Source: Candidatus Woesearchaeota archaeon
GTDB taxonomy: Archaea; Nanobdellota; Nanobdellia; SCGC-AAA011-G17; PNOQ01
Direction of reading: 5' to 3'
Length of the DNA stretch: 64,000 nucleotides
Assembly (NCBI GenBank): GCA_043812195.1
Contig: JBDRML010000029.1
Coordinates: 48,263-112,262 of the forward strand
Below are positions 1 through 64,000 of this stretch, one piece after another (position 1 is the stretch's first letter; each line of letters begins with the position of its first letter). Made by a program: the position numbers and the translations under genes. The notes beneath the pieces were generated by a model, which made no database searches, was not told the DNA's origin, and saw only the letters and a list, made by a program, of their open reading frames with translations.

Positions 1-402
1 TACAATTTCCAGAGACTTGTTAAGAGAGGAAAATTTACATCAATAAGAACAGTCATAAGAGAACAACTTCTAACTTCAAGAATTAAAAGTGCTATGGCAA
101 CAGGAACATGGCCAGGTGGTAGATCAGGAGTAAGTCAAAATATGGCAAGAACCAACTCAATAGATACAATGTCTAATTTACAAAGAATTGTTAGTTTATT
201 AACATCCAGTCAAGAAAATTTTGAAGCTAGAGCATTACATGCAACACATTGGGGAAGGTTGTGTCCAGTTGAAACTCCAGAAGGTACTCCAATTGGACTA
301 AGAAAGAACTTATCTTTAATGGCAACTATAACAAAAGTAGATTCAAGTGAAGAAAAAATAAAAAAAAGTATGGAAAACATAGGTCTAACCATAATAAAAT
401 GA
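1..402 (+). CDS. rpoB2: DNA-directed RNA polymerase subunit B'' (Rpo2N), 5'-truncated by window edge
   Basis: Frame open from base 1 (YNFQRLVKRGKF...). Motifs ATGTW, FEARALHATHWGRLCPVETPEG and GLRKNL. Ends overlapping rpoB'. Confidence 0.95.
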   Translation, partial: YNFQRLVKRGKFTSIRTVIREQLLTSRIKSAMATGTWPGGRSGVSQNMARTNSIDTMSNLQRIVSLLTSSQENFEARALHATHWGRLCPVETPEGTPIGLRKNLSLMATITKVDSSEEKIKKSMENIGLTIIK

Positions 403-2198
403 TAGATGTATACCTAAACGATAAATTTATAGGAACTGTAGAAAACAAACAGTTTATTGAGGACTTCAAAATTAAGAGAAGAAAGGGAGAAATTAGTAAA
501 GAATCTAATATAAATTACAATGAAGATCTCAATGAGATTCATATTGATATAGATAAAGGAAGATGTAGAAGACCCTTAATCATAGTAGATAATGGAGTAT
601 CAAGACTAACAGATAAACACCTAGAATTAATAGAACATGACAAATTAAAATGGGACGAGATGGTTGAACAAGGAATTATCGAATATTTAGATGCCTCTGA
701 AGAAGAAAATGCTTATGTTGCGTTATATCCTGAAAATTTAACAAAAGAACATACTCATTTAGAAATAAGCCCTGTGACAATTTTAGGATTATGTACTTCA
801 TTAGTTCCATATTCAAACTTCGGAAGTTCATCAAGATTGATAAGAGGTTCAAAAATTCAGAAGCAATCTATAGGAATCTACTCTAAAAATTACCAAATAA
901 GATTAGATACAGATGTAAGCACATCTTATTATCCACAAAGACCAATAGTTAAAACTTTCATGCATGATGTATTCAAATATGATGAATATCCTTCAGGACA
1001 AAATTTAACAATTGCAGTTATGAGTTATGAAGGTTACAACATGCAAGACGCTATCATACTAAATAAAGGAAGTATTCAAAGAGGTCTAGCAAGATCAACA
1101 TTCTATAAACCATATTCAATTGAAGAATTAAGATACTCGGGTGGATTAACAGATGAAATAAGCATACCTGACAAAGAAGTTAAAGGTTATAGATCAGAAA
1201 AAGATTATAGATTATTAGAAGAGGATGGTATAATTTATCCAGGAGCATCAACAAAAGAAGAAGATGTAATCATAGGTAAAACAAGTCCACCAAGGTTCCT
1301 AAGCAGCTTAGAAGAATTCAGTGTTGCTGCAAGCACAAGAAGAGAAAGTTCTTCAGCATTAGGAGAAGGAGAATCTGGAATCATAGACACAATTATACTA
1401 ACAGAAAATGAAGAAGGTAATAGATTAGTACAAGTAAAAATAAGAAAAGAAAGAATTCCTGAACTAGGAGATAAATTCGCATCAAGACATGGTCAAAAAG
1501 GTGTAATTGGTTTACTAGTACCACATTATGATATGCCCTACAGTTCATCTGGTATAGTTCCAGATCTAATTTTTTCGCCTCATAGTATACCAGGCAGAAT
1601 GACAGTATCACACTTATTAGAAATATTAGCAGGCAAGGTTGGTGCAATAACAGGAAAATGTATAGATGCAACAGCATTTGATACACCACCAGAAGAAGAC
1701 TTAAGAAAAACATTATCAGACGCAGGATTTAGAGAAGATGGAACTGAAACATTTTATAATGGTATAACAGGACAAAGATTCAAAGCTAAAATCTACGTTG
1801 GTAACATTTATTATCTAAAACTTAAACACATGGCTGCAAACAAACTACATGCAAGAGCTTCTGGAAGAGTTCAATTATTAACAAGACAACCTGTAGAAGG
1901 TAGAGCAATGGGTGGAGGTTTAAGATTAGGAGAAATGGAAAAAGATTGTTTAGTAGCACATGGAACATCTTTATTACTTAAAGAAAGATTCGATTCAGAT
2001 AAAACAATATTCCATATTTGTGAAAGCTGTGGTATGTTTGCAATGTATGATAATTACAAAAACAAAGCAACATGTTCAAGATGTGGAACAAATCCAAAAA
2101 TAAGCACAGTAGAAATGAGCTACGCTTTCAAGTTACTATTAGATGAAATAAGAGCTTTAGGAATAAATTCAAAAATAAACTTAAAAGATAAATTTTAA
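399..2198 (+). CDS. rpoB1: RNA polymerase subunit B' (Rpo2C)
   Basis: GYNMQDA, GDKFASRHGQKGV, RQPVEGRAMGGGLRLGEME and a C-terminal zinc finger. Confidence 0.97.
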   Translation: MIDVYLNDKFIGTVENKQFIEDFKIKRRKGEISKESNINYNEDLNEIHIDIDKGRCRRPLIIVDNGVSRLTDKHLELIEHDKLKWDEMVEQGIIEYLDASEEENAYVALYPENLTKEHTHLEISPVTILGLCTSLVPYSNFGSSSRLIRGSKIQKQSIGIYSKNYQIRLDTDVSTSYYPQRPIVKTFMHDVFKYDEYPSGQNLTIAVMSYEGYNMQDAIILNKGSIQRGLARSTFYKPYSIEELRYSGGLTDEISIPDKEVKGYRSEKDYRLLEEDGIIYPGASTKEEDVIIGKTSPPRFLSSLEEFSVAASTRRESSSALGEGESGIIDTIILTENEEGNRLVQVKIRKERIPELGDKFASRHGQKGVIGLLVPHYDMPYSSSGIVPDLIFSPHSIPGRMTVSHLLEILAGKVGAITGKCIDATAFDTPPEEDLRKTLSDAGFREDGTETFYNGITGQRFKAKIYVGNIYYLKLKHMAANKLHARASGRVQLLTRQPVEGRAMGGGLRLGEMEKDCLVAHGTSLLLKERFDSDKTIFHICESCGMFAMYDNYKNKATCSRCGTNPKISTVEMSYAFKLLLDEIRALGINSKINLKDKF

Positions 2199-2201
2199 AA
2201 A

Positions 2202-4778
2202 ATGAAAGAAGAACATGTAACAAAAAAGATAGATTCAATTGATTTTGAAGTACTATCACCATCTGAAATTAAAAAAATAGCTGTAGCTAAAGTTGTTACT
2301 CCAGAACTTTATGATAGAGAAGGTTATCCAGTAGATGGTGGATTAATGGATATTAGAATGGGAGTTATCGACCCAGGTCTAAGATGTAAAACCTGTGGAG
2401 GAAAATTAAAAGAATGTATAGGCCATTTTGGATTTATAGATTTAGCAAGACCAGTTTATCATATTAAATACATAAGTCACATTTTAACACTATTAAGATC
2501 AACATGTAATTCTTGTGGAAAAATTTTAGCTTCTAAAGAAAAGATAGATGAACACTTAAAACTAAAAAAAATTCTAAGGAGAACTAAGAAAACAAGAGAA
2601 TATAATAGAGAAATCAAACTATTTATCGATAGTATAAAAGGAACTAAAAAATGTCCACACTGTTTGATAAAACAAAAGAAAATAATGCTAGAAAAACCAT
2701 CAACATTTCTAGAAGACAGCAAGAAAATCACACCAACACAAGTAAGAGCAAGATTAGAAAAGATTCAAAATGAAGACTTAATAATCTTAAATATTAATCC
2801 AAAAGCATTCAGACCAGAATGGGTTGTATTAAATTTACTTCCAGTTCCACCAGTAACAATCAGACCAAGTATCACACTAGAAAGTGGAGAAAGAAGTGAA
2901 GATGATCTAACTCACAAATTAAGTGATATAGTAAGAATCAACCAAAGACTATTTGAAAATATAAATGCTGGGGCACCAGAAATAATTATAGAAGACCTTT
3001 GGGATCTATTACAATATCACATAACAACATTCTTTGATAATGATATATCACAATTACCAACTGCAAGACATAGGTCAGGACAACCCCTAAAAACAATAAC
3101 AGAAAGAATAAAAAGTAAAGAAGGAAGATTTAGACACAATCTAGCAGGTAAAAGAGTAAACTTCTCATCAAGAGCTGTTATTAGTCCAGATCCTAAAATA
3201 AAATTCAATGAAGTTGGTATTCCATTAGAAGTTGCAAAAGAACTTACAATTCCAGAAAAGGTTACAGAATGGAATTTAGAATGGTTGACAGAACTTGTTA
3301 AGAAAGCTCCAGAAGAATATCCAACTGCAAACTATGTAATAAGACCAGATGGAAAAAAGAAAAGAATTACAGATGAAACTAAAGAAGCACTTTTAGAAGA
3401 ATTAGAACCCGGATATATAGTTGAAAGGCATATTATAGATGGTGACATTTCAATTTTCAACAGACAGCCAAGTCTTCACAGAATGAGTATTATGTGTCAT
3501 AGAATTAAAGTTTTACCTGGTAAAAGTTTCAGATTAAATCCAGCAGTATGTACTCCTTATAACGCAGATTTCGATGGTGATGAAATGAATCTACACATCC
3601 CACAAACAGAAGAAGCAAGAGCAGAAGCAAAAATATTAATGAGTGTCCAATATCATATTATTACTCCTAAAAATGGATTAAACGTAATTGGTTCAATTGA
3701 AGATGCAGTTTCAGGAACTTATCTATTAACTAAAGAATTAGAATTTTCAAAACAAGAAGCCATTGCTTTACTAATATCTGCAGGAATCTCAAATAGAGAA
3801 GTTATGAATAAATTCAGTAATAATGTATCTGGCAAAGAAATATTCAGTGCACTTTTACCTAATGATTTCAATTTCATAGCACAATCAAAAGATGGAAGCC
3901 CAGTTAAAATTAAAAATGGTAGATTAATAGAAGGTATAATAGACAAAGCCACAATAGGTGAAGATAACGGTTCTTTAATAAGAGCAATATATGCAAAGTA
4001 TAATGAAGATGTTGGTATTGAATTATTAAGTAAAATTTTAAAATTAGGAATTGCAGTTTTACTAAAAACTGGATTTACAACAGGAATCTCAGACAGTGAT
4101 ATTCCAGAACATATTAAGAAAAAAAACAAAGAACTAATTCAAGAAGCAAGAGATAAAGTAGACCAATTAATAATCCAATATAATAATGGAAAATTAGAAA
4201 CCTTGCCTGGAAATACTCTAACAGAAACATTAGAAATAAAAATTTCTGAAGTTCTGAACAAAGTAAGAGATAAAATAAGCAATCATGTTGCACAAACTAT
4301 AGACAAAAGCAATCACACAATAATTATGGCAGAATCAGGAGCAAAAGGTAGCTTACTAAACCTAGCTATGATGGCTGCTTGTGTAGGCCAGCAAGCCATA
4401 GGTGGAAGAAGAATAAGAGAAGGTTACAATAAAAGAACATTATCAATGTTTAAGAAAAATGAATTGAGCCCAGAGTCTGGTGGATTTGTAGAAGTTGGAT
4501 ATAAACAAGGTCTAAATCCTTCAGGATATTTTTTCAGTGCTATGACTGGTAGGGATGGATTAATGGATACTGCTTTAAGAACTCCAAAATCTGGATACTT
4601 TTATAGAAGAATGTCTAGTGCTCTACAAGATCTAAAAATAGAGTACGATCAAACCGTAAGAGATGCAGAAAAGAGAATAGTACAATTCAAATATGGAGAA
4701 GATGGAATAGATGTTTCAAAGAGTGACGGTGGTACAATCAACGTTAAAAAAATCATAAAGCAAATAAGAGGAAAATAA
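2202..4778 (+). CDS. rpoA1: RNA polymerase subunit A' (Rpo1N)
   Basis: Catalytic NADFDGDEMN, N-terminal CKTC...C.GHFG, and RDGLMDTALRT. Confidence 0.98.
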   Translation: MKEEHVTKKIDSIDFEVLSPSEIKKIAVAKVVTPELYDREGYPVDGGLMDIRMGVIDPGLRCKTCGGKLKECIGHFGFIDLARPVYHIKYISHILTLLRSTCNSCGKILASKEKIDEHLKLKKILRRTKKTREYNREIKLFIDSIKGTKKCPHCLIKQKKIMLEKPSTFLEDSKKITPTQVRARLEKIQNEDLIILNINPKAFRPEWVVLNLLPVPPVTIRPSITLESGERSEDDLTHKLSDIVRINQRLFENINAGAPEIIIEDLWDLLQYHITTFFDNDISQLPTARHRSGQPLKTITERIKSKEGRFRHNLAGKRVNFSSRAVISPDPKIKFNEVGIPLEVAKELTIPEKVTEWNLEWLTELVKKAPEEYPTANYVIRPDGKKKRITDETKEALLEELEPGYIVERHIIDGDISIFNRQPSLHRMSIMCHRIKVLPGKSFRLNPAVCTPYNADFDGDEMNLHIPQTEEARAEAKILMSVQYHIITPKNGLNVIGSIEDAVSGTYLLTKELEFSKQEAIALLISAGISNREVMNKFSNNVSGKEIFSALLPNDFNFIAQSKDGSPVKIKNGRLIEGIIDKATIGEDNGSLIRAIYAKYNEDVGIELLSKILKLGIAVLLKTGFTTGISDSDIPEHIKKKNKELIQEARDKVDQLIIQYNNGKLETLPGNTLTETLEIKISEVLNKVRDKISNHVAQTIDKSNHTIIMAESGAKGSLLNLAMMAACVGQQAIGGRRIREGYNKRTLSMFKKNELSPESGGFVEVGYKQGLNPSGYFFSAMTGRDGLMDTALRTPKSGYFYRRMSSALQDLKIEYDQTVRDAEKRIVQFKYGEDGIDVSKSDGGTINVKKIIKQIRGK

Positions 4779-4779
4779 A

Positions 4780-5934
4780 ATGGCAAATATATTCGAAAAA
4801 AACAAAGAAAATTTACCAAGCGCAATCTTAGATAATATAAAGAAAGAAAGCGAAGAACAAAAACTATCCCAATCAGAATTATCAAAATTAATAGATCAAT
4901 CAATTGAAGAATATAGAGAAGCATTAATTAGCCCCGGAGAAGCAATTGGAATTATAACAGCAGAAAGCATTGGTGAACCAAGTACCCAAATGGCCCTGGA
5001 TGTATTCCATCTTGCAGGAGTTGCAGAAGTACAAGTTACAAGAGGCCTGCCAAGACTTATAGAAATCTTTGATGCTAGGAAAGAAACAAGCACACCATCC
5101 ATGACTATAGCAATAAAACCAGAATATACAAAAGACGAAAAAACAATAAAAAGAGTTGCTTCGCACATAAAAGAAATGACACTAAAAGAAATAACAGAAG
5201 AATTCGCAATCAACGCATTAAAGGGATGTATAGAAGTAACACTAGACAATTCAAAGATGAAATTATTTGGTTTTACAATTAAACAAGTAGCAGATACACT
5301 AAAAGAAAACTTAAAAACATTAAACATAAAAGAAACTAAAAAAGGTTTGATAATAGAACCCCCATCAGAAAATCAAAATATTATAGAATTATATAAAGTA
5401 AAAGTAAAAGTAAAAGATTCAAAAATAAGAGGAATAGAAGGGATTACACAAGTATTGCCAATTAAAAAATTAGGAAAATATATAATTTTATGTGCTGGTT
5501 CAAATTTAAAAGAAGTTCTTAATATGAAAGAAGTAGATGCAAAAAATACTACTACAAATAATATTTTCGAAATATCTAAAGTATTAGGTATAGAAGCTGC
5601 AAGGCAAGCAATAATAAATGAAGCCGTAGCTGTTCTAGAACATCAAGGATTAGATATTGATATAAGACATATGATGCTTTTAGCAGACATAATGACACAC
5701 ACAGGAGCAATTAAAGGGGTAACAAGAGGAGGAATTACAGGAGAAAAGCAAAGTGTTTTTGCAAGAGCAAGTTTTGAAACTCCAATCGATCAATTTATAA
5801 AAGCAAGTATGGAAGGAGAAAGAGACCATCTAAGAAGTGTTATTGAAAACGTTATTGTCAATCAACCAATCCCATTGGGTACAGGATTACCTGGTTTAGT
5901 AACAAAAATGAAAAAGAAAGGCGCAAAAAAATGA
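4780..5934 (+). CDS. rpoA2: RNA polymerase subunit A'' (Rpo1C)
   Basis: GEAIGIITAESIGEPSTQM, GLPRLIEIFDA, LGIEAAR, RASFET. Confidence 0.96.
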   Translation: MANIFEKNKENLPSAILDNIKKESEEQKLSQSELSKLIDQSIEEYREALISPGEAIGIITAESIGEPSTQMALDVFHLAGVAEVQVTRGLPRLIEIFDARKETSTPSMTIAIKPEYTKDEKTIKRVASHIKEMTLKEITEEFAINALKGCIEVTLDNSKMKLFGFTIKQVADTLKENLKTLNIKETKKGLIIEPPSENQNIIELYKVKVKVKDSKIRGIEGITQVLPIKKLGKYIILCAGSNLKEVLNMKEVDAKNTTTNNIFEISKVLGIEAARQAIINEAVAVLEHQGLDIDIRHMMLLADIMTHTGAIKGVTRGGITGEKQSVFARASFETPIDQFIKASMEGERDHLRSVIENVIVNQPIPLGTGLPGLVTKMKKKGAKK

Positions 5935-6185
5935 CAATAAAAGAATTAAAAGCAGCAATAAAGGAAAATAAAGTAATCATGGGAACTGAAAGAACAATAA
6001 AAGACATTAAAAGGGGAAAGCCAAAAGAAGTCTTCATAGCAAAAAATTGTCAAGAAGATTTAAAAAAGCAGATCAAACACTATTGCAAGTTATCAAAGAT
6101 AACATTGACAGAACTAGATGAAACAAATGAAGAACTAGGAACTTTATGTAAAAAACCTTTTTCTATAAATATGTGCTATTGTTAA
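5931..6185 (+). CDS. rpl30e: 50S ribosomal protein L30e
   Basis: L7Ae/L30e-like (ELGTLCKKPF), at the conserved position after rpoA2. Confidence 0.85.
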   Translation: MTIKELKAAIKENKVIMGTERTIKDIKRGKPKEVFIAKNCQEDLKKQIKHYCKLSKITLTELDETNEELGTLCKKPFSINMCYC

Positions 6186-6186
6186 A

Positions 6187-6597
6187 ATGAAATATGATTT
6201 AGAAACAATTCAATTCATAAATCTTTTTGAGAAAAAAACTCAGACTAATGTTAAAGATTGCTTTTTTGAAAATGGATTATTAATTTTTATAGTAATGCCA
6301 GGTCAAGCAAGCAAAGCAGTTGGAAAACAAGGTATTAACGTTAAACAACTAGCAAGTTTAATAAATAAAAAAATAAAAATAGTAGAATTCAATGAAAATC
6401 CTATCAGATTCATAAAAAGTTATATAGCTCCAATTACAGCAGAAGATATAACAGCAGAAAATGATGTAATTTTTATAAAAGCAAGCTCAACTAAAGATAA
6501 AGGTATGTTAATTGGTAGAGATGCTAACAGATTAAATCATCTTAAAAAAATAACACAAAAATACTATCCAAATGTAAAAGACATCAAGATAGTTTAA
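6187..6597 (+). CDS. nusA: archaeal NusA-like KH-domain transcription factor
   Basis: Two KH-type motifs (AVGKQG, LIGRDA) and synteny rpl30e-nusA-rps12. Confidence 0.9.
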   Translation: MKYDLETIQFINLFEKKTQTNVKDCFFENGLLIFIVMPGQASKAVGKQGINVKQLASLINKKIKIVEFNENPIRFIKSYIAPITAEDITAENDVIFIKASSTKDKGMLIGRDANRLNHLKKITQKYYPNVKDIKIV

Positions 6598-6667
6598 TTT
6601 ATAACCAGATATTCAATAAATCAAACAAAAACTTTATAAACCGCCCTACTTCTCGAAATCATAGAAA

Positions 6668-7105
6668 ATGGCTAAAAAAAGCAAAGGACTAAACGCTGGA
6701 AAGAAACTTCTGAAAAGGAGAAAACAATCCAGATGGCAAGATCAATATTATATTAGAAAAAAATTAGGTCTTAAAAAGAAATCAGATCCTCTTAAAGCTA
6801 GTCCTCAAGCTAAAGCAATAGTTTTAGAAAAAGTAGAAAAAGAAGCTAAACAACCAAATTCAGCACTGAGAAAGTGTGTAAAATGCCAATTAGTTAAAAA
6901 TGCTAAGAAAGTTACAGCTTTCGTTCCAGGATATAACGCTATTAAAATGATTGATGAACACGATGAAGTAATTATAGAATGTATCGGTGGATCAAAAGGA
7001 AGATCAAAAGGAGATATTCCTTCCATTAGATGGCAAGTTATAAAAGTTAATGATCAAAGTCTTAATGCTTTAATAAGAGGTAAGATAGAGAAGGGTAGAA
7101 GATGA
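6668..7105 (+). CDS. rps12: 30S ribosomal protein S12 (uS12)
   Basis: [12 protein letters not shown] and GDIP motifs. Confidence 0.97.
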
Positions 7106-7701
7106 TAAAATTATTCGACAAATGGGATATTTCAGGTATAAAAGTAAAAGAAATAGCTCTAGAACCCTACATAAATCTTACACCAGTTTTAGTTCCAAGA
7201 ACTGCAGGTAGAGCAGCTCAAGGTCAGAGAATCTGGATACAGAAAAATAACATTGTTGAAAGATTAATAAATAAATTAATGGTTCCAGGTCATAAAGGTA
7301 AGAAACATAAAATAAGTTCTGGACATTGCTCAGGAAAAGCTTCAACAACATATAAAATAGCAAAAGAAGCTTTGGAAATCATAGAAAAAGAAACTAAACA
7401 AAACCCAGTAGAAGTTTTCGTAAGAGCTATAGAAAACGCAGCTCCTAGAGAAGAAGTTGCAAGTATTGAATATGGTGGAGCAAGATATTCAAAAGCAGTT
7501 GAAGTAGCTCCTCAAAGAAGAGTAGACATAACTTTAAAATTAATGGTTCAAGGTGCATATCAAAAAGCATTTAATTCTAAGAAAAAAATGGCAAGAGCTT
7601 TAGCAGAAGAAATTTTAGCTGCATATAAATTAGATCAACAGGGTAGTGCTGCATTAGGTAAGAAATTAGAACTTGAAAGACAAGCAGACTCAAGTAGATA
7701 A
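7102..7701 (+). CDS. rps7: 30S ribosomal protein S7 (uS7)
   Basis: [48 protein letters not shown]. Confidence 0.97.
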
Positions 7702-7703
7702 AA

Positions 7704-7969
7704 TTAATTTTTTTCTAAGAACTTATCAATATAATACATTATTTTTTCTTTCATTTTAGAATTTACTGAGATTTCTTCTCCATAATGTGTTGGTTTACTA
7801 AACAATATATTTTCTTTTTTTAATTCTTCAGCCATCGTTTTAACTCTTTTTCTAATATCTAAAGGAAATCCCTTTGGTAGATTATCTATAGATGTATGTC
7901 TATGTTTAAATTTTCCTAAACGAGTTAATTTATGTAAAACTTGCCTTTTATTTCTTCATCTGTCCACAT
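7704..7969 (-). pseudogene. small ~88-aa hypothetical protein with a 1-nt frameshift near 7941-7949 (pseudogene or homopolymer assembly error)
   Basis: ATG at 7969 gives MWTDEEIK, then the reading continues in another frame as (R)QVLHKLTRLGKFKHRHTSIDNLPKGFP... to TAA at 7704. The span is 266 nt (3n-1). Confidence 0.6.
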
Positions 7970-8020
7970 AAACAGACTTTGAATAAGTTTTATATACTTT
8001 TTTAAACTATAAAGTATACT

Positions 8021-8338
8021 ATGGAAAAATCATTATTGATAAAATTCTTAGGAGAAAACCCACTATTTGAAATTATAGATTTTTTAATAGAAAATAAGGG
8101 TATGGATGTAACTAAAAAAGATATTATTGAAGGAGCAAGTATTTCAAGAGCATCTTTATTTAAGTATTGGAATCAAATTGAAGAACAAGAAATAGTAAAG
8201 ATTACAAGACAATTTGGAAAAACAAAACTTTATACTTTGAATTCAGGAAACCCAATAGTTAAAAAATTACTTGAGTTGGAAAGTATTTTAATAGAAAAGG
8301 CTTTAAATAAGCATAAATTAGTTGAAGTTACAACTTAA
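8021..8338 (+). CDS. winged-HTH transcriptional regulator / possible antitoxin
   Basis: wHTH pattern (TKKDIIEGASISRASLFKYW...TRQFGKTKLYTLN), divergent from the 7704-7969 gene. Confidence 0.7.
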   Translation: MEKSLLIKFLGENPLFEIIDFLIENKGMDVTKKDIIEGASISRASLFKYWNQIEEQEIVKITRQFGKTKLYTLNSGNPIVKKLLELESILIEKALNKHKLVEVTT

Positions 8339-8463
8339 AACAATATAAAAAATTAGAACTTGAAAGACAAGCAGACTCAACCAAGTAAGAATATATCAAA
8401 AATTATTTATTACAGAAAATTCTAAACAATAACTTATTTAAACCAATAGACTAAAATAAATTT

Positions 8464-9858
8464 ATGAATAAAAGAGGAATTTCGCCACTGATTGCGACTG
8501 TCCTAATTATTGGTTTCACAATAGTATTAGCAGTTTTAGTAATTGTATGGTTATCTGGAGTATTTGAAGGAGAACTAGATAAATCACAATGTGGAATTAA
8601 AGGACAAGATTTTTGTGCAAGCCTTAGTGGTATCGGCGGACTATTAGACGTGACAGCAACACAAGCAGGTACTGATGCTGCTGTTGATATAACAGCTGTT
8701 TGGGCAGGAGACATAGCAGAAGCTCCAGATCTAAGAATATCTGTAATGGATAACACAGGAAATGTTGTTACAATAGTAAATATCGGTCCAGACACTACTG
8801 ATGATGCAAATTATAATGCAAATGGAATAGCTACATACCAAATACCAACATTCACTGGAACAGCAGAAAATGCAAAAGTAAGAGCATTACATACCCCAGA
8901 TGTTTCAGGCGTTGTATGTGAAGAAATGATGTGTACACCAATCACAGAATCTGTAAAGCAAGGAGAAGTAGTAACTCCACCTCCAGGAGTTCCCCCAACC
9001 ATAATTCACACAGCAATAACAGAAACAATGGAAGGCACAACAGATTTAACAATTACAGCAGAAATTACAGATGATGGAACGGTTTCATCAGCTACACTTT
9101 ATTATGGAGACAGATCAGGAGATCCAACTTCTCAAATTCCTATGATTCCTGTAGTAGGAGAAGAAGATGATTGGCAAACACAAACCCCAATACCCTCGGG
9201 AGAAGTATCCTATGAATATGGTCTACAATATTATATATACGCTGAAGATGATGAAGAAAATGGAGCCAGAACAGAGGGTACATATCAAGTTAATGTTATG
9301 ACAGAAGCTCAAATAACACCAATTATAGATAAAGACGTATATTGGTATACTGGTAATAATTATGGTATTACTGACGATCCTTTAAGATTGCGTTTTGGAT
9401 TTAGACTTAGTGGAAGTTTAGACTTCATATATAGATCCTTCATAGACTTTGATACATCGGGAATCCCAGAAGAAAATGAGATCAATAATATAAAACTTAA
9501 GATTTATTCACTTGAATATCATCATTTAGATCAAGGTTTATTTATCATAAGATTCTCGGACGATACAAAAGGAAATGATTACACTTCAAATCAACTACTT
9601 TATGAAGATATTGGTAACGGAGATGATTATTATGTAAATAACCCCCCATTTTATTTTCAAAGCACAATGGACTATCCTGAAATAGATTTAGGAGGATCAG
9701 CAGTTAATGATATTGATACATTACATCCTTCTTGGTTTAGTGTTGGTCTATTAGCATATGATGAGAGCACTATTGAAGATAATTACGGGGCTATTGCACC
9801 AATGGGGTCAGCATACCCTCCAACTTTAATAGTAAATCACTATAAATTATTCTCTTAA
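8464..9858 (+). CDS. archaeal type IV pilin-like protein (class III signal peptide) with long acidic extracellular domains
   Basis: N-terminus MNKRG|ISPLIATVLIIGFTIVLAVLV, a PPPGVPP linker and a beta-rich acidic C-terminal part. Confidence 0.75.
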   Translation: MNKRGISPLIATVLIIGFTIVLAVLVIVWLSGVFEGELDKSQCGIKGQDFCASLSGIGGLLDVTATQAGTDAAVDITAVWAGDIAEAPDLRISVMDNTGNVVTIVNIGPDTTDDANYNANGIATYQIPTFTGTAENAKVRALHTPDVSGVVCEEMMCTPITESVKQGEVVTPPPGVPPTIIHTAITETMEGTTDLTITAEITDDGTVSSATLYYGDRSGDPTSQIPMIPVVGEEDDWQTQTPIPSGEVSYEYGLQYYIYAEDDEENGARTEGTYQVNVMTEAQITPIIDKDVYWYTGNNYGITDDPLRLRFGFRLSGSLDFIYRSFIDFDTSGIPEENEINNIKLKIYSLEYHHLDQGLFIIRFSDDTKGNDYTSNQLLYEDIGNGDDYYVNNPPFYFQSTMDYPEIDLGGSAVNDIDTLHPSWFSVGLLAYDESTIEDNYGAIAPMGSAYPPTLIVNHYKLFS

Positions 9859-10430
9859 ATATATCCATAACCCAAAACTAAAAGTATCACACTAATTCCC
9901 AAAGCAACAAAATAAATAGCTTTATTCCATCTCAAAACTTTCGCACCATCAAAATTCCATACAGGTATTAAATTAAAAGCAGCTATTAAACTATTAATAA
10001 AAAATCCAATTGTAGTAAATATATTAACAAACCCAATTAAGATAGCACCAAAAAATCCTAAAGCTAAAACAATATTCACAATAGGACCAGCAATACTTAT
10101 TTTTCCATTTCTTTCAGTATCAACCCAACCTCTAATCATCACAGCTCCAGGTGCAGCAAATATAAAACCAAAAAAACTCATAGCAATAGCTAATAATAAC
10201 ATTTTATTAGAAGCCCTAAACTCAGCATAGCAACGATATTTTTGAGCAACATATTTATGGGCTATTTCATGCAATAAAAATCCAATTCCCACTGTAAAAG
10301 CAGAAACCAAAAGCATAATCAAAAACCCAGAAGACATAAAATTACCATTACTTAATAAGATACCAAAAGCTAAAGAAATCGCTATCCAAGCTCTAAATAA
10401 ATGCTTTTTTTCTATATCACTAAATTTCAT
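9855..10430 (-). CDS. site-2 protease family (M50) membrane metalloprotease
   Basis: HEIAH, AGP..N and FNLIP...DG motifs; hydrophobic. Confidence 0.88.
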   Translation of the reverse strand: MKFSDIEKKHLFRAWIAISLAFGILLSNGNFMSSGFLIMLLVSAFTVGIGFLLHEIAHKYVAQKYRCYAEFRASNKMLLLAIAMSFFGFIFAAPGAVMIRGWVDTERNGKISIAGPIVNIVLALGFFGAILIGFVNIFTTIGFFINSLIAAFNLIPVWNFDGAKVLRWNKAIYFVALGISVILLVLGYGYI

Positions 10431-10470
10431 ATTTATTCAAAACTCTGAAGCACTTATAAAACTTATTAAT

Positions 10471-10938
10471 TTAAAAAAATTCTAATACTTTCCCTGAAAA
10501 GAGATAATCATCAACAAAACCCATTTGATTTATAATCATAGTAGTCATGTTAGATGAATTTACTATATCAATTAATTTTCGCCTGTCATCTTCTCTCGCA
10601 TTATCAAATCTTATTTTTCTAAAAAACTTGATCATACCATGTGCAGAATCACAAAGTTCAATTATTAGATTGGATTCGGGAATGTATCCTTTAATATATT
10701 CCAGCAGCTTTCCTGCTTCAATTTCGTTTTTCACAAGCCTAAATGAACCGTATTCGAGAGGTACCCATTCAGCACCTTCAGCAGCACGATCTACGCTTTC
10801 AATTACACGTTGCATAGCTAAATTATATCTCCTTCTTGAATATTCATGAATTTTATCTTTATTTAATATGCCTTCTCCGACACAACCACCACTACAAAGT
10901 CCAAAATATAATTTTAATTCAGCATATCTTTCCAACAT
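10471..10938 (-). CDS. hypothetical protein
   Basis: 155-aa ORF with an upstream TTTATAAA; no recognised motif. Confidence 0.55.
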   Translation of the reverse strand: MLERYAELKLYFGLCSGGCVGEGILNKDKIHEYSRRRYNLAMQRVIESVDRAAEGAEWVPLEYGSFRLVKNEIEAGKLLEYIKGYIPESNLIIELCDSAHGMIKFFRKIRFDNAREDDRRKLIDIVNSSNMTTMIINQMGFVDDYLFSGKVLEFF

Positions 10939-11094
10939 TTTACAAAAAGCAGTTTAGTTTCATTTATAAAATTTCTTAATATAATTTAAATACTATCTTT
11001 TCCTGATATTCTAGTTCTTGTGGGATTTCATATGACATTTTAGGGACCTCCACTAGATTTTAAAAAAAGTAAGTTTTAAAAATAAACTAATAAA

Positions 11095-11997
11095 TTGGTT
11101 AATATGCATAAACTTACAAGGGGAAAAAGAATTCTATGTGTTTGCGCAGTGGGAACAAACAGAAGTAGATATCTCGCTAGTTACTTAAAAAAGAAAGGAT
11201 ATTCAACTAAATTCGGTGGTGTTGATTATAGAGAAGAAGGATATTATAATCCATTAAAACAAGAGGATGTAGATTGGGCTAACACAATAATTATTACTAG
11301 AAAGAGATTGAAACCAATATTTGATAAAAAATTCAAATTTAAGAACAAAAGAGTAATTGTTTTGGATGTTACTGATTCAAAGAGGTTGATACCTGAGAAA
11401 CTTGCTCATTTGAGAGATCTAGATTTTGAAACATTTCAAAAAAAGTGGACAAGACCCCAATTAAGGAAGGCTATTAAAAAGTACTTGCAAAATACTAAGG
11501 GATATTTTATAATTTTAAGAGGTCCACTTGGAATTGGAAAAACTACAGTGGCAAAAGAGTTAGTAAAGATTTTAAAAGCTGGATATGTTTCAATAGATAA
11601 GGTTCTTGAAAAATACAAATTGGATAGGGTTAAAGGTAGCAAGGGAATACCATTAAAAAATTTTATTAAAGGAGATAAAATAGTTATCCAGAAAGTAAAA
11701 AATAAATTAAAAAGGAGTAAGATAATAATAATTGATGGCTGCTTTTATCATAAAGAGCAAATTAAAAATTTAATTGAAAATCTACCATTCCCTTATTATG
11801 TGTTTACTCTCAAAGCGTCCTTAAAAACTTGTATAGAAAGAGATAGGGAAAGGAAAGAAGCATATGGTATAGATGCAACTAATGCTGTCTATAAGATGGT
11901 ATCAAAGTTTGACTATGGAGAAGTAATAGATACAGAAAATAAAAATGTTAATAAAACCGTAAATAAGATTCTTTCTTATTTGCCTAATGACCTATAA
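11095..11997 (+). CDS. fusion of a low-molecular-weight phosphatase-like domain (CX5R) and a P-loop nucleotide kinase (likely ATG start 11104)
   Basis: RILCVCAVGTNRS...DWANTII in the N-half; ILRGPLGIGKTT...IIIDG...CIERDRER in the C-half. Confidence 0.75.
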   Translation: MVNMHKLTRGKRILCVCAVGTNRSRYLASYLKKKGYSTKFGGVDYREEGYYNPLKQEDVDWANTIIITRKRLKPIFDKKFKFKNKRVIVLDVTDSKRLIPEKLAHLRDLDFETFQKKWTRPQLRKAIKKYLQNTKGYFIILRGPLGIGKTTVAKELVKILKAGYVSIDKVLEKYKLDRVKGSKGIPLKNFIKGDKIVIQKVKNKLKRSKIIIIDGCFYHKEQIKNLIENLPFPYYVFTLKASLKTCIERDRERKEAYGIDATNAVYKMVSKFDYGEVIDTENKNVNKTVNKILSYLPNDL

Positions 11998-12000
11998 AAG

Positions 12001-12933
12001 ATGAAACTTAAAACAAATCAAATCAAAATAATTTGTAATAAACTTAAATGTGACTTAATTAGCGGGCGTTTGCTGGCTCGCGGAAGCCATAATGAAAGTT
12101 ATTTAATTAAAACGAAAAAGAAGAATTACATACTTAAAGTAGAGAATAATCCAGGTTACGTTAAGAGAGAATACAAGATGCTTGCTGGTTTAAAAGAAGG
12201 TCTTGCTCCAAAAGTTTATTTCTTTGATTCTTCTAGGAAGATAATACCAAAGCCATATCTAATTGAAGAATTTTTAAAAGGAAAAAATCCACCAAAGAAA
12301 GCAAATAAAGGTTTTATAATTCAAATGGCGAAATGGTATAAAAAGCTTCATTCAATCAAATCCTTAAAAATACCCAATGATGAGAAGAAAAGAATATATT
12401 CATTATTCTACTGGTTTGAATCAAATTATAAAAAATTTGAAAAAAATAAAACCATGTTGGATAAAAAATTAGGCAAAGAAATATCTGATAAATTTAAACG
12501 AGCTTTGGAAATTTGTAAACAAAATGATAAAATATTTTCAAACATAATTAATTTCTCATTAAATCACAATGATCCCTCTAAAGAAAATGTATTTATTAAT
12601 AAAAAAAAGATTAGACTGATAGATTGGGAATTTTCTGGATTTGGAATTCCAGAAAGAGATATTCTCACTTTTTTTAGGCAATATAAACTAAATAAGAATC
12701 AGAAGAATCTATTCCTTAAATCCTACAAATATCCAACCAAGAGCATTAAAAAGCTTAATGTGTTATTCTTAATACTATTAGCTTCAGATATTAATTATCT
12801 GATAAACCGCTTAAATTCTGTAAAAGAAGGAAAAATTAGTTCTAAACAGCAAAACACAAATGAAAGTTCCCTAAATAAAAGGATTTTGGAGATTTTTTGT
12901 ATGTTTAAGATAGCTTTAAAAGAAATTGATTAG
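12001..12933 (+). CDS. aminoglycoside phosphotransferase / choline kinase family protein
   Basis: GSHNESY, YILK, HNDPSKENV and LIDWEFSG motifs. Confidence 0.8.
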   Translation: MKLKTNQIKIICNKLKCDLISGRLLARGSHNESYLIKTKKKNYILKVENNPGYVKREYKMLAGLKEGLAPKVYFFDSSRKIIPKPYLIEEFLKGKNPPKKANKGFIIQMAKWYKKLHSIKSLKIPNDEKKRIYSLFYWFESNYKKFEKNKTMLDKKLGKEISDKFKRALEICKQNDKIFSNIINFSLNHNDPSKENVFINKKKIRLIDWEFSGFGIPERDILTFFRQYKLNKNQKNLFLKSYKYPTKSIKKLNVLFLILLASDINYLINRLNSVKEGKISSKQQNTNESSLNKRILEIFCMFKIALKEID

Positions 12934-13062
12934 TGTTATCAATAATCTTCGGAACTATTATCCAATTTTCTTATAATGCAAGTTTCCCCCTTTACATTAC
13001 GCATTTAAATACAAAAAAATAAGCAAAAACTTTATAAACAATTCCAATTCTCAAATTCTGTA

Positions 13063-16000
13063 ATGGCAGAAAAATCAGTAGAACAAATAAAAAAAGTAAT
13101 GAATAACCCAAGCCATATAAGAAACATCGCTATCGCAGCCCATATCGATTTTTTTTGAGATAAATTCTCAAAAGACGAGTGCATGGGAAATGCATAGCAC
13201 CAGATTCAAGGCTCATTCTAAGAGATGGAACTATGTTAACTGCTAAAAAATTATTTAACTTAGCAGAGAAAAAAGGAACAAAATTTGAAGAAACGAAAGA
13301 CCATATAATTTATGATACTAACTCATTAAATTTAGAAGCATTTTCCCTAAACAAAACTAATGGAAAATTAGAAAAAAAACCAATACAACTAGCCTGGAAA
13401 TTAAAAGGTGGGGACTTAATAAATATTAAATTAAGAAACAATTTCAACATTTCCACAACACCAGAACACAAATATTTAGTCTTAGAAAATTTAGAGTTTA
13501 CAGAAAAAGAAGCTAAAGATATAAAATTAGGAGATAGAATAATCTGCCCAAGAAAGCTTGAAACTAATTCAAATATTAACATAAAACGCACAATTCTACT
13601 AAAATTAGCTGAAAAAAGATTTTACGTTAAAGTAAACAAAATCTTAGGAGAAAAAATAAAAAAATTCGTTCTGAAAGAAAAAGAAACAATAAAAAAAATA
13701 AACAAAGAAATAAAGTATAAATCATTTTATCATGGTTCATGGCAAAATAGATATTTATTAAAAGACTTAATAGAAATTTCAAGTTTAATAAATATAAACT
13801 TGGAGTATTTGTATAACAATATAGAAACAATAATTTATAGAAGCGGAGCTCAAAGAGGAAAAAGCTCGCTGCCAACAAAATTACCACAAAACTTTCAAAA
13901 CTTTTATTATCTAGCAGGATTGTTTGTAGGAGATGGACATCATAAAAAATTCATAGTCGGAAAAAATGAGTTAAAATCTAAATTTGTAGAAATTTGCAAT
14001 GAATTAGGAATAAATGTAACATATAGAAATTATGAATACAGAACAGAAGAAATAGTAACAAACGCTACCTTATTAGAAATATTAAACTCATTATTTGATT
14101 ATCCAAAAGTCAAAAAAAGCCATAATGTAAAAATATCAGAATTTCTTCTACTATCTCCAAAAAAATATTCTTCAAAATTCTTAAGAGGATACTTCGATAC
14201 TGATGGATGTGTAGAAAAAAGCAGAAGAGCAGTAACAATATCGTCTGCCAGTGATAAAATGATAGCAGATTTAAGTATGTTTTTATTAAGATTCGGTTGC
14301 ATACCAATCATAGAAAAAGACAACACAATAACAATTAGTGGACAATCCATGATAAATTTTATAGCAGAAATAGGATTTGAAATTAAAGCAAAAATAGCCA
14401 AAGCAAACTCCATAAAACAAACAATAATCGGAAGCATGGTTTCAGATGTTATACCAGTAACACATAGTAACGGAATGATTTCACTACAAAAAAACTTCAC
14501 CAATTCAGAAAAATTAATTAATTTTTGTGAAAAAAATGATATCAGCATAGAAAATATAAGTAAAATATTAAGTAAAGATATCTCATACATAGAAGTAAAA
14601 GCTATAGAAACAAAAAATGAAGAATTTGTATATGACTTCACAGTAAAAGACAACCATAACTTTGCTGCAGAAGGTATGATTATTCATAATACCACATTTT
14701 CAGACAATCTTTTAGCAGGTGCAGGCATGATTTCTAAAGAACTAGCAGGTAAACAATTAGCCTTAGATTTTCACGAAGATGAGGCAACAAGAGGTATTAC
14801 AATAGATTCAGCTAGCGTATCTATGCTTCACACAGTAAAGGGAGAAGATTACTTAATCAATTTAATAGACACACCAGGTCACGTAGATTTTGGTGGAGAT
14901 GTTACTAGGGCTATGAGAGCAGTTGACGGTGCAATTGTATTAGTAGATGCAGTTGAAGGAATAATGCCTCAAACAGAAACAGTTCTAAAACAAGCTCTAA
15001 GAGAAATGGTAAAACCAGTTCTTTTCATAAATAAAGTTGACCGTTTAATCAAAGAAGTTAAACTAACACCACAAGCAATGCAAGAAAGATTCATTAAAAT
15101 TATATCAGACGCTAATGGGTTCATTGAAACTTTTGCACCAGACGAATTCAAAAAGAAATGGCAATCAAACGTACAAGACGGAAGCGTAGCTTTTGGTTCA
15201 GCATTTCATAATTGGGCATTAAGTTTCCCATACATGCAAGAAAAAGGAATAAGCTTCAAAGATATTATAGATGCTTATGAAAAAGAAGATTGGAAAATTT
15301 TAGCAAAGAAAGCACCATTACATGAGGTTGTTTTGGGTATGATAATTAAACACCACGTAAATCCAATCACAGCACAAGCATACAGAATTCCAAAAATATG
15401 GAAAGGAGATTTAGATACAGAAATAGGAAAATCTTTATTAAATTGTGATCCAAAAGGACCTGTAGCATTTATAGTAACAAAAATAGTAATAGATAAACAT
15501 GCAGGAGAAGTATCTGCAGGAAGATTATTCTCAGGAACATTAAAACAAGGTGATGAAGTTTGGCTTAACATGGGTAAAAAGAAAGTTAGGTTACAACAGG
15601 TATCAATTTACAAAGGCGCACAAAGAACTGCTTTTAATGAAATTCCAGCAGGAAACATAGCAGGTTTAGTAGGATTAAAAGATACATTCGCAGGTGAAAC
15701 TATATCTTCAGAACCAATGGAACCTTTCGAAGCAATTAAACATATCTTTGAACCTGTAATCACAAAATCCATAGAAGCTAAAAAAGCATCAGACTTAGCA
15801 AAATTAATTGATGTTTTAAAACAAGTTGGAAAAGAAGATCCAAGTATCAAAATAGAAATCAATGAAGAAACTGGAGAAAATTTGATGCATGGTATGGGAG
15901 AATTACATTTAGAGATTATAGAAAACAGAATTAAATCTGAAAAAGGTTTAGATGTAACAACTTCAGAACCAATCGTTGTTTACAGAGAAACAGTTTCAAA

Positions 16001-16760
16001 AGTAAGTGCAGAAAAAGAAGGTAAAAGTCCAAATAAGCATAATAAATTCTATATGGTTGTAGAACCTCTAGAAGATAGTGTGTATGATGCAATAAAAGCA
16101 GGAGATTTACCAGAAGGTAGAATAAAGAAAAAAGATACAGAAACTATTCAAAAATTAGTGAAATTAGGATATGATGCCAAAGAAGCTAAAAATGTAAGAC
16201 AAATTTACAAAGGAAACATGCTAATTGACAACACAAGAGGTATTGTTCATATCGGAGAAGTTATAGAAATGATTATGGATGCTTATCAACAAGTTATAGA
16301 CGCAGGTCCTATTTGTAGAGAACCTTGTGGAAAACTAAAAGTAAGAATTATGGATATGAGACTACACGAAGATGCAATTCATAGAGGTCCAGCACAAGTT
16401 TATCCTGCTATCAGAGAATCAATAAAAGAAGCAATGGCAGATGCTAAATCTCACTTACTAGAACCTATTCAAATTGTACAAATAGAAAGTCCAGCAGAAT
16501 ATTTAGGAGAACTATCAGCATTAGTTCAAAATAAAAGAGGACAACTATTAAATGTAGATCAAGAAGGTGAACACATTACTGTAAAAGCAAAATTACCAGT
16601 AGCAGAAATGTTCGGCCTAGCATCAGATTTAAGATCAACAACATCCGGAAGAGGAGTATACTTCATAGTAGATCAAATGTATGAGAAATTACCAGAAACT
16701 CTACAAGAAAAAATCAGAAAACAAATAAGATCAAGAAAAGGTTTAAGTGAAAACGCTTAA
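13063..16760 (+). CDS. fusA: elongation factor aEF-2, join(13063..13149,13182..16760), with a predicted 32-nt BHB intron and an intein; mature protein ~721 aa
   Basis: Exon 1 MAEKSVEQIKKVMNNPSHIRNIAIAAHID joins HGK-[intein]-TTFSD. Also RGITI, DTPGHVDFG, NKVD and the diphthamide loop HEDAIHRGPAQ. Confidence 0.93.
13150..13181 (+). other. predicted BHB mRNA intron (32 nt) in the EF-2 G1 motif
   Basis: Outer helix CCCAT/ATGGG, central helix ATCG/CGAG (3 of 4 pairs), bulges AT|T and TG|C, inner 10-bp stem TTTTTTGAGA/TCTCAAAAGA. Removal restores D|H in frame; the unspliced frame hits TGA. Confidence 0.82.
13191..14690 (+). mobile_element. intein (500 aa) with LAGLIDADG homing endonuclease in the EF-2 P-loop (HGK/T)
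   Basis: Starts CIAPDS, block B TTPEHK, LAGLFVGDG and FLRGYFDTDG, ends VYDFTV..NHNF...IIHN followed by Thr. Confidence 0.95.
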
Positions 16761-17164
16761 TTTTCTTCTTTTTCTTCAGCAACTTTATTTTCTAAACCAT
16801 TAGTTTTTTTATTATTCCAATGATTTGGTAAATTTGTAAATATATTACTATGGTCATCTTTATAATTCTTTAATGTAGCAAATGCACCAACACCAGCAAT
16901 AGCTCCAAAAATCTCTGGTAAAAGAAGATTATATGCCTTATTTAACACAGGAATATTCCTTAATCCAGGCATTTGACTAAGAATCGCTAAACCAGCCCTA
17001 ACACCAAGTATTATACCATCAAGCTCCAAAGCTTCATTTAAATTAGGATCAGCCCCCACAACAGCTCTTAAAAGCAAACTACTACCATAACCAGGCACAA
17101 ATGCCCCAAAAAGAGTCATTGAACTATAACCTAAAACAGCCAATCCTTGTTTCACATATTTCAT
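16757..17164 (-). CDS. hypothetical membrane protein
   Basis: 135-aa ORF with hydrophobic segments. Confidence 0.55.
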   Translation of the reverse strand: MKYVKQGLAVLGYSSMTLFGAFVPGYGSSLLLRAVVGADPNLNEALELDGIILGVRAGLAILSQMPGLRNIPVLNKAYNLLLPEIFGAIAGVGAFATLKNYKDDHSNIFTNLPNHWNNKKTNGLENKVAEEKEEN

Positions 17165-17279
17165 TTTAACTCGACTATGAGAATATACAAAATCTTATAA
17201 AGCATTCTAAAACACAAACAAAACATTTATAAACCCCCTAATTGTTCAAAATCTGTTATAATCAAGAGGAGGATTACAA

Positions 17280-18566
17280 ATGGCTAAAGAAAAACCACAC
17301 ATAAATATTGTATTTGTAGGTCACGTAGATCACGGTAAGTCTACTACAGTAGGTAGACTAATGTATGACTCTGGAAATCTACCAGAACAGGAACTTAGAA
17401 AATTAAAAGAGAAAGCTCAAGAGTTAGGAAAAGCAGGTTTCGAATTTGCTTTTGTTATGGATAACTTAAAAGAAGAAAGAGAAAGAGGAGTTACAATTGA
17501 CTTATCTCACAAAAAATTCAATACTCAAAAATTTGAATACACAATTATAGATGCTCCTGGACACAGAGACTTTGTTAAGAACATGATTACTGGAGCAAGT
17601 CAAGCAGACGTAGCTTTCTTAGTTATTGCAGCTGGTGAGGGTATTATGGCCCAAACTAAAGAACACTTAATTCTTTGTAAAACAATGGGAATTAATCAAA
17701 TCGCTATTGCAGTTAATAAGATGGATACTGTTAATTATGCTGAAGATAAATTTAACGCTGTTAAAGTAGAAATCTCAAAGTTTTTAACACCTATGGGATA
17801 TAATCCTGCTGAAACACCTTTCTTAGCAATTAGTGCTCTTAAAGGAGATAACATTGCTAAAAAATCTGAAAATATGTCTTGGTATAAAGGTCCAACAATA
17901 CTTGAACAATTAGATTTATTCAAAGAACCTGAAAAACCAACAAATTTACCATTAAGACTACCTATTCAAGATGTTTATAACATCCCAGGTATTGGAACAG
18001 TACCAGTAGGAAAAGTAGAAACAGGTGTAATGAAAGTAGGACAAAAAGTAATTGTTATTCCTGCAAGAGAAGGTAAAGGTGTTACAGGCGAAGTTAAGAC
18101 TATAGAAATGCATCATGAACAAATGCAAGAAGCTATACCTGGAGACAACGTTGGTTTCAGTGTAAGAGGAATTGGTAAGAAAGACATTGCAAGAGGAGAT
18201 GTTCTTGGAGATGTTAACAATCCACCTACACTAGTAAGTGAATTTACAGCACAGATATTTCTCATGGACCATCCAAGTGTTATGACAGTAGGATACACAC
18301 CAGTATTTCACATACACACAGCACAGGTAGCATGTCAAATAACTAAGTTAATAAAAAAGATTAACCCAGCAACAGGTGAAACAATAGAAGAAAATCCAGA
18401 TATGTTAAAAAATGGAGAAGCAGCTATTGTTCAAGTTAAACCATCTAAACCTTTAGTAATTGAAAAGAAATCAGACATTCCACAAATGTCAAGATTTGCC
18501 ATTAGGGATGCTGGATCAACAGTTGCAGCTGGAACCTGTATTGACTTAATAAAGAAGACACTTTAA
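17280..18566 (+). CDS. tuf: elongation factor aEF-1alpha
   Basis: [30 protein letters not shown]; SD-like GGAGG upstream. Confidence 0.98.
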
Positions 18567-18568
18567 AT

Positions 18569-19237
18569 TTAATCTATTTCTTTTATTTTTTTATTTATTT
18601 TATCTCTGTATAAATATATTAATACACTTAATATAGACACAGCTAATATTAAAACAAAAACCTGTGTAAAATTATAATGTGAAACACCTGCTCCTATTAA
18701 AGTTGCTATTAATATGCTCGGAAATCTTCCCAAAATAAGTACAAATAAAAATGGACCTAATCTAATTCCAGATGCTCCAGCCAAAAAAACAATAATATCA
18801 GAAGGAGTTATAGGTATAGCAAATATAATAAATAAAAATAATAATTTCTTTCTTGCCGGAAAGTTCTCAAGCCTTTCAATATTTTCTTTCTTAAATATTT
18901 TAATAAGAAATGGTTTTCCAAATTTTTCTCCTATCTTAAATGCAATATATCCACCGATAATAGTTCCAATTATAGCATAAAGAGTTCCTTCCCAAAATCC
19001 AAATATAAAACCAGCTGCAGTCACAAAAGGCGCACCAGGTATAGGAGCCAATAATATCTGTGCAATAATCATAAAAACCATAGCTATTCCAGCAAAATCT
19101 CCAAATCCTAAAATATGCTCTTTAACAGCATTTAAATTTTGAATAAAAGTTAAGATATTTTCTCTAAAAATAAAACTAAGAAAAACTAAAATTAATAAAA
19201 TAAAAACAACAATAAATGATTTAGTATATTTTTTCAT
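18569..19237 (-). CDS. DedA/VTT (TVP38/TMEM64) family membrane protein
   Basis: APIPG...AAGFIFG.WEG and IPITPSD...AG motifs. Confidence 0.8.
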   Translation of the reverse strand: MKKYTKSFIVVFILLILVFLSFIFRENILTFIQNLNAVKEHILGFGDFAGIAMVFMIIAQILLAPIPGAPFVTAAGFIFGFWEGTLYAIIGTIIGGYIAFKIGEKFGKPFLIKIFKKENIERLENFPARKKLLFLFIIFAIPITPSDIIVFLAGASGIRLGPFLFVLILGRFPSILIATLIGAGVSHYNFTQVFVLILAVSILSVLIYLYRDKINKKIKEID

Positions 19238-19279
19238 TATTCTTTAAATTTAAAAATAAAAGATTATAAACATATCTGT

Positions 19280-20260
19280 TTAATTTGGAACCCTTATTCT
19301 ATAACCTGCTGAAATTCTATTATAATTCTTAATATCTAGATTGACTATTTTAAGTTCATCTACTGGTACATTATGTTTTATACTCACATCATTAAATGTT
19401 TCTTTATTTCCAAGACTATATGGTCTTGTATTCTCAATTTTCTTAGAGAATAATTCTCTTTGTTCATATCCTAATTGATTAGTTTCTATTAATTTCATTA
19501 ATGCACCGGTCTTTGCAATATAATCTCTTAAATGAGAATATCTATTTAATAAAGAATTGCCACTAAGTTTAGTATAAACTCCATCATGATACGTTACAAG
19601 AACTTGCTCCATAGTTGGATTATTATTCCCTCTTTCTTTATATTCTTCCTTTATTTCCATAATATGGTTTCTAAACATTTTTATACTTTCATTAGGCAAA
19701 TATCTTGTATCAAAATCTCTTTCTATTACAGCTCCATTTCTTTTAGCAGTTTCAGCATTAAACTGATACAATCCCTTTGGACCTGTTGGAGATTTAGCTC
19801 TTGGATCGCCCATTGATTCAGCAATAGCCAAAGCATAAGCAAAAGAAGTGTCTATACCAGAAGAGTTTACATAATCCATATAACTTGATAATTTGCTTCT
19901 TGCTTCTGAATATGATTTATATTCAAAATTTTGATCTCCATTACTATTTCTCCTTAAAATCCTATCCGCTCTCCTATCAATAATTCCCTCAAGATCATCA
20001 GATAACTCAAATCCAATTCTTGGAGTTTCAACTTTTACATATTTAGCTTCGTTAGTTAATTCAACAGCTGTACTATCTTCAGCTAAACTATCTAAATTTT
20101 CTCTATTATTAAATGAAGATCCTGTAGAACTTGCAAGTATTAAAGCAAATACAACAGCAGAAGACAAGCTAGCTATACCATTTAATAGGCTTCTTCTATT
20201 TCTCCTTCTTATTAAGTCTCTTCTCATTTTAAATTGAAAACATTTTGTCCAGAACAGCAT
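19280..20260 (-). CDS. secreted or anchored SLT-type lytic transglycosylase with C-terminal LysM domain
   Basis: ALAIAES.G.PRAKSPTGPKGLYQF...TA (SLT motifs I/II), C-terminal LysM-like GNKETFNDVSIKHNVPVDELKIVN...ISAGYRIRVP, N-terminal hydrophobic segment. Confidence 0.75.
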   Translation of the reverse strand: MLFWTKCFQFKMRRDLIRRRNRRSLLNGIASLSSAVVFALILASSTGSSFNNRENLDSLAEDSTAVELTNEAKYVKVETPRIGFELSDDLEGIIDRRADRILRRNSNGDQNFEYKSYSEARSKLSSYMDYVNSSGIDTSFAYALAIAESMGDPRAKSPTGPKGLYQFNAETAKRNGAVIERDFDTRYLPNESIKMFRNHIMEIKEEYKERGNNNPTMEQVLVTYHDGVYTKLSGNSLLNRYSHLRDYIAKTGALMKLIETNQLGYEQRELFSKKIENTRPYSLGNKETFNDVSIKHNVPVDELKIVNLDIKNYNRISAGYRIRVPN

Positions 20261-20457
20261 ATTTATATAAATTTCGATGCTATAGTGTATTTTTTGCCCC
20301 TATTTTAAAAGATGTATTTTTTTATAACAACTTATTTATAAATCTTTCTATTTGTTATTACTAATTAGAAGTTATAGAAACTAAAAACAACTCTTTAAAG
20401 AACCAGCAGAGAGCAGCAGAAACCTTTATAAATAGCCTATTCACCACAACTATTTAA

Positions 20458-20769
20458 ATGCAAAAAGCAAGAATAAATTTATCAAGTATAAATATAGGAA
20501 AACTAAATCAAATCTGCGAATCTATTAAAGATATCGCTGAAAAAACTAAAGTTGTATTAAAGGGTCCTATTCCTTTACCAACTAAAAAATTAAAACACAC
20601 AGTAAGAAAATCTCCAGATGGAGAAGGTAAAGCTTCTTGGGAAAACTATGAATTAAGAATCCATAAAAGATTAATAGATTTAGGTGTAGATGACAGAGCT
20701 TTAAGACTAATTATGAGAGTTCCAATCCCAGAAGGTGTAGATATAGAAATTGAACTTTTAGAAGAATAA
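20458..20769 (+). CDS. rps10: 30S ribosomal protein S10 (uS10)
   Basis: GPIPLPTK, RKSPDGEG, LRIHKRLID. Confidence 0.97.
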   Translation: MQKARINLSSINIGKLNQICESIKDIAEKTKVVLKGPIPLPTKKLKHTVRKSPDGEGKASWENYELRIHKRLIDLGVDDRALRLIMRVPIPEGVDIEIELLEE

Positions 20770-20834
20770 AATATAAAAGCTTAAAAAGAACAAATATCCT
20801 ATAATATCATATCAAACTTAAAAAGGAGGCAAAA

Positions 20835-21335
20835 ATGGGAAGATTAAAAAGACCTGAAAAAGGAATTACAGGAGCAATAACACACCCAGTAAGAACTCTA
20901 AAAAAATTAACTACATATGCATTAATAGGATATGGTGTATATTGTTTTGGTGGAGGAGCAGTTTCTACCTTAACAAAACCAGAAGCAGACAGAAAATTTT
21001 CAACATATGTTGGAGAAGTAATTAAAAGAGCAGATGATCCAATTATTCTTTATGGAAATATTGCTAGAGAAGTAAGTGAATTTAGAGAAGGTTATAACAA
21101 GAGTATGGAAGAATCAGATTATAAAAAAATACATAAAGAAGTTATTGAAAATTTAGAAAAATTAAGAGATGCAACAAAAAATAAAAAACTTAAAGATACG
21201 TATCAAAGACAGATAGATGAAATCGAAAAAATTACACCTGAAGAAAGAGCAAAATTAATAAGAATGTTTGAAGCAATAGGTGAGGGGTTCGAAAGTGCAG
21301 GAAATAAAGGAAAAACTGAAGAGACTTCACAATAA
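20835..21335 (+). CDS. hypothetical membrane-anchored protein
   Basis: ORF with SD GGAGG, one hydrophobic segment and a helical C-terminus. Confidence 0.6.
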   Translation: MGRLKRPEKGITGAITHPVRTLKKLTTYALIGYGVYCFGGGAVSTLTKPEADRKFSTYVGEVIKRADDPIILYGNIAREVSEFREGYNKSMEESDYKKIHKEVIENLEKLRDATKNKKLKDTYQRQIDEIEKITPEERAKLIRMFEAIGEGFESAGNKGKTEETSQ

Positions 21336-22089
21336 AATAAAAAAGTCTTTCAAACCTTTCTTAAAATTTGGTTCAGCAATAAAATTAATTTATTTATATG
21401 GATCTGTAACTAAAAAATACAAACCAACTTCTGACATAGACATACTCATAGTTATAGATAACACAAAACAGCTAAAAGAATCCAAAATAAAAAACATAGA
21501 AAAAACAGCAGCTAAGATTACAAAAGATTTTAAAAAAATGGGAATGGATCTACACATTCAACCATTAAAGCCATTAAGCTTATGGTGGAAAATTTTAATC
21601 GATGGTGAACCCTGGATGATAACATCTATTAAAAATAGTATAGTAATCCAAGATAAAGATAATTTAATGAAAGAAATAAAACAATTCATTAAGAAAAAAA
21701 CAGTTTATAGCAGAGAAGAAAGAGCAGAAAAGTTATTAGAAAGAGCAGAAAAATTTCATTCTGAAAACAGAGATTTATTATTAGACACAATTTCATTATT
21801 GTCCAACGCAGCCACAGAATCAGCACAGATCTTGTTATTATTCGATAATAAAATAATTTTCAATAAAGAAAAAATACTAGAATCACTAAAAAAGAAATAT
21901 TCTAAAGAAATCAATTTAGGAACATATCAAGAAATAATAGATTTAGAAAAAAAAGCCAGAAAAGGAACGCTAACAGAATTTTCAGGAAAAAATTTATCTT
22001 ATTACACAAACAAAGTTCAAAATTTCATAGAACAAATAGAAATTCTAACTTTAAAAATATCAGAGGAATATATTAAGAATGAAAAATAA
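21280..22089 (+). CDS. nucleotidyltransferase (MNT) domain protein with HEPN-like C-terminus
   Basis: LYGS.......SDIDILIV motif and a helical C-terminal domain. Confidence 0.65.
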   Translation: MRGSKVQEIKEKLKRLHNKIKKSFKPFLKFGSAIKLIYLYGSVTKKYKPTSDIDILIVIDNTKQLKESKIKNIEKTAAKITKDFKKMGMDLHIQPLKPLSLWWKILIDGEPWMITSIKNSIVIQDKDNLMKEIKQFIKKKTVYSREERAEKLLERAEKFHSENRDLLLDTISLLSNAATESAQILLLFDNKIIFNKEKILESLKKKYSKEINLGTYQEIIDLEKKARKGTLTEFSGKNLSYYTNKVQNFIEQIEILTLKISEEYIKNEK

Positions 22090-22759
22090 TATATTAAACA
22101 TAAAAAAAGAATTAATCAAAAATATAAAAGAAATAAAATCCATATGGATTATTAATGAAGATATATACATTCTAATCCCTGATAGCATAAAAAAAGAAAA
22201 AAAAGAAATAATTCAAAAAATTAAAAAAATAACAAAAGATATTAAAATTAATGTTTTAGAAATTGATGAATTATTTAGGGAAATAACAGATTATAATAAA
22301 AAATTACTAATTGATATTAGAGATGGCGATCTATTATATGATAAGTTAGGATTTATTAAATCAATCAAAATAAATATCAGAGAAGGAAATATAGTGGGCA
22401 CAAAAGAATCTCTTTTTAGAAAATTTGTAAATATTGAAAAAAATTTAAAAGAAATAGAGCAAATAAAACGCGAGATAATATCAAATTTATATACATCTGC
22501 AATAGAAGCCTCACAAGCCATGATGCTAGCTTCAGGACTTGATATAACAACACAAAAAAAAGTCCCAATTAGATTAAAAAAATTGTACAAAAGAGAGATA
22601 ATTGATAAAGAGAGTTTAAATTTAATTAAAGAAATAATAAAAGCTTACAAAAACTTTGAATATATAAAATCAAAAATTCCAAGCCCGGAAATATTAGACA
22701 ATTATATTAAAAAAATGGACAACTTTTTAATAAAAACAAGAAATGCAATATATAAATAA
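22079..22759 (+). CDS. degenerate MNT/HEPN-like protein
   Basis: LLYDKLGFI and LYTSAIEASQAMM resemble the preceding gene's architecture; the GS-DxD motif is not retained. Confidence 0.45.
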   Translation: MKNNILNIKKELIKNIKEIKSIWIINEDIYILIPDSIKKEKKEIIQKIKKITKDIKINVLEIDELFREITDYNKKLLIDIRDGDLLYDKLGFIKSIKINIREGNIVGTKESLFRKFVNIEKNLKEIEQIKREIISNLYTSAIEASQAMMLASGLDITTQKKVPIRLKKLYKREIIDKESLNLIKEIIKAYKNFEYIKSKIPSPEILDNYIKKMDNFLIKTRNAIYK

Positions 22760-22760
22760 A

Positions 22761-23258
22761 TTAATTAACTTCCCTTTTCTCAGGTTTAACATATTCCAAT
22801 CCAAGAGCCTTAAAAACTCCCTCTTCAGTTTTGCCAGCTATTTTTTTACCTGTTTTTCTATTAAAAACCCCATATTCATTTAATTTTAAGCCTTTTCTAA
22901 TCGCCTTTATTCTTAAAACAATATCATATTCTTTGCTCCCAGTAAAGTATTGTAAAGCAGCACCATAACTAGAATCATCAACAACTCTTAAATCAACATT
23001 TATTCCTTTTTTTAGTTTAACAGAAGATCTAGTAGAACCCTTAGACACAACACTTCCAACTTCAGACATATTAACAAATTTTTCAATAACCAATTCATGA
23101 TTTTTAGCTGAAACTAATATATCTATATCTTTAACCATTTCTTTTTTTCTTCTAATAGAACCAGCTATTTCAACTCTGACAACACCTTTGATTTTTTTTA
23201 ATTTATTTTTAATTTTATTAGCAATAGGCAATAATTCACTTCTAGGATATTTTTTCAT
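22761..23258 (-). CDS. minimal family X DNA polymerase (palm plus thumb only)
   Basis: AGSIRR, KDIDIL, VDLRV, LQYFTGS, LNEYG and EEGVFKALGLEYVKPEKRE; 165 aa. Confidence 0.85.
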   Translation of the reverse strand: MKKYPRSELLPIANKIKNKLKKIKGVVRVEIAGSIRRKKEMVKDIDILVSAKNHELVIEKFVNMSEVGSVVSKGSTRSSVKLKKGINVDLRVVDDSSYGAALQYFTGSKEYDIVLRIKAIRKGLKLNEYGVFNRKTGKKIAGKTEEGVFKALGLEYVKPEKREVN

Positions 23259-23280
23259 ATTAAACTTTTAGAAATACTAA

Positions 23281-23703
23281 TTAAAAAAGTTTTCCTTGTA
23301 TATATTTTGGAATATTATCAAATTTTTTTCTATCTCTAATATAATCCGCTTCATTATACTCAGTAGAAGCTAACGTAAATAATAAACAATCATCAGAATA
23401 GTTATACATTTTATGCCATATCATCGGTTTAACAATCAAAATATTGTCTCCCCTTAAACTTACTTCAACTTTTTCATATCCATTATTTAATTCTATATCG
23501 CAGCTTCCTCTAGCACAAAATAATGCCTGAATTGGTTCTTCAGGATGAACATGATCTCCTCTCTTTATTAAAAGGCTTGTAGCGCCAGCCCAAAAAATTC
23601 TCTCAATTTTAAAAGGCAAATCAGAATTCTGAATAACAGACAAATCACCTCTTTGATCCTTAACTTGTTTAATTTTCAATAATTTATATTCTAACATCTG
23701 CAA
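23281..23703 (-). CDS. FdtA/QdtA (WxcM-like) sugar 3,4-ketoisomerase cupin
   Basis: DQRGDL, PFKIERIF, RGDHVH, WHKM, LASTEY...DYIRD. Confidence 0.85.
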   Translation of the reverse strand: MQMLEYKLLKIKQVKDQRGDLSVIQNSDLPFKIERIFWAGATSLLIKRGDHVHPEEPIQALFCARGSCDIELNNGYEKVEVSLRGDNILIVKPMIWHKMYNYSDDCLLFTLASTEYNEADYIRDRKKFDNIPKYIQGKLF

Positions 23704-23747
23704 AAGAAAGCATCAAAGAATCATTTATATAAGCTCCTATTTCACAG

Positions 23748-25199
23748 TTATTCTGATAATAAAAACTCATTTAAATCTTTTTTGACCTTTTTCCCAAAAT
23801 CTGTTAAATTCCCTTTTCCATCAAGTATATCGAATTTATTCAATTGTCCTATCAACCAATTGGAAGTTTTCTTATTTTTACCCAATAGGTATCTTGCACA
23901 ACCTGTATTTCCTAGCCTCTCTTTCAAAATCCTTCTTCTTTTTGGATAATATTTGAATATTTTATCTTTCAAAATTGAGATATTTTTTATTAATTCTAAT
24001 GACCAAAATCTTATATACCCTTTATTTAAACCCTCCATATAAACTTTATAATTAAATCCTGTTATCTTTACGATTTCTTCTAATATTTTTAATTCTTTAG
24101 CATTAGAGGTAATGATAATATGCCCATGCGATTTAGAACTTACTGAACCATCCCCTTCCAAAACACCAAATATAAAATCCATTGCTAAACTTTTATCATT
24201 ATTTACTTTAATTTCTTTCAATAATCGATTTAATAATTTATTATAATAAATTTGAACTAATTGTTTATGTTCTTTTAAAATTAAAGATCCAAAAGGATTT
24301 ATTGCTGGAGAAGATCCTTTATCTGAAAAATTAAGTCTAACTCTCTTTTGTTCTATATGAAAAGGTGTATTTTTCTCCCATGCATTAATCAAATAGTTTT
24401 TAATAGATTTCTCATCTCTATACTCAATTTCAGTAAAAGAGATACTTGGAATTATTTTAGAATTAAACACCAAAGAAGTATGCATTTTTAAATAATAATT
24501 GGCTTGTTCAAATGTTGAAGCACAAATCCCCCAATCATTTCCCCTTTTAGTCCCATCTGCAAAATAACAACCTAAATAATTAGCGAAATCTTTCAACATA
24601 ATATCCAATTTTATAATTATAGGCATCCTATTTCCTAAAAAAATTATTCCATATTCATCATCTACTTTTGCAAAATTAAAATCACCAAACATTGCATTAT
24701 TTTCATTTGAAGTTCTATTTAATTTTCTAATTATTTTAAATATGCCCTTTTTTCTTGATTTCTTTGAATCAAAAACACAAGTATATTCTTCTCTCCTTTT
24801 TCTTTTTGAACTATTTATTTTACAAAATTTAGTTATGTTATTTCCATCTATAATTGACTTAATCTCTACAATATCCCCTGCTTCAAACAAGTACCTCGAT
24901 GCAATATAATCAGGAATATACAACCTACCATCCGAACTTATTGTTGTATAAAACCCATCAACTTTTTTTATTTTGATATTAATCTTTTTACCCAATAAAC
25001 TACCATCTTTCATAATTCTACAAGGAACATAAAATCCCAAAGTACCATAGAACTTAACTTTGGAAAAAAAGCTAATTTTAGAATTTAAAATTAGTTCAAC
25101 ACAATCGTTTAAGGAGAAAGCATCTCTACTTCCCAATGGAATAGAAATAAAACCCACCCCCTTATTATTTCCCTTTTTCAAAATAGCTTGAAATTCCAT
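23748..25199 (-). CDS. free-standing LAGLIDADG-type endonuclease with N-terminal AbrB-like repeats
   Basis: YLGCYFADG and FIFGVLEGDG helices; ISSDGRLYIP....RY.FEAGDIVEI resembles the AbrB swapped hairpin; no intein motifs. Confidence 0.7.
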   Translation of the reverse strand: MEFQAILKKGNNKGVGFISIPLGSRDAFSLNDCVELILNSKISFFSKVKFYGTLGFYVPCRIMKDGSLLGKKINIKIKKVDGFYTTISSDGRLYIPDYIASRYLFEAGDIVEIKSIIDGNNITKFCKINSSKRKRREEYTCVFDSKKSRKKGIFKIIRKLNRTSNENNAMFGDFNFAKVDDEYGIIFLGNRMPIIIKLDIMLKDFANYLGCYFADGTKRGNDWGICASTFEQANYYLKMHTSLVFNSKIIPSISFTEIEYRDEKSIKNYLINAWEKNTPFHIEQKRVRLNFSDKGSSPAINPFGSLILKEHKQLVQIYYNKLLNRLLKEIKVNNDKSLAMDFIFGVLEGDGSVSSKSHGHIIITSNAKELKILEEIVKITGFNYKVYMEGLNKGYIRFWSLELIKNISILKDKIFKYYPKRRRILKERLGNTGCARYLLGKNKKTSNWLIGQLNKFDILDGKGNLTDFGKKVKKDLNEFLLSE

Positions 25200-25264
25200 A
25201 TTTTATCTTAAATAATTAAATATTTAAAGATTTGTATAGTATAGAAAATAAAAAGATTCTGCGG

Positions 25265-27094
25265 TTACTCCACAGAAACACATTTCGCTAAATTTTTAGG
25301 ATGATCAATTTCGCAACCTCTTAATTTTGCCATGTGATAAGCTAATAATTGTGTAGGAATAACAGAAAGTATAGGTGTTAAATATTCACTAGTACTAGGA
25401 ATATAAATCACATCATCAACTCTTTTCATCAATTCATCATTTAAATCAGTAGTAATTGCTATTACTTTCCCACCACGACTTTTAATCTCCTCTATATTGT
25501 TTAAAACTTTCTTATACAATCTATCTAAGGGAGCAATAAAAATACTTGGCATATTTTCATCAATCAAGGCGATAGGTCCATGTTTCATCTCTGCAGCAGG
25601 ATATCCTTCAGCATGAATATAACTAATCTCTTTTAACTTTAAAGCACCTTCCAAAGCTACAGGAAAATTATACCCCCTACCTAAATACAAAGCATTATTT
25701 GATTTATAATATTTATCAGCAACAGATTTAATCTTATCATTACTTCTCAAAACATCATCAATCAAAGAAGGCAACCTAACTAATTCATTAATAAGCTCTT
25801 TAGCTTTTTCATCTGAAATCTTCTCTCTAATTCTTCCAAAATACAAAGCCAACAAATATAATATAATACAATGAGATGTAAATGTTTTAGTAGAAGCCAC
25901 ACCTATTTCCTGACCAGCATATAAATATACCCCTCCATGAACCTTTCTAGCAATTGTAGAAGAAACAGTATTAACAATACCTAAAGTCTTAACTTCATAT
26001 TTTTTAGCTTCATCAATAGCAGCTATAGTATCAGCAGTTTCTCCACTCTGAGATAATGCAATCAATAAATCCCCTTTCTTTAAAGCCGGATTTCTATATC
26101 TAAATTCAGATGCATACTCAACCTGACAAGGAATATCAACCAAATCCTCAAATAAATATTTACCATACAAACATGCATGCCATGAAGTTCCACACCCAGT
26201 TAAAATAATTCTTTTTATATCTTTTATTTCATTATCATCTAAATTCAAACCACTAAACTTGGCATTAATTTTATCCTTATCTATTCTCCAACTAAAAGCC
26301 TCACTAACAGTTCTTGGCTGCTCAAAAATTTCCTTAAGCATATAATGTTCAAAATTACCTTTACTTATCTCATCTAAATCCATTTTTAATTTAGTAACTT
26401 CTCTATTAATATGCAACTCAGACAAATTCTGTATACTATAATCATTCTTCTTAATTATTGCCACATCATTATCATGCAAATAAATTACATCTTTAGTATA
26501 AGGCAACACAGGAGCAACATCAGAAGCAACAATCATTTCATTATTTCCAATTCCAATTACTAAAGAACTACTTTTCTTAGCAATAAATAATCTATCTGGT
26601 ATATCAGAATGTAACATCACAAAAGCATAAGCCCCTTCCAATAATTTTAAAGATTTAATAAACGCATCCTCAATATTATTATTTTTCATAAACTCCTCAA
26701 CTAAATGAGCCATAACCTCAGTATCTGTTTCACTATCAAACTTATGCCCTTTTTCTTCTAATAGATTTCTAAGTTCCAAAACATTCTCTATTATTCCATT
26801 ATGCACTATAGAAATTTTCTTACTGCAATCTGAAAGTGGGTGAGCATTGAAATCAGTAACAATACTTGAAGTAGCCCACCTTGTATGGCCAATCCCAATA
26901 CAAGAGTCAGGCAAATTGCCAATATTATCTTCTAAAACTTGTATTCTTCCAACATTTTTCTTAGTATGAATTATATCATCTTTCAAAACAGAAATCCCAC
27001 AAGAATCATAACCCCTATATTCTAATTTATTTAAACCACTAATAATAACATCTTTAGCTTCTTTTTCCCCAATATATCCAACTATTCCACACAA
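25265..27094 (-). CDS. glmS: glutamine--fructose-6-phosphate aminotransferase (TTG start giving N-terminal Cys)
   Basis: CGIVGY, LEYRGYDS, GHTRWAT, HNGIIEN, SQSGETADT, EMKHGP, NLAK.V.VE. Confidence 0.96.
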   Translation of the reverse strand: MCGIVGYIGEKEAKDVIISGLNKLEYRGYDSCGISVLKDDIIHTKKNVGRIQVLEDNIGNLPDSCIGIGHTRWATSSIVTDFNAHPLSDCSKKISIVHNGIIENVLELRNLLEEKGHKFDSETDTEVMAHLVEEFMKNNNIEDAFIKSLKLLEGAYAFVMLHSDIPDRLFIAKKSSSLVIGIGNNEMIVASDVAPVLPYTKDVIYLHDNDVAIIKKNDYSIQNLSELHINREVTKLKMDLDEISKGNFEHYMLKEIFEQPRTVSEAFSWRIDKDKINAKFSGLNLDDNEIKDIKRIILTGCGTSWHACLYGKYLFEDLVDIPCQVEYASEFRYRNPALKKGDLLIALSQSGETADTIAAIDEAKKYEVKTLGIVNTVSSTIARKVHGGVYLYAGQEIGVASTKTFTSHCIILYLLALYFGRIREKISDEKAKELINELVRLPSLIDDVLRSNDKIKSVADKYYKSNNALYLGRGYNFPVALEGALKLKEISYIHAEGYPAAEMKHGPIALIDENMPSIFIAPLDRLYKKVLNNIEEIKSRGGKVIAITTDLNDELMKRVDDVIYIPSTSEYLTPILSVIPTQLLAYHMAKLRGCEIDHPKNLAKCVSVE

Positions 27095-27158
27095 TGTAAT
27101 ATACGCCAAAATACTGCTCTTATAAATTTAATGAAAGTAACATTTAGATTAAGTAAGC

Positions 27159-27917
27159 TTGCCATACACCACAAAATCATTTATAAAGTTAAAAATCAAT
27201 GCATCAAACATGAATCTATCAGAAAGAGGAAAAAGGAATGTAAGAATAAGATGGAATAGAATACATCAAAAAGAGATTGATTATATAAGGAAAAATTTAG
27301 ATAAAACTTTTAATTTTAAATCTAGGTTATGTGGTTACTTAGCAGGAGATGGCAATATTCTTACTGCTAATAGCAAAACATGTACTCATTATACAATTCG
27401 TTTTTTCCCAGATCATTATTCACTAATTAAACCATTTAAAGAAGCGTTTATCAAAACATATAATAAAAATCCAAAAGTGAAAAAATTAAAAAACTATTAT
27501 TTTATAACTATTGATTCCAAACCAATAGTATATGATCTCTTGTCACTAGTTGAATTTGGTACTTCAAATTGGAGTATTCCAAATAAAATTTTAACCAATG
27601 ATAAAAATAAAATAGAATGGTTAAGAGCATTTTTTGATGCTGAAGCACATATTCATGAAAAATATATTAGAATTCAATCAGTTAATGGAAAAGGATTAAA
27701 ACAAGTAAAAGAATTATTAAACCAATTTTCTATTAATTCCAAAATTTATGAATACGTTCCAAAAAATAAAAAATGGAATAAGGTGTACATACTAAATATT
27801 TTAAGGAAAAAAGATAAAATAAATTATTTAAAATTAATAGGATTTAATCACACCATAAAGCTTAAAAAGTTAAATAAAAATCTTGATTTTGCCTTAAATA
27901 AAGCCGCGGTCGCGTAA
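27159..27917 (+). CDS. free-standing LAGLIDADG homing endonuclease (likely ATG start 27210), 3' end overlaps tRNA-Ser(GGA)
   Basis: LCGYLAGDG and WLRAFFDAEA; the TAA stop at 27915-27917 lies in the tRNA D-loop. Confidence 0.85.
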   Translation: MPYTTKSFIKLKINASNMNLSERGKRNVRIRWNRIHQKEIDYIRKNLDKTFNFKSRLCGYLAGDGNILTANSKTCTHYTIRFFPDHYSLIKPFKEAFIKTYNKNPKVKKLKNYYFITIDSKPIVYDLLSLVEFGTSNWSIPNKILTNDKNKIEWLRAFFDAEAHIHEKYIRIQSVNGKGLKQVKELLNQFSINSKIYEYVPKNKKWNKVYILNILRKKDKINYLKLIGFNHTIKLKKLNKNLDFALNKAAVA

Positions 27918-28020
27918 TCTGGTATCGCACAGATCCTTAAAAGAAATAAAATTTTTATGGAGTGTAAGCCTGGAAAGCCTGACCCTTTTGGGTGTCTGGG
28001 TTCAAATCCCAGTCGCGGCG
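27903..28020 (+). tRNA. tRNA-Ser(GGA) with a 35-nt BHB intron at 29/30 (27933-27967)
   Basis: Acceptor GCCGCGG/TCGCGGC plus G73. After splicing the anticodon arm is CAGGC-CTGGAAA-GCCTG. Long variable arm, T arm CTGGG-TTCAAAT-CCCAG. BHB helix GCAC/GTGT with bulges AG|A and AA|G. Confidence 0.9.
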
Positions 28021-28608
28021 CTCATACTATTAGGCAAACGCCACATAATTAAGAAAGTTTTAAATACTATTTTCAAGAAATATTTATATGGTTTTACCAA
28101 GAATAAATAAATTTGAAGATAAAAAGAAACTATATTCCTATATAATAAACAAATTTAGAAATTCTATGGTTATATTAGTTCACGGTTCTACTGCCAATAA
28201 AAAAATTAGAAACTATTCAGATTTTGATGTAGAAATTTATGGAAAAAATATTAAAAAACCATACTATGAAATTCTCTTTATTAAAGAAGCTCCAGTCTTG
28301 TTATCTGTTTATTTTTACAAATATAAATCAGGTAAAAAAACAATACCAAAAAAAGGAATAAAAGTTATCAAAGGGGATTTTAGTAATAATTTAGATGGTG
28401 GAATTACTCCAATATATGGTGAAGGAAAATATACAAGTAAAGAGAGGTTAAAAAGAGATTGTCAACTGGTAACTGATTTTATGTTTAAATATTTTAGGTC
28501 TAAGGATAAAACATATCTCAAATATGTACAAAAAAGAATTAAATAGGGTGGTAAGGGTAAGAAGTAATTAGCCCTTGCCTAATAATCCTGCTACCAAGTC
28601 GCGGCGCT
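28011..28608 (+). mobile_element. small att-like cassette: 12-bp duplication of the tRNA 3' end (28011-28022, 28597-28608) with 10-bp inner inverted repeats (28028-28037, 28575-28584)
   Basis: AGTCGCGGCGCT occurs twice; TATTAGGCAA and TTGCCTAATA are reverse complements. Confidence 0.55.
28088..28546 (+). CDS. nucleotidyltransferase-fold protein
   Basis: LVHGSTA......SDFDVE motif. Confidence 0.6.
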   Translation: MVLPRINKFEDKKKLYSYIINKFRNSMVILVHGSTANKKIRNYSDFDVEIYGKNIKKPYYEILFIKEAPVLLSVYFYKYKSGKKTIPKKGIKVIKGDFSNNLDGGITPIYGEGKYTSKERLKRDCQLVTDFMFKYFRSKDKTYLKYVQKRIK

Positions 28609-28650
28609 TATAATTTTACAAAAAAGAATTAATTTATAAAAAAGAAAAAG

Positions 28651-28671
28651 TCCTACCATTATTAGGTAGGA
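28651..28671 (-). terminator. hairpin followed by a T-tract, putative terminator of the minus-strand genes
   Basis: TCCTACC-7nt-GGTAGGA, followed on the minus strand by CTTTTCTTTTTT. Confidence 0.45.
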
Positions 28672-28686
28672 TTAATGAAATTATTT

Positions 28687-29538
28687 TTAATCTGTTCTTT
28701 TAATACATTCTATCTCTATAATACCATCATCATTTAATCCTTTAATGATATATTCTCTATAATGTTCTGTAAGAGATTCCATACTATGTTTTATATGTCT
28801 ATTTGAAAGAGGAATTATCATTCCTCCTTTTTTATCTTTATCTAAAGGAAAATAAGGACGGATTCCATTTGACCAAGTTCCATAAAAACTTCCAAGATTA
28901 ATAGCAGTATGATAAATAGGAGAATCTTCTCCTTCTTTAATAAGACTCCTAAATTCATTAGATGCTTTCCTTAATTTTTGTGCTTTTTCATGTGCTTTTT
29001 TATATGATTCATTAAATCTTGCAAAAGCCATATTTCCACACATACTTTCAACATTTTCTTCATCAGTAGATGTATATTTTATTTTACATTTTAATTGCCT
29101 ATCATCATCCGGATTAAGAAAATTTATCTTTGAAGAATAATCATTATTTAAATAATCTTCAAGAAATTGTTCTTGAATCTCTCCCAATTCTTTAGTAGCA
29201 TAAGCTAAAAAAACTATTTCTGCTGTTGCTTCTTGACAAATATGAATATTTCCATTATATCTTTCTCCTAATTTATGAATACTATCACAATCTCCAAGAC
29301 CTTCTTCTCTTCCCCTTTCATAAGTACTTGCAACAAGGTGAGATTCTAAAACCAATCTTTCCAAATCTAATTCGGAAATTTTTCTTATAGTTTTAATAGC
29401 TAACTGTTTGATTGACTCTCCATGTTGAAGATTTATTCTTTCAGCTACATATTCTTTTTGAGCATCTACAATTTGACTTACAAAAGGATCTGTCTTTGCA
29501 TCATAAATTTTTTGTATATATTGTTCTAATTAATCCAT
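28687..29538 (-). pseudogene. hypothetical protein with an in-frame TAA at codon 3 (ORF track calls only 28687-29364)
   Basis: ATG GAT TAA TTA GAA CAA... directly after the upstream gene's stop; the frame is then open through to 28687. Confidence 0.5.
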
Positions 29539-29539
29539 T

Positions 29540-30517
29540 TTATTCACCCTTCTTATCTATTTTTTTCCAATATTCTTTTGAACCTAAAATATAATTATTA
29601 CCTTCTCCATCATCTATAATCGCACCATCAAGATTTGCTCCCTTAAAGTTTGTATTATAAAGACTTGCATCCTCAAGATTTGCATTTCTAAGGTTTGCAT
29701 CAGTAAGGTTTGCATCAGTAAGGTTTGCTCTTTTAAGGGATGCACCTATAAGAGATGAACTTCTAAGGATTGCTTTTCTAAGAAATACATCATCAAGAAT
29801 TACACCATCAAGAATTGCATCTTTAAGATTTGTATATTCAAGGTTTACATCTTTAAGATTTGCACCTAAAAAGCTTGCACCAGTAAAGTTTGCCCTCTCA
29901 AGATTTGCCCTCTCAAGGTTTGCCCTCTCAAGATTTGCATTTTTAAGATTTGCATCTCTAAGGTATGTTCTCTCAAGGTTTGCATCTCTAAGGTTTGCAT
30001 ACTTAAAATTTGTATTATAAAGACTTGCATCCTCAAGATTTGCCCCCTCAAGATTTGCTTCTCTAAGATTTGCATGATCAAGATTTGCCCCACCAAGATT
30101 TGCATGATTAAGATTTGCCCCACCAAGATTTGCTTCTCTAAGATTTGCATCTCTAAAATCTGCACGCCCAGCAATTGAATAACTAAGATTTGCATTTCTA
30201 AGATCTGCATTTCTAAGATCTGCCTCATAAAGATTTGAATGACTAAGATCTGTATTTTTAAGATCTGCACCCTCAAGATTTGAATGACCAAAATATGCTC
30301 TATAAATGTTTGCATTTTTAAGATCTGCACCCTCAAGATTTGAATAAGCAAAAGTTGAATGACTAAGATTTGAATGACTAAGATTTGAATTATTAAAATT
30401 TGTTCTTATAAATCTTGAATTTGAAATATCTAAATATCTAAGATCTTCACCGCTAAAGTCTGCTCCATCAAAGAATCCAGATTTTTTTATTTCATATCCT
30501 TTTACAATTTTTTCCAT
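29540..30517 (-). CDS. pentapeptide repeat protein
   Basis: Dozens of A(N/D)LXX repeats with 15-nt DNA periodicity; SD GGAGG. Confidence 0.92.
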   Translation of the reverse strand: MEKIVKGYEIKKSGFFDGADFSGEDLRYLDISNSRFIRTNFNNSNLSHSNLSHSTFAYSNLEGADLKNANIYRAYFGHSNLEGADLKNTDLSHSNLYEADLRNADLRNANLSYSIAGRADFRDANLREANLGGANLNHANLGGANLDHANLREANLEGANLEDASLYNTNFKYANLRDANLERTYLRDANLKNANLERANLERANLERANFTGASFLGANLKDVNLEYTNLKDAILDGVILDDVFLRKAILRSSSLIGASLKRANLTDANLTDANLRNANLEDASLYNTNFKGANLDGAIIDDGEGNNYILGSKEYWKKIDKKGE

Positions 30518-30648
30518 TTTTTATTTACCTCCTATTTTTATGACTTTCATCATACAAAAGTAGTGACTTTTCAACTATATAAATACTCTCTCCCCTTAAG
30601 TGCGTAGTAATAGTAAAATTTATATATCTTATTAACTAAATTAAAAAG

Positions 30649-31401
30649 ATGAATACAGAAATACTAAGAAAAATTGGATTAACAGAAGGAGAAATACGAG
30701 TTTATGAAGCCTTAGCTATTTTAGGCAAATCCTCAACAGGTCCAATCATGGACAAATCAGGCATTTCTAGCTCAAAAGTATATTTAATATTAGAAAAATT
30801 AATACAAAAAGGATTAGTAAGTTTTGTAATAGAAAATAATGTAAAACACTTCCAAATTACTAATCCTAGAAATATAATAGAATATCTAGACAAACAGCAA
30901 AAAGAATTAGAAAATACAAAAAAAGAATCCGAATTATTTATCAAAGAGCTTACAAGTCTTTTAGGAAAATATGAAGAAGAATCTGCTCAAATTTACAAAG
31001 GTTTTGCAGGACTAAGAGTTGCTTTTGATAACTTATTAGAGAATATTGGAAAAGAAGGTGAGTTTCTTTTTTTCAGTCAATCAAAAGAAGAACTTGAAAA
31101 TGAAAGAGTAGTCAATTTCTTCAAAAATGTACATCAAAAAAGATTAGAAAAAGGAATAACTTCAAGAGGAATTGTAGACACAAACTTAAAAAAATTATTT
31201 GAAAAAAAGCTTATAAAACAAAAGTTATATCAAATAAGATTTTCTGATCTTAATTTACCTACTGCAATAAGTATTGGCAAAAATATTATTCTATTAAATA
31301 TATGGGGAGATAATCCTATTTGTTTTGAAATTATTTCTAAAAGAATTGCAGAAAAACACAAAGAATTCTTTAATAAACTCTGGAGCATATCTAAAAAATA
31401 A
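30649..31401 (+). CDS. TrmB family transcriptional regulator
   Basis: LRKIGLTEGEIRVY.AL...G..SSSKVYLILEKLIQKGLV and YKGFAG. Confidence 0.85.
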   Translation: MNTEILRKIGLTEGEIRVYEALAILGKSSTGPIMDKSGISSSKVYLILEKLIQKGLVSFVIENNVKHFQITNPRNIIEYLDKQQKELENTKKESELFIKELTSLLGKYEEESAQIYKGFAGLRVAFDNLLENIGKEGEFLFFSQSKEELENERVVNFFKNVHQKRLEKGITSRGIVDTNLKKLFEKKLIKQKLYQIRFSDLNLPTAISIGKNIILLNIWGDNPICFEIISKRIAEKHKEFFNKLWSISKK

Positions 31402-31477
31402 TTAAAAGTATAGCCTTTTATTACAAAAACTATTTAAACAGGAAAAATTAAATTAAAGAAAAGGAGGTGTAAACTAA

Positions 31478-31702
31478 ATGCCAAAAAAGAATAATATAAA
31501 ACCAGCAATGTCAGAAACTAAATCAAAAAAGACAAGTAGTTGCACATGTCATGGAAACGGGTTTACCTTTATTTTGGGAATAATAATCTTAATATTAGGT
31601 ATAACTTTATGGTTTCAGTGGTTAACTCTTGTACAAGTATTTGCAATAATATTTATTTTGATGGGTCTCAAAAAAATAATTTGGAAAAACAATTGCCACT
31701 AA
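31478..31702 (+). CDS. small two-TM membrane protein
   Basis: SD GGAGGTG and two hydrophobic helices. Confidence 0.6.
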   Translation: MPKKNNIKPAMSETKSKKTSSCTCHGNGFTFILGIIILILGITLWFQWLTLVQVFAIIFILMGLKKIIWKNNCH

Positions 31703-31814
31703 AAATACTAGCAATTCGTTAATCTAAAATATTGTGTATTTATCCTATTAAGGAGTATTTTCCATAAAAACACTAGTTTTAAAAGCTTTTCCCTATTTCT
31801 TTAAATAGATAAAA

Positions 31815-33122
31815 ATGAGAAGTTTAACAAAAAAAATCATAGGATGGACAACAGCTCTAGGAATAGCTCTAGGAGTCGGTTGGTTAGTAAAAGATTCAAA
31901 TGATTATTATGATAAAATAGAAAGAAGTCCATATCCTTTTGCACAAAAAATAGAACAAACAGAAGTAAAACCTAATAAACCAAAAAAAGAATTATACACA
32001 ATTCCAGCAGTCAAAGATTCTTCAAAAATTCCAACTATAAGAATGCCACTTAATACTCAACCTACTACTGAATTTGTTGAAATTGATTCACTTAAAACTT
32101 TTAACAGATATACTTCATCACCATTAGTATCAACAGAATGGCCTACATATTCTAATTTAGAACCTAAATTAAATCCATATCCAACAGAGATTACTTCAAG
32201 TGATAGCACCAGTATTACTGAAAACGATACTATAAATATCAAAATACCAACACCTAAGGAAATAGAAAATCCAGTAAATGATATAGAAGAATTATTAAAA
32301 CAATATCCTGAATTAGCTTCTCAACAAATAGAAAAAGTAGAAAATACAAGAGAACCTGTTAGCTTTTTTCCTGAGCAAATACAGCAACCAAATTATGGAG
32401 ATGTAGAAATAGCTATAAAACCTCTTCCTAAACCAATTATAAAAAGAATAGAAAAAAGCTTATCGCAAACTCTTTTAGATGGATTAAGAGAAACAGGTTT
32501 CATAGAAGTAATAGGTGATGATATTCGAGAAGTATTATATGGAAATGAAGAAGAAGATAGTAATAATATTGGTGCTGTTAAAGAACTTGCAAAATTAAAC
32601 AACATACCTAATCCAAATGAAGTAAATGCTAATCAAGAAATAGAAATAGATTTCGCTCAAATTCTTCCAGAAAAATATTTAAAACAAAGACAGGAAACTA
32701 CAACAATATCTTATTCCCAAAGAAGCGTAGCAAATGGGAGCACATTAAGTGAAATTATACTTGATTATTGTTTAGACCACAATATAGCACCAACTGTAAA
32801 AGACTTATACTCAAAAAAAGGCCTAGTTGAACTTATCGGTGAATTTAATGAAAAAGAAGGTAATATCGAAAATAGAGAGTGTCTTCATCCTGGCAAAACA
32901 GTTGAGATTGTTCCTGAAATTATAAAGCATTATTACGACTCAAAATTAAAAAATTTAGAAAGACAGCAGTATAAAAATCCTGATGAGGGGTATAAAGTTA
33001 TAGGAAAACAAGCATATAAACAAGATTCAAATGGAAGATGGAGAAAAAAATCAGCAGGTGTTTCTGGAGTTCCAGGAATATATGTTTCTAATAAAGAAGT
33101 AGCAGAAGCAGGATTAGATTAA
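31815..33122 (+). CDS. membrane-anchored protein with Pro/Thr-rich stalk and two LysM-like segments
   Basis: N-terminal TM; VKELAKLNNIPNPNEVNANQEIEI and VANGSTLSEI...NIENRECLHPGKTVEI. Confidence 0.55.
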   Translation: MRSLTKKIIGWTTALGIALGVGWLVKDSNDYYDKIERSPYPFAQKIEQTEVKPNKPKKELYTIPAVKDSSKIPTIRMPLNTQPTTEFVEIDSLKTFNRYTSSPLVSTEWPTYSNLEPKLNPYPTEITSSDSTSITENDTINIKIPTPKEIENPVNDIEELLKQYPELASQQIEKVENTREPVSFFPEQIQQPNYGDVEIAIKPLPKPIIKRIEKSLSQTLLDGLRETGFIEVIGDDIREVLYGNEEEDSNNIGAVKELAKLNNIPNPNEVNANQEIEIDFAQILPEKYLKQRQETTTISYSQRSVANGSTLSEIILDYCLDHNIAPTVKDLYSKKGLVELIGEFNEKEGNIENRECLHPGKTVEIVPEIIKHYYDSKLKNLERQQYKNPDEGYKVIGKQAYKQDSNGRWRKKSAGVSGVPGIYVSNKEVAEAGLD

Positions 33123-33409
33123 GGAATTCTCTCTTCTTGTTCATAAGGTTCTATATTTGTAAAAGTTTGAGGTTCTATTTGTTCTTCTAATTTAGGTTGA
33201 GAGGTGGATTGTTGTCTCTGTTGTCCCTGCATATCTTCTTGTCCTTGTTTAACCATTGCATCAACATCTACACCTAATTTTCTTAATTCTTCCATGTGCA
33301 TCTGTATCAACTTATCCACATCATTAACCATATTCACCAAGGCAGTTCTCTCACCAGCTAATGTATTTATACAGCCTTTGTGAAATCCAATAAGTTCCTC
33401 ATTTGCCAT
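33119..33409 (-). CDS. hypothetical coiled-coil protein
   Basis: 96-aa ORF directly downstream of a small RHH gene. Confidence 0.6.
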   Translation of the reverse strand: MANEELIGFHKGCINTLAGERTALVNMVNDVDKLIQMHMEELRKLGVDVDAMVKQGQEDMQGQQRQQSTSQPKLEEQIEPQTFTNIEPYEQEERIP

Positions 33410-33410
33410 T

Positions 33411-33548
33411 TTACTTATATTTGGAGATCTGTTTAACTATAGCTTGACTAATAAAATCCTCTTCATTAGTATACAATCTAGTTTTTTCTATTACAGCTCT
33501 AACACTATCCATAAGTTGTTTTGGTAATTTAACACTCTCTGTCTCCAT
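33411..33548 (-). CDS. small ribbon-helix-helix (CopG-like) protein, 45 aa, not in ORF track
   Basis: METESVKLPKQLMDSVRAVIEKTRLYTNEEDFISQAIVKQISKYK; SD GGAGG upstream. Confidence 0.65.
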   Translation of the reverse strand: METESVKLPKQLMDSVRAVIEKTRLYTNEEDFISQAIVKQISKYK

Positions 33549-33594
33549 TTTAGAAACCTCCTAAATTTATATAAAATTAAATACTATATAAATA

Positions 33595-35469
33595 TTACTT
33601 TCTTTTTCTCTTTCTTTTCTTTTTTCTTTTTTCTTTTCTTTTTCTCTTTCTTTTTCTCTTTCTTTTAATAAACCGATAAATCAAGAAAAACAGCAAAAGC
33701 AATATTAAAATTATAAAAACAATAAAACCATATTCAAGTTTAGATACTGGCATAGGATTTTCTTCACTACTAATTATTGTAAACCTATCACTTCCAAAAA
33801 TCTCTTGTTCCTCATAATTTAAATAACATATAAAATCATAGTCTCCATCAGTTGCATTTAATGGTACATTAAGGGTTCTTAAAATACTTACTTGGGTTTC
33901 AACTGCTAAATATTCAGCATAATAGTCTAAAATACTATTCACAGAATCTTCAATATTACATTTTAAAAATACATCAACAGGTTTTAAATCTCCAAAGTTT
34001 ATAAGCTGCACTTTAGCCATAACTTCCTGACCAGCTTCAACAATTTTTGTACTATCTTCTACTTCAACATTAACATCAAATAAAGCATTTAAATCTCCAT
34101 TATCACCATCTTCATCGCCATTATCGTCTGCTCCACCCCCACCACTGCCTCCTGAATTACCATTTAAATCCCCATTAGGAGGTTCAACTGGTGGTTCTTC
34201 ACTTTCAACATCAACAATTAAATTATAAGTTAAAGATGCACCAAAATTACCTTGAATATCATCACATCTAACATACCATTCATATTCACCATTATCCAAA
34301 TTTAGATTAAATTCTCCAACATCCCAATTCACTTCACTCATATTCTCATCATCAACAAATATAGAACAAATATCTAATTCATATGCCCCTTGTACAACAC
34401 TATAACTAAAAATAATATCATTACTATTTTCTTCTATATATTCATCTTCAGGACTAATCAAATTAATAACAGGAAGATTAGTTAGAACTTCTAATCTAAT
34501 TTCATTACTTTCTATATATAATTCCCCATTAACTTCTGTAGCTCTAAAAATAATAGTCTCACTACCTGTCCATCCTTCAGGAGAACTAAAAGAAACAACA
34601 CCATTATCAATATCTACTTGAATATTTAAATTCCCACTTACACTATAAATTAATTCATTATCCAAATCTTCAAAATAATCATTTAAATCAAAAGCATATT
34701 CTAACCCACCTTCAGACTCTGTCCATTGTTGATTCTCAATATTATTAATAAAAGAAGGAATATAATTTATTCCAATTACATAATTAAAACCTATACCATC
34801 GATAATTTCATCAGAATAACTATTATTCAAAGTATAGCCTTCTTTACTTACAATAAAATCATGTGAAGCACTTTCAAGAGCATAATATTCATCCACATTA
34901 TTTATTGTTTTAGCAAAAACTGCATATGGTTCATCATAATTAATAATCTCACCATCTAAACTAAAGTCTGCATCATAAATATTAATTCCTCTGCTATCAA
35001 CAACATCAAAGTTAACATACCAATAAATATCTAATCCGTTAACAATAGAAACACTAAAACTACTTTCATCAATTATAACATTAATAAAATCAGAATCCTT
35101 AATAGTACATTCTGAATTAGCTCCAGCATAAAAACGTATAGGATTATAAGATCTTATAGTAGCTCCATCAATATCTAAACCTCCTAAACTATTAATTTTT
35201 AAAAATAATTCATCTCCTTCCAAACCATTAAAAACTAATGCAGAATTTAAAATCTCTAAATTACCAATTTCAGAAACTTGAATATTATTCCTAATAGGCA
35301 AATAAGTATCTTCATTAATAATTTGATTATCTACTATTAACCAAATAGACCATTCATATTTAGGAGCATATTTTGGTTGTTCAACAACATAAACCAAAGT
35401 TAAGATTAACGCTAAAAACAAAAAAGCAATCCACACCTTTTTATTTTCCCAAATACTCTTTTTAATCAT
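33595..35469 (-). CDS. large acidic cell-surface protein with Ig-like domains, C-terminal TM and a poly-Lys/Arg tail
   Basis: N-terminal signal/TM, G.YEWYVRC.D..GN, Gly/Asp linker, and a TM followed by KRKRKRKRKEKRKKKRKRKRK. Confidence 0.7.
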   Translation of the reverse strand: MIKKSIWENKKVWIAFLFLALILTLVYVVEQPKYAPKYEWSIWLIVDNQIINEDTYLPIRNNIQVSEIGNLEILNSALVFNGLEGDELFLKINSLGGLDIDGATIRSYNPIRFYAGANSECTIKDSDFINVIIDESSFSVSIVNGLDIYWYVNFDVVDSRGINIYDADFSLDGEIINYDEPYAVFAKTINNVDEYYALESASHDFIVSKEGYTLNNSYSDEIIDGIGFNYVIGINYIPSFINNIENQQWTESEGGLEYAFDLNDYFEDLDNELIYSVSGNLNIQVDIDNGVVSFSSPEGWTGSETIIFRATEVNGELYIESNEIRLEVLTNLPVINLISPEDEYIEENSNDIIFSYSVVQGAYELDICSIFVDDENMSEVNWDVGEFNLNLDNGEYEWYVRCDDIQGNFGASLTYNLIVDVESEEPPVEPPNGDLNGNSGGSGGGGADDNGDEDGDNGDLNALFDVNVEVEDSTKIVEAGQEVMAKVQLINFGDLKPVDVFLKCNIEDSVNSILDYYAEYLAVETQVSILRTLNVPLNATDGDYDFICYLNYEEQEIFGSDRFTIISSEENPMPVSKLEYGFIVFIILILLLLFFLIYRFIKRKRKRKRKRKEKRKKKRKRKRK

Positions 35470-35504
35470 TAAAAAATAATTAAATCTCTGATTTTTATAT
35501 ATTT

Positions 35505-36455
35505 CTATATAAATAAACTACTAACAGATTCAGAAGTATGAATTCTCTTTATAGCTTTTGCTAATATTTCAGCTATAGAAATAATTTTTATTTTTTCTAA
35601 TTTTTTATGTTCTGGTATTTTAATTGTATTAGATACAACTACTTCAGTTATATCAGAATCTTTTAAACGTTCTATTGCTGAACCTACAAATACTGGATGT
35701 GTACCACTCAGACAAATCTTTTTAGCTCCGTTATTCTTTAAAATCTCTTTAACATTGCATAAGGTTCCTGCTGTGCTAATAATATCATCAAATATTATTA
35801 TATTTTTATCCTTAATATCTCCCAAAAGAGTGCATTTTTCTATTTTATCATGTCCATCCACATCATATGATCTCTGTTTAATAACAATAACTAATGGTAA
35901 ATGTAGTTTCTTAGCTAATTCATTAGATAATTTAACACTTCCCTCATCAGGAGCAACTACGACATAATCAGATAAATCTCTCTCTTTAAAATAATCAATA
36001 AATAAAGGCAATGATTGGAGATTATCTAAAGGTATATCAAAAAAACCCTGAATTTGAGCAGCATGTAAATGAACAGTTAATACTCTATCAGCACCAGCAC
36101 TTGTAATTAAATCAGCAACAAGCTTGGCAGATATCGGCTCTCTTGATGTTGCTTTTCTATCCTGTCTGCTATATCCATAATAAGGTAGAACAACTGTTAT
36201 CCTTTCTGCTGAAGCTCTTTTTAAAGCATCCATTAATATTAACAATTCCATAAGATTTTCATTTACAGGCTCTGATGTTGGTTGGATAATAAAAACATCT
36301 TGTCCCCTCATATTTTCATTTATTCTTGCATAAGATTCACCATCAGAAAATCTTGTTAATATTCTATCTGAAAGAGGAACATCTAAAATTCTTGAGATTT
36401 CTTGAGCTAAAGGGATATTTGCATTACCAGAAATTAATTTAATATTATTCTGCAT
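35505..36455 (-). CDS. prs: ribose-phosphate pyrophosphokinase
   Basis: FSDGE, PYYGYSRQDRK, LHAAQIQGFF, VVAPDEG, DDIISTAGT. Confidence 0.95.
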   Translation of the reverse strand: MQNNIKLISGNANIPLAQEISRILDVPLSDRILTRFSDGESYARINENMRGQDVFIIQPTSEPVNENLMELLILMDALKRASAERITVVLPYYGYSRQDRKATSREPISAKLVADLITSAGADRVLTVHLHAAQIQGFFDIPLDNLQSLPLFIDYFKERDLSDYVVVAPDEGSVKLSNELAKKLHLPLVIVIKQRSYDVDGHDKIEKCTLLGDIKDKNIIIFDDIISTAGTLCNVKEILKNNGAKKICLSGTHPVFVGSAIERLKDSDITEVVVSNTIKIPEHKKLEKIKIISIAEILAKAIKRIHTSESVSSLFI

Positions 36456-36510
36456 TATCAAAACTTGAAAACACAATAACTATTTAAAGTTTTATTCGCT
36501 ATAATATACT

Positions 36511-36813
36511 ATGAATGAATTTAAAGAAAAGGTCTACAAAATCTGCAAAAAAATACCTAAAGGCTATGTAAGCACTTATGGAGAGATAGCAAAAGCTCTT
36601 AATTCAAAAGCTTATAGGACAGTTGGCAACGCAATGAACAAAAATCCATATGCGCCAATAGTAGCTTGCCATCGCGTAGTAAACTCAAATGGAAACATTG
36701 GTGGTTTTGCATCAGGAACTAAAAATAAAATAAAACTGCTAAAAAAAGAAGGCATAAAAATAAAAGATAACAAAATTCAGGATTTTGATAAAGTGTTTTT
36801 TAGATTAAGGTAA
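36511..36813 (+). CDS. ogt: methylated-DNA--protein-cysteine methyltransferase (single domain)
   Basis: IPKGYVSTYGEIA, RTVGNAM..NP, active-site CHRVV, K..LL..EG. Confidence 0.88.
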   Translation: MNEFKEKVYKICKKIPKGYVSTYGEIAKALNSKAYRTVGNAMNKNPYAPIVACHRVVNSNGNIGGFASGTKNKIKLLKKEGIKIKDNKIQDFDKVFFRLR

Positions 36814-36822
36814 AAAAGTAAT

Positions 36823-37131
36823 TTATTTTAGAAGTCCATAATAAGGCATTCCATTTTCATCCGTTTGAATACCATATCCTTCTTGATAATACGTAGAATT
36901 GTTTGGTATTTTTTTACAAAGGATAAAACTTTTTCTAGTTTCAATTGTTCCTTTTAAATCCATATTTCCATTTCCATCTTTAACAATTATACTATTTAAA
37001 CATTCAACAATCTCTATTAAACGATAACGGGGACTTTTTCTACCAGTTGTTCCATTAAAATCATCATAATCTCTTTCATTACCATCATTATTCCAAAAGC
37101 CAAACCCTGGATTTCTATTTTCTCTAGACAT
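36823..37131 (-). CDS. hypothetical protein
   Basis: 102-aa ORF preceded by the recurring ACAAATAGAAAG-TATA promoter motif. Confidence 0.5.
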   Translation of the reverse strand: MSRENRNPGFGFWNNDGNERDYDDFNGTTGRKSPRYRLIEIVECLNSIIVKDGNGNMDLKGTIETRKSFILCKKIPNNSTYYQEGYGIQTDENGMPYYGLLK

Positions 37132-37275
37132 TTTTAAATTTACTTCAAAAATTATATAGTTTTCTCCTTTATAAATCTTTCTATTTGTAACTACTTATTA
37201 ATAACACCAACCACAATAAAATACAAAATTTTGATAAAGTTTTTTACAAAATAAAAAAAAGAAAAATTAGTTAAA

Positions 37276-38046
37276 TTATACCCCATTTTCAGACGCACTG
37301 GTTCCGCCAGTTTTCTGTACCCCGTAAGCACAACCGTAGTCACCATCAAGGCCAAAATATCCTTCGAAATAAAGCTTACTCTCACCGGCGCAGGTACAGT
37401 TACGCAAAATAGAAACAGAATATTCTGGAGAATATTCTGATTTTGATCCTTTTATAAGGTTTGTTCCACCTCCACCTGTTTGGGGCTTACATCCAAATTT
37501 AGAAACAACTTCCCCTATTTTCTCTGCTCCTTCTGGTCCAAAGCTTGCGACCATGAAACCATCTTTTGATAATGATTCTGGAGTGTGGTCTCCTAATTTG
37601 TAACTTTCTTTTGGAGCAAAACTAACTGATCTGTCTTCACTGAATCTTACTCCATCAACTTCTCTTCCGCTTCTTAGTCTTTCTTCTAATTCGTCTCTAT
37701 CTAATGCCCAACTAATTCCTATTGCTTCTGGATCATGAGCAACATAAACCCCTTCATGAGTCCATAAATTTCTGTTAAATACCCAAAGCATATTATTATC
37801 AATAATATCTTGAACTCCTCTGAACTCTAGTTCTGAAGAATTATAAGCTCCATAAAGTAATGAAGCTGTTTGATATCCTGTTGGGATACTTAAACCCTTT
37901 TCCAAAATTTTTTTCCCAATAGTTCTATAATTATGGGGTCCAAATGACGGATAAACAAATACTAATTCTACATCTCTATGTACTATTTCTCTATGAGGCA
38001 CTATTAGTTCAGCCATCCTTCCTTCAACTCTTGGTTTATTTTTCAT
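37276..38046 (-). CDS. hypothetical protein, DGR-target-like paralog of 46572-47255
   Basis: Shared LIVPH..ELVF..P..GP..Y, TASL.YGA.NS and G..GA.K.GE; GC-enriched VR-like 3' end with a hairpin at 37297-37311. Confidence 0.65.
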   Translation of the reverse strand: MKNKPRVEGRMAELIVPHREIVHRDVELVFVYPSFGPHNYRTIGKKILEKGLSIPTGYQTASLLYGAYNSSELEFRGVQDIIDNNMLWVFNRNLWTHEGVYVAHDPEAIGISWALDRDELEERLRSGREVDGVRFSEDRSVSFAPKESYKLGDHTPESLSKDGFMVASFGPEGAEKIGEVVSKFGCKPQTGGGGTNLIKGSKSEYSPEYSVSILRNCTCAGESKLYFEGYFGLDGDYGCAYGVQKTGGTSASENGV

Positions 38047-38186
38047 TGTTATTCATCTCCTACCACTTTTTAGTCAGTGGCTTTGTTTTTATTACTATTA
38101 AATAGTAATCCAACTATAATAAACCATATTATAAGAATTTAGGACAAATAGAAATATTTATAAAGAATAGTTCTATATGTAATAAT

Positions 38187-39158
38187 ATGAAACTAGATAA
38201 ACTTGACTATAAAATATTAGAAGAATTAGATTATAATGCTAGAATTCCCCAATCAGAACTAGCCAAAAAACTAAATTTGTCAAAACAAAACATCAGCTAT
38301 AGAATTAATAAATTAATAAAAAACAAAATAATTCAAGCTTTTATAACAGGAATAAATATGCATAAATTAGGATATTTAACCTATAGAATATATCTAAGAA
38401 TAAATATAAACAAATCCAAAGAAATAATAGATTATTTCAAAAATCTTAACAATACACTATGGGTAGTTTCATTGTCAGGAATGTGGGATTTAGAAGTTGT
38501 AATTTTAGCAAAAAATTATATAGAACTAAATAATATCGTAAAAAAATCAAAAGAAGATTTAGGAATTTATTTCACAAAAATAAACATTTCAACTTCAATT
38601 TTTAATTATCAATTCAAAAGAGATTATTTACTAAACAAAGAAAGAAAGTTGTTTATTCCTTTTTATTATGGATTTGAACCAAAAAAAGAAGATTTAGATG
38701 AATTAGATATTAAAATATTATACGAATTATCAAAAGATTGCAATAGAAGCAACCAAGAAATAGGAAAGAAATTAAAAACAACATATCATACCATAAAACA
38801 AAGAATAAATAAAATGGAAAAACTAAAAATAATAATACATCATAGAATATTCATAAATCTAGAAAAAATAAATAGAAAATTCTACAAAGCTACAATAACT
38901 TTAAATAATTCTACAAAAGAGAAAGAGAAAGAATTATATAATTTTTGCAGCAGTTTTAACTTTATAGTTTATTTAGTTGAAGTTTTAGGAGATTGGCAAC
39001 TTGAAATAGAAGCAGAGGTAGAATCCCAGAATCAATTCAATGATTTTTTAATACAATTAAGAAAAAAGTTTCCAGATTTAATACAAGACTATCAAATCAT
39101 ACAAGCAACAAAAGAACACAAAATAGATTTTTTCCCAGGAAATATTAAATTAACTTAA
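38187..39158 (+). CDS. tandem Lrp/AsnC family regulator
   Basis: Two LDxLDxKIL-HTH modules, with GMWDL and GDWQL in the effector domains. Confidence 0.85.
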   Translation: MKLDKLDYKILEELDYNARIPQSELAKKLNLSKQNISYRINKLIKNKIIQAFITGINMHKLGYLTYRIYLRININKSKEIIDYFKNLNNTLWVVSLSGMWDLEVVILAKNYIELNNIVKKSKEDLGIYFTKINISTSIFNYQFKRDYLLNKERKLFIPFYYGFEPKKEDLDELDIKILYELSKDCNRSNQEIGKKLKTTYHTIKQRINKMEKLKIIIHHRIFINLEKINRKFYKATITLNNSTKEKEKELYNFCSSFNFIVYLVEVLGDWQLEIEAEVESQNQFNDFLIQLRKKFPDLIQDYQIIQATKEHKIDFFPGNIKLT

Positions 39159-40743
39159 ACAACCCACTCAAATTCAACTCAAACCCAACAACAGGATTTT
39201 TCAAATCAAAACTACTCAAACATCTAGGATGAATTTCTCCAATATAAGCGACATCTTTACCTTTAACAGAAACTCTTCCAACTCTTCCATCAATAAATGA
39301 TTTATGTTCAACAGCTCTAACTTTATAATCTAAATCCAAAGCTCTAAACAAACCATCTAAAATCTGTCTAGCATCAGTATAATTTCCAGGACACAATAAA
39401 ATAGCTAATCTATCTTTTTCTTCATCATTAGAAAACACAGTACCAATCTCAAATATATTTTGTGGATACATATGATGTTTATTATTTCCCAAAACTTCCA
39501 ATAAACTAGGAATCATCCAACCACGCAAAACATTATATTCTTTATTCAAAGCATTTTCAATTTCAACTAAATCTAAATTAATTCCCATTTTAGAAGTCTG
39601 ATTCTCTTTATTAGTCAAATTATAAGTATTAGTCTCCAATAAACCATATCCAACTAAAATATTAGCAACTTTACTTTTAAATTTCTCAAATAAATCTTCA
39701 GCTGCAATTGTAGCAACATTCGGAATCTCAGCTTCAAAATTTTCATATCCATAAGCAATAGCTATATCCTCAACTAAATCAATCTCACTTAAAACATCAG
39801 CTCTATAAGCAGGAACTAATGCAAATCCATTTCCATAACCAATTCCCATCATACTTAATAATTCTTTAATTTTAACTTCATTCAAATCCAGACCTAAAAT
39901 TTTATTAACATAATCTCTATTAACTTTCATTCTAACAGGTTTCAAATCAGGATAACTCTTTCCATCAACATTGACAGAATAAATCTTACCATTTCTATCA
40001 GCTAAACTACAAACAACAATATTCAAAGCTTGTTCAACAGCATTCAAATCCCATCCAGTTACATCAATAAACAAATTCTTAGTTTTCTTATGAACTCTTG
40101 TCTCTTGAGAATTAATTATTGGAGGCATAGACAATACTTGCTTCTTAGAATCAATCCAAATAGGATACTCTTCAAATTTCTCTAATAATTGTGCATATTC
40201 TTTTCCTTTAGGATGTTTATTCAAAATCTGATTTAAATTCATTCTATCAGAATATTCCAAAGGAGTAAACTTAAAACTAACAGGCTTAGTAGTAAAAGTA
40301 ATAGGAAATTTAATTTTATCTAAATCATAAACTCCAATAGAAACCTTTTCTCTATTTCTTCCATGTGTCATATGTAATTTTTCTTGAACTTGCATCAAAG
40401 ATTTTAAAATCTCATCATCTAATTTAACATTTTTAACAACTGTAGCAACAGCATAAGGTCTTACTTTAGAAACTTTTTTATCAATTTTAGCAACATAATT
40501 TCCTTTCAAAACTTTATAATCCTTCAATCCTTTTTTCACACCAATAAAACTTTTCAAAGCTCTTGAGAAACCTTCAACACTTAACATATCAGGCCTATTA
40601 GGAAAAACTTCAACTTCAACTTCCTTTCCAACTTTCTCTAAATCAGTTCCCAACATAGAAATTCTATCTTTTAATTTCTCATCAGACAGCTGTCTACCAA
40701 TAAGCTTCAACAAGTCCTGTTTATCTATTACTATATTTGGCAT
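39145..40743 (-). CDS. pheT: phenylalanine--tRNA ligase beta subunit
   Basis: PNRPDMLSVEG, QEKLH...GRNR, SMPPIINS, YRADV...DLVEDIAIAYGY, GEIHP. Confidence 0.95.
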   Translation of the reverse strand: MPNIVIDKQDLLKLIGRQLSDEKLKDRISMLGTDLEKVGKEVEVEVFPNRPDMLSVEGFSRALKSFIGVKKGLKDYKVLKGNYVAKIDKKVSKVRPYAVATVVKNVKLDDEILKSLMQVQEKLHMTHGRNREKVSIGVYDLDKIKFPITFTTKPVSFKFTPLEYSDRMNLNQILNKHPKGKEYAQLLEKFEEYPIWIDSKKQVLSMPPIINSQETRVHKKTKNLFIDVTGWDLNAVEQALNIVVCSLADRNGKIYSVNVDGKSYPDLKPVRMKVNRDYVNKILGLDLNEVKIKELLSMMGIGYGNGFALVPAYRADVLSEIDLVEDIAIAYGYENFEAEIPNVATIAAEDLFEKFKSKVANILVGYGLLETNTYNLTNKENQTSKMGINLDLVEIENALNKEYNVLRGWMIPSLLEVLGNNKHHMYPQNIFEIGTVFSNDEEKDRLAILLCPGNYTDARQILDGLFRALDLDYKVRAVEHKSFIDGRVGRVSVKGKDVAYIGEIHPRCLSSFDLKNPVVGFELNLSGLFKLI

Positions 40744-40824
40744 TTTAAAACTAAGATTGTTTTTATTTATAAAGATTACTTTATAAGAGAAAAAAATAGC
40801 AATCCTAATGACTACTAATCATTT

Positions 40825-41961
40825 TTAAATATACTTAGATTCCTTATAAATTTTTAAATGCCTGTTCATCTCTACATCAGAAGTTTTTTCTGGAAACATA
40901 ATCTCAAATTTTTTTACTATTTCTTTTCTAAGTTTATATGTATTAGCATGTTTCATATAAGCAAAAGAACCTTGTAAATTATCATAAATTTGGTTATAAT
41001 CTATTCTATTACTTAAATGTAACAAATAAAGTTTATTCAGTTTATTATAGATATTTTTTCTATTAAACTTCTTTAATAATTTGTAATAATAAAAAACTCT
41101 AAAACCAACAAAATTGATTGGGTCATTTAAGGAAATTATTTTAGATTTGTCAGGATGTAGCTCTATTTTCAATTCTTTTTTAAGAAAATTATCAATGTCT
41201 TCTTTCCATCTTATTAATTGTTGTTTAGAAGAATGCAATATTACAAAATCATCAACATAACGAATATAGTATTTTGCTTTTAATTTATGCTTAACAAACT
41301 TGTCTAATTCGTTTAAATAAATATTTGCAAAAAATTGAGAAGTTAGATTACCCAATGGCATACCTTTGTTTTTATTAATCCGGTTCGCTTTCCCTTTATA
41401 ATTGTCCAAAATCTTTTTGATAAGCCATATGGTTTTAGAACATTTAATTTTCTTCTTAATTATCTTCAATAAAATTTCTTGATCTATATCTTCAAAATAA
41501 TGCTTTATATCTGCTTTTAAACAATAGCCTTTAACTTGGTTATTATTGTACCATCCATTAATTTTTCCATTCCTTGATACTTTTCTTTTAAACTGATCAA
41601 ATCTTTCTAATGCTGCTATTGTTCCTTTGCCCTTTCTGTTGGCATAAGAATCAGAAATAAAAGTTCTATCAAAAATAGGTTCTATCACATTACATAAAGC
41701 ATGATGAATTATTCTATCTCTAAAATCTGACTTGCTTATTTTTCTTGTTTTAGGATCTCTTATTATAAAATTTTTCAATGGTTTTGGTTTGTAAGAATGC
41801 AGCAATAATTCAGTTCTTAATTCCAAAATATTTTCTTCTAAGTTTTTTTCAAATTTCTTTACATCACTTTTATTTGATTTGCCTTTTTTTGATTTTCTAA
41901 AAGCTAAATATAAATTCTCTTCTGAATTAATCTTTGAATACTGATCACTATATGATTTCAT
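40825..41961 (-). CDS. DGR reverse transcriptase (ATG 41961; the ORF-track extension to 42045 is the TR)
   Basis: PKTRKI...FRDRIIHHAL, SYANRKGKG, LKADIKHYF, GMPLGNLTSQFFANIYL, YIRYVDDF, FVGF. Confidence 0.93.
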   Translation of the reverse strand: MKSYSDQYSKINSEENLYLAFRKSKKGKSNKSDVKKFEKNLEENILELRTELLLHSYKPKPLKNFIIRDPKTRKISKSDFRDRIIHHALCNVIEPIFDRTFISDSYANRKGKGTIAALERFDQFKRKVSRNGKINGWYNNNQVKGYCLKADIKHYFEDIDQEILLKIIKKKIKCSKTIWLIKKILDNYKGKANRINKNKGMPLGNLTSQFFANIYLNELDKFVKHKLKAKYYIRYVDDFVILHSSKQQLIRWKEDIDNFLKKELKIELHPDKSKIISLNDPINFVGFRVFYYYKLLKKFNRKNIYNKLNKLYLLHLSNRIDYNQIYDNLQGSFAYMKHANTYKLRKEIVKKFEIMFPEKTSDVEMNRHLKIYKESKYI

Positions 41962-41987
41962 GAATATACCTGGTAAAGGGTAATAAG

Positions 41988-42075
41988 CTATTCGACCATT
42001 CAAGTTAGAGTTGTCTAAGTTGTTCCAGTTGGAGTTAAGATTCAAGTTCCTGTTAAGGTTCAGCCTGGAAAGGCC
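41988..42075 (-). repeat. DGR template repeat (TR), 88 nt, 11 AAY codons, 29 adenines
   Basis: GGCCTTTCCAGGCTGAACCTTAACAGGAAC...AATGGTCGAATAG aligns without gaps to two VRs, with all mismatches at TR adenines. Confidence 0.95.
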
Positions 42076-42193
42076 ACCACTTCATTATTCTCATGAGATA
42101 CTAAATGTTGCAGTTGAATTTTATGTATCAACAGACTTGTAGCCTAGCCCTTAAGACCAGGAATTAGAATAGACAAGTATTAATTTTTAAAGT

Positions 42194-42970
42194 TTATGTT
42201 TTTTCTGGCACGGTGGCTTCGCCACTTAAAATTACTACCCGACCAATCAAGCCAGAGTCGTCTAAGTCGTTCCAGCCGGAGCTAAGATCCAAGCCCCCGT
42301 CAAGGTACAGCCCGGAAAGGCCGTCTTTTCTTGTGTACCAAACTCTAGAACCATTACGTTCATCTAAATCAACTGGCAAACCTTTTTCATCAACAGTGTC
42401 AAATTTATATTCATTCCACTTTCCAGCCAGTCTATCATCATGAAGTATTGTAAAATCTTTGTTTGGAACAGCTAACAAACCATATCCTTCTCCAGACTCA
42501 TCCAATTTTAAATCAAAACCATACATTAAAGCAGGTTCTCTTTCCAATCTTGATAAATCAACGCCTTTTTGCTCTGCTAAAAATCTAACTAAAGGTTCGT
42601 TCTTTGGATATACTGAATCTGCAGTGCCTCTCAAAACCAAAGCTTGAGAATCAACATAATAACTTCCTTTTATCATTACAAGAACTTCAGGATTGATTAA
42701 ATCAGCAGGAAGAGCAGTTCTTGGATTTCCTTGAACTCTTCCATTTTTTAATAATTGATTTACTAAAACACTATCAAAGAAATTTGATCCAACTATAACT
42801 CCTTTTTCTTGACTTAATTTTAAATTAGGATTTCCTTGATAAGTTACAGCTTTTTCTCTTTGATAAGCTTCATAAACATCAGCTCCAAATCTTCCTTCTA
42901 AGAAAGCTGGAGATTTTACTAAATTATCTGGAACATTTCCAGTAACAACGTATCTTGATAAATCTGCCAT
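42194..42970 (-). CDS. DGR target protein 1
   Basis: Contains VR1 near the C-terminus; paralog of target 2 (SN.F..VL.N, ALVLR, DE.GLP, GSR..YTR..GLS). Confidence 0.9.
   Translation of the reverse strand: MADLSRYVVTGNVPDNLVKSPAFLEGRFGADVYEAYQREKAVTYQGNPNLKLSQEKGVIVGSNFFDSVLVNQLLKNGRVQGNPRTALPADLINPEVLVMIKGSYYVDSQALVLRGTADSVYPKNEPLVRFLAEQKGVDLSRLEREPALMYGFDLKLDESGEGYGLLAVPNKDFTILHDDRLAGKWNEYKFDTVDEKGLPVDLDERNGSRVWYTRKDGLSGLYLDGGLDLSSGWNDLDDSGLIGRVVILSGEATVPEKT
42213..42225 (-). promoter_or_regulatory. DGR target-recognition hairpin GTGGC-GAA-GCCAC
   Basis: 5-bp GC stem with a GNA triloop 9 nt downstream of VR1. Confidence 0.8.
42235..42322 (-). repeat. DGR variable repeat VR1
   Basis: 17 mismatches to the TR, all at A (15 to G, 2 to T). 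Confidence 0.95.
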
Positions 42971-42971
42971 T

Positions 42972-43835
42972 TTATTGTCCTAAACCTTCTATTCTTCTTT
43001 GAATATCTGCTCTTTCAGCTTCAAGAGCTTTGTATCTTACTGTATATTGTTCTGCTAATTTAGTTATTAAATCAGCTTTAAAATCGTCGCTGGCGACTGC
43101 GTCGCGAACAACAACTACCCGACCACCCAAGCTAGAGAAGTCAAAGTCGTCCCAGTTGGAGTAAAGATTCAAGTCCCAGTCAAGGCTCAGCCTGGAAAGG
43201 CCAGAATTTCTGGTATACAATGTTCTTGAACCATCTCCAATATTTCCAAAAATTGGTAATCCATTCTCATCAGTTTCAGAGAATCTCTTACTGTTGTTTT
43301 CTTTAGCTAATACTTTAGCATGAATCACTTCAGCATCTTCTTTTAATTTAAATGATAATCCATGTGGGTTATCTTGATCATTAACTAACTCTAAATCAGT
43401 CAAATTAACCATTGCCGGATATTGTATTCTTCCCCTTGCTTTCAATTGTTTTTGTAAATTTCCAGCAAGATAAGAATTAGGATCTTTCATATTTCTTAAA
43501 ACTAAAGCTATGTCTTCATACTGCCCTTTTAAAGGTAATGCATCAGTTCTTAAAATTTTTCCAAAATCAGCAGCTGTAGCTGTTCTAATTTGTTCTTGTT
43601 CTAAAACAGAATTCATCAAAACAACAGCAAAAGGATTGCTCCTCTTAACAACACCGTCTTGATAAATAAGAATACTTAAGGCTCTATTTCCTTGATAATC
43701 TGTTCGAACCCTACCTTGATATTCTTCTAAAGCTCTTTTTCCAAAATCTCTAGTTAAAAAATCAGCTTTAATATATTCTTTGGGAATTTCAATTATTGGT
43801 TTTCCTTCAAATTTTGGTAATATTTTTGTAGCCAT
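42972..43835 (-). CDS. DGR target protein 2 (VR followed by a coiled-coil tail)
   Basis: Contains VR2; paralog of target 1. Confidence 0.9.
   Translation of the reverse strand: MATKILPKFEGKPIIEIPKEYIKADFLTRDFGKRALEEYQGRVRTDYQGNRALSILIYQDGVVKRSNPFAVVLMNSVLEQEQIRTATAADFGKILRTDALPLKGQYEDIALVLRNMKDPNSYLAGNLQKQLKARGRIQYPAMVNLTDLELVNDQDNPHGLSFKLKEDAEVIHAKVLAKENNSKRFSETDENGLPIFGNIGDGSRTLYTRNSGLSRLSLDWDLNLYSNWDDFDFSSLGGRVVVVRDAVASDDFKADLITKLAEQYTVRYKALEAERADIQRRIEGLGQ
43093..43105 (-). promoter_or_regulatory. DGR target-recognition hairpin GCGAC-GCA-GTCGC
   Basis: 5-bp stem with a GNA triloop 9 nt downstream of VR2, same spacing as at VR1. Confidence 0.8.
43115..43202 (-). repeat. DGR variable repeat VR2
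   Basis: 15 mismatches to the TR, all at A (10 to G, 5 to T). Confidence 0.95.
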
Positions 43836-43906
43836 TTTATCTAAAAATAGTGAAATTAATATGTTTATAAAACTTTCGATTTTGTTACTATTTTAAAGTA
43901 AAAACT

Positions 43907-45391
43907 TTATATCCAAGATTTAATTTCTCTTAACTGTTTAATATCGTTTGTATATAGCTCTCTCAAATCTTTAATTCCGAAATAAGGGCAAGTAATTCTT
44001 CCTAATCCAAATCCCCATGCCAAAACAGGAATATCAATTCCAAATAAAGGTTTAACAACTTCAGGTCTAAAAATCCCTGCTCCACCAAGCTCAACCCATT
44101 TATCTCTCTCAGGTATATACGCATCTACTTCAACTCCAGGTTCTACATAAGCAAAGTATCCAGGTCTAAATCTAACTTTATCATATCCCATCTTCCCAAA
44201 AAACTCTTTCAAGTATCCTAATAAATGTTTAAAGTTAGCATTAGGATCTATCACAATACCCTCAGTTTGATTAAATTCAAATAAATGATTCCAATCTAAA
44301 GCCTCATTCCTATAATTTCTTCCAATAGCAAAAAACTTAGCAGGTAAATCAGATTTCTTTAATTCGGAAATAGTCTTAGCACTCAAAACAGTAGTATGTG
44401 TTCTCAAGACTAATTTCTTAGCTTCTTCTTCATCCCATTTATATTTCCAAACATTCTCATGCTCTCTCTTAACTTTATTAACTAATTCTTTACTAGGTAA
44501 TTTCGCTTTTCCTTTTACAAAAAAAGTATCCTGCATTTCTCTAACAGGATGATCTTGCGCAGTAAACAAAGAATCAAAATTCCAGAAACTACTATTAATT
44601 ATCGGACCAGTCATTTCCTTAAAACCCATATCCAACCAAATCTGTTTAGCATGCGACTTAGCTTCATTAACAAAATGTCTTTTTCCAGGATAAATTTTAG
44701 GAACTTCAACTTCTACATCATACTTTCTGAATTTCTTTCCAATCCAGCTTCCAGTTTTCAACATAGCACTAGTTAATATTTCTATACCACCAGCTTTTAA
44801 TTTAGAACTACTTAGTTTCTTACCTAAATTAGTCAACTCAACATTAATTAATTTTTTATCTTCAACTCTAATCATATCTCTTCTTTTTTTCAACTCATTA
44901 TACGCGTATTTCTGCCCATCATTCAAAGATTCTACTTCTAAAGGCAACTCTTTCATAAATTTCTCTTCAAAACTCTCTTTACTCAATATTTTTTTACCTT
45001 GATCACTAATAGAAATCTTTTTGCCAAAAATAATAGCCATTTTACTTCTCAATAATCCAACAGAAACATTAATCTCAGGAACGCTTAAATTAGCTTTTAC
45101 TCTAATCTCATCCAAACTTAAATTCTGTTTTTCAATAGTTTTCAGAAATTTTCTCTCAGGCAACCCATATTTTAAGTAATATTCACCATTCTTACCTAAA
45201 GAAATAATTTGCTTCTTAGTTTTAACAGTTTTAATTATATTCTTATTTTCCAACCACTGCAAAGCTCTTATAACCTCTACTTCTGACAGATTAGAATTCT
45301 TAACAATCTTATCAAAACCTTCTAATTTTAAATATGGTAATACCTTCCTTTCTAGAGGATGTAAGCTCTCAGCTAATCTTTCAATAGTCAT
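43907..45391 (-). CDS. pheS: phenylalanine--tRNA ligase alpha subunit
   Basis: WNFDSLF..QDHPVREMQDTF, LRTHTT, YRNEALDWNHLFEFNQTEG, GAGIFRPE, AWGFGLGR. Confidence 0.96.
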   Translation of the reverse strand: MTIERLAESLHPLERKVLPYLKLEGFDKIVKNSNLSEVEVIRALQWLENKNIIKTVKTKKQIISLGKNGEYYLKYGLPERKFLKTIEKQNLSLDEIRVKANLSVPEINVSVGLLRSKMAIIFGKKISISDQGKKILSKESFEEKFMKELPLEVESLNDGQKYAYNELKKRRDMIRVEDKKLINVELTNLGKKLSSSKLKAGGIEILTSAMLKTGSWIGKKFRKYDVEVEVPKIYPGKRHFVNEAKSHAKQIWLDMGFKEMTGPIINSSFWNFDSLFTAQDHPVREMQDTFFVKGKAKLPSKELVNKVKREHENVWKYKWDEEEAKKLVLRTHTTVLSAKTISELKKSDLPAKFFAIGRNYRNEALDWNHLFEFNQTEGIVIDPNANFKHLLGYLKEFFGKMGYDKVRFRPGYFAYVEPGVEVDAYIPERDKWVELGGAGIFRPEVVKPLFGIDIPVLAWGFGLGRITCPYFGIKDLRELYTNDIKQLREIKSWI

Positions 45392-45432
45392 AAAAATAAA
45401 AAGAAACAGAAGTATATAAAAATGTTGCTATC

Positions 45433-45642
45433 TTAATCAATAGCTTTAGCCTCAGAAAGAGCTTTTTTATTTAATATCTTACTAGCATTAAGTAATTCAA
45501 CGCCTATTAATTTATTATTTTTATCAAAATCAAGTATTATATTCTCATTAAGTTCTATTGTTTTTTTAGATTCTCCATCTTTTATAGAACTTTCTACATA
45601 AATATATGCAGCATCCACATCCTTATCATATTCAAATATCAT
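45433..45642 (-). CDS. DUF2283-like putative antitoxin
   Basis: YDKDVDAAYI...ILDFDKNNKLIGVELLNAS. Confidence 0.8.
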   Translation of the reverse strand: MIFEYDKDVDAAYIYVESSIKDGESKKTIELNENIILDFDKNNKLIGVELLNASKILNKKALSEAKAID

Positions 45643-45645
45643 ATT

Positions 45646-45855
45646 TTAAATAACAGTTATAACTTTTATATAACTTTCCTTTTTTATAAAAACCACTTTA
45701 AGTTTTCTGCCTTTTACTTCTCCATATGCCTCAAACATATTTTTAAGTGATTTTTTAACATAATCAGGAAATTCCAAAACATGTTCAACATCAAGTAGTG
45801 ATATACCCCTTTGTTTTAACCTTTTATTTGCATGTTCAGAATAAATTATGTTCAT
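45646..45855 (-). CDS. DUF4258-like putative toxin (RelE/BrnT-like)
   Basis: YSEHANKRLKQRGIS...LKVVF......VITV. Confidence 0.75.
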   Translation of the reverse strand: MNIIYSEHANKRLKQRGISLLDVEHVLEFPDYVKKSLKNMFEAYGEVKGRKLKVVFIKKESYIKVITVI

Positions 45856-45891
45856 AAAATTAAAAATAAATAAAGATATATAAAAATGTTG

Positions 45892-46191
45892 CTATCTTAA
45901 TGATCTGATAACATCACCTAATGTTATTGGAAATTCACTATGATTAATAAATCTGTATCCTTCATACAAAACAAGATGGTTATAACCCTCACCTACAGAT
46001 TTTTGGTTTAATCCTAAAATAGTACCACGGGCACCCATTAATAAACATAATTCCTTTAAATATACAAAAGTTTTATCATCACCGTGTATCTCTAGGCCCC
46101 TTTGCGCTTTTTCAACTAGATTTTGAACAACTTTTCTATATGTTGGCTCTGCTTTTGCTTCAACCATCTCTGCTCTTATTATTTTATTCAT
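45892..46191 (-). CDS. hypothetical protein
   Basis: ORF with SD GGAG in the minus-strand gene run. Confidence 0.55.
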   Translation of the reverse strand: MNKIIRAEMVEAKAEPTYRKVVQNLVEKAQRGLEIHGDDKTFVYLKELCLLMGARGTILGLNQKSVGEGYNHLVLYEGYRFINHSEFPITLGDVIRSLR

Positions 46192-46212
46192 TTTATTTTA
46201 CTCCTTATATTT

Positions 46213-46575
46213 TTATCTCCTTGTAAATCTAATAAATTCATTAGATAAGAGATTCCATTGAAAATCACTCATTCCAACAATTTGTATCTGTGATCCTTCA
46301 CGAGTATCTGTATAAATTATAGGACCCTCATTCATGTTTACTTCAAAGCGTCCAAAATAAAGTTCATTTTTTAAATGATTAACCAAATCATTTGGTATAC
46401 CTGTTTTTTTATGATTCTGTTCAGAAAATGCACCTTTTTCAGGAAAAAAAGTCATAATTTTTTCACCAGTTCTCAAACAAGCAGGATTTCTTAAAACAAT
46501 ATAGCCTTCTTCAGCAAAGCTTGGTGCTGTACATATTTTCAAATACGCACCCACTTCTGGATAAATTAGATTCAT
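46213..46575 (-). CDS. hypothetical protein
   Basis: ATGA overlap with the upstream gene. Confidence 0.55.
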   Translation of the reverse strand: MNLIYPEVGAYLKICTAPSFAEEGYIVLRNPACLRTGEKIMTFFPEKGAFSEQNHKKTGIPNDLVNHLKNELYFGRFEVNMNEGPIIYTDTREGSQIQIVGMSDFQWNLLSNEFIRFTRR

Positions 46576-47255
46576 TTTTCCTCAGTCTCCTGTACACCGA
46601 AAGCATAACCATTCTTGCCGTCGCCACGAACGTTGCAACTGATATAAAGCCTATGATCGATGTGCCAATAGGAAACCAAAGCCGAAACTCTTGTTTCTGG
46701 ATTATCAACAGACTCAAAACTCCCTAAATAAGGTTTGACTCTGTGTTTATCAGCAATCTCTCCAAGTTTTCCAGCTCCATCTTCTCCTGCTAATCCAATT
46801 ATAAATGGATTTCTAGCTAATTCAATAGGAGATTGGCTTCCTGTTTTAAAGCCAAAAGGAACATGTCTTACTGTAGGATCATTTGATTCTAATTTTCTAA
46901 CTAATTCAGATTCATCCATAAACGGCTTTTCGTCTCTTGTTTCAGGATTATCTTGAAAATAAGCTCCTTTTCCTGGAACATAGAAAATTCCTGTAAACCC
47001 AAATAACAAATGATCTTTCATGATTTTCTTAATTTCTTTATTATAATAATTATCATCTGAATTAAAAGCCCCGTAAACTAAAGAAGCTGTTTCTGCCATT
47101 GTTGGTCTTGCTAATCCATCTCTTTCTATTTCTGCGCCAATATTAGCATAGGTATTTGGTCCATATTTTGGATGCAAGAATACTAGCTCTTTATCTTTAT
47201 GAGGAACTATTAATTTAGTTCTTCCCCCTTCAACTTTTAAGCTATTTGTAGTCAT
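46572..47255 (-). CDS. hypothetical protein, DGR-target-like paralog of 37276-38046
   Basis: Paralogy plus a VR-like C-terminus RVSALVSYWHIDHRLYISCNVRGDGKNGYAFGV rich in NNY codons. Confidence 0.65.
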   Translation of the reverse strand: MTTNSLKVEGGRTKLIVPHKDKELVFLHPKYGPNTYANIGAEIERDGLARPTMAETASLVYGAFNSDDNYYNKEIKKIMKDHLLFGFTGIFYVPGKGAYFQDNPETRDEKPFMDESELVRKLESNDPTVRHVPFGFKTGSQSPIELARNPFIIGLAGEDGAGKLGEIADKHRVKPYLGSFESVDNPETRVSALVSYWHIDHRLYISCNVRGDGKNGYAFGVQETEEK

Positions 47256-47262
47256 TTTTTAA

Positions 47263-48012
47263 TTACTCCTCCATATACTTATCAAGATTTTTTTTAGACT
47301 TTTTCTTTCTATGCCAACCAATAATTGGACTAAATCTTGTATACCATGGACCAACACCCCTAAAATTAATTAATCCTATTTGTAAATAATTTCCTTCCTT
47401 AGCATAATTTATAGCTCCAATTTCAACCCCATTTATCTCATCTAAAACAATGCCAACTATTCCACCAGCATTAACACCATTAAGATGATAAGCTCCAGCA
47501 ACTAATCCAGCATTAACACCTTTAACATGATCAGCTCCAGCACCCAATCCACCAACATTAACACCTTTAACATGATAAGCTCCAGCAACTAATCCAGCAT
47601 TAACACCTTTAACATGATCAGCTCCAGCACCCAATCCACCAACATTAACACCTTTAACATGATCAGCTCCAGCACCCAATCCACCAGCATTAACACCTTT
47701 AACATGATCAGCTTCAGCATATATTCCACCAGCATTAACACCATTAACATGATCAGCTCCAGCAACTAATCCAGCAGCATTAACACCATTAACATAATCA
47801 GCTACAGCAACTCCTCCAGCAGCATTAACACCTTTAACATGATCAGTTCTAGCACATAATCCACCAGCATTAACACCATTAACATGATCAGCTTTAGCAT
47901 ATATTCCAGCAGCATTAACACCATTAACATACTCCACGTCAGATGTAAAACTTAATCCCAAACCATCAACTTCTTTTTTTTGTCCATTAAAGATTTCTAT
48001 CTTGAGTCCCAT
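47263..48012 (-). CDS. glycine-rich tandem-repeat (probable beta-solenoid) protein
   Basis: About 11 copies of a 14-15 aa DHVKGVNAGGLGAGA-type unit; GxQIG.IN-type C-terminus. Confidence 0.75.
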   Translation of the reverse strand: MGLKIEIFNGQKKEVDGLGLSFTSDVEYVNGVNAAGIYAKADHVNGVNAGGLCARTDHVKGVNAAGGVAVADYVNGVNAAGLVAGADHVNGVNAGGIYAEADHVKGVNAGGLGAGADHVKGVNVGGLGAGADHVKGVNAGLVAGAYHVKGVNVGGLGAGADHVKGVNAGLVAGAYHLNGVNAGGIVGIVLDEINGVEIGAINYAKEGNYLQIGLINFRGVGPWYTRFSPIIGWHRKKKSKKNLDKYMEE

Positions 48013-48013
48013 T

Positions 48014-48805
48014 TTAATTACTCCTCCAAATACTATTAAACATACTACCCATTGCGCTACTAAAATAATCTGAATTTATCCAAACACCAGTATCTGCTTT
48101 CTCATGAACATCATCTTTAGTCATCATAAACAATAACTCTGAATCGTCAACCAAAACAAATCTAGCATTCATTCCTTTAACATTCTTAACTTTAGCTACT
48201 TTACCAAGATTTTTAGCAATCCTAATTCCTTGTGCATCTAAAGGTGCTATCATTTTAATTTGAACACCTTTCTCAGATAATTTCTTAAATAAAAATTTAA
48301 AATTGTCCATTTTTCTTAAAAAACCATTTGTACTAGTAGCAATAACAATACTTTTCTTTGATTTTCTAAACATACTATCCATCTGATTATACAAGTTTTT
48401 TCTATTTTGAATCGCACCTGCAATTAACTGTGGATCTATATGTTCAACACCATTTTTAAACAATAAATTTAATTCACTATATACTTGATTATCACTAACT
48501 TTTTCAATTTCTCTTAAATGTGCATCAGCCTTAGCTTTTACATCTTTCTTTACTCTATTCAAAACTTCACTAGGCTCTATTGCAATATATTTAATAGGTT
48601 TACCTAATTTCATTACAATAAATCCTCTCTTCTCTAAAGATTCAAGAACATCATAACTTCTAGATCTTGGAACATTACCTATATCTGATAATTCTCCAGC
48701 TGTAGCAACACCCTTAGATAAAAGAGCCGTCCATATTTTAGCCTCATATTCATTAAGATCAAAAGATGATCTCAACCTTTTTAAAAATTGATTATCCATT
48801 ATCAT
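48014..48805 (-). CDS. TrmB family regulator (TrmBL2-like)
   Basis: FDLNEYEAKIWTALL..G.ATAGELSDIGNVPRSRSYDVLESLEKRGF. Confidence 0.88.
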   Translation of the reverse strand: MIMDNQFLKRLRSSFDLNEYEAKIWTALLSKGVATAGELSDIGNVPRSRSYDVLESLEKRGFIVMKLGKPIKYIAIEPSEVLNRVKKDVKAKADAHLREIEKVSDNQVYSELNLLFKNGVEHIDPQLIAGAIQNRKNLYNQMDSMFRKSKKSIVIATSTNGFLRKMDNFKFLFKKLSEKGVQIKMIAPLDAQGIRIAKNLGKVAKVKNVKGMNARFVLVDDSELLFMMTKDDVHEKADTGVWINSDYFSSAMGSMFNSIWRSN

Positions 48806-49233
48806 TTTGTATCTCCAACTTTTTCTCTTTTATCACCAATTCTTGTTTTATAGATTCTAGTAGGCTCACGCCATCTATAAAGACCACCAGAAGCCACATA
48901 TCTATTTAGTGCTACATCACCATTTTCCTTAGATGGTAAATTTTCAAAGTGTGTTTCTGTTTCTTCTACAGCTGCACTATTTATATCAGCTAGTCTAAGA
49001 TAAAGATTACTTCTATCAAGAGCCCCTTCCAAATCTTCCAAAACATTGATACCTCTAACTTCTCCCCAACTATGTATTGATGTGACTGTTCCTGCGCTCT
49101 TATTAGTTATAACATATTTACTTTCGCCAGGTCCAACATAAGCTAATTTTATAACAACAAACCCAAGTCTTTCAAGCTCTTCAATGTTTTCAAGGCATCT
49201 TTCACTTTCAAATATATTTTGTCCCGGTTTCAT
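48802..49233 (-). CDS. hypothetical protein
   Basis: First gene of the minus-strand run, preceded by the conserved promoter motif. Confidence 0.5.
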   Translation of the reverse strand: MKPGQNIFESERCLENIEELERLGFVVIKLAYVGPGESKYVITNKSAGTVTSIHSWGEVRGINVLEDLEGALDRSNLYLRLADINSAAVEETETHFENLPSKENGDVALNRYVASGGLYRWREPTRIYKTRIGDKREKVGDTK

Positions 49234-49294
49234 TTTTCTAAATTAGGCATACAATAAACCTTTATAAACCTTTCCATTTGTTGCCACTAACAAG

Positions 49295-50368
49295 TTACTT
49301 CATAAATTTAGGCAATAACTTCTCAGATTTCTTCCTATTTTTCCTAAATTCCTTCATAAATTCTAGAATTCTCTTAATAGTATAATCTTTCAACTCACCA
49401 GTTAACATCTTACCAGACTTATATTTCTTATAAATTTCATCTAATTTCTTATCATTTTCCTGAACAAAATACTTCAAATACATAAATGCCACATCAATAT
49501 CTGGATTTCCACCTTTTTTTCTATGCTCTTCGATAGTTTCCTGACCGCCAGAAAAAGCACTTTTAATCTTCTTTTTTATAACTTCATCACTATCACTAGT
49601 ATAAATAGCAGAAAACTCATCAGAAGCACTCATCTTTCCAGAACCTTTCAAACTAGGCATAAACTTACTCAACATACAACCAGGTTTAGTTAATTTCAAC
49701 TTATAAGCAACATCTCTACTCAATTTCACAAACACATCTTGATCAATTCCAATCAACACAAGAGAAGGCAACTTATATTTATAAGTCGGATATAAAATAT
49801 GCGCAGCTTGCATAGCAGGATAAAAACTCACACCAATATTTTTCTCATTAGTCAATCCCAATGCAGCTTTAACAGTTCCATAAGTCATAGCTTTAGAACA
49901 TTTAATACTTAAATTATACAAATCTTGATTCATATTTTCAAAATCAAATACAAACTCAGTTTTCTTAGGGTCAAAACCAAGAGCAATAATATCCAAAGCA
50001 TTATCATGAGCTAATTTTTTAGTTTCTTCTAAACTCAATTTATTATCAAATAAAAACTTTTCATCATCAGAAAAAGGAATAAACACATAACATCCAAACT
50101 TATCCTGCATTTCCTTAACAAACTTAAATAACATCAAATGAGCTAAATGCATATGAGCAGAAGGTCCTCTTCCAGAAACAATAGCAAACCTCTTACCAAC
50201 TAATTTATCCAAATCTCTATGAGCAAAAAAATAATCTCTCTCAACTAATTTCAAACCTTTAAACTTTTTCTTTAGTCTTTCATCTATAAAAGACGCACCA
50301 AACTCCTTTACAACTTTATTATAGTTGATTTCTCCTTCCACTTTATATGGTGTAATTTCCATAATCAA
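49295..50368 (-). CDS. trpS: tryptophan--tRNA ligase (archaeal/eukaryotic type)
   Basis: FFAHRD, SGRGPS..MHLAH, SDDEKF, GIDQD, KMSAS, AFSGG.....EHR..GGNP..D. Confidence 0.93.
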   Translation of the reverse strand: MIMEITPYKVEGEINYNKVVKEFGASFIDERLKKKFKGLKLVERDYFFAHRDLDKLVGKRFAIVSGRGPSAHMHLAHLMLFKFVKEMQDKFGCYVFIPFSDDEKFLFDNKLSLEETKKLAHDNALDIIALGFDPKKTEFVFDFENMNQDLYNLSIKCSKAMTYGTVKAALGLTNEKNIGVSFYPAMQAAHILYPTYKYKLPSLVLIGIDQDVFVKLSRDVAYKLKLTKPGCMLSKFMPSLKGSGKMSASDEFSAIYTSDSDEVIKKKIKSAFSGGQETIEEHRKKGGNPDIDVAFMYLKYFVQENDKKLDEIYKKYKSGKMLTGELKDYTIKRILEFMKEFRKNRKKSEKLLPKFMK

Positions 50369-50427
50369 AATTAAGAATCAGCTTATATAAAGATTTCTAA
50401 TAGATCACTTAATCCACCCATTAAAAC

Positions 50428-50472
50428 AAAGGTCGACAAGGTCGACAACCACCATCGAAAGTAGTTTATAAA
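50428..50472 (+). promoter_or_regulatory. conserved upstream motif plus TATA box of the LAGLIDADG/tRNA-Trp unit
   Basis: AAAGGTCGACAAGGTCGACAACCACCA followed by GAAAGTAGTTTATAAA; 26/27 identical to 62028-62054 (minus). Confidence 0.7.
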
Positions 50473-50492
50473 CAAAAATCAATATACTAAAG

Positions 50493-51233
50493 ATGAGATA
50501 TAAACTAGATAAGAGAAATGGTTTAATATTACCAAAAAATAAATCAACACTCTTAGCCGAAATAGTTGGAGCCATATTTGGAGATGGATATATGTCAGAC
50601 AGAAAAAAAGATGGATTCTCTTTAAAACTGTTTGGAAACTTAAAAAAGGATTGTAGATACATATTATTCTTAAAAAATAGTATAAAAAATATCTTTAATT
50701 TAAAAAATATCAAAATATCGAGAAATCAACAAAATAATTGTATTAAACTTTGTGTTTATTCAAGAACATTATGTGAATTTCTACATGAAGAATTACAAGT
50801 GCCATATTCACCAAAATTAAATCTCAAAATTCCAAGTTGGATAATAAATAACAAAGAATATTTTATTTATTTCATCAGAGGTTTATTTGATACTGATGGT
50901 TGTGTAACAATTCAAAAAGATAAGAAGTACAGATATCATGTGATAAAAATTTCTTGCAAAAAAAGTTTAGCTCTTTCATTAAAGGAAAATTTATTAAAAA
51001 TAAACATAAAATCATTTATATGTAAAAAGGGGTATAGAGATAATTACGATTTAATAGTAAAAAGAAAGAAAGAGGTAATCAAATGGGTAAAAATCATAGG
51101 TTCGAACAATTATAGAAACATAGAAAAATTAAAAGAAATAAAAGACAAGATTTATATAGAGAAAATAGATACTATTCCTTATAAAGCTGAGACCGGGACC
51201 ATAGCTCAATCTGGTAGAGTGACCGATTCTTGA
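50493..51233 (+). CDS. free-standing LAGLIDADG homing endonuclease, 3' end overlaps tRNA-Trp
   Basis: LAEIVGAIFGDG and FIRGLFDTDG; the TGA stop at 51231-51233 lies within tRNA intron 1. Confidence 0.88.
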   Translation: MRYKLDKRNGLILPKNKSTLLAEIVGAIFGDGYMSDRKKDGFSLKLFGNLKKDCRYILFLKNSIKNIFNLKNIKISRNQQNNCIKLCVYSRTLCEFLHEELQVPYSPKLNLKIPSWIINNKEYFIYFIRGLFDTDGCVTIQKDKKYRYHVIKISCKKSLALSLKENLLKINIKSFICKKGYRDNYDLIVKRKKEVIKWVKIIGSNNYRNIEKLKEIKDKIYIEKIDTIPYKAETGTIAQSGRVTDS

Positions 51234-51318
51234 AAAAGAAGTCAATGCTCCAGACCGGTTGATACTTAACAGTTATCTGTAAGTAGCCGAAATGGGGGTT
51301 CAAATCCCTCTGGTCTCA
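51195..51318 (+). tRNA. tRNA-Trp(CCA) with two BHB introns: 30/31 (51226-51246, 21 nt) and 45/46 (51262-51291, 30 nt)
   Basis: Acceptor GGGACCA/TGGTCTC. Spliced anticodon arm ACCGG-CTCCAGA-CCGGT, T arm GGGGG-TTCAAAT-CCCTC. BHB helices TGAC/GTCA and CGGT/GCCG with 3-nt bulges. Confidence 0.87.
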
Positions 51319-51325
51319 CTCATCT

Positions 51326-51592
51326 TTATTCTTTAAAAAATCTAGTATTCTCATACAAAATAAACAACAAAATAAACATTAATAGTCCAAGAATTACAAA
51401 TTCCATATTTTTACTAACAACTTCTCTCTCATTTGGAGGTTCTTTAGCAAACTCACATTCAACTACTTCCTCACAAAAAGGCGAAGGCAAACAACATGTC
51501 TGTTCAAAAATAGCAAACCCACTCAAACCACTTCCTAATAAAAATAATCCAATACCAGCAATCACCCATATAATAGCACTTTTCAGATTCAT
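51326..51592 (-). CDS. small two-TM protein with a Cys-rich loop
   Basis: SGFAI..TCC.....C.....C between two hydrophobic helices. Confidence 0.55.
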   Translation of the reverse strand: MNLKSAIIWVIAGIGLFLLGSGLSGFAIFEQTCCLPSPFCEEVVECEFAKEPPNEREVVSKNMEFVILGLLMFILLFILYENTRFFKE

Positions 51593-51632
51593 ATTTATCT
51601 AATAAAAATACAACTATAAAAATCTTTTTATA

Positions 51633-52016
51633 TTATTTTTTAGTCAAATTATAAGCACGTTCAATCATAGTTTTTCTAAAATCTAATCCATCCAATATTC
51701 CATGTCTATAAAAATCAGCACGCTCACCATTTAATTCAGGTGAGCTAGAACCTGTATTTTTACTAAATACTTCACTAAATCCAGCTAAGTACAACATAAA
51801 ATCTTTTGTCATTCGTTTTGTAGGAATATATGGTGTAACACTATCAACAACAAAATCATTAGGATCTTCAATATTCTGTCCTACTATATTAAAAGGTGAT
51901 TGTAAAATAATATTATAATTAGGATATTTATTCTTAAATAAATCTCTAAAACTATTTCGTAATTCTTCTATAGATTTACTTTCTCCCCCCACAAAATTTT
52001 TATCATCTAAACTCAT
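51633..52016 (-). CDS. hypothetical protein
   Basis: 127-aa ORF with an upstream TATA box. Confidence 0.5.
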   Translation of the reverse strand: MSLDDKNFVGGESKSIEELRNSFRDLFKNKYPNYNIILQSPFNIVGQNIEDPNDFVVDSVTPYIPTKRMTKDFMLYLAGFSEVFSKNTGSSSPELNGERADFYRHGILDGLDFRKTMIERAYNLTKK

Positions 52017-52121
52017 ATTACCAAAACCTTTTGTTTATAGTATCTTTATAAAGATTTGTTTTATCTATTTCGATAAATCTTTTCGCAAACTATTTAAACC
52101 TCTTTTCTAAAAAATCTAATA

Positions 52122-52916
52122 ATGAAACACAAATTACCAATCATTTTAATTATCCTAACATTATTCTTAGCAACCCAAATAATAGGTTTATTCATAACAC
52201 AAGAATACCTAACACAAGCACAATTACCATTAGGAATAGAAAGACCAGAATTCGAAACAACAGGAAGCTATTTTTCATTATTAGTTGGTTTAGTTATTGT
52301 AATAGCATTAGCATTATTTATAATAAAGGTAGGAGCAATGAAAATCTGGCGTATCTGGTTCTTCTTAGCCTCAGCATATCTTTTAACAATAGCATTCGGT
52401 GCATTCTTCGCAGGAACATATGCTCTAATAATAGCCCTATTATTTACAACTATAAGGTTCATACGACCAAGTGTTATAATACATAACTTTTCAGAATTAT
52501 TTGTCTATAGTGGAATAGCAGCAATATTCGTACCAATAATGAGTTTCCTAGCTGTTAGTATACTATTAATTGTAATTTCAATCTATGATATGATAGCAGT
52601 TTGGAAAACAAAACACATGATTAAGATAGCAGAATTTCAAGCACAATCTAAAATGTTTGCAGGTTTATTTATCCCATATAAACAAGGCAAAAAACAAGCA
52701 GTAGCAATCCTTGGTGGGGGAGATATTGGCTTCACAATGTTATTCGCAGGTGTAGTTATGAAAACTTCTGGAATGTTAGATGGAATAATAGTTGCAGTTT
52801 GTGTAACATTAGCACTAGCATCCTTATTATTATTCGCAAAAAATAAATATTATCCAGCTATGCCCTACCTTACAGCAGGCTGCGCAATTGGATATTTAAT
52901 TACACTTCTTGTATAA
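52122..52916 (+). CDS. presenilin / signal-peptide-peptidase family (A22) intramembrane aspartyl protease
   Basis: ISIYDMIAVW.TKHM, LGGGD and PAMP motifs; multi-TM. Confidence 0.9.
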   Translation: MKHKLPIILIILTLFLATQIIGLFITQEYLTQAQLPLGIERPEFETTGSYFSLLVGLVIVIALALFIIKVGAMKIWRIWFFLASAYLLTIAFGAFFAGTYALIIALLFTTIRFIRPSVIIHNFSELFVYSGIAAIFVPIMSFLAVSILLIVISIYDMIAVWKTKHMIKIAEFQAQSKMFAGLFIPYKQGKKQAVAILGGGDIGFTMLFAGVVMKTSGMLDGIIVAVCVTLALASLLLFAKNKYYPAMPYLTAGCAIGYLITLLV

Positions 52917-53043
52917 TCTCTTGTTTTTTAATTAATGTCTGTTTAAATTCAACACAACCACAAAAACAATTCATATATGTTGGAGCTTTTTCATTTTCAG
53001 CAGTATAAATTGCTCCACATTCTTTACATTTTATTTCTAACAT
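52900..53043 (-). CDS. small zinc-ribbon protein (47 aa), not in ORF track
   Basis: MLEIKCKECGAIY...NCFCGCVEF. Confidence 0.55.
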   Translation of the reverse strand: MLEIKCKECGAIYTAENEKAPTYMNCFCGCVEFKQTLIKKQEIIQEV

Positions 53044-53405
53044 TTTTCATCTCCAAAATTTATTTCTAATTGATATGTTTCTTTTTCAGGAAGAACATAT
53101 AACGAATTTTGTGTCCCAGAACCGTTAAGTCTATTAAAAGCAGGAATTAGAACATTTCTAATTCTTTCTTCTGTCACAGGCATTATACCATGCACATCAG
53201 CAAAAGGCAAAATAAAGATATCATCAAGTTGATAATCTGGATTAAACGGATTCTCAGAAACATCCGCAACTACAGGTTCCAAAACAATTCTCTCAAAATT
53301 TCCTTCCTTAAGAAATCCATTAAAACTAGAACCACCCTTATCAAAAACCCTAACATATCTATTCAAGCATTCTTTATATGTAAATTTAGCCATTTTAGTA
53401 AACAA
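53037..53405 (-). CDS. hypothetical protein (possibly Sm-like fold)
   Basis: LNRYVRV......FNGFL pattern; coupled to its neighbours. Confidence 0.45.
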   Translation of the reverse strand: MFTKMAKFTYKECLNRYVRVFDKGGSSFNGFLKEGNFERIVLEPVVADVSENPFNPDYQLDDIFILPFADVHGIMPVTEERIRNVLIPAFNRLNGSGTQNSLYVLPEKETYQLEINFGDEKC

Positions 53406-53868
53406 CTCCTATCAAAAGATATCTCATTTGTTCAAATCTAATTTTTCCAGGATCTGTAAAAGTCGAATTGTCTCCTTTAGTAACAGCATACCAACCTTCA
53501 TCATCCATTCCAATATCAATAACTCTATGAACAACTAATTTATCAGTCCAGTCTGGCTCATAAGTCACAATATCTCCAATCTGAATATCATCTGTAGAGC
53601 CAGGAATTATCTGCAATCCATTAGCACCAGCATCAATAACAGGGTCCATTGAATTACTATCAGCGTATCTAGACCATTTAGCATTATCTACAAAAATAAC
53701 AATTCTATCTTCATAAATAACAATCTGTCTTTCTTTTATAATATCTGAAGGCGAAACAAGCTCTCTAGGCATAACATTAATAGGATTTTCATAATCTCCA
53801 CTATAAACACTATTAGTAAGCCATCCTAGTAAAAATACCAATATCACCACAAATATTAACGATTTCAT
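53395..53868 (-). CDS. signal peptidase I (S26) family protein
   Basis: SNSMDP, GDIVTY, VVHRV, TKGDN. Confidence 0.8.
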   Translation of the reverse strand: MKSLIFVVILVFLLGWLTNSVYSGDYENPINVMPRELVSPSDIIKERQIVIYEDRIVIFVDNAKWSRYADSNSMDPVIDAGANGLQIIPGSTDDIQIGDIVTYEPDWTDKLVVHRVIDIGMDDEGWYAVTKGDNSTFTDPGKIRFEQMRYLLIGVVY

Positions 53869-53952
53869 ACATTAAACTAGTGTTTTTTCATTTATAAACC
53901 TTTCTATTTGTTATTATTTGTAAGTAGTTAAAATTAAAAAGAAATAAGAAAA

Positions 53953-54324
53953 TTACCATCCAACAAGTTTTTCTATTCTTGCTCTCTCTATTCTTCTATC
54001 ATATTCATCTGGTATGCTTTCAAGATGTCTCTCATAATTAATACCTTCTAATGTTGAATCAGGAAATACAAGTATATTATCACTTTTTAAAACTTCATAT
54101 GTTCTAACAATTTTTAAATCATCAGTATATCTAAAAATTTTCATACTATCTGCTATCCTTATCAGATTAGCTCCAATTATAATACCACCAGCAATTCCAA
54201 TTACAGCTCCACCTGTAGCACAACAAAATCCAATATCTTCTTTGCTTACCATTTTTGCCCCCGTAATATTAAATATAATAAAAAGAAGAAAAGCTATTCC
54301 TTTATAAATCTTCTTAATTATCAT
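53953..54324 (-). CDS. hypothetical membrane protein (start possibly internal)
   Basis: Gly-rich TM segment. Confidence 0.45.
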   Translation of the reverse strand: MIIKKIYKGIAFLLFIIFNITGAKMVSKEDIGFCCATGGAVIGIAGGIIIGANLIRIADSMKIFRYTDDLKIVRTYEVLKSDNILVFPDSTLEGINYERHLESIPDEYDRRIERARIEKLVGW

Positions 54325-54351
54325 AACTTTAAAGTAATATCTTTCCTAAAC

Positions 54352-54849
54352 TTACCCCCTCAACAAAAACTTAGCAAACAAAGCTCCAGCCACAAATGGA
54401 AAGAATATAAAATCATAACTCACAATAAAAGGCTCAAACAACAACAAAATAAAAGGAACCCCAAAAAATATCAAATTAGAAACAACAAACATAGTCATTT
54501 TCTTACCATATTCCAAAGCTCCATAAGTCAATCCCAATAAAAATATCACACCCACAAAAATATAAGCAAATGTCTGACTATATGCAAAAGACAAAAATAA
54601 AGCAAAACCTAAATACAAATAAACTCTACTTATTCCCATAAACACCATAAAACCAGCAACAAAAGATATAATCAAAAATATAAAACTATCCCAAGTCTCA
54701 TATAACAATAGAATAACCAAAACCAACAATAAAACTCTCTCTAACAAATGAAAATACTTTTTACCAGACTTCAGCTCATCTTTTGTAAAATAAGCCAAAA
54801 TCAGTCCAATAATCAATCCCCCAAAAGCTATTGCTGATTCAATAAGCAT
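54352..54849 (-). CDS. hypothetical multi-pass membrane protein
   Basis: Highly hydrophobic; G..LA..TKDELKSGKKYF. Confidence 0.6.
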   Translation of the reverse strand: MLIESAIAFGGLIIGLILAYFTKDELKSGKKYFHLLERVLLLVLVILLLYETWDSFIFLIISFVAGFMVFMGISRVYLYLGFALFLSFAYSQTFAYIFVGVIFLLGLTYGALEYGKKMTMFVVSNLIFFGVPFILLLFEPFIVSYDFIFFPFVAGALFAKFLLRG

Positions 54850-54890
54850 AAAAATATTAGGTTAAATCAGATATAAATAGTTTTTGTTAA

Positions 54891-55916
54891 TTTTAATCCA
54901 ATATCCGCTCTTTTTTAACAAAAAATAATCTTTCAAAAAACTTATAAAAACGTGCAGATTCTCATTTTTTATACAAAATTTACAGCTCTCAATATCTTTG
55001 AGAGCCATATTTTATGAAAATGGAAAGTCAAAAAAAATTATCTGAGATTATAATTGATTTAGAACTTAGTAGTTTATGTAATCTTTCTTGTACATTTTGC
55101 CCCAGAAGTAAGATAAAAAGATCAAAACATTTCATAGACTTAAACACTATAGATAGTTTAATCCCTATAATTGATGAAAAACATATTATCTGGTTTTCTG
55201 GAATGGGAGAACCTTTCCTACATCCAAATCTTCCAGAAATAATAAGAAGAATAAAAAAAAGTGGGGCCAAAGTTTATACTAATACTAATGCTTCAGCACC
55301 AAGGTATAAAGATACACTTGACATTGCTATCAAAGAAGGATTAGATTATGTTAATATAAGTATATATGGACACGATAATGAATCCTATAAAACTAATACT
55401 AGAAAAAATGTTTTTGATAGAGTTTTAGATAATGTAAAATTTTTACAAAATTTAAAAGTACCATATAGAATATCATATGTAGCTTCTTCAGAAGTTAATA
55501 AAAATGAATTAAGGAAAAAATTAGAAGATGTTTTTGGAACAGATAAAATTAGATTGCCTCAACTGCACCACAGAAGCTTTTCATCGCGAGAACAATCAAT
55601 ATCGGGGTGTGCTTTGGCACAATTTTATTTATTTATCTCCTCTGATGGAAATGTTTTTTCATGTGTAAATGATGTTAGTGGAGAAAATAATTTTGGAAAA
55701 GATATATACACTGCTGCAGGGGAAAAAAGAAAAGAATATCCCTTTAAGATTTGTGTGTATTGTGATGAACCCCACAGAACCATACCTTATAAAGAAGATT
55801 ATTTTCAAAGGGTTTTTGATTTAAGTTCTAGACAGAAATAATGTTTTAAGCCAAAATCAAATCAATAATTAACTCTATAAAAACTTTTAATCCAATAATC
55901 TCTCTTTTTTAACAAA
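54891..55916. repeat. 32-bp imperfect direct repeat (54891-54922 and 55885-55916, 29/32) flanking the radical SAM gene
   Basis: TTTTAATCCAATA[TCCG/ATCT]CTCTTTTTTAACAAA; the second copy is the 3' end of the 55887-56336 gene. Confidence 0.7.
55014..55841 (+). CDS. radical SAM protein with SPASM/twitch-like C-terminus
   Basis: CNLSCTFC, GMGEPFLHP, TN, C...DGNVFSC...C..C. Confidence 0.88.
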   Translation: MKMESQKKLSEIIIDLELSSLCNLSCTFCPRSKIKRSKHFIDLNTIDSLIPIIDEKHIIWFSGMGEPFLHPNLPEIIRRIKKSGAKVYTNTNASAPRYKDTLDIAIKEGLDYVNISIYGHDNESYKTNTRKNVFDRVLDNVKFLQNLKVPYRISYVASSEVNKNELRKKLEDVFGTDKIRLPQLHHRSFSSREQSISGCALAQFYLFISSDGNVFSCVNDVSGENNFGKDIYTAAGEKRKEYPFKICVYCDEPHRTIPYKEDYFQRVFDLSSRQK

Positions 55917-56336
55917 TAAGCTTCTAACAAACCAGTACATAGAATACAATTCAAAGGAAAATGGAAAATATCCCAAATACCCCAAAACAGACATTTCAAA
56001 TATCTTAAAAAAACCAACAAAAGGAATATCACAGGTCCATTTAGATATTGCCCAATAATTCCAAAATTCCCATAAAAAACCCAAAATAATTCCAGCTAAA
56101 AGCAAAGATAAAGGCACAGCAAGTTTTTTATTTTTAATATGTCCTAAAATACTTGGTTGTTTATTTAAGTAATTCAAAGGATCTAAAATAAAAAAGAAAC
56201 CAAGCAAAACCAATGGAAAGGTAAATTTTGGCAAAAGTAAGGGAACAACAAAAAATACCACCCCAATCATTATCATAACTTTCAAGAAACTCTTGCTTAT
56301 CTTATATTTTTTTTGTAATTTAATCTTATCAAACAC
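55887..56336 (-). CDS. membrane protein, probably an N-terminally truncated fragment
   Basis: GFLWEFWNYWA..KW, IFEM..LGYLGY.PF; weak TTG start. Confidence 0.5.
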   Translation of the reverse strand: MFDKIKLQKKYKISKSFLKVMIMIGVVFFVVPLLLPKFTFPLVLLGFFFILDPLNYLNKQPSILGHIKNKKLAVPLSLLLAGIILGFLWEFWNYWAISKWTCDIPFVGFFKIFEMSVLGYLGYFPFSFELYSMYWFVRSLFVKKERLLD

Positions 56337-56664
56337 AGCACAACAACAAAGCCGAAAAAAATATAAATCTATTTTCCATTACAAGTTTATGCAAAATAAA
56401 TATTTAGGAGTTGTACATACCAAAAACGTAGGAAATATTACATTTTTTACTGTAGGCATATATTCTTATCAAGACCATAAGACTCAAGATTATGAACAAG
56501 TGGCCGAATTTGGAAGAGCTATTTCTGTACTTTGTAGATATATTTCAAAAGCACCCGAATTAATAGAACAAGAGATATCTACAGGACTTCTAAGTTCCGA
56601 CCAAGAAGAAGCTATCAAATCAGTAAGAAAACTATTTCTTGAACAAAGAGTATTAACACAGTAG
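56293..56664 (+). CDS. hypothetical protein (start uncertain)
   Basis: ORF only. Confidence 0.35.
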   Translation: MLILYFFCNLILSNTAQQQSRKKYKSIFHYKFMQNKYLGVVHTKNVGNITFFTVGIYSYQDHKTQDYEQVAEFGRAISVLCRYISKAPELIEQEISTGLLSSDQEEAIKSVRKLFLEQRVLTQ

Positions 56665-56738
56665 CTTAAAATAAAAAAGCTCGACAAACACCAGCACAAT
56701 CTTTAAAAGCGTTTATTTTAGTCTAAAACTTCTTTAAA

Positions 56739-59327
56739 ATGATAAATTTTCAAAAAACACCATACAAAGATGAAGAAATTTTTGCTAGTCTTAACAAGCT
56801 TGTTTCAACTTGGTTTAAAAATAAATTTGGAGAATTCTCATTACCACAAAAATACGCAGTAATGAACATACACAACAAAGAAAACACATTAATAACAGCA
56901 CCAACAGGTTCAGGTAAAACCCTATCAGCATTTCTAGCTATAATAAATGAACTAACTAACCTATCAAAAGATGAAAAATTAGAAGATAGAGTATATTGTC
57001 TATACATTTCTCCCTTAAAAGCTCTCAATTATGATATACAAGTTAATCTAAAAGAGCCATTAAAAGAATTAGCAACTATGGCAGGACACGATTTAGGAAT
57101 AAGAGTAGCTGTTAGAACAGGAGACACAACACAAAGAGAAAGAGCACAAATGTTAAACACCCCACCACATATTCTCATCACAACACCTGAGAGTTTAGCC
57201 TTAATGTTAACAGCTCCAAAGTTCAGAGATCATCTATCAAAAGTCCAATGGGCTATCATAGATGAAGTTCATGCTTTAGCAGTAAACAAAAGAGGAGTAG
57301 ATTTATCTTTAAGTTTGGAAAGACTTCAAGAATTCGCAGGAAATTACACAAGAATAGGATTATCAGCAACTATTTCACCTTTAGAAGAAGTAGCAAAATA
57401 TCTAGTAGGATTAGAAAAAGGAGAATACAGATCATGTAAAATTGTAGACGCAAGTTTCCTTAAAAAATTAGATTTAAAAGTCATAAGCCCAGTAGAAAAT
57501 ATAATACAAACTACAGAAACAGACTTGCATGATAGTTTATACAACATGTTAGATAATTTAATACAAGAACACAAAACCACTTTAATATTCACAAACACAA
57601 GAGCAGGAACAGAAAGGGTAATCCATCATCTAAAAACTAAATTCCCAGAAAAATACATAGAAAACATAGACGCACACCATAGTTCATTATCAAAATCACA
57701 CAGATTTGACACAGAAGAAAGACTGAGAAAGGGAAAATTGAAAGTAGTAGTTACGTCTTCAAGTTTAGAACTAGGTGTAGATATAGGTTATATTGACTTA
57801 GTTATTCAAATGGGTTCTCCAAAATCAGTAACACGTGCACTTCAAAGATTTGGAAGAGCACAACATAAATTAAAAGGAAAATCAAAAGGAAGATTCGTAG
57901 TTTTAGACAGAGATGATTTAGTAGAATGTTCTGTAATGTTAAAAAACGCAGTAGAAGGAAAAATAGACAAAATAGATATCCCAAAAAATTGTTTAGATGT
58001 TCTAGCCCAACATATTTACGGAGAAGCAATAGTAGAATACAGAAACCCAGATGAATTATTCGATTCAATAAAACAATCTTATTGTTATCAAGATCTTCAA
58101 AGAAGTCAATATGAAGATATTCTAAGTTATTTAGCAGGAGAATATGTCGCATTAGAAGAAAGACATGTTTATGCAAAAATATTTTACAATAGAGAAGATA
58201 ATTTAATAGGTAAAAAAGGAAAACTAGCAAGAGTATTATACAGCACAAACATAGGGACAATTCCAGATGAATCTCATTTATTAGTTAAAATAAAAGACCA
58301 AGTAATAGGAACCTTAGATGAAGGCTTTTTAGAAAGATTAAAGCCAGGAGATGTTTTTATTCTAGGCGGAGCAACTTACCAATTCCAATACGCAAGAGGC
58401 ATGACAGTTCAAGTTAGAGCCACACCAGAAAAACTCCCGACAGTTCCAAGCTGGTTTTCAGATATGCTTCCTTTAAGTTATGATTTAGCTATGGAAATTC
58501 AAAAATTTAGATTATTAATGGAAGAAAAATTCAATTCTAAAAAATCCAAAGAAGAAATTATAAAATTTATAGATGAATATCTTTATGTAGATGAAAACGC
58601 TGCAAATTCAATCTATGAATATTTCCGAGAACAATATCTATATGCAGAAATTCCACACAAAGAAAAAATACTAATAGAATTCTATAAAGGATATGCAGAT
58701 AACAAATATGTAATATTCCACACTTTATTCGGAAGAAGAGTTAATGATGCTTTATCAAGAGCCATAGCATACGAAATATCAAGACTAACAAAAAAGGGAG
58801 TTTCAATAGCACTAACAGACAACGGATTCTATCTGACATCTACAGAAGCAAAAAAGATACAAGCTCTAAGAGGATTCAATAATGTTACTCAAGATAATAT
58901 AAAAGATATTTTAATCAAAGCTATAGACAACACAGAAATATTAAAAAGAAGATTCAGACACTGTGCGGGAAGAGCCTTAATGATCTTAAGAAATTATAAA
59001 GGTGTAAGAAAACAAGCAGGCAGACAACAAGTAAGCGCCATGATTTTATTAAAAGCAGTTAAAAGAATTTCAGATAAATTCCCAATTTTAGAAGAAGCCA
59101 GAAGAGAAGTAATAGAAGATCTAATGGACATTAAAAATGCAAAAAAAGTTCTAAAAGATTTAGATATGGGAAGAATTAAAGTCAAAACCATATCAACAGA
59201 CATTCCATCACCTTTTGCATTAAACTTAATTGCAAGAGGTTTCATGGATGTAATCAAAATGGAGGATAAATTAGAATTTATAAGAAGAATGCATAAAGCT
59301 GTATTGAAAAGAATTGAAAACAACTAA
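56739..59327 (+). CDS. lhr: Lhr-like ATP-dependent SF2 helicase
   Basis: APTGSGKT, SPLKAL, TTPESL, DEVH, SAT, HHSSLS, SSLELGVD, QRFGR, IGTIPDE. Confidence 0.93.
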   Translation: MINFQKTPYKDEEIFASLNKLVSTWFKNKFGEFSLPQKYAVMNIHNKENTLITAPTGSGKTLSAFLAIINELTNLSKDEKLEDRVYCLYISPLKALNYDIQVNLKEPLKELATMAGHDLGIRVAVRTGDTTQRERAQMLNTPPHILITTPESLALMLTAPKFRDHLSKVQWAIIDEVHALAVNKRGVDLSLSLERLQEFAGNYTRIGLSATISPLEEVAKYLVGLEKGEYRSCKIVDASFLKKLDLKVISPVENIIQTTETDLHDSLYNMLDNLIQEHKTTLIFTNTRAGTERVIHHLKTKFPEKYIENIDAHHSSLSKSHRFDTEERLRKGKLKVVVTSSSLELGVDIGYIDLVIQMGSPKSVTRALQRFGRAQHKLKGKSKGRFVVLDRDDLVECSVMLKNAVEGKIDKIDIPKNCLDVLAQHIYGEAIVEYRNPDELFDSIKQSYCYQDLQRSQYEDILSYLAGEYVALEERHVYAKIFYNREDNLIGKKGKLARVLYSTNIGTIPDESHLLVKIKDQVIGTLDEGFLERLKPGDVFILGGATYQFQYARGMTVQVRATPEKLPTVPSWFSDMLPLSYDLAMEIQKFRLLMEEKFNSKKSKEEIIKFIDEYLYVDENAANSIYEYFREQYLYAEIPHKEKILIEFYKGYADNKYVIFHTLFGRRVNDALSRAIAYEISRLTKKGVSIALTDNGFYLTSTEAKKIQALRGFNNVTQDNIKDILIKAIDNTEILKRRFRHCAGRALMILRNYKGVRKQAGRQQVSAMILLKAVKRISDKFPILEEARREVIEDLMDIKNAKKVLKDLDMGRIKVKTISTDIPSPFALNLIARGFMDVIKMEDKLEFIRRMHKAVLKRIENN

Positions 59328-59403
59328 AAAGTAGTAACAAATAGAAAGGCTTATAAAGATAAATTGAATAACTTTTAATAAATTATGAGTAAATGGAAAG
59401 AAA

Positions 59404-59817
59404 ATGGGAAGTATAAAAAGCACTGTGGGATTGTATATTGCAATTTTTGGTTTGACAGCACTTGTAGCCAGAGGATGTAACATGGCTTGGAATAATAAAA
59501 ATGTTGAAGAATTAGGAAGGCACACAGTATCTAATGCCACAAAAATAAGCGGACATGAAGAATTTACATTATATCCAGATGGTTCTTCTGATTTAAAAAT
59601 ATATCCTGGTATTATGGGACATAGATATATGTCAAGTAAGTTATATCAAGATATAGATGGAGATCAATTAGTTGATAGAATTAGAATAAACGGACCAGAG
59701 TGGCAATTTAATAGGCTTAAGGATGTTTTAGTTAGATCAACTGATTATTCTGATTACAAAGATGAATTTGATAAAGCAGATAGAAAAATCAGAAAGAAAG
59801 CAACATCATTAAAATAA
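59404..59817 (+). CDS. hypothetical secreted protein inserted between lhr and the metallophosphoesterase
   Basis: N-terminal TM, DIDGDQLVD motif and its own conserved promoter at 59331-59358. Confidence 0.55.
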   Translation: MGSIKSTVGLYIAIFGLTALVARGCNMAWNNKNVEELGRHTVSNATKISGHEEFTLYPDGSSDLKIYPGIMGHRYMSSKLYQDIDGDQLVDRIRINGPEWQFNRLKDVLVRSTDYSDYKDEFDKADRKIRKKATSLK

Positions 59818-59897
59818 ATCTAAAGCATAATATTTTTCCTTATTTTTTACAAGGTTTACATAAAATATATATAAAAACTTAACATTATTCTAAAATC

Positions 59898-60599
59898 ATG
59901 GTTAATATAACTAAAAATATAGAAATAAAAGATTTAGCATTATATCTTAAAAAAGAAAATACTTTAATAATTTCAGATCCTCAGTTAGGTTATGAAGAAA
60001 ATTTACTAAATAAAGGTGTATTAATTCCATTCAATCAATTAAAAGATTTAAAAGAAAGATTAAATAAAATTTTCAAAAATCTAAAATTTAAAAATATAAT
60101 CATAAATGGAGATCTAAAACACGAATTCGGAAAAATATCAAGACAAGAATGGAAAGAAGTAACAGAAATAATAGAATTCCTATCAAGTTTTTGTGAAAAA
60201 TTAATTATAATAAAAGGAAACCATGATATAGTATTAAACTCAATAACAAAGAAAAATAATATTGAAGTAGTTGAAAATTATAAAATAGGAAAAACATTCA
60301 TAACTCACGGACATAAAATCCCAGAAATTCCAAAAGATATAAACACAATAATAATAGGACATGAACATCCTGCAATTTCAATAACTGATGGTGAAGTAAA
60401 AGAAATATACAAATGCTATCTAAAATATAAATTCAAAAACAAAACATTAATAATCCAACCTTCATCATTTTTATTAAATGAAGGAACAGATATTCTAACA
60501 TATGAAACTCATTCTCCTTTCATTAAAGATTTCGAAAATTTTGAAGTTTGGATTGTAGCAGACAAAATATATTACTTTGGTAAAGTTAAAAACCTATAA
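59898..60599 (+). CDS. Lhr-associated metallophosphoesterase
   Basis: ISD.QLGYE, NGDLKH, GNHD, THGH, GHEHP. Confidence 0.87.
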   Translation: MVNITKNIEIKDLALYLKKENTLIISDPQLGYEENLLNKGVLIPFNQLKDLKERLNKIFKNLKFKNIIINGDLKHEFGKISRQEWKEVTEIIEFLSSFCEKLIIIKGNHDIVLNSITKKNNIEVVENYKIGKTFITHGHKIPEIPKDINTIIIGHEHPAISITDGEVKEIYKCYLKYKFKNKTLIIQPSSFLLNEGTDILTYETHSPFIKDFENFEVWIVADKIYYFGKVKNL

Positions 60600-60616
60600 C
60601 ATTAGTTTTCATAAAG

Positions 60617-60961
60617 TTAGAGCTCCAAACTAATTTTAATAGCAATCTCAACTTTTTTCATCATATATTTATCCAATTTCCCAACTTTTTTAATAATTCT
60701 AGATTTATCAATTGTCCTTATTTGATTTAAAAGAACTGTAGAATCTTTCTTTAATTTAGAACTCGCTTTTGGCAACTCAACATTAGTAGGATATTCTTTA
60801 TTATAAATCTTTGAAGTTATAGGAGCAATAATTGTAGTGGGGCTATATTGATTAGAAACATCATTTTGTATTATTAAAACCGGTCTGATTTTTCCTTGTT
60901 CAGAACCTCTAACTGGGTCTAAATTTACCAAACAAATTTCTCCCCTTTTTACAGCTACCAT
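60617..60961 (-). CDS. mazF: MazF/PemK family endoribonuclease toxin
   Basis: KRGEI..VNLDP..GSEQGKIRPVLIIQND..N, PITS, QIRTIDKSR. Confidence 0.93.
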   Translation of the reverse strand: MVAVKRGEICLVNLDPVRGSEQGKIRPVLIIQNDVSNQYSPTTIIAPITSKIYNKEYPTNVELPKASSKLKKDSTVLLNQIRTIDKSRIIKKVGKLDKYMMKKVEIAIKISLEL

Positions 60962-61188
60962 TCTATATCAATTTCAGAATCAATATGCTCGAATTCTTTA
61001 GTTATTCTAAGCGAATCCTTGGCCATTGTTTTACACCCTTCAATAAGCAATTCTCTCTGCAACCTTTTTTGTTTTTCATTGTTATTCATCAACTTTACGA
61101 TTACCTCTTCGTATGTTTCACCAGGATCACATTTCATATTTTCAAGGGCCATTTTCACACCTTCATTTAATTGTATTGTAGTTACCAT
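60955..61188 (-). CDS. cognate antitoxin (RHH-like)
   Basis: MVTTIQL...K..LE.MK....ETYEEVI; overlaps the toxin start. Confidence 0.75.
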   Translation of the reverse strand: MVTTIQLNEGVKMALENMKCDPGETYEEVIVKLMNNNEKQKRLQRELLIEGCKTMAKDSLRITKEFEHIDSEIDIEW

Positions 61189-61192
61189 GCTA

Positions 61193-61211
61193 ACTATAGT
61201 TAAACTATAGT
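61193..61211. promoter_or_regulatory. putative TA autorepression operator
   Basis: ACTATAGT-TAA-ACTATAGT (two palindromic 8-mers) between the TATA box and the antitoxin start. Confidence 0.5.
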
Positions 61212-61237
61212 ATATAAACTTTTTGTTTAGAAAAGAG

Positions 61238-61341
61238 CGCCGAGACTGGGATTTGAACCCAGGAGTCCCGAAGGACCTAGATTAGCAATCTAGTGCACTA
61301 ACCAGGCTATGCGTTCGAGGATTTATTCTATCTATCTCGGC
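61238..61341 (-). tRNA. tRNA-Ser(GCT) with a 20-nt BHB intron at 8/9 (61314-61333)
   Basis: Acceptor GCCGAGA/TCTCGGC plus G73, anticodon arm CTAGA-TTGCTAA-TCTAG, variable arm GTCC-TTCG-GGAC, T arm CTGGG-TTCAAAT-CCCAG. BHB helix CGAG/CTCG with bulges AT|A and AA|C. Confidence 0.88.
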
Positions 61342-61990
61342 AAAAAGCCTTCTCGGTAACACTCTGTATTATGCTCTTTTTCTTAGAATGAGATGATTGT
61401 ATTAAGTTTATAAATCTTTCAGTTCCTTTTCTTTTCAACAAAATTTCATAAGCATCCTTTTTACCAATTCTTTTATATGGCCCATTTAAAGAACATTCCA
61501 TCTTCAAATCCTCCAAAATTTTCTTTAATTGTTTCAAACCATTTAAATTTATAGAACCAAATCTAACTCTAGTATATTTGCCTTGATTTAAATCAATAGA
61601 TCCATCTCCATCAAAATAACCTTGAATAAACCCAAGCTTTACAGCATCATTTCCTTCCATAACAAATTTAGGAACATACCATTTATTATTTCCCAATACA
61701 ACATATCTAAGAATATCATCTATAACATATTTTTTAACTATACACACTCTATAAGTTCTATTATTACTAAATATTATATTAGGTTTATAACCATAAACAA
61801 AATTCAATAATTCTTGAAATTTTTGTAAAAGAAGTATATTTGTATTGGCAAATTCCATTATTCTTTTATTTTGTACTCGATTATAGTGTTTATTCCTTCT
61901 TTTATCAAATTCTATATATCTACTAACATATTCTCTATAATTTCCATCAGAACACAATAACCCAATTATGTTAGCTTTTTTTGACAACAT
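61328..61990 (-). CDS. free-standing LAGLIDADG homing endonuclease, 3' end overlaps tRNA-Ser(GCT)
   Basis: IIGLLCSDG and FIQGYFDGDG; the TAG stop at 61330-61328 lies within the tRNA intron. Confidence 0.88.
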   Translation of the reverse strand: MLSKKANIIGLLCSDGNYREYVSRYIEFDKRRNKHYNRVQNKRIMEFANTNILLLQKFQELLNFVYGYKPNIIFSNNRTYRVCIVKKYVIDDILRYVVLGNNKWYVPKFVMEGNDAVKLGFIQGYFDGDGSIDLNQGKYTRVRFGSINLNGLKQLKKILEDLKMECSLNGPYKRIGKKDAYEILLKRKGTERFINLIQSSHSKKKSIIQSVTEKAFCRDR

Positions 61991-62010
61991 ACCAATATAT
62001 AGTAAAATTT

Positions 62011-62054
62011 CTTTATAAACACTTTTCTGGTGGTTGTCAACCTTGTCGACCTTT
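62011..62054 (-). promoter_or_regulatory. conserved upstream motif plus TATA box of the LAGLIDADG/tRNA-Ser(GCT) unit
   Basis: Minus strand AAAGGTCGACAAGGTTGACAACCACCA-GAAAAGTGTTTATAAAG. Confidence 0.7.
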
Positions 62055-62091
62055 CCAAAACCCTTAAAAACTCCATCTTTAAATCAAAATC

Positions 62092-62826
62092 ATGACATTA
62101 AATATAATTGGTATAGGATTAAACGATGAAAAAGACATCACTCTAAAAGGATTAGAACTAATCCAAAATTCAGACTATGTCTATTTAGAAAACTACACTT
62201 CAAAATTAAACTGCCCTATAGAAAATTTAGAAAAACTCTATAAAAAAAAGATTATATTAGCAGATAGAAATCTAGTAGAAAACAAAACAGATGAAATTTT
62301 GAACCAAGCTAAAACAAAAAATGTATCTCTATTAATCATTGGAGATCCTTTCTCAGCAACAACACACATTACATTATTATTAAAAGCAAAAGAAATGAAA
62401 ATAAAAACTCAAATAATAAATAATGCATCAATTTTAACAGCAATGGGGATAACAGGATTAGAACTATATAAATTCGGTAAAACCACTTCAATACCTTTTA
62501 ACCATAAAAATATAAAAACACCAATAGAAGCCCTAAAAAACAATCAAAAAATAAACCTACACACTTTATTCTTATTAGATTTAAATCCAAAAGAAAATAA
62601 ATTTTTAACAATAAATGAAGCAGCAAAATACTTAATTGAAAACAAAGTTAAAAAAGAAACACTAGCAATAGGTTTAACGCAATTAGGTTCAGATAATCCT
62701 GAAATTAAAACTTCATCTTTAGAAAACTTAACAAAATTAAAATTTAATAAATATCCTCAATCTCTAATAATTCCCGGAAAACTACACTTCATAGAAGAAG
62801 AAGCAATTACAAGATTTAAGAAATAA
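62092..62826 (+). CDS. dph5: diphthine synthase
   Basis: IGIGL....DITLKGL, YLENYTS, GDPFSATTH, LYKFGKTTSIPF, LHTLFLLD, LHFIEEE. Confidence 0.94.
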   Translation: MTLNIIGIGLNDEKDITLKGLELIQNSDYVYLENYTSKLNCPIENLEKLYKKKIILADRNLVENKTDEILNQAKTKNVSLLIIGDPFSATTHITLLLKAKEMKIKTQIINNASILTAMGITGLELYKFGKTTSIPFNHKNIKTPIEALKNNQKINLHTLFLLDLNPKENKFLTINEAAKYLIENKVKKETLAIGLTQLGSDNPEIKTSSLENLTKLKFNKYPQSLIIPGKLHFIEEEAITRFKK

Positions 62827-62890
62827 TCCCTTAATTTTATTTAACAGTCCATCAAAAACTATATAAACAGTTCTTTTTTAAATTTCCTTA

Positions 62891-63376
62891 ATGAAAAATA
62901 AACATGTAGGTTTCTTAATAATTGGTATAGCAATAATTTTCTTTGTAATTGTCATGTCTTTTAACAATGCATTGCAAACGATTGTAAACACTTCATGTAC
63001 TCATGGCGATACATGTCCAATGCAAACAACTTTAAAAACTCAACAAATAGTAAGCTACAGTTTAATCGGATTATTAGTTTTGGTTGGTATTTTCGTAGCA
63101 TTTTTTATTGGTGATGAAAAAACAACTACACATATTATAACACAAAACACATTAACAGAAGAAGAAAAGAAAAAGAAAATAGAAAATCTAGATGATGAAG
63201 AAAAACAAATTATACAATTTATTCTAAACAAAGAGGGATCTGTATTCCAAAGCGATATTATAAAAGAAACAGGCTTCACCAAGGTAAAAATTACAAGAAT
63301 TCTTGATAGGCTTCAGGGTAAAGGTTTAATTGATAGAAAAAGAAGAGGAATGACGAATATTATTATAATCAAATAA
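62891..63376 (+). CDS. membrane-anchored winged-HTH (MarR-like) protein
   Basis: Two TMs, then G.VFQSDI....GFTKVKITRILDRL..KGLI.RKRRGMTN. Confidence 0.75.
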   Translation: MKNKHVGFLIIGIAIIFFVIVMSFNNALQTIVNTSCTHGDTCPMQTTLKTQQIVSYSLIGLLVLVGIFVAFFIGDEKTTTHIITQNTLTEEEKKKKIENLDDEEKQIIQFILNKEGSVFQSDIIKETGFTKVKITRILDRLQGKGLIDRKRRGMTNIIIIK

Positions 63377-63432
63377 TTTTGAAACTAGTTTCACTACATC
63401 ATTTATAAAGCGTTTCATTTATTGTTTAAAAC

Positions 63433-63636
63433 ATGAAACAAATAATAGTAAAGATAAAAGGCATGCATTGTAAAAGCTGTGAAACCTTAATAAAAGATAG
63501 TTTAGAAGAATTAGAAGGTGTTAAAGTTTTAGGCATTTCTGAAAAAAAAGGTTTAGCCACAATAGAATATAATGAGTCTTTAACTAGTCTAAGCAAAATT
63601 AAAGATATCATAAAACAAGAAGGTTACAAAATATGA
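63433..63636 (+). CDS. copZ: heavy-metal-associated (CopZ-like) chaperone
   Basis: GMHCKSC motif; C-terminal GY. Confidence 0.85.
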   Translation: MKQIIVKIKGMHCKSCETLIKDSLEELEGVKVLGISEKKGLATIEYNESLTSLSKIKDIIKQEGYKI

Positions 63637-64000
63637 AAACTATAATTTATGTGCCTGACATTGAATGTGATAGTTGTGTAAAATTATTAGAAAGATCTTT
63701 TAAAAATAAGGAAGGCATAAATTCATTTAAGATCAAGGAGGATTATATTGAATTCGAATTTAATGAAAACTTAATAAAGAAAGAACAATTAATTAACTTA
63801 ATAAAAAAGCAAAATTTTAGGGCTTCTTTTACACCATTTGAAAGAAAAAATTGGTCAGAAAGAATCAGACATTACAAAGAAAATAAACACAAATATAAAA
63901 TTGAACAAAAAATAATAACTTACACTTTAGGTATATTTCTTACATTATTAATATTAGAAGTTATTTTATATTTAACATTATTTAAAGATATTCCAAATTT
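63633..64000 (+). CDS. HMA-domain membrane protein, 3'-truncated by window edge
   Basis: MKTIIYVPDIECDSC... followed by a hydrophobic segment. Confidence 0.6.
   Translation, partial: MKTIIYVPDIECDSCVKLLERSFKNKEGINSFKIKEDYIEFEFNENLIKKEQLINLIKKQNFRASFTPFERKNWSERIRHYKENKHKYKIEQKIITYTLGIFLTLLILEVILYLTLFKDIPN

What the first reader, a model, noticed from the sequence alone, without database searches (positions are those of the whole stretch)
13139..13187. BHB-type mRNA intron in the P-loop of the essential EF-2 gene
Seen: the true start is ATG 13063 and the frame reads ...IRNIAIAAHID, then 32 extra nt (stop TGA in frame), then HGK. The region folds as CCCAT/ATGGG, ATCG/CGAG (one mismatch), bulges ATT and TGC, and a 10-bp stem. 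Established: the archaeal tRNA splicing endonuclease cuts after the 2nd nt of each bulge. Here that gives GAT|CAT, which restores AHIDHGK exactly. Changing the T-run by +1 or -1 does not rescue the frame, so a homopolymer error cannot explain it. Protein-coding BHB introns are rarely documented (crenarchaeal cbf5 is the classic case). I know of none in EF-2 but cannot search to confirm. Gene callers would truncate this gene, as the ORF track did.
Basis: partly seen in the sequence, partly recalled or inferred. Interest (0 to 1): 0.92.

Follow-up and report, generated by a model that had tools for sequence, protein, structure and literature searches.

The report
tRNA-type mini-intron splitting EF-2
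The only gene for the essential translation factor EF-2 in this tiny groundwater archaeon is broken inside its GTP-binding loop by a 32-base insert shaped like a tRNA intron, so the cell very probably has to splice this mRNA with its tRNA-splicing enzymes, which papers describe so far for only one other archaeal protein gene.

Summary
EF-2 starts at ATG 13063 and reads ...IRNIAIAAHID. A 32-nt insert (13150-13181) with an in-frame TGA follows, then HGK. The insert folds as a slightly relaxed bulge-helix-bulge (BHB) motif. Cutting between the 2nd and 3rd bulge bases restores AHIDHGK exactly.

It is not an artefact. DNA contigs from 3 studies bridge the insert without gaps.

It is not a dead gene. 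At least 36 of the 223 genomes of the order that hold an EF-2 match carry 30-36-nt inserts, at five positions within 15 nt. The BHB geometry fits the reading-frame requirement in 31 of 34 loci, against 1.75% of shifted registers. Helices covary and exon codon choice builds the outer helix.

The genome has one EF-2, one EndA and one RtcB. No RNA data exist, so splicing is inferred.

New here:
- A 500-aa LAGLIDADG intein lies 9 nt downstream.
- In 8 relatives a free-standing LAGLIDADG endonuclease gene sits just upstream of an intron-bearing EF-2.

The papers I searched report only cbf5. This scan noted EF-2 BHB introns before on other DNA (e1-5106474, e1-1355082).

The parts
13031..13038 (+). 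TATA-like box TTTATAAA, 25 nt before the start codon. It suggests a leaderless or short-leader EF-2 mRNA.
   Evidence: Read; inference only.
13063..13149 (+). EF-2 exon 1: 29 codons, MAEKSVEQIKKVMNNPSHIRNIAIAAHID, ending in the first half of the P-loop.
   Evidence: It aligns with the N-termini of intact homologues.
13139..13143 (+). Outer (exon-exon) helix, 5' strand, CCCAT.
   Evidence: Pairs kept in 89% of cells in 18 relatives.
13144..13147 (+). Central 4-nt helix, 5' strand, ATCG (exon 1).
   Evidence: The C of this strand pairs with the G of the intron strand as C-G in 12 sequences and U-A in 5.
13148..13150 (+). 5' bulge ATT. Predicted cut between 13149 and 13150.
   Evidence: Cut rule taken from PMC2738675.
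13150..13181 (+). 32-nt BHB mini-intron with an in-frame TGA at 13156-13158.
   Evidence: A single copy in the genome.
13151..13175 (+). Inner hairpin: 10-bp stem (13151-13160 with 13166-13175) and 5-nt loop.
   Evidence: Covariation in relatives: 6 of 8 tested pairs change on both sides.
13176..13179 (+). Central helix, 3' strand, CGAG (intron): 3 pairs and an A.G mismatch.
13180..13182 (+). 3' bulge TGC. Predicted cut between 13181 and 13182.
13183..13187 (+). Outer helix, 3' strand, ATGGG (exon 2).
13182..13190 (+). Start of EF-2 exon 2: CAT GGG AAA = HGK, the last residues before the intein.
13191..14690 (+). 500-aa intein with a LAGLIDADG homing-endonuclease domain. It starts with Cys, ends with His-Asn and is followed by Thr.
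   Evidence: Intein_splicing 3e-28, LAGLIDADG_3 1.9e-15. Homologous inteins sit at the same site in relatives.
14691..16760 (+). Rest of EF-2 (TTFSDN... to the stop): GTP_EFTU, D2, EFG_III, EFG_IV and EFG_C domains.

Best explanation
The 32 nt at 13150-13181 are a bulge-helix-bulge (BHB) mini-intron in the EF-2 pre-mRNA.

Proposed mechanism:
1. Exon bases CCCAT/ATGGG form the outer helix.
2. Exon ATCG and intron CGAG form the short central helix.
3. The intron's own 10-bp hairpin forms the inner helix.
4. The tRNA-splicing endonuclease EndA cuts between the 2nd and 3rd base of each 3-nt bulge, after 13149 and after 13181.
5. RtcB joins GAT to CAT. The mRNA then reads AHIDHGK and encodes a 721-aa EF-2 precursor plus a 500-aa intein, which is removed by protein splicing.
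6. Unspliced mRNA can give only a 31-residue peptide.

What is shown: the sequence, the structure, the covariation, the exact register, the presence of the insert in DNA, one EF-2 gene, and EndA and RtcB genes.

What is inferred: that the cut and the ligation take place.

Secondary inference, about even odds: inserts of this kind persist in the EF-2 P-loop because they split the DNA target of LAGLIDADG homing endonucleases. In relatives a free-standing endonuclease gene lies just upstream of EF-2. Here the only one is inside the intein, so this intron may be a relic of such an invasion.
For: Structure and register:
- The MFE fold gives the BHB shape, z = -3.45, with 0 of 200 shuffles as stable.
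- At the splice points required by protein homology alone, 31 of 34 loci have at least 3 of 4 central-helix pairs and at least 3 inner pairs. Only 171 of 9766 registers shifted by up to 8 nt do so (1.75%). In 29 of 34 loci the required register is the single best of 288.
- The rule 'cut between 2nd and 3rd bulge residue' is stated for cbf5 in PMC2738675 (passage). It fits 7 of 15 ARAGORN-called tRNA introns of this genome.

Covariation in 18 type-A sequences:
- 83.7% of cells are paired, against 69.2 +/- 1.5 in shuffles (0 of 500 reach it).
- 49 cells have double changes, against 18.2 +/- 3.3 (0 of 500).
- Slid controls give 25-44% paired.
- RNAalifold finds the outer and inner helices de novo; 8 of 12 pairs have compensatory changes.
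- Exon ATC or ATT goes with intron CGA or CAA: C-G 12, U-A 5.

Exon codon choice: the outer helix reaches at least 4 of 5 pairs in 17 of 18 type-A alleles, against 5 of 26 uninterrupted alleles.

Selection for removal:
- 33 of 33 unique inserts carry a stop in the exon-1 frame, including 8 of 8 whose length is a multiple of 3.
- 21 of 33 have no ATG, GTG or TTG in frame before exon 2.

Real DNA: contigs of runs X1, X2 and X3, from 3 studies, bridge 13150-13181 with 0 gaps.

Gene content: one EF-2, EndA at 4.7e-27, RtcB at 1.2e-144. ARAGORN gives introns to 15 of 27 tRNAs.

Control with the same exon pattern across 185,579 species genomes: of the 80 loci returned (89 stretches matched), 23 of 26 true EF-2 hits show the geometry, against 3 of 53 chance hits.

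Endonuclease link: 10 genomes of the order have a LAGLIDADG gene or remnant directly upstream of EF-2.
- 8 of them have an intron-bearing EF-2.
- The 2 intron-less ones have remnants with 3 and 4 stops.
Against: - No RNA evidence. No RNA run holds the stretch and the one metatranscriptome laid gave nothing.
- The motif here is relaxed: an A.G mismatch in the 4-bp helix, and the MFE fold shows a 4-nt 3' bulge.
- The single EndA ORF is about 176 aa. By length it looks like the alpha4 type, which is classically strict for canonical BHB motifs (PMC6379350 passages). PMC5829648 (passages) reports loop-bearing alpha4 enzymes in DPANN archaea (the small-genome lineages to which related records are assigned) together with disrupted tRNA genes. 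I did not test for that loop.
- 3 of 34 loci (L056, L057, L063) do not meet the strict geometry. L057 meets it only if a 4-nt 3' bulge is allowed (my reading of the sequence printed); for L056 and L063 I found no alternative register.
- For the endonuclease idea: this window has no free-standing endonuclease gene. Upstream lie kinase-like genes and the genome has 0 matches.
- Intron and intein are not associated: 5 of 31 intein-bearing alleles carry an intron.
- Exon 1 shows no sign of a recent conversion tract.
Confidence: 0.9

Rival explanations
1. The gene is dead. The 32 nt are a disabling insertion in a decaying EF-2 pseudogene.
For: The ORF is broken by a stop and a frameshift. The genome is only 90% complete, so another copy could be missing.
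Against: - This is the only EF-2 found.
- Exon 1 (29 codons) and 1193 downstream codons are fully open and all five EF-2 domains score well.
- At least 35 other genomes keep the same arrangement with otherwise intact genes, and differences in exon 1 keep the peptide.
- The inserts show structure-preserving covariation.
Confidence: 0.02
2. The insert is an assembly or sequencing artefact, or a homopolymer error in the T-run.
For: It lies next to a run of 7 T in a metagenome-assembled genome.
Against: - Independent contigs from three studies carry the same 32 nt with 0 gaps.
- Changing the T-run by one base does not restore a readable frame.
- Homologous inserts with different sequences occur in dozens of other assemblies.
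Confidence: 0.01
3. The insert stays in the mRNA and is overcome during translation, by ribosomal bypassing of the T4 gene 60 kind, by frameshifting, or by separate translation of two pieces that assemble.
For: - A stop codon soon after the take-off point and a stable hairpin are also features of gene 60 bypassing (recalled).
- In this window a GTG lies 3 nt before exon 2.
Against: - Bypassing needs matching take-off and landing codons. The only Asp codon near the 3' end (GAC 13174-13176) lands out of frame and meets TAG (read).
- 21 of 33 inserts leave no in-frame start before exon 2.
- A P-loop cut into two chains is unlikely to bind GTP (inference).
- None of these mechanisms predicts a 4-bp helix and 3-nt bulges in exact register at five different positions, nor covariation of exon bases with intron bases.
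Confidence: 0.04
4. The RNA is processed, but by an enzyme other than EndA plus RtcB, or the hairpin mainly serves as a regulatory or stability element and removal is secondary.
For: - No enzymology was done.
- The motif is relaxed and the EndA looks like the strict alpha4 type.
Against: - The geometry is the one EndA recognises, and the rule fits this genome's own tRNA introns.
- EndA and RtcB are both present.
- cbf5 shows that the same route works on mRNA (PMC2738675).
Confidence: 0.03

Closest known systems
BHB intron in the cbf5 pre-mRNA of Desulfurococcales and Sulfolobales (Watanabe 2002; Yoshinari 2006; Yokobori 2009, PMC2738675, passages read)
   Same: [quoted passage not shown]
- Cleavage is predicted between the 2nd and 3rd bulge residues.
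- It sits in the codons of a catalytic, highly conserved site (in cbf5, the catalytic Asp codon).
- It is present in some lineages and absent in others.
   Different: - The host gene is EF-2, not cbf5.
- The lineage is a DPANN archaeon; titles of related records say Woesearchaeota or Nanoarchaeota, not Crenarchaeota.
- There are five insertion positions within 15 nt rather than one.
- Here there is one alpha-type EndA gene, whereas cbf5 introns were linked to hetero-oligomeric EndA.
- Endonuclease genes neighbour the intron-bearing gene in relatives.
- cbf5 splicing was shown by cDNA; here no RNA data exist.
BHB-flanked segment in the 5' UTR of HVO_1309 mRNA of Haloferax volcanii (PMC7714728, passages read)
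   Same: An mRNA that is a substrate of the archaeal splicing endonuclease.
   Different: It lies in the untranslated leader and does not interrupt a reading frame. It was shown in vivo and in vitro.
[quoted passage not shown]
   Same: - An endonuclease gene outside the intron lies next to a gene whose intron would split the enzyme's target.
- The intron protects the carrier allele, and the enzyme can mobilise the intron.
- This matches the arrangement in 8 relatives here.
   Different: - There the intron is a self-splicing group I intron and the enzyme belongs to the Endo VII family.
- Here the intron is a 30-36-nt BHB intron that depends on host enzymes, and the enzyme is a LAGLIDADG protein.
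- Cleavage specificity is untested here.
- This window itself lacks the free-standing gene.
Archaeal rRNA and tRNA BHB introns that encode LAGLIDADG homing endonucleases, such as I-DmoI
   Same: BHB introns linked to LAGLIDADG homing enzymes.
   Different: Those introns are hundreds of bases long and carry the enzyme gene inside. This one is 32 nt and has no ORF.
EF-2 P-loop inteins in other archaeal genomes (earlier notes e1-2597997, e1-4829798)
   Same: The intein at 13191-14690 sits at the same K|T site. It is 44-61% identical over its full length to inteins in seven relatives.
   Different: Only 5 of 31 intein-bearing alleles examined also carry the mini-intron.
HAC1/XBP1 unconventional mRNA splicing in eukaryotes (recalled; RtcB's role in XBP-1 splicing is mentioned in the abstract of PMC8718801, listing)
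   Same: Non-spliceosomal splicing of an mRNA by a stem-loop-specific endonuclease plus RtcB ligation.
   Different: The nuclease there is Ire1, not EndA, and the event is a regulated stress switch.

Membership tests
Archaeal BHB intron (EndA substrate) | Two 3-nt bulges on opposite strands separated by a 4-bp helix, each bulge 3' of its helix strand. | tested here: met
   Met in a relaxed form. The bulges are ATT and TGC; the helix is ATCG/CGAG with 3 pairs and one A.G mismatch. In relatives the helix has 4 of 4 pairs in 16 of 34 loci and 3 of 4 in 16 of 34.
Archaeal BHB intron (EndA substrate) | Flanking helices on both sides (outer exon-exon helix, inner intron helix). | tested here: met
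   A 5-bp outer helix and a 10-bp inner helix. Covariation supports both.
Archaeal BHB intron (EndA substrate) | Cutting between the 2nd and 3rd bulge bases yields a functional product. | tested here: met
   It gives GAT|CAT = AHIDHGK. The same rule holds in 31 of 34 loci, against 1.75% of shifted registers.
Archaeal BHB intron (EndA substrate) | The genome encodes EndA and an RNA ligase (RtcB). | tested here: met
Archaeal BHB intron (EndA substrate) | Spliced RNA and an excised (circular) intron are observed; EndA cleavage is demonstrated. | not testable with these tools
   No RNA run holds the stretch.
cbf5 pre-mRNA intron family | Located in the cbf5 gene of Crenarchaeota at the catalytic Asp codon. 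| tested here: not met
   The host gene is EF-2. It works like the cbf5 intron but is not a member of that family.
Mobile BHB intron with an internal homing-endonuclease gene | The intron contains an endonuclease ORF. | tested here: not met
   The intron is 32 nt and has no ORF.
Collaborative-homing pair (free-standing endonuclease gene plus an intron that splits its target) | An endonuclease gene directly next to the intron-bearing gene. | tested here: not met
   In this window the upstream genes are kinase-like and the genome has no match. The feature is met in 8 relatives.
Collaborative-homing pair (free-standing endonuclease gene plus an intron that splits its target) | The enzyme cuts the intron-less allele at or near the intron site and spares the intron-bearing allele. 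| not testable with these tools
   This needs a cleavage assay.
Intein (Hint domain plus LAGLIDADG) | Cys at +1 of the intein, His-Asn at its end, Thr/Ser/Cys following, and Hint and endonuclease domains. | tested here: met
   CIAPDS...IIHN|T; Intein_splicing 3e-28, LAGLIDADG_3 1.9e-15.
Programmed translational bypass (T4 gene 60 type) | Matching take-off and landing codons that restore the frame. | tested here: not met
   No landing codon puts the ribosome in the HGK frame (read).

The most novel reading that the evidence does not exclude
BHB mini-introns in archaeal protein genes may act as 'immunity inserts'.

The idea: an insert splits the DNA target of a LAGLIDADG homing endonuclease inside a sequence that cannot otherwise change, here the EF-2 P-loop. 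The cell tolerates the insert only because its tRNA-splicing enzymes remove it from the mRNA. The insert then spreads together with the endonuclease gene, as in collaborative homing, and outlives it.

This reading would fit several observations:
- Five insertion positions lie within 15 nt, all just upstream of the intein site.
- One gene carries two introns.
- The five endonuclease genes that are full-length without stops, a sixth (G007) that is open but shorter, and two of the four decayed copies sit beside intron-bearing EF-2. The other two decayed copies sit beside intron-less EF-2.

If it holds, homing endonucleases would be a driver of intron gain in archaeal protein genes.
Probability: 0.45. 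Interest if true: 0.9.

Novelty: new member of a known kind. Interest (0 to 1): 0.8.

Why it matters
- Papers describe EndA-dependent splicing of a coding sequence in Archaea for one gene only, cbf5; PMC7714728 says so as late as 2020. Here the core translation factor EF-2 appears to depend on it.
- In this organism EF-2 also needs protein splicing. Making one essential protein therefore requires both RNA and protein splicing.
- The intron occurs in at least 36 genomes of one order, and in two records labelled Aenigmatarchaeota. Gene callers therefore truncate EF-2 systematically in these genomes, which affects annotation, completeness estimates and marker-gene phylogenies.
- The cluster of five insertion sites and the neighbouring endonuclease genes offer a concrete, testable route by which introns enter protein genes in archaea. 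This bears on the old question of how introns first entered protein-coding genes.

Tried and rejected
- RNA evidence: no RNA holder is listed for the stretch. One metatranscriptome from the same study as a DNA holder laid nothing. This says nothing about expression.
- Genome-wide scan of G000 for other frame-joining BHB motifs: 21,857 raw motif hits, 1005 joined open frames, and 60 passed a stricter filter. EF-2 was recovered. I inspected 15 by eye: the several recognisable ones were gene boundaries or lay beside a tRNA, and none was a convincing intron. The scan has low specificity in 29% GC DNA and low sensitivity, so other mRNA introns are not excluded.
- My first simple BHB scorer was too loose. 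Uninterrupted genes scored as high as real cases. I replaced it with the homology-defined register test.
- Conversion tract: exon 1 of the window is most like that of intron-less members of its own family (0.72-0.75 identity), not like that of intron-bearing genomes. There is no sign of a recent transfer.
- Intron copies elsewhere in G000: none, allowing up to 7 mismatches.
- Intein-intron link: 5 of 31 intein-bearing alleles carry an intron. This shows neither attraction nor exclusion.
- ARAGORN tRNA check: only 7 of 15 called introns fit the rule. The other 8 have odd anticodon positions and were not resolved.
- Rfam has no family at 13139-13187.
- one script timed out, and one regular expression was too strict (it expected Asp in AHIDHGK). 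The 18 rows marked 'broken' are uninterrupted when read from the printed DNA: 17 read AHIHHGKC and one reads AHTDHGKC.
- Supplementary tables could not be opened. The intein lists of PMC4760082 may already name EF-2 inteins.
Full report
**What is in the window**

The EF-2 gene starts at ATG 13063, 25 nt after a TATA-like TTTATAAA. It reads MAEKSVEQIKKVMNNPSHIRNIAIAAHID and then runs into FF-TGA. The mechanical ORF list shows a 31-aa ORF (13063-13158) and a 1193-aa ORF that starts at GTG 13179. The long ORF reads V-HGK-C.... Exactly 32 nt (13150-13181) separate GAT (Asp) from CAT (His).

Pfam finds all EF-2 domains in the long ORF. It also finds an intein splicing domain and a LAGLIDADG domain between HGK and TTFSDN. 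The gene is therefore interrupted twice within 12 codons:
- by the 32-nt insert, at the DNA/RNA level;
- by a 500-aa intein (13191-14690), at the protein level.

**Structure**

The unconstrained fold of 13130-13196 gives:
- a 5-bp outer helix CCCAU/AUGGG;
- a 3-bp UCG/CGA helix (the fourth position is an A.G mismatch);
- a 3-nt 5' bulge AUU;
- a 10-bp inner stem with a 5-nt loop;
- a 4-nt 3' bulge.

The energy is -18.8 kcal/mol, z = -3.45, and 0 of 200 shuffles fold as well. In BHB terms each bulge lies 3' of its strand of the central helix, which is the canonical geometry. Cutting between the 2nd and 3rd bulge bases is the rule stated for cbf5 in PMC2738675. It removes 13150-13181 and joins GAT to CAT, which gives AHIDHGK.

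**Not an artefact, not a dead gene**

- Logan contigs of three DNA runs from three studies bridge the insert with no gaps. X1 has 0 differences over 13069-13261; X2 and X3 have 6 and 4 substitutions over about 500 nt.
- The genome (938 kb, 45 contigs, 90% complete) has a single EF-2. The two other matches are weak hits to other GTPases.
- It has one EndA and one RtcB.
- ARAGORN finds 27 tRNAs and gives 15 of them introns.

**Relatives**

In 61 related genomes most EF-2 genes are uninterrupted, but four showed inserts at the same place.

I then screened all 240 genomes of the order with an intact EF-2 N-terminus as query. It found 223 genomes with a match. Many matches either began only at residue 24-32 or carried in-frame stops (150 of 253 match rows were listed). 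I fetched 60 flagged regions. Because I chose these regions for being flagged, the counts below are minima, not frequencies.

At least 36 genomes of the order, this one included, carry 30-36-nt inserts in the P-loop codons. Counting in nt from the Ala codon of AHIDHGK:

| Position | Location | Genomes |
|---|---|---|
| 6 | between His and Ile | 2 |
| 8 | inside the Ile codon | 7 |
| 12 | between Asp and His, as here | 20 |
| 19 | inside the Lys codon | 6 |
| 20 | inside the Lys codon | 1 |

One genome (G178, counted at position 8) has two inserts 11 nt apart, the second at position 19.

A pattern search over one genome for each of 185,579 species found 89 stretches and returned 80 loci. Of these, 26 were true EF-2 hits. 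Their record titles say Woesearchaeota, Nanoarchaeota, Aenigmatarchaeota (2 records) or simply 'archaeon'; one record is labelled Methanosarcinales. The remaining 54 were chance matches, 53 by my filter plus one bacterial false positive.

**Tests of the BHB reading**

1. Register. I defined the splice points from protein homology alone. At those points 31 of 34 loci have at least 3 of 4 central-helix pairs and at least 3 inner pairs. Only 171 of 9766 registers shifted by up to 8 nt on either side do so (1.75%). In 29 of 34 loci the required register scores best of 288. Three loci miss the criteria (L056, L057, L063). L057 fits only if the 3' bulge has 4 nt, which is my reading of its printed sequence; for L056 and L063 I found no alternative register.
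2. Covariation in 18 position-12 sequences:
 - 83.7% of cells are paired, against 69.2 +/- 1.5 after shuffling (0 of 500).
 - 49 cells have changes on both sides, against 18.2 +/- 3.3 (0 of 500).
 - 25-44% are paired when the partner is slid by 1-3 columns.
 - 6 of 8 inner pairs change on both sides.
 - The exon's synonymous ATC/ATT goes with the intron's CGA/CAA (C-G 12, U-A 5).

 The sequences are related, so these are not probabilities. RNAalifold predicts the outer and inner helices on its own.
3. Exon codons. The outer helix needs GCC-CAT...CAT-GGN. It reaches at least 4 of 5 pairs in 17 of 18 position-12 alleles but in only 5 of 26 uninterrupted alleles.
4. Chance matches to the same exon pattern elsewhere show the geometry in 3 of 53 cases, against 23 of 26 true EF-2 hits.
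5. All 33 unique inserts carry a stop in the exon-1 frame, including 8 of 8 whose length is a multiple of 3. They therefore cannot be read through as P-loop insertions. In 21 of 33 there is no in-frame ATG, GTG or TTG before exon 2, so exon 2 cannot be translated on its own.
6. The same cut rule fits 7 of 15 tRNA introns as called by ARAGORN in this genome. The other 8 calls look unreliable and were not resolved.

**Rivals**

- Pseudogene and artefact are excluded by the points above.
- Translational bypass fails because no landing codon restores the frame (read).
- Processing by some other enzyme cannot be excluded without biochemistry.

A caveat applies to the main reading. The motif here is relaxed, and the single EndA gene (about 176 aa) looks by length like the alpha4 type, which is classically strict (PMC6379350). 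PMC5829648 reports loop-bearing alpha4 enzymes in DPANN lineages that have many disrupted tRNA genes. I did not test for that loop.

**Link to homing endonucleases**

Earlier notes of this scan on other genes suggested the idea, so I looked upstream of EF-2.

- In six intron-bearing loci a 390-405-aa LAGLIDADG ORF ends 25-40 nt before the EF-2 start.
- A search of the order with this protein, compared with the EF-2 coordinates, gives 10 genomes with such a gene or remnant directly upstream of EF-2.
- Eight have an intron-bearing EF-2: G204, G222, G207, G158, G055 and G232 at position 12; G007 and G003 at position 6.
- The two with an uninterrupted EF-2 (G012, G107) hold remnants with 4 and 3 in-frame stops.
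- The five copies that are full-length without stops, and a sixth (G007) that is open but shorter, all sit beside an intron.

This is the layout of 'collaborative homing' described for cyanophage psbA (PMC6083498). The cleavage target is not known here, and kin are not independent.

This window has no such gene. Upstream lie kinase-like genes and the genome gives no match. Its only LAGLIDADG domain is in the intein, which is 26% identical to the free-standing proteins over 194 residues (E 3e-11).

Intein and intron do not go together: 5 of 31 intein-bearing alleles have an intron. Exon 1 shows no recent conversion tract. If the endonuclease story is right, the intron here is a relic.

**Literature**

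- cbf5 (PMC2738675, passages read);
- the 5' UTR of HVO_1309 (PMC7714728, passages read; it states that cbf5 is the only other reported case);
- reviews and structural papers that cite the same three cbf5 papers (PMC12397907, PMC5829648, PMC6379350, passages).

I saw no report of an EF-2 BHB intron. Subscription journals and supplements are outside what I could search.

This scan has noted the same thing before on other DNA: a 31-nt EF-2 P-loop intron next to an endonuclease gene in another Woesearchaeota genome (e1-5106474), and an EF-2 intron plus intein in a thaumarchaeon (e1-1355082).

**Verdict**

This is a BHB mini-intron in EF-2, a new host gene for the cbf5-type route. It is widespread in its order, it sits 9 nt from an intein, and it probably has a history tied to homing endonucleases. 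Confidence in splicing is 0.9; direct RNA proof is the missing step.

Noticed in passing
window 13191-14690: A 500-aa LAGLIDADG intein in the EF-2 P-loop, 9 nt after the intron. Both LAGLIDADG motifs keep their acidic residue (LAGLFVGDG, YFDTDG), so the endonuclease may be active. Homologous inteins sit at the same site in at least 30 other alleles.
   Followed up: partly
window 13064 and upstream: DNA contigs of runs X2 and X3 match the window from 13064 onward but carry different sequence immediately upstream of the EF-2 start codon. There is a strain-level breakpoint exactly at the gene start. Relatives have an endonuclease gene at that place.
   Followed up: no
L062 (G178), P-loop region: Two 31-nt BHB mini-introns 11 nt apart in one EF-2 P-loop, at positions 8 and 19.
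   Followed up: partly
L044 (G037), around base 418: This EF-2 lacks 10 nt of the P-loop region: IRNIAI and IDHGK lie in different frames and there is no insert. It could be an assembly error, a faulty intron loss or a real lesion.
   Followed up: no
G012:C2:54329-55288 and G107:C6:35987-36322: Decayed copies of the free-standing LAGLIDADG gene (4 and 3 in-frame stops) lie upstream of intron-less EF-2 genes. This is what a homing cycle predicts after loss.
   Followed up: partly
L167-L171, L173-L184: 17 of the 20 intein-bearing EF-2 genes fetched read AHIHHGKC where others have AHIDHGK, that is His in place of the P-loop Asp. I did not check whether intein-less members of those families share this.
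   Followed up: no
window 27903-28020, 51195-51318, 61246-61312: Rfam finds three tRNA genes of 118, 124 and 67 nt (the third a partial model match); the two long ones are missed by ARAGORN in default mode. Across G000, ARAGORN with introns finds 27 tRNAs, 15 of them with introns. Several have implausible anticodon positions and are probably multi-intron genes.
   Followed up: partly
window 42055-42161 (-): Rfam match to RT-16 RNA: 51.3 bits, with the gathering score at 50.
   Followed up: no
all EF-2 mini-introns (L008-L075, window): Many inner stems share a ...T(A/G)AG - loop - CT(T/C)A... core, which also supplies the in-frame stop, even among introns at different positions. This may reflect common descent or selection for early termination.
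   Followed up: no

Follow-up and report, generated by a model that had tools for sequence, protein, structure and literature searches.

How can a working translation factor be produced from an EF-2 gene whose P-loop coding motif is interrupted twice? In the window (the whole stretch of 64,000 nucleotides from a Candidatus Woesearchaeota archaeon that was analysed), a 32-nt intron of the bulge-helix-bulge (BHB) type is followed by a 500-aa intein, the two insertion points being 9 nt apart (Table 1). The earlier note had placed the intron at D|H and the intein at K|T of AHIDHGKTT, and this anatomy was confirmed with exact coordinates. The insert throws EF-2 out of frame after AHID, and the EF-2 N-terminus of intron-free relatives gives the same reading, continuous into HGKTT. 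Pfam analysis revealed a complete EF-2 domain set around the intein, the C-extein shares 60-80% identity with EF-2 of relatives, and the insert together with the intein junction is spanned with zero indels by contigs of three independent metagenome runs from three studies. As a putative archaeal TATA box lies just 24 nt 5' of the start codon, the EF-2 mRNA would be leaderless or near-leaderless. Judging from the sequence, maturation of EF-2 would require RNA splicing and then protein splicing, and we consider it probable that this is a working EF-2 gene needing two successive removals, in which intron and intein are co-occupants of a hot spot.

Table 1. Features of the EF-2 locus, numbered from the first letter of the window.
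Feature	Position	Strand	Basis or remark
Putative archaeal TATA box, TTTATAAA	13031..13038	+	Sequence reading
EF-2 exon 1, 29 codons, MAEKSVEQIKKVMNNPSHIRNIAIAAHID, ending ...AAHID	13063..13149	+	Translation
BHB outer helix, 5 bp	13139-13143 with 13183-13187	+	Fold; exon 1 strand with 3' exon strand
BHB central helix, 4 positions	13144-13147 with 13176-13179	+	3 pairs and an A13144.G13179 mismatch
5' bulge, 3 nt	13148-13150, predicted cut after 13149	+	Fold
BHB micro-intron, 32 nt	13150..13181	+	Fold, geometry script, covariation in 20 relatives, three DNA assemblies
Inner hairpin, 10 bp	13151-13160 with 13166-13175	+	Fold
3' bulge, 3 nt	13180-13182, predicted cut after 13181	+	Fold; C13182 is the third bulge nucleotide
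His-Gly-Lys codons CAT GGG AAA, intron-intein spacer	13182..13190	+	Sequence, translation, fold
LAGLIDADG intein, 500 aa, Cys1 to His-Asn	13191..14690	+	Pfam, structure match, allelic relatives
LAGLIDADG motif 1, LAGLFVGDG	13911-13937	+	Translation; acidic residue kept
LAGLIDADG motif 2, LRGYFDTDG	14181-14207	+	Translation; acidic residue kept
EF-2 C-extein, 689 aa from TTFSDNLL, plus stop codon	14691..16760 (coding to 16757)	+	Translation, Pfam

The insert (13150-13181) was found to fold with BHB geometry (z = -3.0), two 3-nt bulges on opposite strands being arranged around a helix of four positions. The canonical endonuclease position is after the second nucleotide of each BHB bulge, and only cuts at exactly this place on both sides join AHID|HGK in frame. 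When 34 related introns were analysed by script, the canonical geometry selected the H[IV]DHGK-restoring junction in nearly all of them; the introns of L009, L022 and L024 form all four central pairs, and that of L103 is relaxed, with two of four. In 20 distinct relatives whose intron occupies this position, the predicted pairs are realised in 83% of cases, as compared with 34-41% when the partner is slid by 1-2 nt, and the three position classes gave 83%, 80% and 79% against 25-55% in slid controls. Compensatory changes were detected in the BHB helices, also between exon and intron: one exon-intron pair alternates between C-G (12 times) and T-A (7 times), following the wobble base of the Ile codon, and the inner-helix pairs exhibit 2-5 pair types with 50-95% pairing (3-5 types and 75-95% for the first five pairs). 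The window intron itself has an A.G mismatch in its central helix, an observation that counts against the explanation by two successive removals.

The same genome encodes both a splicing endonuclease and an RNA ligase, namely an EndA catalytic domain (PF01974; C3:1706-1966, 93.8 bits) and RtcB (C8:182-1417, 480.7 bits). Only one EndA-type gene was found in the genome, and should EndA act strictly as a homotetramer, it may process relaxed motifs, that of L103 for example, poorly. No RNA run was found to contain the locus, and the single one aligned to it placed nothing there. In the proposed pathway EndA would cut the EF-2 pre-mRNA in both 3-nt bulges of the BHB fold, RtcB would ligate the exons with loss of 32 nt and restoration of the AHID|HGK frame, and the intein would then remove itself from the translated protein between the Lys and the Thr of the same P-loop. 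The micro-intron would be one of a population of fast-turnover BHB introns of 30-39 nt that occupy five positions in the 15 nt 5' of the intein point. Intron and intein of the window allele most likely share one hot spot as closely linked neighbours without forming an obligate pair, and would be inherited or lost together because they lie 9 nt apart.

The second interruption has the make-up of an intein with a predicted homing endonuclease. Pfam matched Intein_splicing (5.8e-28, residues 52-503) and LAGLIDADG_3 (9.8e-15), the splicing domain is split around an endonuclease region with two LAGLIDADG motifs, and the termini are a Cys at 13191-93 and His-Asn at 14685-90, followed by a +1 Thr at 14691-93. 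The closest solved structure is PI-PkoII (E = 8.6e-11). Allelic inteins were present in 18 of the other 143 related loci, and the predicted homing of this intein has indirect support from a tree of 17 allelic inteins, in which host families are mixed. Given the distance of 9 nt, and by analogy with other LAGLIDADG enzymes, the intron plausibly lies inside the recognition site of the endonuclease. In P-loops of archaeal ATPases and GTPases (GxxxxGK|T/S), inteins are inserted after the Walker A Lys; the EF-2 intein resembles these in its place after that Lys, in its Cys1, in His-Asn followed by a nucleophile, in its LAGLIDADG motifs and in its patchy alleles, and P-loop inteins also occur in RadA- and RFC-like genes of the same genome. 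A search for intein relatives in the contig database yielded only two distant matches, from bacterial genome bins, at 29-30% identity, and an EF-2 P-loop intein is not named in the literature searched.

In order to define the distribution of both elements, 144 related EF-2 loci of the same order were surveyed, 86 weaker EF-2 matches of the order being left outside this set. The intron was present in 36 loci (143 scorable) and the intein in 19, with both together in seven. All of the 37 introns, one allele having two that flank an 11-nt micro-exon, were 30-39 nt long and were inserted at one of five positions, 1-15 nt 5' of the intein point. The remaining ∼2 kb of EF-2 contained no introns, and neither an insertion of at least 8 aa nor a frame break was detected in the 144 C-exteins; likewise, no long endonuclease-bearing intron occurred at this site in the 144 loci. 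Copies of the intron cores elsewhere in the genome amounted to a few chance matches of 14-17 nt, all inside uninterrupted ORFs. Transfer of exon 1 along with the intron was ruled out, as the N-terminal peptides track the host family.

Among the 141 alleles scorable for both elements, seven carried both, 28 only the intron, 12 only the intein and 94 neither (Fisher odds ratio 1.96, p = 0.25). In phylogenetically independent pairs, both elements changed in the same direction in 5.3 cases and in the opposite direction in 2.3 (p about 0.45), and the EF-2 tree of these alleles requires at least 30 changes for the intron and at least 19 for the intein. Within the order, the presence of one element is statistically independent of that of the other, and the turnover of each is very rapid. 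The earlier note had taken the intron to be either a resistance allele against the intein endonuclease or a hitchhiker co-converted during homing; because of this independence and very fast turnover, neither is shown in its pure form, and the tabulation of presence and absence largely goes against that expectation. What stands is the shared site, with every intron within 15 nt of the intein point, and it is through this site only that the two are linked.

The pattern did not recur at further intein sites in the lineage, neither in RadA nor in seven other intein genes of the genome, whose N-exteins are contiguous. Intein-size frames were found in 23 of the 134 RadA matches listed, and none of these 134 showed, at the P-loop, an intron candidate or a short frame away from a contig end. 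EF-1alpha, whose P-loop is similar and encoded close to the 5' end of the gene, contains no intein and is essentially uninterrupted, 148 of the 150 matches listed having an open frame that spans 424 aa or more; the exceptions are G142, with an unexplained N-terminus, and G021, at a contig end. Judged by frame length only, the 100 EF-2 matches listed from other orders of the same class have neither intron nor intein. A genome-wide scan for BHB motifs that join open frames gave no excess over slid controls (695 vs 661 and 2511 vs 2487), nor did it among candidates scoring like the EF-2 intron (19 vs 25), but the script was too noisy to be of use.

The explanation by two successive removals leaves the reason for the hot spot unaccounted for. 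It is extremely improbable that the insert is no intron at all, but an assembly error, a frameshift in a dead gene or a site of ribosome bypass: in one relative (L026), 10 nt are simply deleted at this point, but three independent assemblies concur, the single-copy essential EF-2 gene is intact otherwise, and the inserts of all 36 loci fit BHB geometry and show covariation. A tentative possibility is that the micro-introns confer resistance by breaking the target of the homing endonuclease, so that intein-free EF-2 would be shielded with its protein unchanged, an idea already published for eukaryotes in the available text of PMC10710043. The confinement of all introns to the stretch just upstream of the intein point, with none elsewhere in the gene, points in this direction, as do the Lys-codon introns 1-2 nt from the intein site, which never occur together with an intein (0/8), and a clade of 10 alleles that is wholly occupied, either by introns at four positions or by the intein. 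The lack of intein-size or truncated frames in the EF-2 matches listed from other orders and the essentially uninterrupted, intein-free EF-1alpha agree with resistance as well. However, apart from the Lys-codon introns no mutual exclusion or negative association was found, seven of 35 intron alleles containing the intein; closely related inteins occur both with and without a neighbouring intron; RadA, for all its intein-size frames, lacks intron candidates off contig ends among the matches listed; and the other intein genes of the genome have contiguous N-exteins.

We are doubtful that the intron spreads and is lost as a hitchhiker by co-conversion with the intein, intron-only alleles being remnants after intein loss. 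In clade f15, three alleles have the intron with a mini-intein, two have neither and none has just one; similar introns occur in distant families (that of the window resembles those of L075, L129 and L140), host families are mixed in the intein tree too, the association shows a weak, non-significant positive trend, and among the matches listed introns and intein are both limited to one order. Pure hitchhiking is nevertheless contradicted by the 28 intron-only and 12 intein-only alleles and by the related inteins with and without an intron, the intein lineage failing to predict intron status. Since exon 1 peptides track the host family, any transferred tract would have to be very short, and the five insertion positions imply that introns originated several times, which hitchhiking does not account for. 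A cause unrelated to the intein, namely that BHB folds arise or insert readily at the AHIDHGK coding sequence, for instance by reverse splicing followed by reverse transcription and recombination, seems to us decidedly unlikely. It would profit from the self-complementarity of this sequence (CCCAU-AUGGG, ATCGAT palindrome) and its location less than 100 nt from the mRNA 5' end, from which a BHB fold could easily originate, and for introns at the most frequent position the outer helix consists of exon sequence throughout and hardly varies. RadA, often with intein-size frames and yet without introns, indicates that an intein alone is insufficient, and a reverse transcriptase gene that could serve such insertion lies in the window. 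On the other hand, positions 29 and 40/41 have just 1-2 outer pairs, the EF-2 matches listed from other orders show no truncated frames in spite of a closely related protein, and the proposed insertion mechanism is without demonstrated precedent.

Returning to the intron and intein as co-occupants of one hot spot, we propose with due reserve that this may be the site of an arms race, in which an order of small-genome archaea would have recruited its tRNA-splicing machinery again and again, so as to place removable micro-introns within the sequence targeted by the homing endonuclease of a circulating intein. Such an arms race would involve the five positions, dozens of gain and loss events and the one two-intron allele with its 11-nt exon. 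If true, intron-based immunity to intein homing would here be seen for the first time in a prokaryote, and BHB introns would be shown capable of passing from one species to another and entering a protein-coding gene.

Only cbf5 was named as an archaeal protein-coding gene with BHB introns in the literature searched. According to the available text of PMC2738675, the intron in cbf5 (pseudouridine synthase) of Crenarchaeota is short, excised by the tRNA-splicing endonuclease, and gained and lost among relatives, which makes it the nearest likeness as a short BHB intron in an archaeal protein-coding gene. In contrast to cbf5, the host gene here is EF-2, in an order of 0.4-1.8-Mb genomes, the introns use five positions within 15 nt and include a pair flanking a micro-exon, they turn over extremely fast (at least 30 changes in 141 alleles) and they adjoin an intein site. 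For Anaeramoeba, the available text of PMC10710043 describes spliceosomal introns at or near intein sites, a few nucleotides from the intein point in P-loops or other conserved motifs, with a proposed block to homing, and cites Prp8 of Eupenicillium and Bathycoccus. Those introns are eukaryotic and, in that text, found mostly where the intein is absent (PMC10710043), whereas the ones described here are archaeal BHB introns. Furthermore, the latter are found together with the intein no less often than expected by chance, and the proposed block does not extend to RadA.

An essential translation factor with BHB introns in about a quarter of the sampled species of one order, and with clear covariation, provides a natural series for studying the gain and loss of such introns, the minimum exon tolerated by the splicing endonuclease (11 nt here) and the fit of mRNA splicing with coupled translation. 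As the introns adjoin an intein site, the shielding of genes from homing endonucleases by introns, so far an idea for eukaryotes only, becomes directly testable in a prokaryote. Gene callers will truncate or split EF-2 genes of this kind, and EF-2 is a common phylogenetic marker.

The psbA intron of cyanophages reportedly lacks an endonuclease of its own and depends on collaborative homing with a separately encoded homing endonuclease. The EF-2 intron is similar in being short, without its own endonuclease and beside a predicted homing endonuclease gene, but it differs in that the intein already interrupts its own target, and therefore the intron is not needed for self-immunity. The likeness extends to three tRNA hits in the window, each of which adjoins a LAGLIDADG ORF, two being complete intron-bearing tRNAs and the third a partial model match; as far as these hits are concerned, and with the latter qualification, the earlier note was right to place each BHB intron of the window next to a LAGLIDADG gene. 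The reverse transcriptase gene of the window adjoins an RT-16 RNA.

The EF-2 gene lies on the plus strand of the window, followed by EF-1alpha, and its P-loop motif AHIDHGKTT is interrupted twice (see the table). The split claimed in the earlier note, by an intron between D and H and by an intein between K and T, was borne out by these coordinates and by intact relatives. In relatives lacking both elements, ...AHIDHGKTTFSDNLL is uninterrupted, and thus both inserts must go for the EF-2 protein to form. A complete EF-2 domain set was found by Pfam, as were, within the 500-residue insert, Intein_splicing (5.8e-28) and LAGLIDADG_3 (9.8e-15); an acidic residue is present in both LAGLIDADG motifs of this intein, and its closest solved structure is PI-PkoII. 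We are confident that the window EF-2 is a functional gene, maturing by what we infer to be RNA splicing and then by protein splicing.

Positions of the EF-2 gene parts, the free-standing endonuclease genes and the reverse transcriptase region in the window
Feature	Position	Strand	Remarks
TTTATAAA box	24 nt upstream of EF-2 start codon	+	read from sequence
EF-2 start codon	13063	+	
EF-2 exon 1	13063-13149	+	29 codons, ending ...IRNIAIAAHID (translation)
Frame-breaking insert	13150-13181	+	32 nt
His-Gly-Lys codons	from 13182	+	frame resumes
Intein	13191-14690	+	500 residues, Cys to His-Asn
EF-2 remainder	to 16757	+	Thr-Thr-Phe-Ser-Asp directly after intein
LAGLIDADG ORF	27159-27917	+	overlaps 5' end of tRNA 27903-28020
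LAGLIDADG ORF	50493-51233	+	overlaps 5' end of tRNA 51195-51318
LAGLIDADG ORF	61328-61990	-	16 nt from tRNA match 61246-61312 (-)
Reverse transcriptase gene	40828-42045	-	RVT_1, 1.4e-24
RT-16 RNA match	42055-42161	-	51.3 bits

The archaeal splicing endonuclease canonically cuts after the second nucleotide of each bulge in a bulge-helix-bulge (BHB) structure. The 32-nt insert has the form of a BHB intron. In the fold of 13120-13215 (-25.4 kcal/mol, z = -3.0), the two exons pair in one helix (CCCAU with AUGGG), AUCG faces CGAG in a central helix of four positions, one of them an A.G mismatch, and there are two bulges of 3 nt each and an inner hairpin of 10 bp; the junctions required by the protein coincide with the canonical cut position in both bulges. 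The window genome (0.94 Mb, 45 contigs) encodes RtcB and one protein with the catalytic domain of the splicing endonuclease. An assembly error as the source of the insert was ruled out by three public DNA runs, each from a different study, whose contigs span both the insert and the intein junction; they show 0-6 substitutions and are free of indels. In runs X2 and X3 the contigs agree with the window from 13064 on and diverge just upstream of the EF-2 start codon, which points to strain variation around the promoter.

A search of 240 genomes of the order with the C-extein, the part of EF-2 after the intein, gave a match in 221. The 144 loci retained were the listed matches starting at query residue 1 and three more, 86 weaker matches being left out. 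As assigned by script, 94 loci carry neither element, 29 an intron only (two being one identical sequence in two genome bins), 12 an intein only and seven both; one has a plain 10-nt deletion and one, at a contig end, is unscorable. The identical pair, introns included, comes from bins of different families (L121 in G050, family f13; L122 in G204, family f2), probably a contig binned twice or mixed bins. Two of the intein-only loci have a damaged intein, L106 (G093) with an in-frame stop and L074 (G067) with a frame change; these inteins may be decaying or reflect sequencing errors. In L026 (G037) the deletion lies just upstream of the P-loop, removing the codons before IDHGK and causing a frameshift. 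The sister locus, L042, is intact, and the deletion may stem from an assembly error, mark a dead gene or have another cause.

Relative to base one of the IRN codon, the intein sits at offset 42, and the introns, 30-39 nt long, at offsets 27 (one), 29 (seven), 33 (21), 40 (seven, one ambiguous) and 41 (one). Locus L047 (genome G168, 2326-2398) has two 31-nt BHB introns at offsets 29 and 40, enclosing an 11-nt micro-exon (z = -5.0 for the two-intron fold). In nearly all introns, canonical geometry, applied by script, selected the only junction that brings the motif back. Over distinct sequences, predicted pairs were formed in 83% of cases at offset 33 (n = 20), 80% at offset 29 (n = 7) and 79% at offset 40/41 (n = 8), whereas controls with slid partners gave 34-41%, 39-55% and 25-45%, respectively. 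Many inner-helix pairs occur as 3-5 pair types, and one exon-intron pair is C-G in 12 sequences and T-A in seven, tracking the Ile wobble base. As the predicted pairs both form and covary across distinct sequences, there is strong evidence that the BHB fold is under selection. Intron sequence types cross host families, and a core of 10-12 nt turns up repeatedly among introns at offsets 27, 29 and 33.

No frame break or insertion of at least 8 aa was detected in the 144 EF-2 C-exteins; all 37 introns fall within 15 nt, and the remaining 2 kb or so have none. EF-1alpha, which has a similar P-loop equally near the 5' end, was searched in the same 240 genomes for comparison; the frame was long enough to cover the P-loop in 148 of the 150 matches listed, none of these 148 being of intein size. 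The two exceptions were a match at a contig end and L147 of G142, in which the usual N-terminus is missing: a stop precedes the query start by 13 codons, and the frame has no Met. In a class sample of 301 genomes, other orders supplied 100 of the 150 EF-2 matches listed, with frames of 721-794 aa, none truncated and none of intein size, judged by frame length only, a test that may miss an intron like that at offset 27, where the frame left is 718 aa long. RadA of the window genome also has an intein in its P-loop; among 134 RadA matches listed (151 genomes of the order), 23 frames were of intein size and no short frame occurred away from contig ends. Three contigs break off at the RadA P-loop and its intein point or slightly upstream (the end of C42 in G197, the start of C16 in G036 and the end of C8 in G175), as expected from co-assembly of strains with and without the intein. 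The N-exteins of seven other intein genes of the window genome are all contiguous.

On a FastTree phylogeny of EF-2 C-exteins, a minimum of 30 changes was required to account for intron presence in 35 alleles, and 19 changes for the intein in 19 alleles, the state differing within sister pairs at 1-5% protein divergence. The dependence between intron and intein put forward in the earlier note was not upheld when both were tabulated across related EF-2 alleles (seven with both, 28 with just the intron, 12 with just the intein and 94 with neither), the association being non-significant (odds ratio 1.96, p = 0.25, 141 alleles). Independent pairs gave 5.3 in the same direction and 2.3 in the opposite direction. 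The 17 intact EF-2 inteins are allelic, with host families mixed on the intein tree and no clustering of intron-bearing alleles on it; exon-1 peptides track host family. None of the eight Lys-codon introns co-occurs with an intein.

The intron had been taken either for a resistance allele against the intein endonuclease or for a hitchhiker co-converted during homing, an interpretation that is only partly supported. A possible role of the introns in shielding the site from the homing endonuclease fits their clustering at the intein site, the coincidence of introns and intein at the level of the order, and one clade in which all ten alleles are occupied, by the intein or by an intron at offset 29, 33, 40 or 41. 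However, intron and intein are not mutually exclusive and the RadA result is negative, both of which speak against shielding as a simple or general rule. Linkage of intron and intein explains their joint loss in another clade, where an intron and a mini-intein come or go together (three alleles with both, two with neither), but leaves the many singletons unexplained. Self-complementarity of the coding sequence may contribute to the hot spot, though solely at offset 33.

Among mRNA introns of archaea, the established case is the cbf5 intron of Crenarchaeota (PMC2738675), which is also the sole case cited in a 2025 paper on the splicing endonuclease. Introns near intein sites as possible homing barriers have been proposed for eukaryotes (PMC10710043). 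In the open-access literature we found no report of EF-2 genes with BHB introns, nor of archaeal BHB introns adjoining an intein; PMC3082918 has no bearing on either.

The window genome (G000) is intein-rich (contigs C1, C3, C4, C21, C31, C41 and C2), and P-loops are the insertion site in three cases, namely a RadA-like gene that has two inteins, an RFC-like gene that has several, and a gene on C1. Three free-standing LAGLIDADG genes in the window lie directly upstream of tRNA matches on the same strand; the two overlapped tRNAs are complete with long anticodon-region inserts, and the third match fits the model only partially. Genome-wide, seven of 26 tRNA matches have a LAGLIDADG neighbour, a pairing which looks like an endonuclease-plus-intron partnership. 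A match to RT-16 RNA adjoins the reverse transcriptase gene in this 0.94-Mb genome.

What the first reader, a model, noticed from the sequence alone, without database searches (positions are those of the whole stretch)
27159..61990. Candidate new mobile system: LAGLIDADG gene overlapping the 5' end of a tRNA that carries a non-canonical BHB intron (3 of 3 tRNAs)
Seen three times with divergent endonucleases: 27159-27917 with Ser-GGA (intron 29/30), 50493-51233 with Trp-CCA (30/31 and 45/46), and 61990-61328 with Ser-GCT (8/9). The layout is always TATA, two-motif LAGLIDADG ORF, then a same-strand tRNA overlapped by 14-39 nt. The endonuclease lies outside the intron, unlike classical intron-encoded homing endonucleases. 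Inference: each enzyme cuts the intron-less tRNA allele, the 20-35 nt intron breaks the site and gives self-immunity, and both are co-inherited by gene conversion. This parallels collaborative homing in phages and could explain how introns reach unusual tRNA positions.
Basis: partly seen in the sequence, partly recalled or inferred. Interest (0 to 1): 0.9.

Follow-up and report, generated by a model that had tools for sequence, protein, structure and literature searches.

The report
Homing endonuclease genes flanking intron-bearing tRNAs
In this tiny groundwater archaeon and its relatives, selfish LAGLIDADG endonuclease genes sit right beside tRNA genes, and those tRNAs carry oddly placed introns far more often than other tRNAs do, which points to a way that archaeal tRNA introns could spread.

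Summary
All three ORFs are two-motif LAGLIDADG_3 proteins. Each has its own TATA box and runs 14-39 nt into a same-strand tRNA. Those tRNAs carry true bulge-helix-bulge introns at 29/30, 30/31 plus 45/46, and 8/9.

In the whole genome, 7 of 7 tRNAs with an endonuclease gene directly upstream have a non-canonical intron, against 4 of 25 other tRNAs. Two further fully censused relatives give 4/4 v 6/32 and 5/11 v 1/22.

At conserved loci (glmS-tRNA-Ser, TrpRS-tRNA-Trp), relatives without the endonuclease gene have a 52-112 nt spacer and mostly intron-less tRNAs. So the gene is an optional ~0.7 kb insertion.

Endonuclease lineages follow tRNA identity and intron position:
- An 8/9 lineage sits beside Ser-GCT here and Leu-TAA elsewhere.
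- A 30/31 lineage lies inside, upstream of or downstream of Lys, Ile and Asn tRNAs.

The proposed mechanism, in which the intron gives self-immunity, is consistent with this but untested and not universal. Ten of 29 endonuclease-adjacent tRNAs in relatives have no intron, and intron presence varies within endonuclease clades.

I found no published description. Verdict: a real, probably new variant of free-standing or collaborative homing.

The parts
27157..27187 (+). Cassette promoter of endonuclease gene 1: a one-copy variant of the upstream motif (GCTTGCCATACACCAC, 27157-27172) and the TATA box TTTATAAA (27180-27187).
   Evidence: Read. The same motif-plus-TATA layout stands before the other cassettes.
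27210..27917 (+). LAGLIDADG endonuclease gene 1. ATG is at 27210; the mechanical ORF starts at TTG 27159. The last 15 nt lie in tRNA-Ser(GGA), and the tail from about 27840 covers the tRNA's own promoter region.
   Evidence: PF14528, 55.3 bits. Motifs LCGYLAGDG and LRAFFDAEA. AlphaFold model with pLDDT 94.8; best PDB matches are PI-PfuI and I-DmoI. 63 homologues, where named from Woesearchaeota or Nanoarchaeota.
27903..28020 (+). tRNA-Ser(GGA). It carries a 35-nt bulge-helix-bulge intron at 29/30 (27933-27967).
   Evidence: Rfam, 34.7 bits; parse; bulge-helix-bulge fold. Intron-less orthologues match query positions 1-29 and 64-118 contiguously.
50431..50472 (+). Cassette promoter of endonuclease gene 2: direct-repeat motif GGTCGACAAGGTCGACAACCACC (50431-50453) and the TATA box (50465-50472).
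   Evidence: 2 matches in the window against 0 in 100 shuffles; sequence.
50493..51233 (+). LAGLIDADG endonuclease gene 2. The last 39 nt lie in tRNA-Trp, and the stop codon lies in the 30/31 intron. Homology to its relative ends at about residue 208, so the last ~38 codons are read-through over the tRNA promoter and the tRNA 5' part.
   Evidence: PF14528, 36.0 bits. Alignment with L121. Clade with L121 at 98*.
51195..51318 (+). tRNA-Trp(CCA). Its introns are 51226-51246 (30/31) and 51262-51291 (about 45/46).
   Evidence: Rfam, 41.6 bits; parse; bulge-helix-bulge folds, the second a clean 3-4-3.
62012..62051 (-). Cassette promoter of endonuclease gene 3: motif GGTCGACAAGGTTGACAACCACC (62051-62029) and the TATA box (62019-62012).
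61328..61990 (-). LAGLIDADG endonuclease gene 3. It reads through tRNA positions 1-8 and stops (TAG 61330-61328) inside the 8/9 intron.
   Evidence: PF14528, 53.1 bits. Motifs IIGLLCSDG and IQGYFDGDG. Sister at 97* to L209, which has the same geometry beside tRNA-Leu.
61238..61341 (-). tRNA-Ser(GCT). It carries a 19-nt bulge-helix-bulge intron at 8/9 (61333-61315).
   Evidence: Rfam, 32.5 bits for model positions 10-63. The acceptor 5' strand GCCGAGA pairs with TCTCGGC. Fold.

Best explanation
These are free-standing LAGLIDADG homing-endonuclease cassettes. Each consists of its own promoter plus a ~210-250 aa two-domain enzyme, and each lives in the short spacer next to a tRNA gene.

Shown:
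- The cassette is an optional ~0.7 kb insertion between a neighbouring gene's promoter and the tRNA promoter.
- The ORF simply reads on across the tRNA promoter into the tRNA until a stop codon turns up, often inside the first intron.
- Endonuclease lineages keep to one tRNA species or class and to one intron position.
- Adjacent tRNAs are strongly enriched for bulge-helix-bulge introns at non-canonical sites.
- Decayed copies exist.

Inferred:
- The enzyme cuts the cognate tRNA gene in genomes that lack the cassette.
- Break repair copies the cassette together with the adjoining tRNA 5' part, including its intron.
- Where present, the intron splits the recognition site and so spares the carrier. 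This is 'collaborative homing'.
- Carriers without an intron are spared in some other way, such as stem substitutions.
- When the endonuclease gene decays, the intron stays behind as an orphan.
For: Family and fold:
- Pfam hits for 3 of 3 ORFs, with catalytic D/E kept in both motifs.
- The model of endonuclease 1 matches PI-PfuI and I-DmoI (E 5e-12 to 4e-10, TM up to 0.8 on the target).

Optional insertion:
- In at least 9 relatives, glmS and tRNA-Ser(GGA) are divergent neighbours 52-95 nt apart with no endonuclease gene. Here they are 793 nt apart.
- TrpRS and tRNA-Trp are 97-112 nt apart in relatives and 826 nt apart here.
- Upstream ORFs at those loci are not LAGLIDADG: 0 of 8.

Patchiness:
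- Endonuclease 3 has one clear orthologue in 60 relatives.
- No endonuclease gene was seen upstream of tRNA-Trp in the 13 relatives parsed, and one homologue of endonuclease 2 was found in genome contigs.

Decay:
- The tRNA-Ser(TGA) on contig C16 has an upstream copy with two in-frame stops.
- A 32-aa remnant lies beside a Ser-GCT in G012.

Association with non-canonical introns:
- G000: 7/7 v 4/25, p 1e-4.
- G013: 4/4 v 6/32, p 0.004.
- G012: 5/11 v 1/22, p 0.01.

Orthologue contrasts:
- Ser-GGA with the endonuclease gene: 2 of 2 have the 29/30 intron. Without it: 3 of 17.
- Trp with the gene: 1 of 1. Without it: 1 of 13.

Lineage and position:
- The 8/9 clade (97*) sits beside Ser-GCT here and Leu-TAA in G042. 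In both, the reading frame relative to the tRNA start is the same and the stop codon lies in the intron.
- In the 30/31 clade (96*), the endonuclease gene lies inside the Lys-TTT intron, after Asn-GTT and before Ile-GAT. All four tRNAs have a 30/31 intron.
- Labels cluster on the tree beyond 1000 of 1000 shuffles.

Target context:
- The exon context at the Ser-GGA junction is nearly the same in the carrier and in intron-less alleles. I counted 23 of 24 nt by eye. The intron is therefore the main local difference.
Against: - 10 of 29 endonuclease-adjacent tRNAs in relatives have no intron and 5 of 29 have only the canonical one. In G012, 4 of 11 have none.
- Near-identical endonucleases stand beside Leu-TAG with and without the 30/31 intron (L014 v L008). 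The same holds for Leu-TAA (L011 v L030) and Glu-TTC (G000 v L021).
- Non-canonical introns occur without any endonuclease gene within 1.3 kb: 4, 6 and 1 tRNAs in the three censuses.
- No cleavage site is known.
- My tRNA censuses find 33-36 genes per genome, so about 10 are unseen. If all of those were intron-bearing and had no endonuclease gene, G012 would lose significance (p 0.38) while G000 would keep it (p 0.004).
- Intron positions come from my own parser and can be off by a base or two.
- Related genomes are not independent samples.
Confidence: 0.55

Rival explanations
1. The cassettes do home to tRNA loci, but the introns play no part in immunity. The target is destroyed by the insertion itself or by base changes. 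The introns are linked passengers, co-converted with the cassette, or both simply accumulate at the same recombination-prone tRNA loci.
For: - Intron-less carriers are common: 10 of 29 and 4 of 11 in G012.
- L008 lacks the 30/31 intron that L014 and L015 have, yet keeps an intact, nearly identical endonuclease. It differs by compensatory changes at pairs 27:43 and 28:42.
- In some pairs the conserved end of the enzyme runs right up to tRNA position +1 (e.g. L007), so the insertion itself could break a site that spans the tRNA 5' edge.
- Convergent and downstream layouts exist.
Against: - In the window the cassettes end about 60-75 nt upstream of the tRNA, with the tRNA promoter kept, so the insertion does not touch the tRNA.
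- The same rare 8/9 position recurs with the same endonuclease lineage beside two different tRNAs.
- The 30/31 position recurs in one lineage across Lys, Asn and Ile. This is more than loose linkage would predict.
Confidence: 0.3
2. The short introns are stumps of former endonuclease-bearing bulge-helix-bulge introns, or the reverse: free-standing genes on their way into the intron. On this reading the pairing is a historical relic and not a working partnership.
For: - The same genome holds tRNA-Lys(TTT) with a ~650-nt 30/31 intron filled by a LAGLIDADG ORF (G000:C29:46198-46923).
- That ORF's nearest relatives are free-standing copies beside tRNAs with short 30/31 introns (96*).
Against: - The free-standing genes lie upstream of exon 1, not within the intron, and bring their own conserved promoter.
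- No leftover 5' exon is seen upstream of the three window cassettes.
- This reading does not exclude the main explanation.
Confidence: 0.1
3. The proteins are domesticated LAGLIDADG factors, such as a maturase-like helper for splicing or folding of the disrupted pre-tRNA, or a WhiA-like DNA-binding regulator of the neighbouring tRNA. On this reading they are not mobile nucleases.
For: - The link to one tRNA is tight and lineage-specific.
- Co-transcription with the tRNA is likely.
- WhiA appears among the lower-ranked structural matches.
Against: - The catalytic acidic residues are kept in both motifs of all three.
- The genes are absent from most relatives, whose tRNAs work without them.
- Decayed copies sit beside intact tRNAs.
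- Many partner tRNAs have no intron to help with.
Confidence: 0.05

Closest known systems
Collaborative homing: F-CphI and the psbA group I intron of cyanophage S-PM2 (passages read in PMC6083498, which cites Zeng et al. 2009). Related: trans homing by T4 mobE/I-TevIII (PMC2790892, search listing and abstract only).
   Same: - The endonuclease gene stands outside the intron, next to the intron-bearing gene.
- The carrier allele has the intron, and most alleles lacking the endonuclease gene lack the intron.
   Different: - The enzyme here is a LAGLIDADG, not an Endo VII or HNH type.
- The host is a cellular archaeon, not a phage.
- The gene is a tRNA.
- The intron is a protein-spliced bulge-helix-bulge intron of 19-35 nt, not a ribozyme.
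- There are many parallel lineages per genome.
- The intron is not always present, and cleavage has not been tested.
Archaeal bulge-helix-bulge intron-encoded LAGLIDADG enzymes of rRNA genes (I-DmoI, I-Tsp061I) and the intein enzyme PI-PfuI.
   Same: - Same fold: Foldseek E 4e-10 to 5e-12 for endonuclease 1.
- Same two-motif monomer.
- One copy in this genome is likewise inside a bulge-helix-bulge intron (tRNA-Lys).
   Different: - The window's three genes are free-standing, with their own promoter, and lie outside the spliced element.
- Their neighbour is a tRNA gene, not an rRNA gene.
Intronless homing by free-standing endonuclease genes of T4-type phages, including SegB in the tRNA gene cluster. 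The definition comes from PMC6083498. The SegB role is recalled and seen only in the search listing of PMC13096335.
   Same: An optional endonuclease gene lies between conserved genes, next to tRNA genes, and would spread by co-conversion of flanking DNA.
   Different: - Different enzyme family and different domain of life.
- Here there is a one-to-one pairing of endonuclease lineage with tRNA species and intron position.
tRNA genes as integration sites of archaeal plasmids and viruses, and the Randau-Soll idea that introns protect tRNA genes (passages in PMC3293823, PMC4090602 and PMC4033280).
   Same: - A mobile element sits at a tRNA gene, with the intron proposed as protection.
- Some loci show duplicated tRNA ends (L020, L036).
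   Different: - No integrase is present.
- The association is positive: the intron occurs with the element. The host-defence version of the idea predicts the opposite.

Membership tests
LAGLIDADG homing endonuclease (protein family) | Pfam LAGLIDADG domain above the curated cut-off. | tested here: met
   PF14528 at 55.3, 36.0 and 53.1 bits against a cut-off of 22.5, for 3 of 3 ORFs.
LAGLIDADG homing endonuclease (protein family) | Two LAGLIDADG motifs in one chain, each ending in a catalytic Asp or Glu. | tested here: met
   Motif pairs: LCGYLAGDG/LRAFFDAEA, IVGAIFGDG/IRGLFDTDG and IIGLLCSDG/IQGYFDGDG. The motif definition is recalled, not taken from a call.
LAGLIDADG homing endonuclease (protein family) | Two-domain alpha-beta fold like solved enzymes. 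| tested here: met
   Tested for endonuclease 1 only. pLDDT 94.8. Top PDB matches are PI-PfuI and I-DmoI, probability 1.00. A sequence search of the PDB with endonuclease 2 gave only a spurious hit.
LAGLIDADG homing endonuclease (protein family) | Site-specific double-strand DNA cleavage. | not testable with these tools
   Needs a biochemical assay.
Mobile (homing) genetic element | Presence/absence polymorphism at an otherwise conserved locus. | tested here: met
   The glmS-tRNA-Ser and TrpRS-tRNA-Trp spacers are 52-112 nt in relatives and 793 and 826 nt here.
Mobile (homing) genetic element | Patchy distribution and decayed copies. | tested here: met
   Endonuclease 3 has 1 clear orthologue in 60 relatives. 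Decayed copies were found.
Mobile (homing) genetic element | Both alleles present within one population. | tested here: inconclusive
   Contigs of 4 public runs were laid on the window. None joins across a cassette or an intron, and cover is fragmentary.
Collaborative homing | The endonuclease gene lies outside the intron and is adjacent to the intron-bearing gene. | tested here: met
   True for 3 of 3 in the window and 7 in the genome.
Collaborative homing | Carriers of the endonuclease gene always carry the intron. | tested here: inconclusive
   7/7 in G000 and 4/4 in G013, but 5/11 non-canonical (7/11 any intron) in G012. In the sample of relatives, 19 of 29 have any intron.
Collaborative homing | The enzyme cuts the intron insertion site of the intron-less allele, and the intron blocks cutting. 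| not testable with these tools
   Only indirect evidence: the endonuclease lineage follows intron position.
Archaeal bulge-helix-bulge intron | Two 3-nt bulges holding the splice sites, separated by a ~4-bp helix. | tested here: met
   Minimum-free-energy folds of all four window introns, the C16 Ser-TGA intron and the L209 intron show it. The Trp 30/31 intron has a 3-bp central helix.
Archaeal bulge-helix-bulge intron | A splicing endonuclease is present in the genome. | tested here: met
   One PF01974 match, 93.8 bits, in a 182-aa frame at G000:C3:1706-1966.
Archaeal bulge-helix-bulge intron | Splicing observed in RNA. | not tested
   No usable RNA reads. One RNA-library contig covers 51052-51205 only.

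The most novel reading that the evidence does not exclude
Free-standing LAGLIDADG genes drive archaeal tRNA intron mobility. On this reading, an endonuclease lineage carries 'its' intron position from one tRNA species to another. The 8/9 position is found beside Ser-GCT and Leu-TAA. The 30/31 position is found among Lys, Asn and Ile, with the endonuclease gene inside, before or after the tRNA. After the endonuclease gene decays, the intron remains. Many orphan non-canonical tRNA introns in DPANN, and perhaps in other archaea, would then be footprints of past endonuclease residency. That would answer the open question of how such introns are gained and moved.
Probability: 0.35. Interest if true: 0.9.

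Novelty: new variant of a known kind. Interest (0 to 1): 0.8.

Why it matters
How archaeal tRNA introns reach non-canonical positions, and how they move between tRNA genes, is unexplained. A 2014 review calls the transposition mechanism 'still unknown' (PMC4090602, passage read).

This locus type links such introns to a known DNA-level drive: a homing endonuclease sitting next to the tRNA gene. The link makes several things directly testable:
- Which sites the enzymes cut.
- Whether the intron protects the carrier.
- Whether cassette and intron are co-converted.

It would also extend collaborative homing from phage group I introns to cellular, protein-spliced introns. It could further yield a set of natural LAGLIDADG enzymes with tRNA-gene specificities.

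My searches for a prior description found none. The library lacks most subscription journals, and supplements were closed.

Tried and rejected
- ARAGORN in default mode found no tRNA in the window because it does not look for introns. With -i it mis-assigned anticodons for non-canonical introns, so I wrote my own parser.
- Group I intron reading: rejected. No Rfam group I match in the window, and the ORF fills nearly the whole tRNA-Lys intron.
- The upstream motif as a degenerate tRNA piece or cassette end: rejected. The motif plus TATA also stands before non-endonuclease genes, including two SF2 helicases.
- The left-hand TATA as the displaced tRNA promoter: rejected in favour of its being the neighbour's promoter. 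Alleles without the endonuclease gene show two back-to-back TATA boxes, and the tRNA's own promoter is kept at the right junction inside the ORF tail.
- A PDB sequence search with endonuclease 2 gave only a weak, spurious aminopeptidase match.
- Scans for relatives of endonuclease 2 gave one locus each in genome contigs and metagenome contigs.
- Laying contigs of four runs on 49000-63000 gave fragmentary cover, no contig joining across a cassette or intron, and no verdict on polymorphism or transcription.
- I looked by eye for a link between intron presence and the distance from the enzyme's conserved end to the tRNA start. I saw no clear separation and did not count it.
- I did not run complex prediction, the protein-atlas search or an RNA covariance model, because none bore on the question.
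- I fetched 60 of the 65 small-frame PF14528 rows listed. Five were not fetched, and 42 further rows were not listed by the tool.

Full report
**What is in the window**

The three ORFs exist as described. All three hit Pfam LAGLIDADG_3 well above its cut-off. Each carries two LAGLIDADG motifs with the acidic residue kept.

Rfam finds exactly three tRNAs in the 64 kb, each just behind one of these ORFs on the same strand. ARAGORN's default mode found none because all three have introns.

My parse gives these introns:
- Ser-GGA: 35-nt intron at 29/30.
- Trp-CCA: 21 nt at 30/31 and 30 nt at about 45/46.
- Ser-GCT: 19 nt at 8/9.

All four introns fold into bulge-helix-bulge motifs with the splice sites in the 3-nt bulges. 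The genome encodes a splicing endonuclease.

The ORFs overlap the tRNAs by 15, 39 and 14 nt. In two cases the stop codon lies in the intron. A model of endonuclease 1 (pLDDT 94.8) matches PI-PfuI and I-DmoI best.

**The host**

The genome is 0.94 Mb in 45 contigs at about 29% G+C. Homologues of endonuclease 1 that carry names come from Woesearchaeota or Nanoarchaeota. Runs holding the sequence are labelled groundwater metagenomes, and the best holder may be the source sample.

**The pattern is genome-wide**

PF14528 hits 26 places in the genome. Thirteen lie in frames under 450 aa, and the rest lie in frames over 1000 aa, which are presumably inteins.

I scanned 1.3 kb either side of 33 tRNA genes for similarity to 73 endonucleases.
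- Seven tRNAs have a LAGLIDADG gene directly upstream on the same strand: Ser-GGA, Trp-CCA, Ser-GCT, Pro-TGG, Cys-GCA, Glu-TTC and Ser-TGA.
- The Ser-TGA copy is decayed, with two in-frame stops.
- All 7 have a non-canonical intron.
- Of the other 25 tRNAs, 4 have one, 9 have only a canonical intron and 12 have none (one-sided Fisher p 1e-4).
- tRNA-Lys(TTT), just outside the window, carries a ~650-nt 30/31 intron filled by a LAGLIDADG ORF.

About 0.04 adjacencies would be expected by chance.

**The pattern is family-wide**

19 of 21 genomes (G000 and 20 relatives) have PF14528 matches. I fetched 60 small-frame hits and curated their neighbours.

| Layout | Count of 60 |
|---|---|
| Directly followed by a same-strand tRNA | 29 |
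| Just behind a tRNA | 3 |
| Converging on a tRNA on the other strand | 3 |
| Among duplicated tRNA pieces | 2 |
| No tRNA nearby (mostly a longer 300-430 aa class) | 23 |

Of the 29 partner tRNAs, 14 have non-canonical introns, 5 have only the canonical one and 10 have none. So the intron is frequent but not obligatory.

I censused two relatives in full:
- G013 (one contig): endonuclease gene upstream 4/4 non-canonical, others 6/32.
- G012: 5/11 against 1/22.

Both are significant. If about 10 unseen tRNAs per genome were all intron-bearing and had no endonuclease gene, G012 would lose significance and G000 would not.

**The cassette is an optional insertion**

Synteny is conserved. In at least nine relatives glmS and tRNA-Ser(GGA) are divergent neighbours 52-95 nt apart. 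TrpRS and tRNA-Trp are 97-112 nt apart. Here the gaps are 793 and 826 nt and hold the cassette.

The neighbour's TATA is kept on the left. The tRNA's own promoter is kept on the right, inside the tail of the ORF. Homology between endonuclease 2 and its relative ends about 38 codons before the stop. The overlap with the tRNA is therefore read-through of host sequence and not a functional fusion.

Orthologue contrasts:

| tRNA | Allele | Intron status |
|---|---|---|
| Ser-GGA | without endonuclease gene | 14 intron-less; 3 with the 29/30 intron (G013, G017, G036) |
| Ser-GGA | with endonuclease gene (here, G026) | both have the 29/30 intron |
| Trp | without endonuclease gene | 12 intron-less; 1 (G036) with a homologous 30/31 intron |

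None of 8 upstream ORFs at loci without the endonuclease gene is a LAGLIDADG protein.

**Lineages follow tRNA and intron position**

Trees of the endonucleases show well-supported clades for Leu-TAG, Leu-TAA, Glu, Tyr, Ser and Trp.

- Endonuclease 3 has one clear orthologue among 60 relatives. It sits beside tRNA-Leu(TAA), which also has an 8/9 bulge-helix-bulge intron. The ORF reads through positions 1-8 in the same frame and stops in the intron.
- The clade containing the in-intron Lys-TTT gene also holds copies behind an Asn-GTT and before two Ile-GAT genes. All four tRNAs have 30/31 introns.
- Both tRNA identity and intron-position class change fewer times on the tree than in any of 1000 label shuffles. 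Kinship inflates such tests.

A 40%-identical relative of endonuclease 2, in a MAG labelled Methanosarcinales, converges on a multi-intron tRNA-Trp.

**Against the immunity model as a rule**

- Nearly identical endonucleases flank Leu-TAG with and without the 30/31 intron. The intron-less allele differs by two compensatory stem pairs.
- Leu-TAA and Glu-TTC clades also mix intron-bearing and intron-less partners.
- Non-canonical introns exist far from any endonuclease gene.

**Reading**

The best-supported account is free-standing homing endonuclease cassettes that target tRNA loci and travel with a linked intron. The intron probably, but not provably, serves as a site breaker. Orphan introns are left behind after the endonuclease gene decays.

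What is shown and what is inferred:
- Shown: the insertion, the association and the lineage pattern.
- Inferred: cleavage, immunity and co-conversion.

**Literature**

Five searches, plus passages in reviews of archaeal tRNA introns and in the archaeal group I intron paper, gave no description of endonuclease genes beside archaeal tRNA genes. Collaborative homing is defined in PMC6083498.

Noticed in passing
window 50431-50453 (+), 62029-62051 (-), 56672-56739 (+); also G000 contigs C1, C3, C17, C21, C24, C25, C26, C31, C45: A direct-repeat motif, GGTCGACAA GGTYGACAA CCACC, lies about 10 nt upstream of a TATA box. It precedes nearly all free-standing LAGLIDADG genes. It also precedes an Lhr-type helicase (window 56739 onward, WH_Lhr domain), a second SF2 helicase on C21 and several unnamed ORFs. 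Variants (GCTTGCCA repeats) precede endonuclease genes in relatives. It may be a shared regulon, perhaps tied to DNA repair.
   Followed up: partly
G000:C29:46198-46923, about 1.3 kb before the window start: tRNA-Lys(TTT) has a ~650-nt intron at 30/31 almost filled by a 211-aa LAGLIDADG ORF. This is a classical intron-encoded arrangement, but in a tRNA gene.
   Followed up: partly
G000:C16, upstream of tRNA-Ser(TGA) at 62538-62652 (-): A decayed LAGLIDADG gene, 54% identical to the L057 endonuclease with two in-frame stops, sits before a tRNA that has a 29/30 intron homologous to the one in the window's Ser-GGA.
   Followed up: yes
L020 (G009:C31), L036 (G009:C33), L019 (G006:C20): Signs of insertion into tRNA genes. 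In L020, a 9-nt repeat of the tRNA-Tyr 3' end flanks a cassette. In L036, two copies of a tRNA 5' part flank an endonuclease gene, and the ORF starts in the first copy. In L019, an endonuclease gene lies between a whole tRNA-Thr and a lone tRNA 3' half, with a 5' fragment further upstream.
   Followed up: no
L008 (G012:C6:52773-52873 region): Without the 30/31 intron that supplies the stop codon in its relatives, the endonuclease ORF reads through the whole tRNA-Leu(TAG) gene and ends 21 nt beyond it.
   Followed up: partly
window 42055-42161 (-): A borderline Rfam match to RT-16 RNA: 51.3 bits against a gathering score of 50, with a large internal deletion relative to the model.
   Followed up: no
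window 14172-14375 (+) and other G000 contigs: Many LAGLIDADG domains lie inside frames of 1068-1500 aa. These are presumably inteins in large host proteins. About nine such frames occur in this 0.94 Mb genome.
   Followed up: no
window 49295-50368 (-) and 51195-51318 (+); relatives L065, L071, L073, L076-L080: The tryptophanyl-tRNA synthetase gene and tRNA-Trp are neighbours in this genome and in at least 9 relatives, in either divergent or tandem order.
   Followed up: no
window 51052-51205: A 156-nt contig from a metatranscriptome library covers the 3' end of endonuclease gene 2 and the first 11 nt of tRNA-Trp. It is too short a bridge, and DNA carry-over is possible, so it is not evidence of co-transcription.
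   Followed up: no
G000 tRNA-Trp v L062 (G036) and family mates: The anticodon arm and the 30/31 intron ends of this genome's tRNA-Trp match those of G036, which belongs to another family. The acceptor and T arms resemble family mates instead. This looks like a gene-conversion mosaic. I judged it by eye only.
   Followed up: no
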